Assembly (NCBI GenBank): GCA_964016885.1
Contig: OZ024741.1
Span: 414,532,001 to 414,596,000, forward strand
Direction of reading: 5' to 3'
Origin: Eledone cirrhosa
Taxonomy: Eukaryota
DNA length: 64,000 nucleotides
Shown here: positions 1 through 64,000 of the stretch, in pieces
How positions within the stretch are numbered: position 1 is the first letter of the stretch
How the letters are laid out: each line of letters begins with the position of its first letter
Translations under genes and position numbers: made by a program
The notes under the pieces: generated by a model
Databases searched by the model: none
Seen by the model: the letters and a program-made list of their open reading frames with translations, nothing else
Told to the model about the DNA's origin: nothing

Positions 1-3000
1 CCCGTAGCCTAACACTGTACAATGACTGGAGCTGTGCAGCCCGTAGCCTAACACTATACAATGACTGGAGCAGGGCAGCCCATAGCCTAACACTGTACAA
101 TGACTGGAGCTGTGCAGCCCGTAGCCTAACACTGTACAATGACTGCAGCTGTGCAACCCGTAGCCTAACACTGTACAATGACTGCAGCTGTGCAGACCGT
201 AGCCTAACACTGTACAATGACTGGAGTGTGCAGACCGTAGCCTAACACTGTACAATGACTGGAGCTGTGCAGCCCATAGCCTAACACTGTACAATGACTG
301 CAGCTGTGCAGACCGTAGCCTAACACTGTACAATGACTGCAGCTGTGCAGCCCGTAGCATAACACTGTACAATGACTGGAGCAGGGCAGCCCGTAGCCTA
401 ACACTGTACAATGACTGGAGCAGGGCAGCCCGTGGCCTAACACTGTACAATGACTGCAGCTGTGCAGCCCGTAGCCTAACACTGTACAATGACTGCAGCT
501 GTGCAACCCGTAGCCTAACACTGTACAATGACTGCAGCTGTGCAGACCGTAGCCTAACACTGTTCAATGACTGCAGCTGTGCAGACCGTAGCCTAACACT
601 GTACAATGACTGCAGCTGTGCAGCCCGTAGCATAACACTGTACAATGACTGGAGCAGGGCAGCCCGTAGCCTAACACTGTACAATGACTGGAGCAGGGCA
701 GCCCGTGGCCTAACACTGTACAATGACTGCAGCTGTGCAGCCCGTAGCCTAACACTGTACAATGACTGCAGCTGTGCAACCCGTAGCCTAACACTGTACA
801 ATGACTGCAGCTGTGCAGACCGTAGCCTAACACTGTTCAATGACTGGAGCTGTGCAGACCGTAGCCTAACACTGTACAATGACTGCAGCTGTGCAGCCCG
901 TAGCATAACACTGTACAATGACTGCAGCTGTGCAGCCCGTAGCCTAACACTGTACAATGACTGCAGCTGTGCAGCCCGTAGCCTAACACTGTACAATGAC
1001 TGCAGCTGTGCAGCCCGTAGCCTAACACTGTACAATGACTGCAGCTGTGCAGCCCGTAGCCTAACACTGTACAATGACTGGAGCAGGGCAGCCCGTAGCC
1101 TAACACTGTACAATGACTGGAGCAGGGCAGCCCGTAGCCTAACACTGTACAATGACTGCAGCTGTGCAGCCCGTAGCCTAACACTGTACAATGACTGCAG
1201 CTGTGCAACCCGTAGCCTAACACTGTACAATGACTGGAGCTGTGCAGCCCGTAGCCTAACACTGTACAATGACTGCAGCTGTGCAGCCCGTAGCATAACA
1301 CTGTACAGTGACTGGAGCAGGGCAGCCCGTAGCCTAACACTGTACAATGACTAGAGCAGGGCAGCCCGTAGCCTAACACTGTACAATGACTGCAGCTGTG
1401 CAGCCCGTAGCCTAACACTGTACAATGACTGCAGCTGTGCAGCCCGTAGCCTAACACTGTACAATGACTGCAGCTGTGCAGCCCGTAGCCTAACACTGTA
1501 CAATGACTGCAACTGTGCAGCCCGTAGCCTAACACTGTACAATGACTGCAGCTGTGCAGCCCGTAGCATAACACTGTACAATGACTGCAGCTGTGCAGCC
1601 CGTAGCCTAACACTGTACAATGACTGGAGCAGGGCAGCCCGTAGCCTAACACTGTACAATGACTGCAGCTGTGCAGCCCGTAGCATAACACTGTACAATG
1701 ACTGCAGCTGTGCAGCCCGTAGCCTAACACTGTACAATGACTGGAGCAGGGCAGCCCGTAGCCTAACACTGTACAATGACTGCAGCTGTGCAGCGCGTAG
1801 CCTAACACTGTACAATGACTGCAGCTGTGCAGCCCGTAGCCTAACACTGTACAATGACTGCAGCTGTGCAGCCCGTAGCCTAACACTGTACAATGACTGC
1901 AGCTGTGCAGCCCGTAGCCTAACACTGTACAATGACTGGAGCAGGGCAGCCCGTAGCCTAAGACTGTACAATGACTGCAGCTGTGCAGCCCGTAGCCTAA
2001 CACTGTACAATGACTGCAGCTGTGCAGCCCGTAGCCTAACACTGTACAATGACTGCAGCTGTGCAGCCCGTAGCCTAACACTGTACAATGACTGGAGCTG
2101 TGCAGCCCGTAGCATAACACTGTACAATGACTGCAGCTGTGCAGCCCGTAGCCTAACACTGTACAATGACTGGAGCAGGGCAGCCCATAGCCTAACACTG
2201 TACAATGACTGCAGCTGTGCAGCCCGTAGCCTAACACTGTACAATGACTGCAGCTGTGCAGCCCGTAGCATAACACTGTACAATGACTGCAGCTGTGCAG
2301 CCCGTAGCCTAACACTGTACAATGACTGGAGCTGTGCAGCCCGTAGCCTAACACTGTACAATGACTGGAGCTGTGCAGCCCGTAGCCTAACACTGTACAA
2401 TGACTGCAGCTGTGCAGACCGTAGCCTAACACTGTACAATGATGCAGCTGTGCAGCCCGTAGCCTAACACTGTACAATGACTGGAGCAGGGCAGCCCGTA
2501 GCCTAACACTGTACAATGACTGGAGCTGTGCAGCCCGTAGCCTAACACTGTACAATGACTGCAGCTGTGCAGCCCGTAGCCTAACACTGTACAATGACTG
2601 GAGCAGGGCAGCCCGTAGCCTAACAATGTACAATGACTGCAGCTGTGGAGCCCGTAGCCTAACACTGTACAATGACTGCAGCTGTGCAGCCCGTAGCCTA
2701 ACACTGTACAATGACTGGAGCAGGGCAGGCCGTAGCCTAACACTGTACAATGACTGGAGCTGTGCAGCCCGTAGCCTAACACTGTACAATGACTGCAGCT
2801 GTGCAGCCCGTAGCCTAACATTGTACAATGACTGGAGCAGGGCAGGCCGTAGCCTAACACTGTACAATGACTGCAGATGTGCAGCCCGTAGCCTAACACT
2901 GTACAATGACTGGAGCAGGGCAGCCCGTAGCCTAACACTGTACAATGATGCAGCTGTGCAGCCCGTAGCCTAACACTGTACAATGACTGGAGCAGGGCAG

Positions 3001-6000
3001 CCCGTAGCCTAACATTGTACAATGACTGGAGCAGGGCAGGCCGTAGCCTAACACTGTACAATGACTGCAGCTGTGCAGCCCGTAGCCTAACACTGTACAA
3101 TGACTGCAGCTGTGCAGCCCGTAGCCTAACACTGTACAATGACTGCAGCTGTGCAGCCCGTAGCCTAACATTGTACAATGACTGGAGCAGGGCAGCCCGT
3201 AGCCTAACACTGTACAATGACTGGAGCAGGGCAGCCCGTAGCCTAACACTGTACAATGACTGGAGCTGTGCACACCGTAGCCTAACACTGTACAATGACT
3301 GGAGCTGTGCAGCCCGTAGCCTAACACTGTACAATGACTGCAGCTGTGCAGCCCGTAGCCTAACACTGTACAATGACTGGAGCAGGGCAGCCCGTAGCCT
3401 AACACTGTACAATGACTGCAGCTGTGCAGCCCGTAGCCTAACACTGTACAATGACTGCAGCTGTGCAGCCCGTAGCCTAACACTGTACAATGACTGCAGC
3501 TGTGCAGCCCGTAGCCTAACACTGTACAATGACTGGAGCTGTGCAGCCCGTAGCCTAACACTGTACAATGACTGAAGCTGTGCAGCCCGTAGCCTAACAC
3601 TGTACAATGACTGCAGCTGTGCAGCCCGTAGCCTAACACTGTACAATGACTGGAGCTGTGCAGCCCGTAGCCTAACACTGTACAATGACTGCAGCTGTGC
3701 AGCCCGTAGCCTAACTCTGTATAATGACTGCAGCTGTGCAGCCCGTAGCCTAACACTGTACAATGACTGCAGCAGTGCAGACCGTAGCCTAACACTGTAC
3801 AATGACTGGAGCTGTGCAGCCCGTAGCCTAACACTGTACAATGACTGGAGCAGGGCAGCCCGTAGCCTAACACTGTACAATGACTGCAGCTGTGCAGCCC
3901 GTAGCCTAACACTGTACAATGACTGGAGCTGTGCAGCCCGTAGCCTAACACTGTACAATGACTGCAGCTGTGCAGCCCGTAGCCTAACACTGTACAATGA
4001 CTGCAGCTGTGCAGCCCGTAGCCTAACACTGTACAATGACTGGAGCTGTGCAGCCCGTAGCCTAACACTGTACAATGACTGCAGCTGTGCAGCCCGTAGC
4101 CTAACACTGTACAATGACTGCAGCTGTGCAGCCCGTAGCCTAACACTGTACAATGACTGGAGCTGTGCAGCCTGTAGCCTAACACTGTACAATGACTGGA
4201 GCAGGGCAGACCGTAGCCTAACACTGTACAATGACTGGAGCTGTGCAGCCCGTAGCCTAACACTGTACAATGACTGGAGCAGGGCAGACCGTAGCCTAAC
4301 ACTGTACAATGACTGCAGCTGTGCAGCCCGTAGCCTAACACTGTACAATGACTGGAGCAGGGCAGACCGTAGCCTAACACTGTACAATGACTGCAGCTGT
4401 GCAGCCCGTAGCCTAACACTGTACAATGACTGGAGCTGTGCAGACCGTAGCCTAACACTGTACAATGACTGCAGCTGTGCAGCCCGTAGCCTAACACTGT
4501 ACAATGACTGCAGCTGTGCAGCCCGTAGCCTAACACTGTACAATGACTGGAGCTGTGCAGCCCGTAGCCTAACACTGTACAATGACTGGAGCTGTGCAGC
4601 CCGTAGCCTAACACTGTACAATGACTGGAGCTGTGCAGCCCGTAGCCTAACACTGTACAATGACTGGAGCTGTGCAGCCCGTAGACTAACACTGTACAAT
4701 GACTGCAGCTGTGCAGCCCGTAGCCTAACACTGTACAATGACTGGAGCAGGGCAGGCCGTAGCCTAACACTATACAATGACTGGATCTGTGAAGCCCGTA
4801 GCCTAACACTGTACAATGACTGGAGCTGTGCAGCCCGTAGCCTAACACTGTACAATGACTGGAGCTGTGCAGCCTGTAGCCTAACACTGTACAATGACTG
4901 CAGCTGTGCAGCCCGTAGCCTAACACTGTACAATGACTGCAGCTGTGCAGCCCGTAGCCTAACACTGTACAATGACTGGAGCAGGGCAGCCCGTAGCCTA
5001 ACACTGTACAATGACTGGAGCTGTGCAGCCCGTAGCCTAACACTGTACAATGACTGCAGCTGTGCAGCCCGTAGCCTAACACTGTACAATGACTGCAGCT
5101 GTGCAGACCGTAGCCTAACACTGTACAATGACTGCAGCTGTGCAGCCCGTAGCCTAACACTGTACAATGACTGGAGCTGTGCAGCCCGTAGCCTAACACT
5201 GTACAATGACTGCAGCTGTGCAGCCCGTAGCCTAACACTGTACAATGACTGCAGCTGTGCAGCCCGTAGCCTAACACTGTACAATGACTGGAGCAGGGCA
5301 GCCCGTAGCCTAACACTGTACAATGACTGCAGCTGTGCAGCCCGTAGCCTAACACTGTACAATGACTGGAGCTGTGCAGCCCGTAGCCTAACACTGAACA
5401 ATGACTGCAGCTGTGCAGCCCGTAGCCTAACACTGTACAATGACTGGAGCAGGGCAGCCCGTAGCCTAACACTGTACAATGACTGCAGCTGTGCAGCCCG
5501 TAGCCTAACACTGTACAATGACTGGAGCAGGGCAGGCCGTAGCCTAACACTGTACAATGACTGGAGCTGTGCAGCCCGTAGCCTAACACTGTACAATGAC
5601 TGCAGCTGTGCAGCCCGTAGCCTAACACTGTACAATGACTGGAGCAGGGCAGGCCGTAGCCTAACACTGTACAATGACTGCAGCTGTGCAGCCCGTAGCC
5701 TAACACTGTACTATGACTGGAGCAGGGCAGCCCGTAGCCTAACACTGTACAATGACTGCAGCTGTGCAGCCCGTAGCCTAACACTGTACAATGACTGGAG
5801 ATGTACAGCCCGTAGCCTAACACTGTACAATGACTGCAGCTGTGCAGCCCGTAGCCTAACACTGTACAATGACTGCAGCTGTGCAGCCCGTAGCCTAACA
5901 CTGTACAATGACTGCAGCTGTGCAGCCCGTAGCCTAACACTGTACAATGACTGGAGCAGGGCAGGCCGTAGCCTAACACTGTACAATGACTGGAGCTGTG

Positions 6001-9000
6001 CAGCCCGTAGCCTAACACTGTACAATGACTGCAGCAGTGCAGACCGTAGCCTAACACTGTACAATGACTGCAGCTGTGCAGCCCGTAGCCTAACACTGTA
6101 CAATGACTGGAGCTGTACAGCCCGTAGCCTAACACTGTACAATGACTGCAGCTGTGCAGCCCGTAGCCTAACACTGTACAATGACTGCAGCTGTGCAGCC
6201 CGTAGCCTAATACTGTACAATGACTGCAGCTGTGCAGCCCGTAGCCTAACACTGTACAATAACTGCAGCTGTGCAGCCCGTAGCCTAACACTGTACAATG
6301 ACTGGAGCAGGGCAGGCCGTAGCCTAACACTGTACAATGACTGGAGCTGTGCAGCCCGTAGCCTAACACTGTACAATGACTGCAGCTGTGCAGCCCGTAG
6401 CCTAACACTGTACAATGACTGGAGCAGGGCAGGCCGTAGCCTAACACTGTACAATGACTGCAGCTGTGCAGCCCGTAGCCTAACACTGTACAATGACTGG
6501 AGCAGGGCAGCCCGTAGCCTAACACTGTACAATGACTGGAGCAGGGCAGCCCGTAGCCTAACACTGTACAATGACTGCAGCTGTGCAGCCCGTAGCCTAA
6601 CACTGTACAATGACTGCAGCTGTGCAGCCCGTAGCCTAACACTGTACAATGACTGGAGCTGTGCAGCCCGTAGCCTAACACTGTACAATGACTGGAGCAG
6701 GGCAGCCCATAGCCTAACACTGTACAATGACTGGAGCTGTGCAGCCCGTAGCCTAACACTGTACAATGACTGCAGCTGTGCAACCCGTAGCCTAACACTG
6801 TACAATGACTGCAGCTGTGCAGACCGTAGCCTAACACTGTACAATGACTGGAGTGTGCAGACCGTAGCCTAACACTGTACAATGACTGGAGCTGTGCAGC
6901 CCATAGCCTAACACTGTACAATGACTGGAGCTGTGCAGCCCGTAGCATAACACTGTACAATGACTGCAGCTGTGCAGCCCGTAGCCTAACACTGTACAAT
7001 GACTGCAGCTGTGCAGCCCGTAGCATAACACTGTACAATGACTGCAGCTGTGCAGCCCGTAGCCTAACACTGTACAATGACTGGAGCTGTGCAGACCGTA
7101 GCCTAACACTGTACAATGACTGCAGCTGTGCAGCCCATAGCCTAACACTGTACAATGACTGCAGCTGTGCAGCCCGTAGCATAACACTGTACAATGACTG
7201 GAGCAGGGCAGCCCGTAGCCTAACACTGTACAATGACTGGAGCAGGGCAGCCCGTGGCCTAACACTGTACAATGACTGCAGCTGTGCAGCCCGTAGCCTA
7301 ACACTGTACAATGACTGCAGCTGTGCAACCCGTAGCCTAACACTGTACAATGACTGCAGCTGTGCAGACCGTAGCCTAACACTGTTCAATGACTGGAGCT
7401 GTGCAGACCGTAGCCTAACACTGTACAATGACTGCAGCTGTGCAGCCCGTAGCATAACACTGTACAATGACTGCAGCTGTGCAGCCCGTAGCCTAACACT
7501 GTACAATGACTGCAGCTGTGCAGCCCGTAGCCTAACACTGTACAATGACTGCAGCTGTGCAGCCCGTAGCCTAACACTGTACAATGACTGCAGCTGTGCA
7601 GCCCGTAGCCTAACACTGTACAATGACTGGAGCAGGGCAGCCCGTAGCCTAACACTGTACAATGACTGGAGCAGGGCAGCCCGTAGCCTAACACTGTACA
7701 ATGACTGCAGCTGTGCAGCCCGTAGCCTAACACTGTACAATGACTGCAGCTGTGCAACCCGTAGCCTAACACTGTACAATGACTGCAGCTGTGCAGCCCG
7801 TAGCCTAACACTGTACAATGACTGCAGCTGTGCAGCCCGTAGCATAACACTGTACAGTGACTGGAGCAGGGCAGCCCGTAGCCTAACACTGTACAATGAC
7901 TGGAGTAGGGCAGCCCGTAGCCTAACACTGTACAATGACTGCAGCTGTGCAGCCCGTAGCCTAACACTGTACAATGACTGCAGCTGTGCAGCCCGTAGCC
8001 TAACACTGTACAATGACTGCAGCTGTGCAGCCCGTAGCCTAACACTGTACAATGACTGCAACTGTGCAGCCCGTAGCCTAACACTGTACAATGACTGCAG
8101 CTGTGCAGCCCGTAGCATAACACTGTACAATGACTGCAGCTGTGCAGCCCGTAGCCTAACACTGTACAATGACTGGAGCAGGGCAGCCCGTAGCCTAACA
8201 CTGTACAATGACTGCAGCTGTGCAGCCCGTAGCCTAACACTGTACAATGACTGCAGCTGTGCAGCCCGTAGCATAACACTGTACAATGACTGCAGCTGTG
8301 CAGCCCGTAGCCTAACACTGTACAATGACTGGAGCAGGGCAGCCCGTAGCCTAACACTGTACAATGACTGCAGCTGTGCAGCGCGTAGCCTAACACTGTA
8401 CAATGACTGCAGCTGTGCAGCCCGTAGCCTAACACTGTACAATGACTGCAGCTGTGCAGCCCGTAGCCTAACACTGTACAATGACTGCAGCTGTGCAGCC
8501 CGTAGCCTAACACTGTACAATGACTGGAGCAGGGCAGCCCGTAGCCTAAGACTGTACAATGACTGCAGCTGTGCAGCCCGTAGCCTAACACTGTACAATG
8601 ACTGCAGCTGTGCAGCCCGTAGCCTAACACTGTACAATGACTGCAGCTGTGCAGCCCGTAGCCTAACACTGTACAATGACTGGAGCAGGGCAGCCCGTAG
8701 CCTAACACTGTACAATGACTGCAGCTGTGCAGCCCGTAGCCTAACACTGTACAATGACTGGAGCTGTGCAGCCCGTAGCCTAACACTGTACAATGACTGG
8801 AGCAGGGCAGACCGTAGCCTAACACTGTACAATGACTGGAGCTGTGCAGCCCGTAGCCTAACACTGTACAATGACTGGAGCAGTGCAGCCCGTAGCATAA
8901 CACTGTACAATGACTGCAGCTGTGCAGCCCGTAGCCTAACACTGTACAATGACTGGAGCAGGGCAGCCCGTAGCCTAACACTGTACAATGACTGCAGCTG

Positions 9001-12000
9001 TGCAGCCCGTAGCCTAACACTGTACAATGACTGCAGCTGTGCAGCCCGTAGCATAACACTGTACAATGACTGCAGCTGTGCAGCCCGTAGCCTAACACTG
9101 TACAATGACTGGAGCAGGGCAGCCCGTAGCCTAACACTGTACAATGACTGGAGCTGTGCAGCCCGTAGCCTAACACTGTACAATGACTGGAGCAGGGCAG
9201 ACCGTAGCCTAACACTGTACAATGACTGGAGCTGTGCAGCCCGTAGCCTAACACTGTACAATGACTGGAGCAGTGCAGACCGTAGCCTAACACTGTACAA
9301 TGACTGCAGCTGTGCAGACCGTAGCCTAACACTGTACAATGACTGCAGCTGTGCAGCCCGTAGCCTAACACTGTACAATGACTGCAGCTGTGCAGCCCGT
9401 AGCCTAACACTGTACAATGACTGGAGCTGTGCAGCCCGTAGCCTAACACTGTACAATGACTGCAGCTGTGCAGCCCGTAGCCTAACACTGTACAATGACT
9501 GCAGCAGTGCAGACCGTAGCCTAACACTGTACAATGACTGGAGCTGTGCAGCCCGTAGCCTAACACTGTACACTGACTGGAGCAGGGCAGCCCGTAGCCT
9601 AACACTGTACAATGACTGCAGCTGTGCAGCCCGTAGCCTAACACTGTACAATGACTGGAGCTGTGCAGCCCGTAGCCTAACACTGTACAATGACTGGAGT
9701 TGTGCAGCCCGTAGCCTAACACTGTACAATGACTGGAGCAGGGCAGACCGTAGCCTAACACTGTACAATGACTGGAGCTGTGCAGCCCGTAGCCTAACAC
9801 TGTACAATGACTGCAGCTGTGCAGCCCGTAGCCTAACACTGTACAATGACTGCAGCTGTGCAGCCCGTAGCCTAACACTGTACAATGACTGCAGCTGTGC
9901 AGCCCGTAGCCTAACACTGTACAATGACTGCAGCTGTGCAGCCCGTAGCCTAACACTGTACAATGACTGGAGCTGTGCAGCCCGTAGCCTAACACTGTAC
10001 AATGACTGCAGCTGTGCAGCCCGTAGCCTAACACTGTACAATGACTGCAGCTGTGCAGCCTGTAGCCTAACACTGTACAATGACTGCAGCTGTGCAGCCC
10101 GTAGCCTAACACTGTACAATGACTGCAGCTGTGCAGCCTGTAGCCTAACACTGTACAATGACTGCAGCTGTGCAGCCCGTAGCCTAACACTGTACAATGA
10201 CTGGAGCTGTGCAGCCCGTAGCCTAACACTGTACAATGACTGCAGCTGTGCAGCCCGTAGCCTAACACTGTACAATGACTGGAGCAGGGCAGCCCGTAGC
10301 CTAACACTGTACAATGACTGGAGCTGTGCAGCCCGTAGCCTAACACTGTACAATGACTGGAGCTGTACAGCCCGTAGCCTAACACTGTACAATGACTGGA
10401 GCTGTGCAGACCGTAGCCTAACACTGTACAATGACTGGAGCTGTGCAGCCCGTAGCCTAACACTGTACAATGACTGCAGCTGTGCAGCCCGTAGCCTAAC
10501 ACTGTACAATGACTGCAGCTGTGCAGCCCGTAGCCTAACACTGTACAATGACTGGAGCTGTGCAGCCTGTAGCCTAACACTGTACAATGACTGGAGCTGT
10601 GCAGCCCGTAGCCTAACACTGTACAATGACTGGAGCTGTGCAGCCCGTAGCCTAACACTGTACAATGACTGCAGCTGTGCAGCTCGTAGCCTAACACTGT
10701 ACAATGACTGCAGCTGTGCAGCCCGTAGCCTAACACTGTACAATGACTGCAGCTGTGCAGCCTGTAGCCTAACACTGTACAATGACTGGAGCTGTGCAGC
10801 CCGTAGCCTAACACTGTACAATGACTGGAGCTGTGTAGCCCGTAGCCTAACACTGTACAATGACTGCAGCTGTGCAGCCTGTAGCCTAACACTGTACAAT
10901 GACTGCAGCTGTGCAGACCGTAGCCTAACACTGTACAATGACTGCAGCTGTGCAGCCCGTAGCCTAACACTGTACAATGACTGCAGCTGTGCAGCCCGTA
11001 GCCTAACACTGTACAATGACTACAACTGTGCAGCCCGTACCCTAACACTGTACAATGACTACAACTGTGCAGCCCGTAGCCTAACACTGTACAATGACTG
11101 CAGCTGTGCAGCCCGTAGCCTAACACTGTACAATGACTGCAGCTGTGCAGCCCGTAGCCTAACACTGTACAATGACTGCAGATGTGCAGCCTGTAGCCTA
11201 ACACTGTACAATGACTGCAGCTGTGCAGCCCGTAGCCTAACACTGTACAATGACTGGAGCTGTGCAGCCCGTAGCCTAACACTGTACAATGACTGCAGCT
11301 GTGCAGCCTGTAGCCTAACACTGTACAATGACTGCAGCTGTGCAGCCTGTAGCCTAACACTGTACAATGACTGCAGCTGTGCAGCCCGTAGCCTAACACT
11401 GTACAATGACTGGAGCTGTACAGCCCGTAGCCTAACACTGTACAATGACTGCAGCTGTGCAGCCCGTAGCCTAACACTGTACAATGACTGCAGCTGTGCA
11501 GCCCGTAGCCTAACACTGTACAATGACTGGAGCTGTGCAGCCCGTAGCCTAACACTGTACAATGACTACAACTGTGCAGCCCGTAGCCTAACTCTGTAGA
11601 ATGACTGCAGCTGTGCAGCCCGTAGCCTAACACTGTACAATGACTGGAGCAGGGCAGCCCGTAGCCTAACACTGTACAATGACTGCAGCTGTGCAGCCCG
11701 TAGCCTAACACTGTACAATGACTGCAGCTGTGCAGCCCGTAGCCTAACACTGTACAATGACTGCAGCTGTGCAGCCCGTAGCCTAACACTGTACAATGAC
11801 TGGAGCAGGGCAGCCCGTAGCCTAACACTGTACAATGACTGCAGCTGTGCAGCCCGTAGCCTAACACTGTACAATGACTGCAGCTGTGCAGCTCGTAGCC
11901 TAACACTGTACAATGACTGGAGCTGTGCAGCCTGTAGCCTAACACCGTACAATGACTGGAGCAGGGCAGACCGTAGCCTAACACTGTACAATGACTGCAG

Positions 12001-14097
12001 CTGTGCAGCCCGTAGCCTAACACTGTACAATGACTGGAGCTGTGCAGCCCGTAGCCTAACACTGTACAATGACTGCAACTGTGCAGCCCGTAGCCTAACA
12101 CTGTACAATGACTGCAGCTGTGCAGCCCGTAGCCTAACACTGTACAATGACTGGAGCAGGGCAGCCCGTAGCCTAACACTGTACAATGACTGCAGCTGTG
12201 CAGCCCGTAGCCTAACACTGTACAATGACTGGAGCTGTGCAGCCCGTAGCCTAACACTGTACAATGACTGGAGCAGGGCAGCCCGTAGCCTAACACTGTA
12301 CAATGACTGGAGCAGGGCAGCCCGTAGCCTAACACTGTACAATGACTGCAGCTGTGCAGCCCGTAGCCTAACACTGTACAATGACTGGAGCAGGGCAGCC
12401 CGTAGCCTAACACTGTACAATGACTGGAGCAGGGCAGCCCGTAGCCTAACACTGTACAATGACTGCAGCTGTGCAGCCCGTAGCCTAACACTGTACAATG
12501 ACTGGAGCTGTGCAGCCCGTAGCCTAACACTGTACAATGACTGCAGCTGTGCAGACCGTAGCCTAACACTGTACAATGACTGGAGCAGGGCAGCCCGTAG
12601 CCTAACACTGTACAATGACTGGAGCTGTGCAGCCCGTAGCCTAACACTGTACAATGACTGCAGCTGTGCAGCCCGTAGCCTAACACTGTACAATGACTGC
12701 AGCTGTGCAGCCCGTAGCCTAACACTGTACAATGACTGGAGCTGTGCAGCCCGTAGCCTAACACTGTACAATGACTGCAGCTGTGCAGCCCGTAGCCTAA
12801 CACTGTACAATGACTGGAGCTGTGCAGCCCGTAGCCTAACACTGTACAATGACTGCAGCTGTGCAGACCGTAGCCTAACACTGTACAATGACTGGAGCAG
12901 GGCAGCCCGTAGCCTAACACTGTACAATGACTGGAGCAGGGCAGCCCGTAGCCTAACACTGTACAATGACTGCAGCTGTGCAGCCCGTAGCCTAACACTG
13001 TACAATGACTGGAGCAGGGCAGCCCGTAGCCTAACACTGTACAATGACTGCAGCTGTGCAGCCCGTAGCCTAACACTGTACAATGACTGGAGCAGGGCAG
13101 CCCGTAGCCTAACACTGTACAATGACTGGAGCAGGGCAGCCCGTAGCCTAACACTGTACAATGACTGCAGCTGTGCAGCCTGTAGCTTAACAGTCTACAA
13201 TGACTGGAGCTGTGCAGCCCATAGCCTAACAGTCTACAATGACTGGAGATGTGCAGCCCGTAGCCTAACCGTCTACAATGACTTGAGCTGTGCAGCCCAT
13301 AGCCTAACACTGTACAATGACTGGAGCTGTGCAGCCCATAGCCTAACAGTCTACAATGACTGCAGCTGTGCAGCCCGTAGCCTAACACTATACAATGACT
13401 GGAGCTGTGCAGCCCGTAGCCTAACAGTCTACAATGACTGCAGCTGTGCAGCCCATAGCCTAACAGTCTACAATGACTGCAGCTGTGCAGCTCATAGCCT
13501 AACAGTCTACAATGACTTGAGCTGTGCAGCCCGTAGCCTAACAGTCTACAATGACTGCAGCTGTGCAGCCCGTAGCCTAACACTATACAATGACTGGAGC
13601 TGTGCAGCCCGTAGCCTAACAGTCTACAATGACTGGAGCTGTGCAGCCCATAGCCTAACAGTCTACAATGACTGGAGCTGTGCAGCCCGTAGCCTAACAC
13701 TGTACAATGACTGGAGCTGTGCAGCCCGTAGCCTAACAGTCTACAATGACTGGAGCTGTGCAGCCCATAGCCTAACAGTCTACAATGACTGCAGCTGTGC
13801 AGCTCATAGCCTAACAGTCTACAATGACTTGAGCTGTGCAGCCCGTAGCCTAACAGTCTACAATGACTGCAGCTGTGCAGCCCGTAGCCTAACACTATAC
13901 AATGACTGGAGCTGTGCAGCCCGTAGCCTAACAGTCTACAATGACTGGAGCTGTGCAGCCCATAGCCTAACAGTCTACAATGACTGGAGCTGTGCAGCCC
14001 GTAGCCTAACACTGTACAATGACTGGAGCTGTGCAGCCCGTAGCCTAACAGTCTACAATGACTGGAACTGTGCAGCACATAGCATAACAGTCCACAA
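1..14097. repeat. 39-bp tandem satellite, ~360 copies, continues beyond the left edge
   Basis: Consensus CCCGTAGCCTAACACTGTACAATGACTGCAGCTGTGCAG repeated head-to-tail. Common variants are CTGGAGCTGT and CTGGAGCAGGGC. Single-base-deletion monomers occur at ~226, ~2442, ~2948 and ~6853. Confidence 0.99.
13186..14097. repeat. Divergent terminal subdomain of the 39-bp satellite (CAGTCTAC variant)
   Basis: From ~13190 most monomers read AACAGTCTACAATG instead of AACACTGTACAATG. An 8-monomer (312-bp) block is duplicated (GCTCATAG at ~13490 and ~13802). Confidence 0.95.
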
Positions 14098-14315
14098 CAG
14101 AATATATGATGGCTGAAAACATCCTCAGCCTTATTAGATCACTGCTGGATCAAGGAAACTGGTTAGCATAGAGCTTCTCTCATTTTTACCAGGATCTATA
14201 TTGGTAAACCCCAATATAACTATACATATAGAAATATAATCGGTGTGGGATGCTTAAAGCGTCCGTAAGCAGTATGCCGTTAGAGCACTCAATGCTCTAA
14301 CAGAGTATAATATCA

Positions 14316-14370
14316 CATCATCATCATCATCGTTTAACGTCCATCTTCCACGCTTGCATGGGTTTGGACG
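14316..14370 (-). mobile_element. SINE-like 3' end fragment with (ATG)n tail, minus strand
   Basis: CATCATCATCATCATCGTTTAACGTCCATCTTCCACGCTTGCATGGGTTTGGACG is a diverged reverse complement of 14501-14550. It resembles an abundant octopus interspersed repeat from memory; not verified. Confidence 0.6.
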
Positions 14371-14375
14371 GTCAC

Positions 14376-14421
<46 letters not shown>

Positions 14422-14459
14422 CCACACACACAATCAGGCCATTATATATATATATATAT
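14376..14459. repeat. Two (TA)n microsatellites
   Basis: TA runs at ~14376-14418 and ~14443-14459. Confidence 0.95.
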
Positions 14460-14559
14460 TGGTGTTAGGAAGGGCATCTAGCCTCAAGTGGGATAACTCT
14501 CGTCTAACCCATGCTAGCATGGAAGATAGACGTTAAATGATGATGATAATGATGATGAT
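14460..14559 (+). mobile_element. SINE-like fragment: TGTTAGGAAGGGCATC core, 3' end and (ATG)n tail
   Basis: GGTGTTAGGAAGGGCATCTAGCC resembles the conserved central motif of MetaSINE-type elements as recalled. It is followed by CCCATGCTAGCATGGAAGATAGACGTTAAA and (TGA)n. Confidence 0.6.
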
Positions 14560-14596
14560 ATAGATAGATAGGGGGAGAGAGAGAGAGAGAGAGAGA
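14557..14596. repeat. (GATA)n and (GA)n microsatellites
   Basis: TAGATAGATAG followed by a GA run. Confidence 0.9.
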
Positions 14597-14749
14597 AATA
14601 CTTCTATAAACAGACATAAATGAAATCTACCACATCATAGAAAGGAATACATTTTAAAGTTAATCTCTACATCTCTCTCACACTCCCCCATTCTCTCACA
14701 CTCCCCCTCACTCTTTCACTCACTCACGTTTTCTCTCTTTATCTCTTCA

Positions 14750-15180
14750 CCAACCCAATATGGTCTGATATGACCCAACCTAATATGGTCTGATATGACC
14801 CAGCCCAATATGGTCTGATATGACCCAACCCAATATGGTCTGATATGACCCAGGCAAATATGGTCTGATATGACCCAGGCCAATATGGTCTGATATGACC
14901 CAGGCCAATATGGTCTGATATGACCCAGCCCAATATGGTCTGATATGACCCAGCCCAATATGGTCTGATTATGACCCAGCACAATATGGTCTATGACCCA
15001 ACCCAATATTGTTCAATCTGACCCAGGCCAATATGGTCTGATATGACCCAACCCAATATGGTCTGATATGAGCCAGCGCAATATGGTTTGATATGACCCA
15101 ACCCAATATGGTCTGATATGACCCAACCCAATATGGTTCAATCTGACCCAGGCCAATATGTCTGATATGACCCAACCCAT
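14750..15180. repeat. 25-bp minisatellite, ~17 copies, built from five pentamers
   Basis: Unit ACCCA-ATATG-GTCTG-ATATG-ACCCA, with variants GCCCA/GGCCA. Confidence 0.95.
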
Positions 15181-15890
15181 TTCGATCCAATCCAGACCAT
15201 TTTGTTCCAGTCTGATCCAATATGGCCCAATCTGGTTCGGAACAATCCAATCCAGTCTGGTCTAATCAGGTTAGATCCAATCTGGTTTTATCTGATCCAG
15301 TTTTATCTGACTTGGTTTGATCTAATCTGGTCCAATCTGATCCAATCTGGTCTGATCCAATCTAGTTTGATAATATTTGGTTTAATCCAATCCAGTCTGA
15401 TCTGATTCAGTTTGATCTGATCTGGTTTGATCTGATCCAGTTTGTTCCAATCCGGTCTTATCCAGTCAGGTCTGATCTGATTCAGTTTGATCCAATTCAA
15501 TTTGGTCCAATCCAGACTGACTTTGTCAATTTTGATCTGATCCCATCTAATCCAATTCTGTTTGATCTGATCCAGTTTGATCTGATCCGGTTTGATCCAA
15601 TTCGGTCTGATCTGTTTTGATAATAATCAGTCTGATCCAATCCCTTTTTATCCAGTTCAGTTTGATCCGAATCGTTTTGATCCAATCCAGTTTAATTTGA
15701 TCCAATCTGATCCAATTCAGTTTGAACCAATCTGGTCTGATCTGATCCAGTTTGATCCAATCTGGTTTATCCAATCCAGTTTGTTCCAATTCAGTCTGAT
15801 CTTGTCAAGTTTGATCCAATCCGGTTTAGTTTAATCTGATCCAATCCAGTTTGATCTGATCTGATCCAGTTTAGCCCCATCCAATCAGAT
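15181..15890. repeat. Degenerate pentanucleotide repeat (ATCCA/ATCTG/GTTTG/GTCTG/ATTCA)
   Basis: A 5-bp period is maintained over ~700 bp with shuffled pentamer variants. Confidence 0.93.
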
Positions 15891-15967
15891 CAGAATTGAA
15901 CAGGATCATGCCATTATAAATACATGAAGTACAAATCAACAAGTCAGAATTCACTTCAGTCATTCAT

Positions 15968-16083
15968 AATTGCTGCCAGATTCAGGTGACAACCACCATA
16001 CAACAGCTATGACCTCATCAGACAATTGCTGTCAGATAGATTCAGATGACAACCACCATACAACAGCTACGACCTCATCAGAC
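15968..16083. repeat. Two-copy tandem duplication (56 and 60 bp)
   Basis: AATTGCTG(C/T)CAGA[TAGA]TTCAG(G/A)TGACAACCACCATACAACAGCTA(T/C)GACCTCATCAGAC occurs twice. Confidence 0.92.
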
Positions 16084-16352
16084 AGAAGTTGAACAGAAAA
16101 AACAGTAAAAACATGAAGACACAAAAATTATTCCTGTTGCTTCGACACATTGATGCACCCTGGGCCGATACCCAGTGTTGCCTTCCCAAAGCACCGGTGA
16201 CTCAGAATAAACAGCCCCACAGCATCAGCAATAGGAATACAGTAGGCCACTATCTACCAGTGAGAGGCTGCCTCACCACAACATCATCAAGCCATTGTGA
16301 ATTCCCTAGTGGTGCCATGGTTTGAGATTCTCCCTCCACTTGCTCAGGGATG

Positions 16353-16355
<3 letters not shown>

Positions 16356-16399
<44 letters not shown>
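16356..16399. repeat. (TA)n microsatellite
   Basis: Pure TA run directly preceding the 45-bp array. Confidence 0.97.
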
Positions 16400-16401
<2 letters not shown>

Positions 16402-16402
16402 G

Positions 16403-18480
16403 TGTGGACTGGGTGTTTTTGTTCTGGCACCAGCATCACCACCTTACAGAGTGGACTGGGTGTTTTTGTTGTGACCAGCATTACCACCTTACAGAGTGGA
16501 CTGGGTGTTTTTGTTGTGTGACCAGCATCACCACCTTACAGAGTGGACTGGGTGTTTTTGTTCTGGCACCAGCATTACCACCTTACAGAGTGGACTGGGT
16601 GTTTTTGTTGTGACCAGCATTACCACCTTACAGAGTGGACTGGGTGTTTTTGTTCTGGCACCAGCATTACCACCTTACAGAGTGGACTGGGTGTTTTTGT
16701 TGTGTGACCAGCATCACCACCTTACAGAGTGGACTGGGTGTTTTTGTTGTGACCAGCATTACCACCTTACAGAGTGGACTGGGTGTTTTTGTTGTGACCA
16801 GCATTACCACCTTACAGAGTGGACTGGGTGTTTTTGTTGTGTGACCAGCATCACCACCTTACAGAGTGGACTGGGTGTTTTTGTTGTGACCAGCATTACC
16901 ACCTTACAGAGTGTACTGGGTGTTTTTCTTGTGTCACCAGCATTACCACCTTACAGAGTGTACTGGGTGTTTTTGTTTGTGTCACCAGCATTACCACCTT
17001 ACAGAGTGAACTGGGTGTTTTTGTTGTGGCACCAGCATTACCACCTTACAGAGTGTACTGGGTGTTTTTGTTTGTGTCACCAGCATTACCACCTTACAGA
17101 GTGTACTGGGTGTTTTTGTTGTGACCAGCATTACCACCTTAGAGTGGACTGGGTGTTTTTGTTGTGACCAGCATTACCACCTTACAGAGTGGACTGGGTG
17201 TTTTTGTTGTGTGACCAGCATCACCACCTTACAGAGTGGACTGGGTGTTTTTGTTGTGACCAGCATTACCATCTTACAGAGTGGACTGGGTGTTTTTGTT
17301 GTGACCAGCATTACCACCTTACAGAGTGGACTGGGTGTTTTTGTTCTGGCACCAGCATTACCACCTTACAGAGTGTACTGGGTGTTTTTGTTGTGTGACC
17401 AGCATCACCACCTTACAGAGTGGACTGGGTGTTTTTGTTGTGACCAGCATTACCACCTTACAGAGTGTACTGGGTGTTTTTGTTGTGACCAGCATTACCA
17501 CCTTACAGAGTGTACTGGGTGCTTTTGTTGTGACCAGCATTACCACCTTACAGAGTGGACTGGGTGTTTTTGTTGTGACCAGCATTACCACCTTACAGAG
17601 TGTACTGGGTGTTTTTCTTGTGTCACCAGCATTACCACCTTACAGAGTGTACTGGGTGTTTTTGTTTGTGTCACCAGCATTACCACCTTACAGAGTGGAC
17701 TGGGTGTTTTTGTTGTGACCAGCATTACCACCTTACAGAGTGGACTGGGTGTTTTTGTTGTGACCAGCATTACCACCTTACAGAGTGGACTGGGTGTTTT
17801 TGTTGTGACCAGCATTACCACCTTACAGAGTGTACTGGGTGTTTTTGTTTGTGTCACCAGCATTACCACCTTACAGAGTGGACTGGGTGTTTTTGTTGGG
17901 ACCAGCATTACCACCTTACAGAGTGGACTGGGTGTTTTTGTTGTGTGACCTGCATTACCACCTTACAGAGTGGACTGGGTGTTTTTGTTGTGACCAGCAT
18001 TACCACCTTACAGAGTGGACTGGGTGTTTTTGTTGGGACCAGCATTACCACCTTACAGAGTGGACTGGGTGTTTTTGTTGTGTGACCTGCATTACCACCT
18101 TACAGAGTGGACTGGGTGTTTTTCTTGTGTCACCAGCATTACCACCTTACAGAGTGGACTGGGTGTTTTTGTTGTGACACCAGCATTACCACCTTACAGA
18201 GTGGACTGGGTGTTTTTCTTGTGTCACCAGCATTACCACCTTACAGAGTGTACTGGGTGTTTTTCTTGTGGCACCAGCACTGCCATCTTACAGAGTGTAC
18301 TGGGTGTTTTTCTTGTGGCACCAGCACTGCCATCTTACAGAGTGTACTGGGTGTTTTTCTTGTGGCACCAGCACTGCCATCTTACAGAGTGTACTGGGTG
18401 TTTTTCTTGTGGCACCAGCACTGCCATCTTACAGTATACTAAGTGTTTTTTGGCATGACACCAACACTACCTCATTACAG
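16403..18480. repeat. 45-48-bp minisatellite, ~44 copies
   Basis: Consensus GTGGACTGGGTGTTTTTGTTGTGACCAGCATTACCACCTTACAGA, with length variants (CTGGCACC, GTGTGACC, TTGTGTCACC). The last copies diverge (GCACTGCCATC) and fade into unique sequence. Confidence 0.98.
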
Positions 18481-18598
18481 CAATAAGGTACTCATTATCC
18501 TTGGTTTTGTTGGGGAGATATGATAGAAATGATGGAAAGGGGAGAAAAGTAGAGATAAGTTAGAAAGATAGATAGCCCCAGTAAGGAAGTAAGATATA

Positions 18599-18828
18599 GA
18601 CTGATATGGTGTGATATAAAATATATAGAGTCAGTAAGACTGATATGGTTTGATATAAAATATATAGAGTCAGTAAGACTGATATGGTGTGATATAAAAT
18701 ATATAGAGTCAGTAAGACTGATATGGTGTGATATAAAATATATAGAGTCAGTAAGACTGATATGGTGTGATATAAAATATATAGAGTCAGTAAGACTGAT
18801 ATGGTGTGATATAAAATATATAGAGTCA
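18599..18828. repeat. AT-rich 39-bp minisatellite, ~6 copies, unrelated to the large 39-bp satellite
   Basis: Unit GACTGATATGGTGTGATATAAAATATATAGAGTCAGTAA. Confidence 0.97.
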
Positions 18829-18862
18829 TGTAAAATAGGAAAGGTAATGTTAAGAGGTTTAC

Positions 18863-18918
18863 CTTGACTACTTCTCTTTTCATACTCATAAAGAACTCCA
18901 GTATTTGAGAATGAAACA
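18863..18918 (-). CDS. Candidate internal coding exon (56 nt) of an unidentified spliced gene; peptide (M)FHSQILEFFMSMKREVVK
   Basis: Minus strand has a T-rich acceptor TATTTTCCTATTTAATATTTTTATTGTAG| and a donor AAG|GTAAAC. The frame with 2 leading nt is open and is phase-compatible with the exon at 22387-22473. Confidence 0.65.
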
Positions 18919-19353
18919 CTACAATAAAAATATTAAATAGGAAAATATTTTAGTAGAAGGTGACAATCAACACAATTATTATTATTGATAATAATTAGAA
19001 AGATGGTGGCCTGCTTGAAGAGGGAGCCATGTAATGTGGGTGGAATGGCTGATGTAGCAGATGTCTCTGGCCATTCTCCGTGGTATCAAGGTGACTATTG
19101 ACACAATTATTATCAACCATATAAAGATTTTTTTTTACATCGGTTTTGTTTAAGGCAATCATTTCCCAAACTATGAGATGAATTTATTTTTTACGGTTAA
19201 TTTTATCAACAAATAGCTTAGAAATATGTTAACAATGACCCCACTACCCTGGGGTGCTTGAAATATTGTAACGTACCCCGCCAGGGTAGATTCACTGAAA
19301 CATTTTTTTTTAATGTGCAAACATATATGTCTGCACATTAAACTATTTGTGTT

Positions 19354-19383
19354 GTTTCAATCCTGCTGAGGTCAACTTTGCCT
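19354..19383 (+). mobile_element. Short tRNA-SINE-like remnant
   Basis: B-box-like GTTTCAATCC followed by TGCTGAGGTCAACTTTGCCT, resembling a recalled cephalopod SINE segment. Only 30 bp long. Confidence 0.35.
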
Positions 19384-19422
19384 CTCTCCTATCAATTCTT
19401 CTTCCTTTCTCTCTCTCATATA

Positions 19423-19829
19423 TATACAGCTATGGTGCAGCCACACTTAGAATTTGCATCACCAGTCTGGAACCTCTATCTTGCTCAGAACATTGACCGC
19501 CTGGAAACTGTTCAAAGACTTGCAACCAAGTGAATACCCTACTCAGAACGCCTTGCTTCTCTGGGCATGGATACATTGAAGCTCCGACGTCTGGCAACTG
19601 ACTTGGTAAACACCCGCAAAATTATTAACCATCTTGCCAACAATAACCCTGGGCACCTTTTTGATTTCCATGTGTCTAACACACGTGGGCATGCCAACAA
19701 AGTCAGAAAACAGCACAGCTCCCATGACTTTCGGAAACATTTTTTCACGTTCAGAGTTGCTGAAGCATGGAACAAACTACCTTCATCAGTTGTTAGCTGT
19801 CGAGAGACTGCATCCTTTAAAACCTCCAT
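19423..19829 (+). pseudogene. Decayed LINE ORF2 (reverse transcriptase protein C-terminal region)
   Basis: In-frame TGA at 19531-19533, an apparent short in-frame deletion between IP and YSERL, and no RT core or endonuclease domain. Confidence 0.88.
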
Positions 19830-21111
19830 GGAACAAACTACCTGCATCAGTTATTAGTTGTCGAGACAGTGCATCCTTTAAAACCTCCATGGAACAAACT
19901 ACCTTCATCAGTTGTTAGCTGTCGAGACACTGCATCCTTTGAAACCTCCATGGAACAAACTACCTTCATCAGTTGTTAGCTGCTGAGACACTGCATCCTT
20001 TAAAACCTCCATGGAACAAACTACTTGCATCAGTTGTTAGCTGTCGAGACACTGCATCCTTTAAAACCTCCATGGAACAAACTACCTTCATCAGATGTTA
20101 GCTGTCGAGACACTGCATCCTTTAAAACCTCCATGGAACAATCTACCTTCATCAGTTGTCAGCTGTCGAGACACTGCATCCTTTAAAACCTCCATGGAAC
20201 AAACTACCTTCATCAGTTGTCAGCTGTCGAGACACTGCATCCTTTAAAACCTCCATGGAACAAACTACCTTCATCAGTTGTTAGCTGTCGAGACACTGCA
20301 TCCTTTAAAACCTCCATGGAACAATCTACCTTCATCAGTTGTCAGCTGTCGAGACACTGCATCCTTTAAAACCTCCATGGAACAAACTACCTTCATCAGT
20401 TGTTAGCTGTCGAGACACTGCATCCTTTAAAACCTCCATGGAACAAACTACTTTCATCAGTTGTCAGCTGTCGAGACACTGCATCCTTTAAAACCTCCAT
20501 GGAACAAACTTCCTGCATCAGTTATTAGCTGTTGAGACACTGCATCCTTTAAAACCTCCATGGAACAAACTACCTACATCAGTTGTTAGTTGTCGAGACA
20601 CTGCATCCTTTAAAACCTCCATGGAACAAACTACCTTCATCAGTTGTTAGCTGTCGAGACACTGCATCCTTTAAAACCTCCATGGAACAAACTACCTGCA
20701 TCAGTTGTTAGCTGGCGAGACACTGCATCCTTTAAAACCTCCATGGAACAAACTACCTGCATCAGTTGTTAGTTGTCGAGACACTGCATCCTTTAAAACC
20801 TCCATGGAACAAACTACCTTCATCAGTTGTTAGCTGTCGAGACACTGCATCCTTTAAAACCTCCATGGAACAAACTACCTGCATCAGTTGTTAGCTGGCG
20901 AGACACTGCATCCTTTAAAACCTCCATGGAACAAACTACCTTCATCAGTTGTTAGCTGTCGAGACACTGCATCCTTTAAAACCTCCATGGAACAAACTAC
21001 CTGCATCAGTTGTTAGCTGTCGAGACACTGCATCCTTTAAAACCTCCATGGAACAAACTACCTTCATCAGTTGTTAGCTGTCGAGACACTGCACCCTTTA
21101 AAACCTCCATG
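19766..21111. repeat. 61-bp minisatellite, 22 copies, derived from LINE ORF2 coding sequence
   Basis: Unit CATGGAACAAACTACCTTCATCAGTTGTTAGCTGTCGAGACACTGCATCCTTTAAAACCTC. CATG recurs every 61 bp from 19766 to 21108. Confidence 0.98.
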
Positions 21112-21464
21112 CTTCCTGAGATTCACCAACACTACACTTAATATTCCCCCTCCATACATACACACACATGTATATCATGACTCATACACTATTCACTTCC
21201 CTGACATTTGTACATTATTCTATGTACTATACATGCCCCTTTGATGAGTTGTAGTGCACCTGAACACTGTACACAATAATTTCATTATTATTATTATTCT
21301 ATTGTTATATATATATCTTTCTTACTTCCCCTCTATCGCCCCCCCCCCCCCCGTCCTCTCTCACTCTCAGTCCTTCTCTGAAAGAAATCTGCTGTGTTCA
21401 GAGAAGATGGACTCAGCCATGTTTAAAAATGCCTAACAAACACGATATTGGCCTACAGTACTCC

Positions 21465-22350
21465 TACAACCCCATCAGGAGTTACAGGCCCATAGATATA
21501 TACATCTAGCCCTAGCTCAGTGGTAACCCTAGCTCAGTGGTACCCCTAGCTCAGTGGTACCCCTACGACCCTATCAGGAGTTACCATAGATACATACCTT
21601 TAGCCCTAGCTCAGTGGTACCCCTAGCTCAGTGGTATTCTTAGCTCAGTGGCATCCCTATCTCAGTGGTAACCCTAGCTCAGTAGTACCCCTAGCTCAGT
21701 GGTACCCCTAGCTCAGTGGTACCCCTAGCTCAGTAGTACCCCTAACTCAGTGGTACCCCTAGCTCAGTGGTAACCCTAGCTCAGTAGTACCCCTAACTCA
21801 GTGGTACCCCTAGCTCAGTGGTACCCCTAGCTCAGTGGTAACAATAGCTCAGTGGTACCCCTACGACTCCATCAGGAGTTACAGGTCCATAGATATATAC
21901 ATCTCGCCCTAGCTCAGTGGTAACCCTAGCTCAGTGGTACCCCTAGCTTAGTGGTACCCCTAGCTTAGTGGTACCCCTAACTCAGTGGTACCCCTAACTC
22001 AGTGGTACCCCTACCACTCCATCAGGAGTTACAGGTTCATAGATATATACATCTAGCCCTAGCAGTGGTACCCCTAGCTCAGTGGTAACGCTAGCTCAGT
22101 GGTAACCCTATGACCCTATCAGGAGTTACCATAGATACATACCTTTAGCCCTAGATCAGTGGTAACCCTAGCTCAGTGGTACACCTAGCTTAGTGGTACC
22201 CCTACTCAGTGGTACCCCTAGCTCAGTGGTACCCTAGCTCAGTGTTACCCCTAGCTTAGTGGTACCCCTACTCAGTGGTACCCCTAGCTTAGTGGTACCC
22301 CTACTCAGTGGTACCCCTACCACTCCATCAGGAATTACAGATCCATAAAT
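21465..22350. repeat. Composite repeat: runs of a 17-bp unit separated by six related ~40-45-bp linkers
   Basis: Unit AGCTCAGTGGTACCCCT. Linkers contain CCATCAGGAGTTACAGG.CCATAGATATATACATCTAG (type A: ~21472, ~21869, ~22019, ~22325) or CCTATCAGGAGTTACCATAGATACATACCTTTAG (type B: ~21570, ~22115). Confidence 0.93.
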
Positions 22351-22386
22351 ATATACAAATATACAGAAAACAAGATATCGACTTAC

Positions 22387-22473
22387 TGCTGGTTTCAGTG
22401 TGTTGGAAGACTATCGTAATAATTGCAGCTGCTGATTCACTTGCATATGTAGGTTCTTCACGACCAAACGTAC
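22387..22473 (-). CDS. Candidate internal coding exon (87 nt, phase 1-1) of an unidentified spliced gene; peptide xTFGREEPTYASESAAAIITIVFQHTETS
   Basis: Minus strand has an acceptor TATACTTGCAG| and a consensus donor |GTAAGT. Only one of three frames is open, and its trailing A joins TG of the next exon to form ATG in frame. The sequence is non-repetitive and lies between repeats. Confidence 0.68.
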
Positions 22474-22485
22474 CTGCAAGTATAC

Positions 22486-22563
22486 ATCATAGTCATCATT
22501 ATCACCATCATCACTATGATGATTATCATCAACATCATTATAATCACCATCACCATCATCATT
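22486..22563. repeat. Degenerate (CAT)n trinucleotide repeat
   Basis: CATCATAGTCATCATTATCACCATCATCAC...; it explains the poly-His in the 22308 ORF. Confidence 0.9.
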
Positions 22564-22653
22564 CAACTCCTGATTTCCCTGCAGCAAAGGTTAAACAGGT
22601 CAGCAACCAACCAGGTCAGTACTTCAGCAGAGCCAATGACCTCAAAGATGGGC

Positions 22654-25600
22654 CGGAGACATACATCACACATACATTGGTCTGACACTCTACCGAGTAT
22701 AAGACACCAGGAGACCTACATCACACATACATTGGTCTGACACTCTACCGAGTATAAGACACCAGGAGACCTACATCACATACATTGGTCTGACACTCTA
22801 CCGAGTATAAGACACCAGGAGACCTACATCACACATACATTGGTCTGACACTCTACCGAGTATAAGACACCTGGAGTCCTACATCACACATATACTTGGT
22901 AGAGTGTCAGACCAAAGTAAGACACCAGGAGACCTACATCACACATACATTGGTCTGATACTCTACCGAGTATAAAACACCAGCAGACCTACAACACACA
23001 TACATTGGTCTGACACTCTACAGAGTATAAGACACCAGGTGACCTACATCACACATACTTTGGTCTTACACTCTACCGAGTATAAGACACCAGGAGACCT
23101 ACATCACACATACTTTGGTCTTACACTCTACCGAGTATAAGACACCAGGAGACCTACATCACACATACTTTGATCTGACACTCTACCAAGTATAAGACAC
23201 CAGGAGACCTACATCACACATACATTGGTCTGATACTCTACCGAGTATAAAACACCAGCAGACCTACAACACACATACATTGGTCTGACACTCTACCGAG
23301 TATAAGACACCAGGAGACCTACATCACACATACTTTCATCTGACACTCTACAGAGTATAAGACACCAGGAGAGCTACATCACACGTACTTTGGTCTGACA
23401 CTCTACCGAGTATAAGACACCAAGAGACCTACATCACACGTACTTTGGTCTGACACTCTACCGAGTATAAGACACCGGGAGACGTACATCACACGTATTT
23501 TGCTCTGACACTCTACCGAGTATAAGACACCAGGTGACGTACATCACACGTACTTTGGTCTGACACTCTACCGAGTATAAGACACCAGGAGACCTACATC
23601 ACACATACTTTGATCTGACACTCTACCGAGTATAAGACACCATGAGACCTACATCACACGTACTTTGGTCTGACACTCTACCGAGTATAAGACACCAAGA
23701 GACCTACATCAAACGTACTTTGGTCTGACACTCTACCGAATATAAGACACCAGGAGACCTACATCACACATACTTTGGTCTTACACTCTACCGAGTATAA
23801 GACACCAGGAGACCTACATCACACGTACTTTGGTCTGACACTCTACCGAGTATAAGACACCAGGAGACCTACATCGCACATACATAGGTCTGACACTCTA
23901 CCGAGTATAAGACACCAGAAGACCTACATCACACATACATAGGTCTGACACTCTACCGAGTATAAGACACCAGGAGACCTACATCACACGTACTGTGGTC
24001 TCACACTCTACTAGTATAAGACACCAGGAGACCTACATCACACGTACTTTGGTCTGACACTCTACCGAGTATAAGACACCAGGAGACCTACATCACGCGT
24101 ACTTTGGTCTGACACTCTACCGAGTATAAGAATACCAGGAGACCTACATCACACGTACTTTGGTCTGACACTCTACCCAGTATAAGACACCAGGAGACCT
24201 ACATCACACATACTTTGGTCTGACACTCTACCGAGTATAAGACACCAGGAGACCTACATCACGCATACTTTGGTCTGACACTCTACCGCGTATAAGACAC
24301 CAGGAGACCTACATCACACGTACTTTGGTCTGACACTCTACCAAGTATAAGACACCAGGAGACCTACATCACACATACTTTGGTCTGACACTCTACCGAG
24401 TATAACACAGCAGGAGACCTACATCACACATACTTTGGTCTCACACTCTACCGAGTATAACACACGAGGAGACCTACATCGCACATACTTTGGTCTGACA
24501 CTCTACCAAGTATAACACACCAGGAGACCTACATCACACATACTTTGGTCTGACACTCTACCGAGTATAACACACCAGGAGCCCTACAGCACACATACTT
24601 TGGTCTCACACTCTACCGAGTATAACACACCAGGAGACCTACATCGCACATACTTTGGTCTGACACTCTACCGATTATAAGACACCAGGAGACCTACATA
24701 AACACATACATAGGTTTAACACACTACTGAGTATAAGACACCAGGAGACCTACATCACACATACATAGGTCTGACACTCTACCGAGTATAAGACACCAGG
24801 AGACCTACATCACACATACATAGGTCAGACACTCTACCGAGTATAAGACACCAGGAGACCTACATCACACGTACTTTGGTCTCACACTCTACCGAGTATA
24901 AGACACCAGGAGACCTACATCACACATACTTTGGTCTGACACTCTACCGACTATAAGACACTAGGAGACCTATATCACACGTACTTTGGTCTGACACTCT
25001 ACCGAGTATAAGACACCAGGAGACCTACAGCACACATACTTTGATCTGACACTCTACCGAGTATAAGACACCAGGAGACCTACATCACACGTACTTTGGT
25101 CTGACACTCTACCGAGTATAACACACCAGGAGACCTACATCACACATACATAGATCTGACACTCTACCGCGTATAAGACACCAGGAGACCTACATCACAC
25201 GTACTTTGGTCTGACACTCTACCGAGTATAACACACCAGGAGACCTACATCACACATACATAGATCTGACACTCTACCGCGTATAAGACACCAGGAGACC
25301 TACATCACACGTAATTTGGTCCGACACTCTACCCAGTATAAGACACCGGGAGACCTACATCACACGTACTTTGGTCTGACACTCTACCCAGTATAAGACA
25401 CCGGGAGACCTACATCACACGTACTTTGGTCTGACACTCTACCGAGTATAAGACACCAGTAGTCCTACATCACACGTACTTTGGTCTGACACTCTACCGA
25501 GTATAAGACGCCAGGAGACCTACATCACACATACATAGGTTTAACACTCTACCGAGTATAAGACACCAGGAGACCTACATCACACATACGTAGGTTTAAC

Positions 25601-28600
25601 ACTCTACTGAGTATAAGACACCAGGAGACCTACATCACACATACTTTGGTCTGACATTCTACCGAGTATAAGACACCAGGAGACCTACATAACACATACT
25701 TTGGTCTGACACTCTACCGAGTATAAGACACCAGGAGACCTACATCACACGTACTTTGGTCTTACACTCTACCGAGTATAAGACACCAGGAGGCCTACAT
25801 CACACGTACTTTGGTCTGACACTCTACCGAATATAAGACACCAGGAGACCTACATCACACGTACTTTGGTCTGACACTCTACCGAGTATAAGACACCAGG
25901 AGACCTACATCACACATACTTTGGTCTTATACTCTACCAAGTATAAGACACCAGGAGACCTACATCACACATACATAGGTCTGACACTCTACCGAGTATA
26001 AGACACCAGGAGACCTACATCACACGTACTTTGGTCTTACACTCTACCGAGTATAAGACAGCGGGAGGCCTACATCACACGTACTTTCGTCTGACACTCT
26101 ACCGAATATAAGACACCAGGAGACCTACATCACACGTACTTTGGTCTCACACTCTACCGAGTATAAGACACCAGGAGACCTACATCACACATACTTTGGT
26201 CTTACACTCTACTGAGTATAAGACACCGGGAGACCTACATCACACATACTTTGGTCTGACACTTTACCGAGTATAAGACACCAGGAGACCTACATCACAC
26301 GTACTTTGGTCTCACACTCTACCAAGTATAAGACACCAGGAGACCTACATCACACGTACTTTGGTCTGACACTCTACAGAGTATAAGACACCAGGAGACC
26401 TACATCACATGTACTTTGGTCTGACACTCTACCAAGTATAAGCCACCAGGAGACCTACATCACACATACTTTGGTCTGACACTCTACCGAGTATAACACA
26501 CCAGGAGACCTACAGCACACATACTTTGGTCTCACACTCTACTGAGTATAACACACGAGGAGACCTACATCGCACATATTTGGTATGACACTCTACCGAG
26601 TATAACACACCAGGAGACCTACATCACACATACTTTGGTCTGACACTCTACCGAGTATAACACACCAGGAGACCTACAGCACACATACTTTGGTCTCACA
26701 CTCTACTGAGTATAACACACGAGGAGACCTACATCGCACATACTTTGGTATGACACTCTACCGAGTATAACACACCAGGAGAACTACATCACACATACTT
26801 TGGTCTGACACTCTACCGAGTATAACACACCAGGAGACCTACAGCACACACACTTTGGTCTCACACTCTACTGAGTATAACACACGAGGAGACCTACATC
26901 GCACATACTTTGGTATGACACTCTACCGAGTATAACACACCAGGAGAACTACATCACACATACTTTGGTCGGACACTCTACCGAGTATAACACACCAGGA
27001 GACCTACAGCACACACACTTTGGTCTCACACTCTACCGAGTATAACACACCAGGAGACCTACATCGCACATACTTTGGTCTGACACTCTACCGACTATAA
27101 GACACTAGGAGACCTACATCACACGTACTTTGGTCTGACACTCTACCGAGTATAAGACACCAGGAGACCTACAGCACACATACTTTGATCTGACACTCTA
27201 CCGAGTATAAGACACCAGGAGACCTACATCACACGTACTTTGGTCTGACACTCTACCGAGTATAACACACCAGGAGACCTACATCACACATACATAGATC
27301 TGACACTCTACCGCGTATAAGACACCAGGAGACCTACATCACACGTACTTTGGTCTGACACTCTACAGAGTATAAGACACCAGGAGACCTACATCACACG
27401 TACTTTGGTCTGACACTCTACAGAGTATAAGACACCAGGAGACCTACATCACACATACATTGGTCTTACACTCTACCGAGTATAAGACACCAGGAGACCT
27501 ACATCACACATACTTTGGTCTTACACTCTACCAAGTATAAGACACCAGGAGACCTACATCACACATACTTTGGTCTGACACTCTACCGAGTATAAGACAC
27601 CAGGAGACCTACATCACACATACATAGATCTGACACTCTACCGCGTATAAGACACCAGGAGACCTACATCACACGTACTTTGGTCTGACACTCTACCGAG
27701 TATAAGACACCAGGAGACCTACATCACACGTACTTTGGTCTGACACTCTACCGAGTATAAGACACCAGGAGACCTACATCACACGTACTTTGGTCTTACA
27801 CTCTACCGAGTATAAGACACCAGGAGGCCTACATCACACGTACTTTGGTCTTACACTCTACCGAGTATAAGACACCAGGAGACCTACATCACACATACAT
27901 AGGTTTAACACTCTACCGAGTATAAGACATCAGGAGACCTACATCACACATACATAGGTTTAACACTCTACTGAGTATAAGACACCAGGAGACCTACATC
28001 ACACATACTTTGGTCTGACACTCTACCGAGTATAAGACACCAGGAGACCTACATCACACATACTTTGGTCTGACACTCTACCGAGTATAAGACACCAGGA
28101 GACCTACATCACACGTACTTTGGTCTTACACTCTACCGAGTATAAGACACCAGGAGGCCTACATCACACGTACTTTGGTCTGACACTCTACCGAATATAA
28201 GACACCCGGAGACCTACATCACACGTACTTTGGTCTGACACTCTACCGAGTATAAGACACCAGGAGACCTACATCACACGTACTTTGGTCTGACACTCTA
28301 CCGAGTATAAGACACCAGGAGACCTACATCACATGTACTTTGGTCTGACACTCTACCAAGTATAAGCCACCAGGAGACCTACATCACACATACTTTGGTC
28401 TGACACTTTACCGAGTATAAGACACCAGGAGACCTACATCACACATACTTTGGTCTGAGACTCTACCGACTATAAGACACTAGGAGACCTACATCACACG
28501 TACTTTGGTCTGACACTCTACCGAGTATAAGACACCAGGAGACCTACATCACACGTACTTTGGTCTGACACTCTACCAAGTATAGCACACCAGGAGACCT

Positions 28601-31600
28601 ACAGCACACATACTTTGGTCTGACACTCTACCAAGTATAAGACACCAGGAGACCTACATCACACATACTTTGGTCTGACACTCTACCGAGTATAACACAC
28701 CTGGAGACCTACATCACACATACTTTGGTCTGACACTCTACCGAGTATAACACACCAGGAGACCTACAGCACACATACTTTGGTCTCACACTCTACTGAG
28801 TATAACACACGAGGAGACCTACATCGCACATACTTTGGTCTGACACTCTACCAAGTATAAGACACCAGGAGACCTACATCAGACGTACTTTGGTCTGACA
28901 CTCTACCGAGTATAACACACCAGGAGACCTACATCACACATACTTTGGTCTGACACTCTACCGAGTATAACACACCAGGAGACCTACATCACACATACTT
29001 TGGTCTGACACTCTACCAAGTATAACACACCAGGAGACCTACAGCACACATACTTTGGTCTGACACTCTACCAAGTATAAGACACCAGGAGACCTACATC
29101 ACACATACTTTGGTCTGACACTCTACCGAGTATAACACACCAGGAGACCTACATCACACATACTTTGGTCTGACACTCTACCGAGTATAACACACCAGGA
29201 GACCTACAGCACACATACTTTGGTCTCACACTCTACTGAGTATAACACACGAGGAGACCTACATCGCACATACTTTGGTCTGACACTCTACCGAGTATAA
29301 CACACCAGGAGAACTACATCACACATACTTTGGTCTGACACTCTACCGAGTATAACACACCAGGAGACCTACAGCACACATACTTTGGTCTCACACTCTA
29401 CCGAGTATAACACACCAGGAGACCTACATCGCACATACTTTGGTCTGACACTCTACCTATTATAAGACACCAGGAGACCTACATAAACACATACATAGGT
29501 TTAACACACTACTGAGTATAAGACACCAGGAGACCTACATCACACATACATAGGTCTGACACTCTACGGAGTATAAGACACCAGGAGACCTACATCACAC
29601 ATACATAGGTCTGACACTCTACCGAGTATAAGACAACAGGAGACCTACATCACACGTACTTTGGTCTCACACTCTACCGAGTATAAGACACCAGCAGACC
29701 TACATCACACATACTTTGGTCTGACACTCTACCGACTATAAGACACTAGGAGACCTACATCACACGTACTTTGGTCTGACACTCTACCGAGTATAAGACA
29801 CCAGGAGACCTACAGCACACATACTTTGATGTGACACTCTACCGAGTATAAGACACCAGGAGACCTACATCACACGTACTTTGGTCTGACACTCTACCGA
29901 GTATAACACACCAGGAGACCTACATCACACATACATAGATCTGACACTCTACCGCGTATAAGACACCAGGAGACCTACATCACACGTACTTTGGTCTGAC
30001 ACTCTACCGAGTATAAGACACCAGGAGACCTACATCACACGTACTTTGGTCTGACACTCTACCCAGTATAAGACACCGGGAGACCTACATCACACGTACT
30101 TTGGTCTGACACTCTACCGAGTATAAGACACCAGGAGACCTACATCACACGTACTTTGGTCTGACACTCTACCGAATATAAGACACCAGGAGACCTACAT
30201 CACACATACTTTGGTCTTACACTCTACCGAGTATAAGACACCATGAGACCTACATCACACATACTTTGGTCTTACACTCTACCAAGTATAAGACACCAGG
30301 AGACCTACATCACACATACTTTGGTCTGACACTCTACCGAGTATAAGACACCAGGAGACCTACATCACACATACTTTGGTCTTACACTCTACCGAGTATA
30401 AGACACCATGAGACCTACATCACACATACTTTGGTCTGACACTCTACCGCGTATAAGACACCAGGAGACCTACATCACACGTACTTTGGTCTGACACTCT
30501 ACCGAGTATAAGACACCAGGAGACCTACATCACACGTACTTTGGTCTGACACTCTACCCAGTATAAGACACCGGGAGACCTACATCACATGTACTTTGGG
30601 CTGACACTCTACCGAGTATAAGACACCAGGAGACCTACATCACACGTACTTTGGTCTGACACTCTACCGAGTATAAGACACCAGGAGACCTACATCACAC
30701 ATACATAGGTTTAACACTCTACCGAGTATAAGACACCAGGAGACCTACATCACACATACATAGGTTTAACACTCTACTGAGTATAAGACACCAGGAGACC
30801 TACATCACACATACTTTGGTCTGACACTCTACCGAGTATAAGACACCAGGAGACCTACATCACACATACTTTGGTCTGACACTCTACCGAGTATAAGACA
30901 CCAGGAAACCTACATCACACGTACTTTGGTCTTACACTCTACCGAGTATAAGACACCAGGAGGCCTACATCACACGTACTTTGGTCTGACACTCTACCGA
31001 ATATAAGACACCAGGAGACCTACATCACACGTACTTTGGTCTGACACTCTACCGAGTATAAGACACCAGGAGACCTACATCACACGTACTTTGGTCTGAC
31101 ACTCTACCGAGTATAAGACACCAGGAGACCTACATCACATGTACTTTGGTCTGACACTCTACCAAGTATAAGCCACCAGGAGACCTACATCACACATACT
31201 TTGGTCTGACACTTTACCGAGTATAAGACACCAGGAGACCTACATCACACATACTTTGGTCTGACACTCTACCGACTATAAGACGCTAGGAGACCTACAT
31301 CACACGTACTTTGGTCTGACACTCTACCGAGTATAAGACACCAGGAGACCTACATCACACGTACTTTGGTCTGAAACTCTACCAAGTATAAGCCACCAGG
31401 AGACCTACATCACACATACTTTGGTCTGACACTTTACCGAGTATAAGACACCAGGAGACCTACATCACACGTACTTTGGTCTCACACTCTACCAAGTATA
31501 AGACACCAGGAGACCTACAGCACACATACTTTGGTCTCACACCCTACCGAAAATAAGACACCAGGAGACCTACATCACACATACTTTGGTCTTACACTCT

Positions 31601-34600
31601 ACCGAGTATAAGACACCAGGAGACCTACATCACACATACTTTGGTCTTACACTCTACCAAGTATAAGACACCAGGAGACCTACATCACACATACTTTGGT
31701 CTGACACTCTACCGAGTATAAGACACCATGAGGCCTACATCACACATACATAGATCTGACACTCTACCGCGTATAAGACACCAGGAGATCTACATCACAC
31801 GTACTTTGGTCTGACACTCTACCGAGTATAAGACACCAGGAGACCTACATCACACTTACTTTGGTCTGACACTCTACCCAGTATAAGACACCGGGAGACC
31901 TACATCACACGTACTTTGGTCTGACACTCTACCGAGTATAAGACACCAGGAGACCTACATCACACGTACTTTGGTCTGACACTCTACCGAGTATAAGACA
32001 CCAGGAGCCCTACATCACACATACATAGGTTTAACACTCTACCGAGTATAAGACATCAGGAGACCTACATCACACATACATAGGTTTAACACTCTACTGA
32101 GTATAAGACACCAGGAGACCTACATCACACATACTTTGGTCTGACACTCTACCGAGTATAAGACACCAGGAGAGCTACATCACACATACTTTGGTCTGAC
32201 ACTCTACCGAGTATAAGACACCAGGAGACCTACATCACACGTACTTTGGTCTGACACTCTACCGAGTATAAGACACCAGGAGGCCTACATCACACGTACT
32301 TTGGTCTGACACTCTACCGAATATAAGACACCAGGAGACCTACATCACACGTACTTTGGTCTGACACTCTACCGAGTATAAGACACCAGGAGACCTACAT
32401 CACACGTACTTTGGTCTGACACTCTACCGAGTCTAAGACACCAGGAGACCTACATCACACATACATAGGTTTAACACTCTACCGAGTATAAGACATCAGG
32501 AGACCTACATCACACATACATAGGTTTAACACTCTACTGAGTATAAGACACCAGGAGACCTACATCACACATACTTTGGTCTGACACTCTACCGAGTATA
32601 AGACACCAGGAGACCTACATCACACATACTTTGGTCTGACACTCTACCGAGTATAAGACACCAGGAGACCTACATCACACGTACTTTGGTCTTACACTCT
32701 ACCGAGTATAAGACACCAGGAGGCCTACATCACACGTACTTTGGTCTGACACTCTACCGAATATAAGACACCCGGAGACCTACATCACACGTACTTTGGT
32801 CTGACACTCTACCGAGTATAAGACACCAGGAGACCTACATCACACGTACTTTGGTCTGACACTCTACCGAGTATAAGACACCAGGAGACCTACATCACAT
32901 GTACTTTGGTCTGACACTCTACCAAGTATAAGCCACCAGGAGACCTACATCACACATACTTTGGTCTGACACTTTACCGAGTATAAGACACCAGGAGATC
33001 TACATCACACATACTTTGGTCTGACACTCTACCGACTATAAGACACTAGGAGACCTACATCACACGTACTTTGGTCTGACACTCTACCGAGTATAAGACA
33101 CCAGGAGACCTACATCACACGTACTTTGGTCTGACACTCTACCAAGTATAACACACCAGGAGACCTACAGCACACATACTTTGGTCTGACACTCTACCAA
33201 GTATAAGACACCAGTAGACCTACATCACACATACTTTGGTCTGACACTCTACCGAGTATAACACACCAGGAGACCTACATCACACATACTTTGGTCTGAC
33301 ACTCTACCGAGTATAACACACCAGGAGACCTACAGCACACATACTTTGGTCTCACACTCTACTGAGTATAACACACGAGGAGACCTACATCGCACATACT
33401 TTGGTCTGACACTCTACCAAGTATAAGACACCAGGAGACCTACATCAGACGTACTTTGGTCTGACACTCTACCGAGTATAAGACACCAGCAGACCTACAT
33501 CACACATACTTTGGTCTGACACTCTACCGAGTATAACACACCAGGAGACCTACATCACACATACTTTGGTCTGACACTCTACCAAGTATAACACACCAGG
33601 AGACCTACAGCACACATACTTTGGTCTGACACTCTACCAAGTATAAGACACCAGGAGACCTACATCACACATACTTTGGTCTGACACTCTACCGAGTATA
33701 ACACACCAGGAGACCTACATCACACATACTTTGGTCTGACACTCTACCGAGTATAACACACCAGGAGACCTACAGCACACATACTTTGGTCTCACACTCT
33801 ACTGAGTATAACACACGAGGAGACCTACATCGCACATACTTTGGTCTGACACTCTACCGAGTATAACACACCAGGAGAACTACATCACACATACTTTGGT
33901 CTGACACTCTACCGAGTATAACACACCAGGAGACCTACAGCACACATACTTTGGTCTCACACTCTACCGAGTATAACACACCAGGAGACCTACATCGCAC
34001 ATACTTTGGTCTGACACTCTACCTATTATAAGACACCAGGAGACCTACATAAACACATACATAGGTTTAACACACTACTGAGTATAAGTCACCAGGAGAC
34101 CTACATCACACATACATAGGTCTGACACTCTACGGAGTATAAGACACCAGGAGACCTACATCACACATACATAGGTCTGACACTCTACCGAGTATAAGAC
34201 ACCAGGAGACCTACATCACACCTACTTTGGTCTCACACTCTACCGAGTATAAGACACCAGCAGACCTACATCACACATACTTTGGTCTGACACTCTACCG
34301 ACTATAAGACACTAGGAGACCTACATCACACGTACTTTGGTCTGACACTCTACCGAGTATAAGACACCAGGAGACCTACAGCACACATACTTTGATGTGA
34401 CACTCTACCGAGTATAAGACACCAGGAGACCTACATCACACGTACTTTGGTCTGACACTCTACCGAGTATAACACACCAGGAGACCTACATCACACATAC
34501 ATAGATCTGACACTCTACCGCGTATAAGACACCAGGAGACCTACATCACACGTACTTTGGTCTGACACTCTACCGAGTATAAGACACCAGGAGACCTACA

Positions 34601-37600
34601 TCACACGTACTTTGGTCTGACACTCTACCCAGTATAAGACACCGGGAGACCTACATCACACGTACTTTGGTCTGACACTCTACCGAGTATAAGACACCAG
34701 GAGACCTACATCACACGTACTTTGGTCTGACACTCTACCGAATATAAGACACCAGGAGACCTACATCACACATACTTTGGTCTTACACTCTACCAAGTAT
34801 AAGACACCAGGAGACCTACATCACACATACTTTGGTCTGACACTCTACCGAGTATAAGACACCAGGAGACCTACATCACACATACATAGATCTGACACTC
34901 TACCGCGTATAAGACAACAGGAGACCTACATCACACGTACTTTGGTCTGACACTCTACCGAGTATAAGACACCAGGAGACCTACATCACACGTACTTTGG
35001 TCTGACACTCTACCCAGTATAAGACACCGGGAGACCTACATCACACGTACTTTGGGCTGACACTCTACCGAGTATAAGACACCAGGAGACCTACATCACA
35101 CGTACTTTGGTCTGACACTCTACCGAGTATAAGACACCAGGAGACCTACATCACACATACATAGGTTTAACACTCTACCGAGTATAAGACACCAGGAGAC
35201 CTACATCACACATACATAGGTTTAACACTCTACTGAGTATAAGACACCAGGAGACCTACATCACACATACTTTGGTCTGACACTCTACCGAGTATAAGAC
35301 ACCAGGAGACCTACATCACACATACTTTGGTCTGACACTCTACCGAGTATAAGACACCAGGAGACCTACATCACACATACTTTGGTCTGACACTCTACCG
35401 ACTATAAGACACTAGGAGACCTACATCACACGTACTTTGGTCTGACACTCTACCGAGTATAAGACACCAGGAGACCTACATCACACGTACTTTGGTCTGA
35501 CACTCTACCAAGTATAAGCCACCAGGAGACCTACATCACACATACTTTGGTCTGACACTTTACCGAGTATAAGACACCAGGAGACCTACATCACACGTAC
35601 TTTGGTCTCACACTCTACCAAGTATAAGACACCAGGAGACCTACAGCACACATACTTTGGTCTCACACCCTACCGAATATAAGACACCAGGAGACCTACA
35701 TCACACATACTTTGGTCTTACACTCTACCGAGTATAAGACACCAGGAGACCTACATCACACATACTTTGGTCTTACACTCTACCAAGTATAAGACACCAG
35801 GAGACCTACATCACACATACTTTGGTCTGACACTCTACCGAGTATAAGACACCAGGAGACCTACATCACACATACATAGATCTGACACTCTACCGCGTAT
35901 AAGACACCAGGAGACCTACATCACACGTACTTTGGTCTGACACTCTACCGAGTATAAGACACCAGGAGACCTACATCACACGTACTTTGGTCTGACACTC
36001 TACCCAGTATAAGACACCGGGAGACCTACATCACACGTACTTTGGTCTGACACTCTACCGAGTATAAGACACCAGGAGACCTACATCACACGTACTTTGG
36101 TCTGACACTCTACCGAGTATAAGACACCAGGAGCCCTACATCACACATACATAGGTTTAACACTCTACCGAGTATAAGACATCAGGAGACCTACATCACA
36201 CATACATAGGTTTAACACTCTACTGAGTATAAGACACCAGGAGACCTACATCACACATACTTTGGTCTGACACTCTACCGAGTATAAGACACCAGGAGAG
36301 CTACATTACACATACTTTGGTCTGACACTCTACCGAGTATAAGACACCAGGAGACCTACATCACACGTACTTTGGTCTTACACTCTACCGAGTATAAGAC
36401 ACCAGGAGGCCTACATCACACGTACTTTGGTCTGACACTCTACCGAATATAAGACACCAGGAGACCTACATCACACGTACTTTGGTCTGACACTCTACCG
36501 AGTATAAGACACCAGGAGACCTACATCACACGTACTTTGGTCTGACACTCTACCGAGTATAAGACACCAGGAGACCTACATCACATGTACTTTGGTCTGA
36601 CACTCTACCAAGTATAAGCCAGCAGGAGACCTACATCACACATACTTTGGTCTGACACTCTACCAAGTATAACACACCAGGAGACCTACAGCACACATAC
36701 TTTGGTCTGACACTCTACCAAGTATAAGACACCAGGAGACCTACATCACACATACTTTGGTCTGACACTCTACCGAGTATAACACACCAGGAGACCTACA
36801 TCACACATACTTTGGTCTGACACTCTACCAAGTATAAGACACCAGGAGACCTACATCACACATACTTTGGTCTGACACTCTACCGAGTATAACACACCAG
36901 GAGACCTACATCACACATACTTTGGTCTGACACTCTACCGAGTATAACACACCAGGAGACCTACAGCACACATACTTTGGTCTCACACTCTACCGAGTAT
37001 AACACACCAGGAGACCTACATCGCACATACTTTGGTCTGACACTCTACCTATTTATAAGACACCAGGAGACCTACATAAACACAAACATAAGTTTAACAC
37101 ACTACTGAGTATAAGACACCAGGAGACCTACATCACACATACATAGGTCTGGCACTCTACCGAGTATAAGACACCAGGAGACCTACATCACACATACATA
37201 GGTCTGACACTCTACCGAGTATAAGACACCAGGAGACCTACATCACACGTACTTTGGTCTCACACTCTACCGAGTATAAGACACCAGGAGACCTACATCA
37301 CACATACTTTGGTCTGACACTCTACCGACTATAAGACACTAGGAGACCTACATCACACGTACTTTGGTCTGACACTCTACCGAGTATAAGACACCAGGAG
37401 ACCTACAGCACACATACTTTGGTCTGACACTCTCCCGAGTATAAGACACCAGGAGACCTACATCACACGTACTTTGGTCTGACACTCTACCGAGTATAAC
37501 ACACCAGGAGACCTACATCACACATACATAGATCTGACACTCTACCGCGTATAAGACACCAGGAGACCTACATCACACGTACTTTGGTCTGACACTCTAC

Positions 37601-40600
37601 CGAGTATAAGACACCAGGAGACCTACATCACACGTACTTTGGTCTGACACTCTACCCAGTATAAGACACCGGGAGACCTACATCACACGTACTTTGGTCT
37701 GACACTCTACCGAGTATAAGACACCAGGAGACCTACATCACACGTACTTTGGTCTGACACTCTACCGAGTATAAGACACCAGGAGACCTACATCACACAT
37801 ACATAGGTTTAACACTCTACCGAGTATAAGACACCAGGAGACCTACATCACACGTACTTTGGTCTGACACTCTACCGAGTATAAGACACCAGGAGACCTA
37901 CATCACACGTACTTTGGTCTGACACTCTACCGAGTATAAGACACCAGGAGACCTACATCACATGTACTTTGGTCACACTCTACCAAGTATAAGCCACCAG
38001 GAGACCTACATCACACATACTTTGGTCTGACACTTTACCGAGTATAAGACACCAGGAGACCTACATCACACATACTTTGGTCTGACACTTTACCGACTAT
38101 AAGACACTAGGAGACCTACATCACACGTAGTTTGGTCTGACACTCTACCGAGTATAAGACACCAGGAGACCTACATCACACGTACTTTGGTCTGACACTC
38201 TACCAAGTATAAGCCACCAGGAGACCTACATCACACATACTTTGGTCTGACACTTTACCGAGTATAAGACACCAGGAGACCTACATCACACGTAATTTGG
38301 TCTCACACTCTACCAAGTATAAGACACCAGGAGACCTACAGCACACATACTTTGGTCTCACACCCTACCGAATATAAGACACCAGGAGACCTACATCACA
38401 CATACTTTGGTCTTACACTCTACCGAGTATAAGACACCAGGAGACCTACATCACACATACTTTGGTCTTACACTCTACCAAGTATAAGACACCAAGAGAC
38501 CTACATCACACATACTTTGGTCTGACACTCTACCGAGTATAAGACACCAGGAGACCTACATCACACATACATAGATCTGACACTCTACCGCGTATAAGAC
38601 ACCAGGAGACCTACATCACACGTACTTTGGTCTGACACTCTACCGAGTATAAGACACCAGGAGACCTACATCACACGTACTTTGGTCTGACACTCTACCC
38701 AGTATAAGACACCGGGAGACCTACATCACACGTACTTTGGTCTGACACTCTACCGAGTATAAGACACCAGGAGACCTACATCACACGTACTTTGGTCTGA
38801 CACTCTACCGAGTATAAGACACCAGGAGACCTACATCACACATACATAGGTTTAACACTCTACCGAGTATAAGACATCAGGAGACCTACATCACACATAC
38901 ATAGGTTTAACACTCTACTGAGTATAAGACACCAGGAGACCCAGATCACACATACTTTGGTCTGACACTCTACCGAGTATAAGACACCAGGAGACCTACA
39001 TCACACATACTTTGGTCTGACACTCTACCAAGTATAAGACACCAGGAGACCTACATCACACGTACTTTGGTCTTACACTCTACTGAGTATAAGACACCAG
39101 GAGGCCTACATCACACGTACTTTGGTCTGACACTCTACCGAATGTAAGACACCAGGAGACCTACATCACACGTACTTTGGTCTGACACTCTACCGAGTAT
39201 AAGACACCAGGAGACCTACATCACACGTACTTTGGTCTGACACTCTACCGAGTATAAGACACCAGGAGACCTACATCACATGTACTTTGGTCTGACACTC
39301 TACCAAGTATAAGCCACCAGGAGACCTACATCACACATACTTTGGTCTGACACTTTACCGAGTATAAGACACCAGGAGACCTACATCACACATACTTTGG
39401 TCTGACACTCTACCGACTATAAGACACTAGGAGACCTACATCACACGTACTTTGGTCTGACACTCTACCGAGTATAAGACACCAGGAGACCTACATCACA
39501 CGTACTTTGGTCTGACACTCTACCGAGTATAAGACACCAGGAGACCTACATCACACGTACTTTGGTCTGACACTCTACCGAGTATAAGACACCAGGAGAC
39601 CTACATCACACATACTTTGGTCTGACACTCTACCGAGTATAACACACCAGGAGACCTACATCACACATACTTTGGTCTGACACTCTACCAAGTATAACAC
39701 ACCAGGAGACCTACAGCACACATACTTTGGTCTGACACTCTACCAAGTATAACACACCAGGAGACCTACATCGCACATACTTTGGTCTGACACTCTACCT
39801 ATTATAAGACACCAGGAGACCTACATAAACACAAACATAGGTTTAACACACTACTGAGTATAAGACACCAGGAGACCTACATCACACATACATAGGTCTG
39901 GCACTCTACCGAGTATAAGACACCAGGAGACCTACATCACAGATACATAGGTCTGACACTCTACCGAGTATAAGACACCAGGAGACCTACATCACACGTA
40001 CTTTGGTCTCACACTCTACCGAGTATAAGACACCAGGAGACCTACATCACACATACTTTGGTCTGACACTCTACCGACTATAAGACACTAGGAGACCTAC
40101 ATCACACGTACTTTGGTCTGACACTCTACCGAGTATAAGACACCAGGAGACCTACAGCACACATACTTTGATCTGACACTCTACCGAGTATAACACACCA
40201 GGAGACCTACATCACACATACATAGATCTGACACTCTACCGCGTATAAGACACCAGGAGACCTACATCACACGTACTTTGGTCTGACACTCTACCGAGTA
40301 TAAGACACCAGGAGACCTACATCACACGTACTTTGGTCTGACACTCTACCCAGTATAAGACACCGGGAGACCTACATCACACGTACTTTGGTCTGACACT
40401 CTACCGAGTATAAGACACCAGGAGACCTACATCACACGTACTTTGGTCTGACACTCTACCGAGTATAAGACACCAGGAGACCTACATCACACATACATAG
40501 GTTTAACACTCTACCGAGTATAAGACAGCAGGAGACCTACATCACACATACATAAGTTTAACACTCTACTGAGTATAAGACACCAGGAGACCTACATCAC

Positions 40601-43600
40601 ACATACTTTGGTCTGACACTCTACCGAGTATAAGACACCAGGAGACCTACATCACACATACTTTGGTCTGACACTCTACCGAGTATAAGACACCAGGAGA
40701 CCTACATCACACGTACTTTGGTCTTACACTCTACCGAGTATAAGACACCAGGTGGCCTACATCACACGTACTTTGGTCTGACACTCTACCGAATATAAGA
40801 CACCAGGAGACCTACATCACACGTACTTTGGTCTGACACTCTACCGAGTATAAGACACCAGGAGACCTACATCACACGTACTTTGGTCTGACACTCTACC
40901 GAGTATAAGACACTAGGAGACCTACATCACATGTACTTTGGTCTGACACTCTACCAAGTATAAGCCACCAGGAGACCTACATCACACATACTTTGGTCTG
41001 ACACTTTACCGAGTATAAGACACCAGGAGACCTACATCACACGTACTTTGGTCTCACACTCTACCAAGTATAAGACACCAGGAGACCTACATCACACATA
41101 CTTTGGTCTTACATTCTACCGAGTATAAGACACCAGGAGACCTACATCACACATACTTTGGTCTTACACTCTACCAAGTATAAGACACCAGGAGACCTAC
41201 ATCACACATACTTTGGTCTGACACTCTACCGAGTATAAGACACCAGGAGACCTACATCACACATACATAGATCTGACACTCTACCGCGTATAAGACACCA
41301 GGAGACCTACATCACACGTACTTTGGTCTGACACTCTACCGAGTATAAGACACCAGGAGACCTACATCACACGTACTTTGGTCTGACACTCTACCCAGTA
41401 TAAGACACCGGGAAACCTACATCACACGTACTTTGGGCTGACACTCTACCGAGTATAAGACACCAGGAGACCTACATCACACATACTTTGGTCTGACACT
41501 CTACCGAGTATAAGACACCAGGAGACCTACATCACACATACATAGGTTTAACACTCTACCGAGTATAAGACACCATGAGACCTACATCACACATACATAG
41601 GTTTAACACTCTACTGAGTATAAGACACCAGGAGACCTACATCACACATACTTTGGTCTGACACTCTACCGAGTATAAGACACCAGGAGACCTACATCAC
41701 ACATACTTTGGTCTGACACTCTACCGAGTATAAGACACCAGGAGACCTACATCACACGTACTTTGGTCTTACACTCTACCGAGTATAAGACACCAGGAGG
41801 CCTACATCACACGTACTTTGGTCTGACACTCTACCGAATATAAGACACCAGGAGACCTACATCACACGTACTTTGGTCTGACACTCTACCGAGTATAAGA
41901 CACCAGGAGACCTACATCACACGTACTTTGGTCTGACACTCTACCGAGTATAAGACACCAGGAGACCTACATCACATGTACTTTGGTCTGACACTACCAA
42001 GTATAAGCCACCAGGAGACCTACATCACACATACTTTGGTCTGACACTTTACCGAGTATAAGACACCAGGAGACCTACATCACACATACTTTGGTCTGAC
42101 ACTCTACCGACTATAAGACACCAGGAGACCTACATCACACGTACTTTGGTCTGACACTCTACCGAGTATAAGACACCAGGTGACCTACATCACACGTAAT
42201 TTGGTCTGACACTCTACCGAGTATAAGACGCCAGGAGACCTACATGACACGTACTTTGGTCTGACACTCTACCGAGTATAAGACACCGGGAGACCTACAT
42301 CACACGTACTTTGGTCTGACACTCTACCGAGTATAAGACACCAGGAGACCTACATGACACGTACTTTGGTCTGACACTCTACCGAGTATAAGACACCAGG
42401 AGACCTACATCACACGGACTTTGGTCTGACACTCTACCGAGTATAAGACACCAGGAGACCTACATCACACATACTTTGGTCTGACACTCTACCGACTATA
42501 ACACACCAGGAGATCTACATCACACATACTTTGGTCTGACACTCTACCAAGTATAACACACCAGGAGACCTACAGCACACATACTTTGGTCTGACACTCT
42601 ACCAAGTATAAGACACCAGGAGACCTACATCACACATACTTTGGTCTGACACTCTACCGAGTATAACACACCAGGAGACCTACATCACACATACTTTGGT
42701 CTGACACACTACCGAGTATAACACACCAGGAGACCTACAGCACACATACTTTGGTCTCACACTCTACTGAGTATAACACACGAGGAGACCTACATCGCAC
42801 ATACTTTGGTCTGACACTCTACCGAGTATAACACACCAGGAGAACTACATCACACATACTTTGGTCTGACACTCTACCGAGTATAACACACCAGGAGACC
42901 TACAGCACACATACTTTGATCTGACAGTCTACCGAGTATAAGACACCAGGAGACCTACATCACACGTACTTTGGTCTGACACTCTACCGAGTATAACACA
43001 CCAGGAGACCTACATCACACATACATAGATCTGACACTCTACCGCGTATAAGACACCAGGAGACCTACATCACACGTACTTTGGTCTGACACTCTACCGA
43101 GTATAAGACACCAGGAGACCAACATCACACGTACTTTGGTCTGACACTCTACCCAGTATAAGACACCGGGAGACCTACATCACACATACTTTGGTCTGAC
43201 ACTCTACCGAGTATAAGACACCAGGAGACCTACATCACACGTACTTTGGTCTGACACTCTACCGAGTATAGGTCAACAGGAGACCTACATCACACATACA
43301 TAGGTTTAACACTCTACCGAGTATAAGACACCAGGAGACCTACATCACACATACATAGGTTTAACACTCTACTGAGTATAAGACACCAGGAGACCTACAT
43401 CACACATACTTTGGTCTGACACTCTACCGAGTATAAGACACCAGGAGACCTACATCACACATACTTTGGTCTGACACTCTACCGAGTATAAGACACCAGG
43501 AGACCTACATCACACGTACTTTGGTCTTACACTCTACCGAGTATAAGACACCGGGGGGCCTACATCACACGTACTTTGGTCTGACACTCTACCGAATATA

Positions 43601-46600
43601 AGACACCAGGAGACCTACATCAGACGTACTTTGGTCTGACACTACCGAGTATAAGACACCAGGAGACCTACATCACACGTACTTTGGTCTGACACTCTAC
43701 CGAGTATAAGACACCAGGAGACCTACATCACATGTACTTTGGTCTGACACTCTACCAAGTATAAGCCACCAGGAGACCTACATCACACATACTTTGGTCT
43801 GACACTTTACCGAGTATAAGACACCAGGAGACCTACATCACACATACTTTGGTCTGACACTCTACCGACTATAAGACACTAGGAGACCTACATCACACGT
43901 ACTTTGGTCTGACACTCTACCGAGTATAAGACACCAGGAGACCTACATCACACGTACTTTGGTCTGACACTCTACCGAGTATAAGACACCAGGAGACCTA
44001 CATCACACGTACTTTGGTCTGACACCCTACCCAGTATAAGACACCGGGAGACCTACATCACACGTACTTTGGTCTGACACTCTACCGAGTATAAGACACC
44101 AGGAGACCTACATGACACGTAATTTGGTCTGACACTCTACCGAGTATAAGACACCAGGAGACCTACATCACACTTACTTTGGTCTGACACTCTACCGAGT
44201 ATAAGACACCAGGAGACCTACATCACACATACTTTGGTCTGACACTCTACCGAGTATAACACACCAGGAGACCTACATCACACATACTTTGGTCTGACAC
44301 TCTACCAAGTATAACACACCAGGAGACCTACAGCACACATACTTTGGTCTGACACTCTACCAAGTATAAGACACCAGGAGACATACATCACACATACTTT
44401 GGTCTGACACTCTACCGAGTATAACACACCAGGAGACCTACATCACACATACTTTGGTCTGACACTCTACCGAGTATAACACACCAGGAGACCTACAGCA
44501 CACATACTTTGGTCTCACACTCTACTGAGTATAACACACGAGGAGACCTACATCACACATACTTTGGTCTGACACTCTACCGAGTATAACACACCAGGAG
44601 AACTACATCACACATACTTTGGTCTGACACTCTACCGAGTATAACACACCAGGAGACCTACATCACACATACATAGATCTGACACTCTACCGCGTATAAG
44701 ACACCAGGAGACCTACATCACACGTACTTTGGTGTGACACTCTACCGAGTATAAGACACCAGGAGACCTACATCACACGTACTTTGGTCTGACGCTCTAC
44801 CGAGTATAAGACACCAGGAGACCTACATCACACATACATAGGTCTGACACTCTACCGAGTATAAGACACCAGGAGACCTACATCACACGTACTTTGGTCT
44901 CACACTCTACCGAGTATAAGACACCAGGAGACCTACAGCACACATACTTTGATCTGACACTCTACCGAGTATAAGACACCAGGAGACCTACATCACACGT
45001 ACTTTGGTCTGACACTCTACCGAGTATAAGACACCAGGAGACCTACATCACACGTACTTTGGTCTGACACTCTACCCAGTATAAGACACCGGGAGACCTA
45101 CATCACACGTACTTTGGTCTGACACTCTACCGAGTATAAGACACCAGGAGACCTACATCACACGTACTTTGGTCTGACACTCTACCAAGTATAAGACACC
45201 AGGAGACCTACATCACACATACATAGGTTTAACACTCTACGGAGTATTAGACACCAGGAGACCTACATCACACATACATAGGTTTAACACTCTACTGAGT
45301 ATAAGACACCAGGAGACCTACATCACACATACTTTGGTCTGACACTCTACCGAGTATAAGACACCTGGAGACCTACATCACACATACTTTGGTCTGACAC
45401 TCTACCGAGTATAAGACACCAGGAGACCTACATCACACGTACTTTGGTCTTACACTCTACCGAGTATAAGACACCAGGAGGCCTACATCACACGTACTTT
45501 GGTCTGACACTCTACCGAATATAAGACACCAGGAGACCTACATCACACGTACTTTGGTCTGACACTCTACCGAGTATAAGACACTAGGAGACCTACATCA
45601 CACGTACTTTGGTCTGACACTCTACCGAGTATAAGACACCAGGAGACCTACATCACATGTACTTTGGTCTGACACTCTACCAAGTATAAGCCACCAGGAG
45701 ACCTACATCACACATACTTTGGTCTGACACTTTACCGAGTATAAGACACCAGGAGACCTACATCACACATACATAGGTCTGACACTCTACCGAGTATAAG
45801 ACACCAGGAGACCTACATCACACATACATAGGTCTGACACTCTACCGAGTATAAGACACCAGGAGACCTACAGCACACATACTTTGGTCTCACACCCTAC
45901 CGAATATAAGACACCAGGAGACCTACATCACACATACTTTGGTCTTACACTCTACCGAGTATAAGACACCAGGAGACCTACATCACACATACTTTGGTCT
46001 TACACTCTACCAAGTATAAGACACCAGGAGACCTACATCACACATACTTTGGTCTGACACTCTACCGAGTATAAGACACCAGGAGACCTACATCACACAT
46101 ACATAGGTTTAACACTCTACCGAGTATAAGACACCAGGAGACCTACATCACACATACATAGGTTTAACACTCTACTGAGTATAAGACACCGGGAGACCTA
46201 CATCACACGTACTTTGGTCTGACACTCTACCGAGTATAAGACACCAGGAGACCTACATCACACGTACTTTGGTCTGACACTCTACCGAGTATAAGACACC
46301 AGGAGACCTACATCACACATACATAGGTTTAACACTCTACCGAGTATAAGACACCAGGAGACCTACATCACACATACATAAGTTTAACACTCTACTGAGT
46401 ATAAGACACCAGGAGACCTACATCACACATACTTTGGTCTGACACTCTACCGAGTATAAGACACCAGGAGACCTACATCACACATACTTTGGTCTGACAC
46501 TCTACCGAGTATAAGACACCAGGAGACCTACATCACACGTACTTTGGTCTTACACTCTACCGAGTATAAGACACCAGGTGGCCTACATCACACGTACTTT

Positions 46601-49600
46601 GGTCTGACACTCTACCGAATATAAGACACCAGGAGACCTACATCACACGTACTTTGGTCTGACACTCTACCGAGTATAAGACACCAGGAGACCTACATCA
46701 CACGTACTTTGGTCTGACACTCTACCGAGTATAAGACACCAGGAGACCTACATCACATGTACTTTGGTCTGACACTCTACCAAGTATAAGCCACCAGGAG
46801 ACCTACATCACACATACTTTGGTCTGACACTTTACCGAGTATAAGACACCAGGAGACCTACATCACACGTACTTTGGTCTCACACTCTACCAAGTATAAG
46901 ACACCAGGAGACCTACATCACACGTACTTTGGTCTCACACTCTACCAAGTATAAGCCACCAGGAGACCTACATCACACATACTTTGGTCTTACACTCGAC
47001 CGAGTATAAGACACCAGGAGACCTACATCACACATACTTTGGTCTTACACTCTACCAAGTATAAGACACCAGGAGACCTACATCACACATACTTTGGTCT
47101 GACACTCTACCGAGTATAAGACACCAGGAGACCTACATCACACATACATAGATCTGACACTCTACCGCGTATAAGACACCAGGAGACCTACATCACACGT
47201 ACTTTGGTCTGACACTCTACCGAGTATAAGACACCAGGAGACCTACATCACACGTACTTTGGTCTGACACTCTACCCAGTATAAGACACCGGGAGACCTA
47301 CATCACACGTACTTTGGGCTGACACTCTACCGAGTATAAGACACCAGGAGACCTACATCACACGGACTTTGGTCTGACACTCTACCGAGTATAAGACACC
47401 AGGAGACCTACATCACACATACTTTGGTCTGACACTCTACCGAGTATAACACACCAGGAGACCTACATCACACATACTTTGGTCTGACACTCTACCGAGT
47501 ATAACACACCAGGAGACCTACAGCACACATACTTTGGTCTCACACTCTACTGAGTATAACACACGAGGAGACCTACATCGCACATACTTTGGTCTGACAC
47601 TCTACCGAGTATAACACACCAGGAGAACTACATCACACATACTTTGGTCTGACACTCTACCGAGTATAACACACCAGGAGACCTACAGCACACATACTTT
47701 GATCTGACAGTCTACCGAGTATAAGACACCAGGAGACCTACATCACACGTACTTTGGTCTGACACTCTACCGAGTATAACACACCAGGAGACCTACATCA
47801 CACATACATAGATCTGACACTCTACCGCGTATAAGACACCAGGAGACCTACATCACACGTACTTTGGTCTGACACTCTACCGAGTATAAAACACCAGGAG
47901 ACCAACATCACACGTACTTTGGTCTGACACTCTACCCAGTATAAGACACCGGGAGACCTACATCACACATACTTTGGTCTGACACTCGACCGAGTATAAG
48001 ACACCAGGAGACCTACATCACACGTACTTTGGTCTGACACTCTACCGAGTATAGGTCAACAGGAGACCTACATCACACATACATAGGTTTAACACTCTAC
48101 CGAGTATAAGACACCAGGAGACCTACATCACACATACATAGGTTTAACACTCTACTGAGTATAAGACACCAGGAGACCTACATCACACATACTTTGGTCT
48201 GACACTCTACCGAGTATAAGACACCAGGAGACCTACATCACACATACTTTGGTCTGACACTCTACCGAGTATAAGACACCAGGAGACCTACATCACACGT
48301 ACTTTGGTCTTACACTCTACCGAGTATAAGACACCAGGGGGCCTACATCACACGTACTTTGGTCTGACACTCTACCGAATATAAGACACCAGGAGACCTA
48401 CATCAGACGTACTTTGGTCTGACACTACCGAGTATAAGACACCAGGAGACCTACATCACACGTACTTTGGTCTGACACTCTACCGAGTATAAGACACCAG
48501 GAGACCTACATCACATGTACTTTGGTCTGACACTCTACCAAGTATAAGCCACCAGGAGACCTACATCACACATACTTTGGTCTGACACTTTACCGAGTAT
48601 AAGACACCAGGAGACCTACATCACACATACTTTGGTCTGACACTCTACCGACTATAAGACACTAGGAGACCTACATCACACGTACTTTGGTCTGACACTC
48701 TACCGAGTATAAGACACCAGGAGACCTACATCACACGTACTTTGGTCTGACACTCTACCGAGTATAAGACACCAGGAGACCTACATCACACGTACTTTGG
48801 TCTGACACTCTACCCAGTATAAGACACCGGGAGACCTACATCACACGTACTTTGGTCTGACACTCTACCGAGTATAAGACACCAGGAGACCTACATGACA
48901 CGTAATTTGGTCTGACACTCTACCGAGTATAAGACACCAGGAGACCTACATCACACTTACTTTGGTCTGACACTCTACCGAGTATAAGACACCAGGAGAC
49001 CTACATCACACGGACTTTGGTCTGACACTCTACCGAGTATAAGACACCAGGAGACCTACATCACACATACTTTGGTCTGACACTCTACCGAGTATAACAC
49101 ACCAGGAGACCTACATCACACATACTTTGGTCTGACACTCTACCGAGTATAACACACCAGGAGACCTACAGCACACATACTTTGGTCTCACACTCTACTG
49201 AGTATAACACACGAGGAGACCTACATCGCACATACTTTGGTCTGACACTCTACCGAGTATAACACACCAGGAGAACTACATCACACATACTTTGGTCTGA
49301 CACTCTACCGAGTATAACACACCAGGAGACCTACAGCACACATACTTTGATCTGACAGTCTACCGAGTATAAGACACCAGGAGACCTACATCACACGTAC
49401 TTTGGTCTGACACTCTACCGAGTATAACACACCAGGAGACCTACATCACACATACATAGATCTGACACTCTACCGCGTATAAGACACCAGGAGACCTACA
49501 TCACACGTACTTTGGTCTGACACTCTACCGAGTATAAGACACCAGGAGACCAACATCACACGTACTTTGGTCTGACACTCTACCCAGTATAAGACACCGG

Positions 49601-52600
49601 GAGACCTACATCACACATACTTTGGTCTGACACTCTACCGAGTATAAGACACCAGGAGACCTACATCACACGTACTTTGGTCTGACACTCTACCGAGTAT
49701 AGGTCAACAGGAGACCTACATCACACATACATAGGTTTAACACTCTACCGAGTATAAGACACCAGGAGACCTACATCACACATACATAGGTTTAACACTC
49801 TACTGAGTATAAGACACCAGGAGACCTACATCACACATACTTTGGTCTGACACTCTACCGAGTATAAGACACCAGGAGACCTACATCACACATACTTTGG
49901 TCTGACACTCTACCGAGTATAAGACACCAGGAGACCTACATCACACGTAGTTTGGTCTTACACTCTACCGAGTATAAGACACCAGGGGGCCTACATCACA
50001 CGTACTTTGGTCTGACACTCTACCGAATATAAGACACCAGGAGACCTACATCAGACGTACTTTGGTCTGACACTACCGAGTATAAGACACCAGAAGACCT
50101 ACATCACACGTACTTTGGTCTGACACTCTACTGAGTATAAGACACCAGGAGACCTACATCACATGTACTTTGGTCTGACACTCTACCAAGTTTAAGCCAC
50201 CAGGAGACCTACATCACACATACTTTGGTCTGACACTTTACCGAGTATAAGACACCAGGAGACCTACATCACACATACTTTGGTCTGACACTCTACCGAC
50301 TATAAGACACCAGGAGACCTACATCACACGTACTTTGGTCTGACACTCTACCGAGTATAAGACACCAGGAGACCTACATCACACGTACTTTGGTCTGACA
50401 CTCTACCGAGTATAAGACACCAGGAGACCTACATCACACGTACTTTGGTCTGACACTCTACCCAGTATAAGACACCGGGAGACCTACATCACACGTACTT
50501 TGGTCTGACACTCTACCGAGTATAAGACACCAGGAGACCTACATGACACGTAATTTGGTCTGACACTCTACCGAGTATAAGACACCAGGAGACCTACATC
50601 ACACTTACTTTGGTCTGACACTCTACCGAGTATAAGACACCAGGAGACCTTCATCACACATACTTTGGTCTGACACTCTACCGAGTATAACACACCAGGA
50701 GACCTACATCACACATACTTTGGTCTGACACTCTACCAAGTATAACACACAAGGAGACCTACAGCACACATACTTTGGTCTGACACTCTACCAAGTATAA
50801 GACACCAGGAGACATACATCACACATACTTTGGTCTGACACTCTACCGAGTATAACACACCAGGAGACCTACATCACACATACTTTGGTCTCACACTCTA
50901 CTGAGTATAACACACGAGGAGACCTACATCACACATACTTTGGTCTGACACTCTACCGAGTATAACACACCAGGAGAACTACATCACACATACTTTGGTC
51001 TGACACTCTACCGAGTATAACACACCAGGAGACCTACATCACACATACATAGATCTGACACTCTACCGCGTATAAGACACCAGGAGACCTACATCACACG
51101 TACTTTGGTGTGACACTCTACCGAGTATAAGACACCAGGAGACCTACATCACACGTACTTTGGTCTGACGCTCTACCGAGTATAAGACACCAGGAGAACT
51201 ACATCACACATACTTTGGTCTGACACTCTACCGAGTATAACACACCAGGAGACCTACATCACACATACATAGATCTGACACTCTACCGCGTATAAGACAC
51301 CAGGAGACCTACATCACACGTACTTTGGTGTGACACTCTACCGAGTATAAGACACCAGGAGACCTACATCACACGTACTTTGGTCTCACACTCTACCGAG
51401 TATAAGACACCAGGAGACCTACAGCACACATACTTTGATCTGACACTCTACCGAGTATAAGACACCAGGAGACCTACATCACACGTACTTTGGTCTGACA
51501 CTCTTCCGCGTATAAGACACCAGGAGACCTACATCACACGTACTTTGGTCTGACACTCTACCGAGTATAAGACACCAGGAGACCTACATCACACGTACTT
51601 TGGTCTGACACTCTACCCAGTATAAGACACCGGGAGACCTACATCACACGTACTTTGGTCTGACACTCTACCGAGTATAAGACACCAGGAGACCTACATC
51701 ACACGTACTTTGGTCTGACACTCTACCAAGTATAAGACACCAGGAGACCTACATCACACATACATAGGTTTAACACTCTACCGAGTATAAGACACCAGGA
51801 GACCTACATCACACATACATAGGTTTAACACTCTACTGAGTATAAGACACCAGGAGACCTACATCACACATACTTTGGTCTGACACTCTACCGAGTATAA
51901 GACACCAGGAGAACTACATCACACATACTTTGGTCTGACACTCTACCGAGTATAAGACACCAGGAGACCTACATCACACGTACTTTGGTCTTACACTCTA
52001 CCGAGTATAAGACACCAGGAGGCCTACATCACACGTACTTTGGTCTGACACTCTACCGAATATAAGACACCAGGAGACCTACATCACACGTACTTTGGTC
52101 TGACACTCTACCGAGTATAAGACACCAGGAGACCTACATCACACGTACTTTGGTCTGACACTCTACCGAGTATAAGACACCAGGAGACCTACATCACATG
52201 TACTTTGGTCTGACACTCTACCGAGTATAAGACACCAGGAGACCTACATCACACGTACTTTGGTCTGACACTCTACCGAGTATAGGTCAACAGGAGACCT
52301 ACATCACACATACATAGGTTTAACACTCTACCGAGTATAACACACCAGGAGACCTACAGCACACATACTTTGGTCTCACACTCTACTGAGTATAACACAC
52401 GAGGAGACCTACATCGCACATACTTTGGTCTGACACTCTACCGAGTATAACACACCAGGAGAACTACATCACACATACTTTGGTCTGACACTCTACCGAG
52501 TATAACACACCAGGAGACCTACAGCACACATACTTTGATCTGACAGTCTACCGAGTATAAGACACCAGGAGACCTACATCACACGTACTTTGGTCTGACA

Positions 52601-55600
52601 CTCTACCGAGTATAACACACCAGGAGACCTACATCACACATACATAGATCTGACACTCTACCGCGTATAAGACACCAGGAGACCTACATCACACGTACTT
52701 TGGTCTGACACTCTACCGAGTATAAGACACCAGGAGACCAACATCACACGTACTTTGGTCTGACACTCTACCCAGTATAAGACACCGGGAGACCTACATC
52801 ACACATACTTTGGTCTGACACTCTACCGAGTATAAGACACCAGGAGACCTACATCACACGTACTTTGGTCTGACACTCTACCGAGTATAGGTCAACAGGA
52901 GACCTACATCACACATACATAGGTTTAACACTCTACCGAGTATAAGACACCAGGAGACCTACATCACACATACATAGGTTTAACACTCTACTGAGTATAA
53001 GACACCAGGAGACCTACATCACACATACTTTGGTCTGACACTCTACCGAGTATAAGACACCAGGAGACCTACATCACACATACTTTGGTCTGACACTCTA
53101 CCGAGTATAAGACACCAGGAGACCTACATCACACGTACTTTGGTCTTACACTCTACCGAGTATAAGACACCAGGGGGCCTACATCACACGTACTTTGGTC
53201 TGACACTCTACCGAATATAAGACACCAGGAGACCTACATCAGACGTACTTTGGTCTGACACTACCGAGTATAAGACACCAGGAGACCTACATCACACGTA
53301 CTTTGGTCTGACACTCTACCGAGTATAAGACACCAGGAGACCTACATCACATGTACTTTGGTCTGCCACTCTACCAAGTATAAGCCACCAGGAGACCTAC
53401 ATCACACATACTTTGGTCTGACACTTTACCGAGTATAAGACACCAGGAGACCTACATCACACGTACTTTGGTCTGACACTTTACCGAGTATAAGACACCA
53501 GGAGACCTACATCACACGTACTTTGGTCTGACACTCTACCGAGTATAAGACACCAGGAGACCTACATCACACGTACTTTGGTCTGACACTCTACCCAGTA
53601 TAAGACACCGGGAGACCTACATCACACGTACTTTGGTCTGACACTCTACCGAGTATAAGACACCAGGAGACCTACATGACACGTAATTTGGTCTGACACT
53701 CTACCGAGTATAAGACACCAGGAGTCCTACATCACACTTACTTTGGTCTGACACTCTACCGAGTATAAGACACCAGGAGACCTACATCACACATACTTTG
53801 GTCTGACACTCTACCGAGTATAACACACCAGGAGACCTACATCACACATACTTTGGTCTGACACTCTACCAAGTATAACACACCAGGAGACCTACAGCAC
53901 ACATACTTTGGTCTGACACTCTACCAAGTATAAGACACCAGGAGACATACATCACACATACTTTGGTCTGACACTCTACCGAGTATAACACACCAGGAGA
54001 CCTACATCACACATACTTTGGTCTGACACTCTACCGAGTATAACACACCAGGAGACCTACAGCACACATACTTTGGTCTCACACTCTACTGAGTATAACA
54101 CACGAGGAGACCTACATCACACATACTTTGGTCTGACACTCTACCGAGTATAACACACCAGGAGAACTACATCACACATACTTTGGTCTGACACTCTACC
54201 GAGTATAACACACCAGGAGACCTACATCACACATACATAGATCTGACACTCTACCGCGTATAAGACACCAGGAGACCTACATCACACGTACTTTGGTGTG
54301 ACACTCTACCGAGTATAAGACACCAGGAGACCTACATCACACGTACTTTGGTCTGACGCTCTACCGAGTATAAGACACCAGGAGACCTACATCACACATA
54401 CATAGGTCTGACACTCTACCGAGTATAAGACACCAGGAGACCTACATCACACGTACTTTGGTCTCACACTCTACCGAGTATAAGACACCAGGAGACCTAC
54501 AGCACACATACTTTGGTCTTACACTCTACCGAGTATAAGACACCAGGAGGCCTACATCACACGTACTTTGGTCTGACACTCTACCGAATATAAGACACCA
54601 GGAGACCTACATCACACGTACTTTGGTCTGACACTCTACCGAGTATAAGACACCAGGAGACCTACATCACACGTACTTTGGTCTGACACTCTACCGAGTA
54701 TAAGACACCAGGAGACCTACATCACATGTACTTTGGTCTGACCCTCTACCGAGTATAAGACACCAGGAGACCTACATCACACGTACTTTGGTCTGACACT
54801 CTACCGAGTATAGGTCAACAGGAGACCTACATCACACATACATAGGTTTAACACTCTACCGAGTATAACACACCAGGAGACCTACAGCACACATACTTTG
54901 GTCTCACACTCTACTGAGTATAACACACGAGGAGACCTACATCGCACATACTTTGGTCTGACACTCTACCGAGTATAACACACCAGGAGAACTACATCAC
55001 ACATACTTTGGTCTGACACTCTACCGAGTATAACACACCAGGAGACCTACAGCACACATACTTTGATCTGACACTTTACCGAGTATAAGACACCAGGAGA
55101 CCTACATCACACGTACTTTGGTCTTACACTCTACCGAGTATAAGACACCAGGGGGCCTACATCACACGTACTTTGGTCTGACACTCTACCGAATATAAGA
55201 CACCAGGAGACCTACATCAGACGTACTTTGGTCTGACACTACCGAGTATAAGACACCAGGAGACCTACATCACACGTACTTTGGTCTGACACTCTACCGA
55301 GTATAAGACACCAGGAGACCTACATCACACGTACTTTGGTCTGACACTCTACCCAGTATAAGACACCGGGAGACCTACATCACACGTACTTTGGTCTGAC
55401 ACTCTACCGAGTATAAGACACCAGGAGACCTACATGACACGTAATTTGGTCTGACACTCTACCGAGTATAAGACACCAGGAGACCTACATCACACTTACT
55501 TTGGTCTGACACTCTACCGAGTATAAGACACCAGGAGACCTACATCACACATACTTTGGTCTGACACTCTACCGAGTATAACACACCAGGAGACCTACAT

Positions 55601-58600
55601 CACACATACTTTGGTCTGACACTCTACCAAGTATAACACACCAGGAGACCTACAGCACACATACTTTGGTCTGACACTCTACCAAGTATAAGACACCAGG
55701 AGACATACATCACACATACTTTGGTCTGACACTCTACCGAGTATAACACACCAGGAGACCTACATCACACATACTTTGGTCTGACACTCTACCGAGTATA
55801 ACACACCAGGAGACCTACAGCACACATACTTTGGTCTCACACTCTACTGAGTATAACACACGAGGAGACCTACATCACACATACTTTGGTCTGACACTCT
55901 ACCGAGTATAACACACCAGGAGAACTACATCACACATACTTTGGTCTGACACTCTACCGAGTATAACACACCAGGAGACCTACATCACACATACATAGAT
56001 CTGACACTCTACCGCGTATAAGACACCAGGAGACCTACATCACACGTACTTTGGTCTGACGCTCTACCGAGTATAAGACACCAGGAGACCTACATCACAC
56101 ATACATAGGTCTGACACTCTACCGAGTATAAGACACCAGGAGACCTACATCACACGTACTTTGGTCTCACACTCTACCGAGTATAAGACACCAGGAGACC
56201 TACAGCACACATACTTTGATCTGACACTCTACCGAGTATAAGACACCAGGAGACCTACATCACACGTACTTTGGTCTGACACTCTACCGCGTATAAGACA
56301 CCAGGAGACCTACATCACACGTACTTTGGTCTGACACTCTACCGAGTATAAGACACCAGGAGACCTACATCACACGTACTTTGGTCTGACACTCTACCCA
56401 GTATAAGACACCGGGAGACCTACATCACACGTACTTTGGTCTGACACTCTACCGAGTATAAGACACCAGGAGACCTACATCACACGTACTTTGGTCTGAC
56501 ACTCTACCAAGTATAAGACACCAGGAGACCTACATCACACATACATAGGTTTAACACTCTACCGAGTATAAGACACCAGGAGACCTACATCACACATACA
56601 TAGGTTTAACACTCTACTGAGTATAAGACACCAGGAGACCTACATCACACATACTTTGGTCTGACACTCTACCGAGTATAAGACACCAGGAGACCTACAT
56701 CACACATACTTTGGTCTGACACTCTACCGAGTATAAGACACCAGGAGAACTACATCACACGTACTTTGGTCTTACACTCTACCGAGTATAAGACACCAGG
56801 AGGCCTACATCACACGTACTTTGGTCTGACACTCTACCGAATATAAGACACCAGGAGACCTACATCACACGTACTTTGGTCTGACACTCTACCGAGTATA
56901 AGACACCAGGAGACCTACATCACACGTACTTTGGTCTGACACTCTACCGAGTATAAGACACCAGGAGACCTACATCACATGTACTTTGGTCTGACACTCT
57001 ACCAAGTATAAGCCACCAGGAGACCTACATCACACATACTTTGGTCTGACACTTTACCGAGTATAAGACACCAGGAGACCTACATCACACATACATAGGT
57101 CTGACACTCTACCGAGTATAAGACACCAGGAGACCTACATCACACATACATAGGTCTGACACTCTACCGAGTATAAGACACCAGGAGACCTACAGCACAC
57201 ATACTTTGGTCTCACACCCTACCGAATATAAGACGCCAGGAGACCTACATCACACATACTTTGGTCTTACACTCTACCGAGTATAAGACACCAGGAGACC
57301 TACATCACACATACTTTGGTCTTACACTCTACCAAGTATAAGACACCAGGAGACCTACATCACACATACTTTGGTCTGACACTCTACCGAGTATAAGACA
57401 CCAGGAGACCTACATCACACATACATAGGTTTAACACTCTACCGAGTATAAGACACCAGGAGACCTACATCACACATATATAGGTTTAACACTCTACTGA
57501 GTATAAGACACCGGGAGACCTACATCACACGTACTTTGGTCTGACACTCTACCGAGTATAAGACACCAGGAGACCTACATCACACGTACTTTGGTCTGAC
57601 ACTCTACCGAGTATAAGACACCAGGAGACCTACATCACACATACATAGGTTTAACACTCTACCGAGTATAAGACACCAGGAGACCTACAGCACACATACT
57701 TTGGTCTTACACTCTACCGAGTATAAGACACCAGGAGGCCTACATCACACGTACTTTGGTCTGACACTCTACCGAATATAAGACACCAGGAGACCTACAT
57801 CACACGTACTTTGGTCTGACACTCTACCGAGTATAAGACACCAGGAGACCTACATCACACGTACTTTGATCTGACAGTCTACCGAGTATAAGACACCAGG
57901 AGACCTACATCACACGTACTTTGGTCTGACACTCTACCGAGTATAACACACCAGGAGACCTACATCACACATACATAGATCTGACACTCTACCGCGTATA
58001 AGACACCAGGAGACTTACATCACACGTACTTTGGTCTGACACTCTACCGAGTATAAGACACCAGGAGACCAACATCACACGTACTTTGGTCTGACACTCT
58101 ACCCAGTATAAGACACCGGGAGACCTACATCACACATACTTTGGTCTGACACTCTACCGAGTATAAGACACCAGGAGACCTACATCACACGTAGTTTGGT
58201 CTGACACTCTACCGAGTATAGGTCAACAGGAGACCTACATCACACATACATAGGTTTAACACTCTACCGAGTATAAGACACCAGGAGACCTACATCACAC
58301 ATACATAGGTTTAACACTCTACTGAGTATAAGACACCAGGAGACCTACATCACACATACTTTGGTCTGACACTCTACCGAGTATAAGACACCAGGAGACC
58401 TACATCACACATACTTTGGTCTGACACTCTACCGAGTATAAGACACCAGGAGACCTACATCACACGTACTTTGGTCTTACACTCTACCGAGTATAAGACA
58501 CCAGGGGGCCTACATCACACGTACTTTGGTCTGACACTCTACCGAATATAAGACACCAGGAGACCTACATCAGACGTACTTTGGTCTGACACTACCGAGT

Positions 58601-61600
58601 ATAAGACACCAGGAGACCTACATCACACGTACTTTGGTCTGACACTCTACCGAGTATAAGACACCAGGAGACCTACATCACATGTACTTTGGTCTGACAC
58701 TCTACCAAGTATAAGCCACCAGGAGACCTACATCACACATACTTTGGTCTGACACTTTACCGAGTATAAGACACCAGGAGACCTACATCACACATACTTT
58801 GGTCTGACACTCTACCGACTATAAGACACTAGGAGACCTACATCACACGTACTTTGGTCTGACACTCTACCGAGTATAAGACACCAGGAGACCTACATCA
58901 CACGTACTTTGGTCTGACACTCTACCGAGTATAAGACACCAGGAGACCTACATCACACATACTTTGGTCTGACACTCTACCCAGTATAAGACACCGGGAG
59001 ACCTACATCACACGTACTTTGGTCTGACACTCTACCGAGTATAAGACACCAGGAGACCTACATGACACGTAATTTGGTCTGACACTCTACCGAGTATAAG
59101 ACACCAGGAGACCTACATCACACTTACTTTGGTCTGACACTCTACCGAGTATAAGACACCAGGAGACCTACATCACACATACTTTGGTCTGACACTCTAC
59201 CGAGTATAACACACCAGGAGACCTACATCACACATACTTTGGTCTGACACTCTACCAAGTATAACACACCAGGAGACCTACAGCACACATACTTTGGTCT
59301 GACACTCTACCAAGTATAAGACACCAGGAGACATACATCACACATACTTTGGTCTGACACTCTACCGAGTATAACACACCAGGAGACCTACATCACACAT
59401 ACTTTGGTCTGACACTCTACCGAGTATAACACACCAGGAGACCTACAGCACACATACTTTGGTCTCACACTCTACTGAGTATAACACACGAGGAGACCTA
59501 CATCACACATACTTTGGTCTGACACTCTACCGAGTATAACACACCAGGAGAACTACATCACACATACTTTGGTCTGACACTCTACCGAGTATAACACACC
59601 AGGAGACCTACATCACACATACATAGATCTGACACTCTACCGCGTATAAGACACCAGGAGACCTACATCACACGTACTTTGGTGTGACACTCTACCGAGT
59701 ATAAGACACCAGGAGACCTACATCACACGTACTTTGGTCTGACGCTCTACCGAGTATAAGACACCAGGAGACCTACATCACACATACATAGGTCTGACAC
59801 TCTACCGAGTATAAGACACCAGGAGACCTACGTCACACGTACTTTGGTCTCACACTCTACCGAGTATAAGACACCAGGAGACCTACAGCACACATACTTT
59901 GATCTGACACTCTACCGAGTATAAGACACCAGGAGACCTACATCACACGTACTTTGGTCTGACACTCTACCGCGTATAAGACACCAGGAGACCTACATCA
60001 CACGTACTTTGGTCTGACACTCTACCGAGTATAAGACACCAGGAGACCTACATCACACGTACTTTGGTCTGACACTCTACCCAGTATAAGACACCGGGAG
60101 ACCTACATCACACGTACTTTGGTCTGACACTCTACCGAGTATAAGACACCAGGAGACCTACATCACACATACATAGGTCTGACACTCTACCGAGTATAAG
60201 ACACCAGGAGACCTACATCACACATACATAGGTCTGACACTCTACCGAGTATAAGACACCAGGAGACCTACAGCACACATACTTTGGTCTCACACCCTAC
60301 CGAATATAAGACGCCAGGAGACCTACATCACACATACTTTGGTCTTACACTCTACCGAGTATAAGACACCAGGAGACCTACATCACACATACTTTGGTCT
60401 TACACTCTACCAAGTATAAGACACCAGGAGACCTACATCACACATACTTTGGTCTGACACTCTACCGAGTATAAGACACCAGGAGACCTACATCACACAT
60501 ACATAGGTTTAGCACTCTACCGAGTATAAGACACCAGGAGACCTACATCACACATATATAGGTTTAACACTCTACTGAGTATAAGACACCGGGAGACCTA
60601 CATCACACGTACTTTGGTCTGACACTCTACCGAGTATAAGACACCAGGAGACCTACATCACACGTACTTTGGTCTGACACTCTACCGAGTATAAGACACC
60701 AGGAGACCTACATCACACATACATAGGTTTAACACTCTACCGAGTATAAGACACCAGGAGACCTACATCACACATACATAAGTTTAACACTCTACTGAGT
60801 ATAAGACACCAGGAGACCTACATCACACATACTTTGGTCTGACACTCTACCGAGTATAAGACACCAGGAGACCTACATCACACATACTTTGGTCTGACAC
60901 TCTACCGAGTATAAGACACCAGGAGACCTACATCACACGTACTTTGGTCTTACACTCTACCGAGTATAAGACACCAGGTGGCCTACATCACACGTACTTT
61001 GGTCTGACACTCTACCGAGTATAAGACACCAGGAGACCTACATCACACGTACTTTGGTCTGACACTCTACCGAGTATAAGACACCAGGAGACCTACATCA
61101 CATGTACTTTGGTCTGACACTCTACCAAGTATAAGCCACCAGGAGACCTACATCACACATACTTTGGTCTGACACTTTACCGAGTATAAGACACCAGGAG
61201 ACCTACATCACACGTACTTTGGTCTCACACTCTACCAAGTATAAGACACCAGGAGACCTACATCACACATACTTTGGTCTTACACTCTACCGAGTATAAG
61301 ACACCAGGAGACCTACATCACACATACTTTGGTCTTACACTCTACCAAGTATAAGACACCAGGAGACCTACATCACACATACTTTGGTCTGACACTCTAC
61401 CGAGTATAAGACACCAGGAGACCTACATCACACATACATAGATCTGACACTCTACCGCGTATAAGACACCAGGAGACCTACATCACACGTACTTTGGTCT
61501 GACACTCTACCGAGTATAAGACACCAGGAGACCTACATCACACGTACTTTGGTCTGACACTCTACCCAGTATAAGACACCGGGAGACCTACATCACACGT

Positions 61601-64000
61601 ACTTTGGGCTGACACTCTACCGAGTATAAGACACCAGGAGACCTACATCACACGTACTTTGGTCTGACACTCTACCGAATATAAGACACCAGGAGACCTA
61701 CATCACACGTACTTTGGTCTGACACTCTACCGAGTATAAGACACCAGGAGACCTACATCACACGTACTTTGGTCTGACACTCTACCGAGTATAAGACACC
61801 AGGAGACCTACATCACATGTACTTTGGTCTGACCCTCTACCGAGTATAAGACACCAGGAGACCTACATCACACGTACTTTGGTCTGACACTCTACCGAGT
61901 ATAGGTCAACAGGAGACCTACATCACACATACATAGGTTTAACACTCTACCGAGTATAACACACCAGGAGACCTACAGCACACATACTTTGGTCTCGCAC
62001 TCTACTGAGTATAACACACGAGGAGACCTACATCGCACATACTTTGGTCTAACACTCTACCGAGTATAACACACCAGGAGAACTACATCACACATACTTT
62101 GGTCTGACACTCTACCGAGTATAACACACCAGGAGACCTACAGCACACATACTTTGATCTGACAGTCTACCGAGTATAAGACACCAGGAGACCTACATCA
62201 CACGTACTTTGGTCTGACACTCTACCGAGTATAACACACCAGGAGACCTACATCACACATACATAGATCTGACACTCTACCGCGTATAAGACACCAGGAG
62301 ACCTACATCACACGTACTTTGGTCTGACACTCTACCGAGTATAAGACACCAGGAGACCAACATCACACGTACTTTGGTCTGACACTCTACCCAGTATAAG
62401 ACACCGGGAGACCTACATCACACATACTTTGGTCTGACACTCTACCGAGTATAAGACACCAGGAGACCTACATCACACGTACTTTGGTCTGACACTCTAC
62501 CGAGTATAGGTCAACAGGAGACCTACATCACACATACATAGGTTTAACACTCTACCGAGTATAAGACACCAGGAGACCTACATCACACATACATAGGTTT
62601 AACACTCTACTGAGTATAAGACACCAGGAGACCTACATCACACATACTTTGGTCTGACACTCTACCGAGTATAAGACACCAGGAGACCTACATCACACAT
62701 ACTTTGGTCTGACACTCTACCGAGTATAAGACACCAAGAGACCTACATCACACGTACTTTGGTCTTACACTCTACCGAGTATAAGACACCAGGGGGCCTA
62801 CATCACACGTACTTTGGTCTGACACTCTACCGAATATAAGACACCAGGAGACCTACATCAGACGTACTTTGGTCTGACACTACCGAGTATAAGACACCAG
62901 GAGACCTACATCACACGTACTTTGGTCTGACACTCTACCGAGTATAAGACACCAGGAGACCTACATCACATGTACTTTGGTCTGACACTCTACCAAGTAT
63001 AAGCCACCAGGAGACCTACATCACACATACTTTGGTCTGACACTCTACCGAGTATAAGACACCAGGAGACCTACATCACACGTACTTTGGTCTTACACTC
63101 TACCGAGTATAAGACACCAGGGGGCCTACATCACACGTACTTTGGTCTGACACTCTACCGAATATAAGACACCAGGAGACCTACATCAGACGTACTTTGG
63201 TCTGACACTACCGAGTATAAGACACCAGGAGACCTACATCACACGTACTTTGGTCTGACACTCTACCGAGTATAAGACACCAGGAGACCTACATCACATG
63301 TACTTTGGTCTGACACTCTACCAAGTATAAGCCACCAGGAGACCTACATCACACATACTTTGGTCTGACACTTTACCGAGTATAAGACACCAGGAGACCT
63401 ACATCACACATACTTTGGTCTGACACTCTACCGACTATAAGACACTAGGAGACCTACATCACACGTACGTTGGTCTGACACTCTACCGAGTATAAGACAC
63501 CAGGAGACCTACATCACACGTACTTTGGTCTGACACTCTACCGAGTATAAGACACCAGGAGACCTACATCACACGTACTTTGGTCTGACACTCTACCCAG
63601 TATAAGACACCGGGAGACCTACATCACACGTACTTTGGTCTGACACTCTACCGAGTATAAGACACCAGGAGACCTACATGACACGTAATTTGGTCTGACA
63701 CTCTACCGAGTATAAGACACCAGGAGACCTACATCACACTTACTTTGGTCTGACACTCTACCGAGTATAAGACACCAGGAGACCTACATCACACATACTT
63801 TGGTCTGACACTCTACCGAGTATAACACACCAGGAGACCTACATCACACATACTTTGGTCTGACACTCTACCAAGTATAACACACCAGGAGACCTACAGC
63901 ACACATACTTTGGTCTGACACTCTACCAAGTATAAGACACCAGGAGACATACATCACACATACTTTGGTCTGACACTCTACCGAGTATAACACACCAGGA
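22654..64000. repeat. 55-bp tandem satellite, ~750 copies, continues beyond the right edge
   Basis: Consensus CAGGAGACCTACATCACAC(A/G)TACTTTGGTCTGACACTCTACCGAGTATAAGACAC head-to-tail (e.g. starts at 22708 and 22763), with many recurrent variant monomers. Confidence 0.99.

Follow-up and report, generated by a model that had tools for sequence, protein, structure and literature searches.

Two segments in a tandem-repeat-rich region of the Eledone cirrhosa genome are very probably exons 5 and 6 of unc-79

Introduction

Minisatellites that derive from transposons or lie in subtelomeric regions form a general class, and typical VNTRs are far shorter than 50–270 kb. Gigantism of introns filled with satellite DNA is described for the Drosophila Y-loop genes kl-3 and kl-5 in PMC6508621 and PMC11207136. 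The locus analyzed in this study, unc-79 of the octopus Eledone cirrhosa, shows likeness to each. With transposon-derived and subtelomeric minisatellites it shares a 61-bp unit from the tail of a LINE, as well as arrays concentrated in the final 16 Mb of the contig. With the Y-loop genes it shares a span that is more than 99% intron and introns that are mostly tandem repeat (84%). However, Y-loop genes have megabase introns, while the largest intron found in unc-79 is 271 kb. Y-loop introns contain simple satellites, whereas those of unc-79 contain minisatellite units of 23–61 bp, a different one in most introns. Unlike kl-3 and kl-5, unc-79 is neuronal and conserved, and lies close to the end of a chromosome. 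Additionally, the satellite introns of Y-loop genes are transcribed with dedicated RNA-binding factors; transcription through the arrays of unc-79 is hypothetical.

The gene itself is already known and is a routine ortholog, conserved and annotated. A literature search of titles and the beginnings of abstracts, with few subscription journals among them, returned neither giant intronic minisatellites in cephalopods nor octopus unc-79, which is a weak negative result. The terms "satellite" and "tandem repeat" are absent from the main texts of PMC9068888 and PMC13652810.

Results

Coordinates, splice signals and reading frame of the exon pair

The window analyzed is a stretch of 64,000 bp at positions 414,532,001–414,596,000 of a contig 416.3 Mb long; the genome measures 3.0 Gb. 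An earlier note on this DNA had proposed that two short minus-strand segments belong, as internal exons, to a real spliced gene, whose protein it did not recognize. The features concerned are listed below in window coordinates; exon numbering includes a short ATG exon at contig 414,834,656.

22474–64000, minus strand: 3' end of the intron upstream of exon 5 (271,359 bp whole, running to contig 414,825,832)
22387–22473, minus strand: unc-79 coding exon 5 (87 nt, phase 1-1, about UNC-79 residues 159–188)
18919–22386, minus strand: GT-AG intron between exons 5 and 6 (3468 bp, 62% tandem repeat)
18863–18918, minus strand: unc-79 coding exon 6 (56 nt, phase 1-0, UNC-79 residues 188–206)
1–18862, minus strand: 5' part of the intron downstream of exon 6 (56,532 bp whole, next exon at contig 414,494,330)

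We recomputed the flanks of both exons, TTGCAG/GTAAGT (22473–22387) and TTGTAG/GTAAAC (18918–18863), and found the positions and the lengths of 87 and 56 nt as claimed. The 3468-bp intron separating the exons likewise agreed on recalculation. Translation showed that the first exon has a single open frame and that the frame of the joined exons stays open. The frame and phase that create a methionine at the junction were also as described, and this methionine is present in UNC-79 of both O. vulgaris and O. bimaculoides.

An acceptor, donor and open-frame filter applied to positions 14090–22654 yielded 17 candidates on the minus strand and 171 on the plus strand. Exon 5 fails the pyrimidine cut-off of that filter, having a weak pyrimidine tract at its acceptor, which follows the 271-kb intron. 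The splice signals by themselves are thus no better than chance in the window. Because splice-like signals are so common here, support for the exon pair has to come from homology, and it is homology that decides. A candidate terminal exon near window position 14,190 was dropped, the true next exon being at contig 414,494,330.

Both segments match consecutive stretches of UNC-79

A 40-residue query over exon 5 was matched by all 12 candidates, nine of which carry PF14776 and five of which are named unc-79. Exon 6 was placed by local tblastn on the UNC-79 residues directly after those of exon 5. The reference proteins, both gene models, were CAI9733136.1 of O. vulgaris and XP_052828982.1 of O. 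bimaculoides. When joined, the 47 residues align to O. vulgaris UNC-79 (residues 160–206) without gaps and with 44 identities, the junction methionine included, and to O. bimaculoides UNC-79 with 45 of 47 identical, again without gaps. Exon 6 on its own is identical to O. vulgaris residues 189–206 at all 18 positions. The same 47 residues match a 2354-aa ORF that runs without interruption along a contig of 7.6 kb (39/47 identical, no gaps) and is likely the transcript of a relative. In three genomic ORFs of other animals the similarity is confined to exon 5, which suggests that the intron positions are old. The 29-aa and 20-aa exon peptides, searched singly, gave no match in Pfam, PDB or Atlas, being too short.

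The O. vulgaris protein scores 682.7 bits on PF14776 (residues 66–583), so that exon 5 falls inside the Pfam UNC-79 domain, and it matches the solved UNC79 chains 7w7g, 7wji and 7sx3. An isoform model of O. vulgaris unc-79 begins at residue 156, just ahead of exon 5.

Chance splice-like signals, or a decayed fragment of a duplicate, could in principle produce such a pair, and signals of this kind are indeed common in the window. However, the gap-free identity of 94–96% to octopus UNC-79 and the correct position within a single collinear locus refute this reading, to which we assign practically no probability. The homolog search called for earlier therefore identifies the protein as UNC-79, and the proposal of internal exons holds, with both peptides matching consecutive stretches of that protein. 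We conclude that the two segments are very probably exons 5 and 6 of unc-79 and likely to be spliced into its mRNA, splicing in E. cirrhosa being inferred.

A collinear gene model for the 5' half of unc-79

Whole-genome searches found one collinear unc-79 locus, on the minus strand, and a gene model was built from 864 kb of contiguous sequence. The spliced model comprises 24 exons, all with AG/GT boundaries and matching phases, and encodes 1142 aa with no stop or frameshift. Exon boundaries were selected from the available AG/GT sites so as to agree with the homolog, and the position of the last donor could be off by a few bases. An extra short ATG exon lies 3.9 kb farther upstream, at contig 414,834,656. 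Compared with O. vulgaris, 1120 of 1140 residues are identical (98%); the next closest protein reaches 88%, and eight other animals 45–69%, which places the animal among the octopuses. The Eledone and O. vulgaris proteins agree at this level over residues 9–1148 and have the same residues across the exon 5–6 junction. They differ in extent: the O. vulgaris UNC-79 model is full-length, whereas the searches recovered the 5' half only from the Eledone assembly.

The first half of the protein is spread over about 639 kb. The 24 exons account for 3430 bp of 635,091 bp, which is 99.5% intron, and the 23 introns sum to 631,661 bp, 84% of it tandem repeat. In the spliced model exon 5 is symmetric, so in-frame skipping is possible, whereas skipping exon 6, or exons 5 and 6 together, creates a stop. 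Contigs from three runs of one sample cross an exon unspliced and are no evidence either way.

Tandem-repeat arrays fill the introns around the exon pair

Most of the window is tandem repeat. Its arrays, apart from one described in the next section, are as follows.

22655–64000, no strand assigned: 55-bp minisatellite (part of an array of 270,424 bp with about 4918 units and no N)
21510–22319, no strand assigned: 17-bp degenerate tandem array
16404–18434, no strand assigned: 47-bp tandem array (related units dispersed on the contig, 74–80% identity)
1–14089, no strand assigned: 39-bp minisatellite (part of an array of 51,274 bp)

The 55-bp array makes up 99.7% of the intron upstream of exon 5 and stops 181 bp short of the exon-5 acceptor. 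Its units are about 94% identical at all lags; across the arrays, units are about 94–96% alike whatever their spacing. Among 3120 full-length units there are 334 variants, and 74,450 of 269,924 500-mers have an exact earlier copy, with multi-kb exact duplications inside the array. The uniform likeness of the units and the multi-kb duplications fit unequal exchange. All 125 matches of the 55-mer fall in its own array, among the 40 of 257 candidates scored, and the 55-, 39- and 43-mers have no match elsewhere in the sequence compared. Other introns of unc-79 hold arrays of 96.6 kb (43-mer), 29.2 kb (42-mer) and 14.5 kb (23-mer).

These lengths come from a single assembly, and the exact multi-kb duplications leave room for mis-sizing. 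The exons could then be real while assembly error has inflated the 270-kb intron and the true array is much shorter. We consider this unlikely: the array contains no N, its 334 variants among 3120 full-length units make up a mosaic that can be traced with long reads, and many more arrays of over 10 kb with different units lie close by.

The idea that the arrays were filtered against poly(A) and splice signals on the sense strand is unsupported, since most of 12 arrays have such signals on neither strand. Poly(A) motifs occurred on the sense strand only in one of the 12 and on the antisense strand only in two, and donor motifs on the sense strand only in four. A recursive-splice motif was absent from all four of the large arrays examined.

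The 39-mer array (window 1–14138) contains stop-free frames of more than 2000 codons on both strands because 39 is divisible by three; it is intronic and shows no sign of coding. Dispersed units of 47–50 bp similar to the 16404–18434 array were also observed, perhaps another transposon tail.

A LINE-derived unit in the exon 5–6 intron

Two features of the exon 5–6 intron are related to a LINE.

19423–19830, plus strand: LINE 3' fragment, antisense to unc-79 (85–95% identical to three dispersed copies)
19766–21111, plus strand: 61-bp array (22 units, read as tandem amplification of the last LINE ORF2 codons)

One of the three dispersed copies sits behind endonuclease and RVT_1 frames. The copies match up to window position 19823–19830, so each contains a single 61-bp unit. 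By sequence comparison, the 61-mer of this intron evidently arose from the 3' end of LINE ORF2. The unit recurs at contig 414,265,592–414,268,095, and a 10-kb sample taken at 411.0 Mb consists wholly of it.

Searches for the 3' half of unc-79

Residues 1149–2383 gave no match over the 214 kb downstream (contig 414,195,690 to 413,982,001), nor genome-wide with five queries, two of which used a stricter first look and one of which scored 150 of 2879 candidates. Comparable queries did detect 5' exons genome-wide. A 200-N gap, adjoining a 1.8-kb AT run, is located at contig 414,072,381, which is 123 kb beyond the last exon found, and the intron after that exon exceeds 123 kb. Within this distance lies a 49-kb array of a 49-bp unit (contig 414,115,884–414,165,355).

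The locus might be a truncated or split unc-79, its 5' half apart from or without a 3' half. Consistent with this, the five queries miss the 3' half while comparable ones find 5' exons, and in the O. bimaculoides RefSeq model homology likewise ends at the last exon found here, at residue 1149. However, 24 exons with 98% identity and no stop or frameshift fit poorly with real truncation, and the gap sits 123 kb downstream of the last exon. Additionally, the O. vulgaris model is complete at 2383 aa, and the O. bimaculoides 3' part is present as separate fragments 93–98% identical to the O. vulgaris protein. We regard truncation or splitting as very improbable. The 3' half is likely lost at the gap or in unassembled sequence, and the simplest reading is a very long intron that is hard to assemble.

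Past the gap, contig 413,982,001–414,072,000 is dense in LINE-like long ORFs of up to about 1000 aa, and further LINE-like long ORFs occur at 414,167,000–414,186,000. The 49-bp unit also occurs in a large array at 412.0 Mb, 2.1 Mb away, reflecting either a shared family or a scaffolding artefact.

Array load belongs to the chromosome end

Samples of 10 kb were wholly array in 9 of 10 cases distal to unc-79, in 3 of 10 at 400–413.5 Mb, and in 1 of 20 mid-arm. The array load belongs to the chromosome end and not to unc-79 specifically. Between 414.9 and 416.1 Mb giant arrays follow one another, with units of 59, 44, 58 and 21 bp; four samples across 300 kb consist of the 21-mer, and the contig terminus is an AT microsatellite.

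Discussion

In the explanation that we propose, the ordinary GT-AG spliceosome would splice exons 5 and 6 into unc-79 mRNA. By orthology, the product would be a scaffold subunit of the NALCN sodium-leak channel complex. As described in PMC8986805, a HEAT/armadillo super-helix of UNC79–UNC80 docks on NALCN and supports its current. The introns may have grown within a subtelomeric domain through tandem amplification of local sequence and of transposon tails, and their enlargement is probably tolerated rather than functional. The 3' half of the gene would sit in unassembled sequence.

A broader proposal, which we offer as speculative and rather doubtful, is that octopus chromosome ends contain conserved neuronal genes with single-unit minisatellite introns of 50–270 kb, partly seeded by LINE tails. 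Under this proposal unc-79 would be transcribed through its arrays in a Y-loop-like manner, and array length would determine when, or how much of, a subunit controlling resting potential is made.

The architecture is of modest importance, in that unc-79, a neuronal gene with strong conservation, seems to tolerate an intron of 270 kb that is nearly pure minisatellite. Introns of this kind could account for the break that octopus unc-79 models from two assemblies show at one and the same exon. They also make unc-79 a test case for the splicing of satellite introns outside the Drosophila Y genes.

Follow-up and report, generated by a model that had tools for sequence, protein, structure and literature searches.

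The UNC-79 gene and its introns

The window analyzed here is a stretch of 64,000 nucleotides of the octopod Eledone cirrhosa, on a 416-Mb scaffold; extended positions, used for features that reach beyond it, equal the contig coordinate minus 414,532,000. By sequence, an 87-nt exon on the minus strand of this window is identified as coding exon 5 of octopod UNC-79. The features in and around the window are as follows.

Extended 294003-293833, minus strand: UNC-79 exon 4, located by tblastn (residues 102-159)
22474..64000, minus strand: 3' part, within the window, of UNC-79 coding intron 4 (GT..AG, phase 1)
22655..64000, plus strand: 55-bp satellite (Tandem Repeats Finder, 752 copies, 93% matches)
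22563..22654, no strand: nontandem spacer between the 55-bp array and (CAT)n, with no UNC-79 exon inside
22485..22562, plus strand: (CAT)n microsatellite, directly upstream of the exon 5 acceptor (Tandem Repeats Finder)
22387-22473, minus strand: UNC-79 exon 5 (87 nt, phase 1/1), corresponding to O. vulgaris UNC-79 residues 159-187
18919..22386, minus strand: UNC-79 intron 5 (3,468 nt), containing minisatellites of 61 and 17 bp as well as a LINE-like fragment
18863-18918, minus strand: UNC-79 exon 6, 56 nt (residues 188-206)
1..18862, minus strand: 5' part of UNC-79 intron 6, which ends at exon 7 (extended -37670)
Extended -37184 to 14089 (window 1..14089), plus strand: 39-bp satellite, 51,274 nt in all, within intron 6

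The gene was identified as UNC-79 through exon 7, which matched UNC-79 structures in PDB (7w7g, 7wji, and 7sx3; E 8e-7), the Pfam family PF14776 (E 1.3e-12), and mollusc UNC-79 proteins with identity up to 90%; the 87-nt exon by itself has no match in Pfam or PDB. A genome-wide search with snail UNC-79, run with a stricter first pass, returned 16 matches, all of them (16/16) in collinear order on the minus strand of this locus, and no second UNC-79 copy. UNC-79 is a subunit of the NALCN-FAM155-UNC79-UNC80 channel complex, in which NALCN is the sodium-leak channel, and by homology the host gene would encode a neuronal channel subunit.

Splicing 26 exons in silico gives 1,165 codons with 0 stops, and 25 of 25 introns of this model have GT..AG ends; the end of exon 26 was placed by hand. 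Against O. vulgaris, the product shows 1,143 identical and 21 different residues and 1 gap (1,164 aligned; 98%). Exons 2 to 9 together make 316 stop-free codons that align without gaps with UNC-79 of O. vulgaris (308/316 identical), O. bimaculoides (311/316), and the clam Mercenaria (238/316), and a 29-residue gap appears when the 87-nt exon is left out. An earlier note on this DNA had read that exon as starting in phase 1 with an acceptor, in agreement with what we find: AG precedes positions 22473-22387 and GTAAGT follows, only the phase-1 frame is open, and the translation matches residues 159-187 of O. vulgaris UNC-79 at 90%. Over the whole mapped span, coding sequence accounts for 3,496 of 646,352 nt (0.54%) and tandem DNA for 83%.

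A 271-kb intron made of one private satellite

From the window alone, the earlier note had predicted an intron of more than 41 kb filled with satellite and an exon upstream of the 87-nt one. Both are borne out, exon 4 having been placed by tblastn at the far side of an intron of 271,359 nt (extended 293832-22474; contig 414825832-414554474), which is 6.5 times as long as the part inside the window. Intron 4 runs from GTAAGT to GCAG in phase 1/1 and joins residues 158 and 159 without a gap, and the join of exons 4 and 5 is gapless against Octopus, cuttlefish, and clam proteins. Ends, phase, and protein join all fit a GT..AG spliceosomal (U2-type) intron, as predicted from sequence. No N occurs in it, and 270,424 nt (99.66%) form a single uninterrupted 55-bp array, which continues beyond the window to extended 293078 with no N and no insertion. 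Tandem Repeats Finder also agrees with the note that, besides a short spacer, the window upstream of the exon consists of (CAT)n (22485-22562) and the 55-bp array (22655-64000). An upstream exon in that spacer, at 22564-22653, would have refuted the giant intron; tblastn found no UNC-79 match there, and the exon is 271 kb away. The suggestion that the 39-bp array also sits in a downstream intron was right as to its being intronic, but the intron concerned is intron 6 (56,532 nt, 96.8% tandem repeat), not the one directly after the 87-nt exon, as exon 6 intervenes.

The 55-bp array comprises 4,917 monomers of 53 to 58 bp, which fall into 673 distinct types with a mean pairwise divergence of 6.8%. 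Poor matches number 0/4,917, and no hidden exon or insertion was detected inside the array, the count of low-scoring monomer starts being likewise 0/4,917; the monomer has stops in all reading frames. The satellite is private to the locus of UNC-79 intron 4: genome-wide, every exact match to a 39-nt probe (1,832/1,832) and 4,713 of 4,719 matches to a 21-nt probe with at most 2 mismatches lie inside the array. When the array is cut into 19-kb blocks, neighbors have up to 82% of monomer-order strings in common and blocks at least 5 apart 0 to 5%, and duplication lags are about 80 to 340 monomers; this decay of similarity with distance, together with the lags, indicates that the array likely grew in place. 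The longest identical run is 89 monomers, about 4.9 kb. A fixed higher-order repeat was rejected (best global lag identity, 0.07 versus a median of 0.03), and a search of nearby DNA for the source of the monomer gave only 17-nt matches (E 0.99).

Predicted transcription and splicing of intron 4

Exon order, splice dinucleotides, phase, and frame are direct observations, as are the length, privacy, and local duplication structure of the array. We consider it probable that this is coding intron 4 of UNC-79, 99.66% of it one private 55-bp satellite that likely grew in place through repeated tandem duplication, and that Pol II would likely read through it before the predicted splicing of exon 4 to exon 5. 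Transcription of the monomers is likely given the intact gene structure. Pol II elongates at 1 to 4 kb/min, a rate at which the polymerase would traverse the array in about 1 to 4.5 h. AATAAA and ATTAAA are absent from both strands of the 55-bp array.

Accurate splicing in one step is not obvious, because the most frequent decoy acceptor of the 55-bp array (2,500 copies) has 14/20 pyrimidines and the true exon 5 acceptor fewer, 10/20, and because donor-like sites on the sense strand reach 16 per kb in the array versus 1.9 in intron 17. The exon 5 acceptor, which has the fewest pyrimidines among the 25 mapped introns, is pyrimidine-poor because the (CAT)n tract sits directly upstream. Exon 5 may be chosen through exon definition, and use of the splice-like decoys, which number in the thousands, would produce 14-nt frameshifting or stop-containing pseudo-exons and lead to nonsense-mediated decay.

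Intron 4 might instead be removed piecewise, by recursive or stepwise splicing at the AG/GT of the monomers or at donor-like sites. TAG/GT stands on the sense strand in nearly every monomer (4,510 sites), and donor-like 9-mers are as dense as stated above, both of which favor such a route. Yet the pyrimidine tract at TAG/GT is poor (7-10/20), the regenerated GTCTCC is a weak donor, and the strand bias of donor-like sites is inconsistent: of 10 intronic arrays, 2 are enriched for them on the sense strand, 2 on the antisense strand, and 6 on neither. We regard piecewise removal as unlikely.

Probable neutral growth in a satellite-rich scaffold end

Further UNC-79 introns carry arrays of their own, among them 97 kb of a 43-mer and 29 kb of a 42-mer, and arrays of equal size also lie outside the coding span. 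In the distal 1.45 Mb of the scaffold, 18 of 20 samples are at least 98% tandem, and such samples number 1 of 20 in the rest of the scaffold. A scan for upstream neighbor genes in 103 ORFs, picked by length from 418 listed so that short exons would escape, gave 7 Pfam matches, all of retroelement type. Among 10 intronic and 2 upstream arrays, no pattern of selection for U1-like sites or against sense-strand poly(A) signals was found; the 49-mer contains 200 such signals and the 43-mer 33.

Neutral local repeat growth in a satellite-rich scaffold end, tolerated because polymerase would read through it and exon definition would guide splicing, is the most likely origin of the array. A 55-bp piece of intronic DNA may have been amplified there by unequal exchange or slippage, and its growth would have been tolerated rather than selected, since every large intron has a different repeat. 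Alternatively, selection could maintain the array as a transcription timer or as a means of setting the dosage of the NALCN leak current. Giant introns of Drosophila have been the subject of speculation about such a timer (PMC6508613), and the homology of UNC-79 to a neuronal channel subunit would suit it, but the repeats in the large introns are unrelated, equally large arrays occur where there is no UNC-79 coding span, and no common motif or strand bias unites the arrays, so that a selected timer is improbable.

Assembly support for the length of the array

Tandem arrays are difficult to assemble, and intron 4 could be real and its length an artifact of an array that was expanded, collapsed, or joined from two. 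Three short-read runs of one sample, which behave as genomic DNA and possibly derive from the assembled sample itself, bear on this; among the matches listed they show no splice joint, a result with no bearing on expression. In 3/3 runs, a 403-nt contig runs with no mismatch from exon 5 through the spacer into 46 nt of the array; the far junction (293078) has no bridging piece among the matches listed, leaving one junction seen bridged. Depth summed on one monomer is 66,000 to 83,000 and single-copy contigs have about 6 to 7 (two runs), a ratio equivalent to about 10,000 monomers, twice the assembled count, which is no true copy number but points to thousands of copies and not to a small array. 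Against an artifact of length also stand the lack of any N in the intron, the 673 monomer types, an identical run of 4.9 kb at most, and the fall of block similarity with distance; moreover, the flanking exons are correct in order, strand, and phase, and the satellite exists nowhere else in the genome to be mis-joined. Misassembly, the risk that the earlier note had raised, gains no support from this partial examination, and we judge it highly improbable.

The 3' half of the gene

Only residues 1-1165 of UNC-79 map in the assembly. Beyond residue 1165 (of about 2,400), three genome-wide queries found nothing; they had no positive control of their own, and one was run with a stricter first pass. 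The 3' part of the snail query was likewise without a match in the assembly, and neither the 116 kb before the scaffold gap nor the 140 kb after it yielded a 3' exon. The gap consists of 200 N beside a 1.8-kb (AT)n run. We judge it highly improbable that UNC-79 is dying at this locus, truncated to its 5' half, and that its satellites grew because transcription has ceased, a reading favored by the missing 3' exons and by 15 private sites among 1,145 aligned here versus 11 in O. bimaculoides and 5 in O. vulgaris, but opposed by the frame kept over 26 exons, the GT..AG ends of all 25 introns, the fact that cuttlefish agrees with both Octopus proteins at no more than 5 of those 15 sites, the lack of a second copy, the gap and (AT)n run directly downstream, and the O. 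bimaculoides model, which ends at about the same residue whereas the O. vulgaris and cuttlefish proteins are full length.

Significance and comparison with known systems

Satellite-filled introns are known from the textbook case of the Drosophila Y; here, every monomer of such an intron is resolved, and the gene is a conserved neuronal one. Intron 4 allows one to ask whether polymerase crosses 270 kb of one repeat, how the spliceosome bypasses some 3,500 decoy donor/acceptor pairs for a weak true acceptor, and whether array length matters, and the private 55-mer is a ready single-locus probe for RNA-FISH. It also calls for caution, as octopus gene models may break at such introns; the O. bimaculoides UNC-79 model stops near the residue beyond which the gene is missing here. 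A wider conjecture, which we hold to be doubtful, is that in this octopod, genes close to scaffold ends routinely have giant introns, each with a private satellite of its own, that neurons transcribe. Such introns would correspond to the Drosophila Y-loops but be somatic and probably autosomal, and the rapidly changing length of the 270-kb array would govern when or how much UNC-79 is made, hence the sodium leak current.

Among intronic VNTRs of human neuronal genes, the 30-bp array of CACNA1C is, like that of UNC-79, a locus-private array of minisatellite type in an ion-channel gene, but it has only about a tenth of the length and makes up little of its intron. Dystrophin represents the vertebrate class of giant muscle and neuronal genes with very large introns (PMC6508621). 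UNC-79 resembles genes of this type in its very large introns and as a conserved gene of excitable cells, whereas their introns are mixed repeat-rich DNA and its intron 4 is one uninterrupted tandem array. With respect to known UNC-79, the residue order here is the same, gapless across the giant intron, with only the first half in this assembly.

The closest parallel, already drawn in the earlier note, is with Drosophila kl-3 and kl-5, which have small exons, satellite introns, and more than 99% of the locus noncoding (PMC6508621, PMC11207136, PMC6508613). It holds for size and makeup, UNC-79 having small exons, an intron with hundreds of kb of satellite, and more than 99% noncoding DNA, but fails for the kind of gene and the kind of repeat. 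The Y-loop genes contain megabases of simple 5-bp satellites such as (AATAT)n, whereas UNC-79 has 271 kb with a 55-bp monomer private to one intron. They are Y-linked axonemal genes that are expressed in spermatocytes, form lampbrush-like loops there, and depend on Blanks and Heph, and whose transcription is demonstrated, whereas UNC-79 is a conserved neuronal gene known here from DNA sequence alone. Unlike theirs, its introns each have a different repeat and are fully sequence-resolved. UNC-79 intron 4 is a variant of Drosophila-type intron gigantism, and the mechanism is not new.

UNC-79 gene model and coding intron 4

The 87-nt exon at 22387-22473, which returned no match when searched alone, belongs to the gene for UNC-79, a member of the NALCN channel complex. 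An exon at extended position -37670 (scaffold C2 coordinate minus 414,532,000) matches UNC-79 in PDB, in Pfam, and in molluscs (up to 90%), and tblastn with UNC-79 proteins assigns residues 159-187 to the 87-nt exon and residues 102-159 to extended 294003-293833. The earlier note had argued that this exon, beginning in phase 1 with an acceptor, needs an upstream exon; it is indeed open only in phase 1, and the preceding residues lie in exon 4 at 294003-293833 instead of in the spacer at 22564-22653. Exons 2-9 spliced in silico give 316 stop-free codons that align with no gap to Octopus vulgaris (308/316 identical), O. bimaculoides (311/316), cuttlefish (282/316), and the clam Mercenaria (238/316), whereas omitting the 87-nt exon opens a 29-residue gap; therefore, no exon is missing inside the array. 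Since the start-codon exon lies at extended 302656, the 87-nt exon ranks as coding exon 5, and coding intron 4 is the giant one.

Altogether, the mapped span of 646,352 nt contains 26 exons, with GT..AG in 25/25 introns and 1,165 codons without a stop. Against O. vulgaris, 1,143 residues are identical, 21 differ, and 1 gap opens; this 98% identity makes an octopod the likely source. All 16 genome-wide matches to snail UNC-79 fall at this locus, in order, a lower bound from a stricter first look. Exon 26 (extended -343648 to about -343692, about 45 nt, its end set by hand) may explain why two O. vulgaris isoforms differ by 15 residues in length (2,398 versus 2,383).

Structure around intron 4 (extended positions)
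294003-293833, minus strand: exon 4
293832-22474, minus strand: intron 4, 271,359 nt, GTAAGT..GCAG, phase 1 at both ends
22655-293078: 55-bp array, 270,424 nt without N in neighboring stretches, of which 22655-64000 (752 copies) is in the window
22387-22473, minus strand: exon 5, AG..GT, separated from the array by (CAT)n and ~90 nt of nontandem DNA

A single 55-bp array makes up 99.66% of intron 4, bearing out, at more than six times the length, an intron proposed to exceed 41 kb and to consist almost entirely of one satellite. The array contains 4,917 monomers (4,800 of 55 nt, the others 53 to 58 nt) of 673 distinct types with a mean pairwise divergence of 6.8%, none of them (0/4,917) a poor match. 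The intron structure is confirmed and well resolved in the assembly.

Predicted transcription and splicing of intron 4

The probable reading, in our judgment, is that the UNC-79 gene is functional and that its array grew neutrally and is tolerated; transcription through the array is predicted. Neither strand of the array contains AATAAA or ATTAAA, compared with 94 in the 51 kb of intron 17, and so nothing obvious would end transcription, although their absence from one short monomer is a chance expectation. Polymerase moves at 1 to 4 kb/min, and crossing the array would take about 1 to 4.5 h.

The sense strand of the array carries 3,695 acceptor-like and 3,542 donor-like sites, and the ten commonest decoy pairings would yield either a frameshifting piece of 14 nt or pieces of 69 to 344 nt that contain a stop. 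The true acceptor, behind (CAT)n, has 10/20 pyrimidines, the lowest among 25 introns, versus 14/20 for the commonest decoy. However, the decoy has GG directly before TAG and the true acceptor TTG before CAG, and the exon 5 donor GTAAGT lies 87 nt beyond the acceptor, so that exon definition is the likely selector of exon 5. Recursive splicing of intron 4, as a variant of this reading, appears unlikely. That the array was selected as a timer is a more doubtful variant: across 10 intronic arrays, donor-like sites have no consistent strand, which argues against selection on monomer sequence.

Probable growth of the array and its assembly

The satellite is nearly private to this intron. All 1,832 exact genome-wide matches to a 39-nt probe are in the array, as are 4,713 of 4,719 matches to a 21-nt probe with up to 2 mismatches. 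No fixed higher-order unit was found in the array; it shows local duplications of about 80 to 340 monomers, with a longest identical run of 89 monomers, which would be the expected trace of in-place growth by unequal exchange.

Could the array length be an assembly artifact? The summed short-read depth of one monomer, ~10,000x single-copy, is of the order of the assembled count and twice as high, which would fit such an artifact, although depth is no copy number. In blocks of 350 monomers, up to 82% of monomer-order strings are common to adjacent blocks and hardly any to distant ones, which would likewise fit in-place growth and argues against a collapsed or inflated array; an artifact is highly improbable. 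A 403-nt short-read contig runs from exon 5 through the spacer into 46 nt of the array in 3/3 runs, all from one sample, possibly the one assembled; the short-read pieces listed include none bridging the far junction (293078). Misassembly, which the earlier note had set against its own proposal, is not supported by these data.

Missing 3' half of UNC-79

Residues after 1165 have no match in 256 kb downstream, nor among genome-wide candidates from three queries (0/36, 0/11, and 0/32). These nulls would suit a truncated gene, a reading we regard as highly improbable. Private amino-acid sites among 1,145 (15 in this genome, 11 in O. bimaculoides, and 5 in O. vulgaris) give no clear sign of decay. 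The simplest reading would be an unassembled 3' half: a 200-N scaffold gap (C2 414072381-414072580; extended -459619 to -459420) lies 115,724 nt past exon 26 beside a 1.8-kb (AT)n. The O. bimaculoides model also stops near residue 1150, while the proteins of O. vulgaris and cuttlefish run to full length. C2 itself ends in ~3 kb of (TA)n in place of telomere repeats, so that AT runs flank its satellite-rich piece on both sides.

Tandem DNA in the gene and on the scaffold

Tandem DNA occupies 83% of the mapped UNC-79 span versus 18% of the 140 kb past the scaffold gap; the introns have a median length of 3,709 nt.

Large introns and arrays of UNC-79 besides intron 4
Intron 6, 56,532 nt: 51 kb of 39-mer
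Intron 9, 109,563 nt: 97 kb of 43-mer
Intron 14, 34,277 nt: 28 kb of 8-mer-type repeat
Intron 17, 50,639 nt: large, yet just 11% tandem
Intron 22, 35,313 nt: 29 kb of 42-mer
Intron 24, 15,886 nt: 14.5 kb of 23-mer
Stretch following exon 26: 49-kb array of 49-mer

The 39-bp array is intronic, as had been suggested, but lies in intron 6 and not in the intron directly after the 87-nt exon. A 61-bp minisatellite unit is common to introns 5 (19766-21111) and 20 (extended -266408 to -263905), so some small arrays, in contrast to the private 55-mer, are members of a dispersed family. Intron 5 also holds a broken LINE-like segment (19420-19680, plus strand) with one internal stop, which we take to be a reverse-transcriptase tail; a Pfam search of it gave no match, and its short-read depth of 300,000 to 590,000 shows a very common repeat. 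Intron 10 contains ~410 nt of degenerate, telomere-like (AACCCT)n (extended -150047 to -149637, stretches L030/L031).

The distance from the window (C2 414532001-414596000) to the end of C2 (416,293,306 nt of a 3.0-Gb assembly) is 1.7 Mb. In the distal 1.45 Mb, 18/20 samples are at least 98% tandem (periods 59, 44, 46, 58, 21, and 2), compared with 1/20 wholly tandem four-kb samples in the remainder of C2 and 3/20 (periods 75, 42, and 37) across ten scaffolds, within their first 1.5 Mb.

Patchwork of giant arrays upstream of UNC-79 (C2 414857588-416293306)
59-mer: ~98 kb
44-mer: >240 kb by sampling
46-mer: present
58-mer: at two places
45-mer: 20 kb
21-mer: ~480 kb by sampling

This genome is thus characterized by large arrays, more so near scaffold ends; UNC-79 is inside such a zone, and further genes may be affected. 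They also occur away from scaffold ends, as in a wholly tandem 16-mer stretch in mid-C2 (260000001-260004000). No other gene was found upstream of UNC-79, the open reading frames in the islands examined being retroelement only. Two LINE copies (L156:1539-4785, plus strand; L151:3717-5197, minus strand) encode an endonuclease, a reverse transcriptase, and a PHD finger behind the latter. Among the scaffolds C1-C6, four are very large (443, 416, 379, and 379 Mb), others sampled being at most 135 Mb, which suggests chromosome fusions.

Comparison with known systems

An intronic repeat in CACNA1C is a parallel to the UNC-79 array. Our search of the literature, mainly of articles outside subscription journals, returned no description of giant introns filled with satellite DNA in cephalopods, nor any paper treating UNC79 and octopus together; gene tables in supplements or subscription journals may bear on this. 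The word "satellite" is absent from the main text of four papers (10.1101/2023.05.16.540928, PMC13652810, PMC9068888, and PMC13218726). For Octopus minor, a mean intron of 5.4 kb and 14.7% simple repeats are reported (PMC6279123).

The earlier note likened the intron to those of the Drosophila Y-linked genes kl-3 and kl-5, which are reported to hold megabases of transcribed simple satellite making up >99% of the loci (PMC6508621) and to be spliced cotranscriptionally (PMC11207136), with a timer role of giant introns the subject of speculation (PMC6508613). The parallel to this intron gigantism holds in size and satellite make-up but not in repeat type or gene type, and transcription of the UNC-79 intron is predicted.
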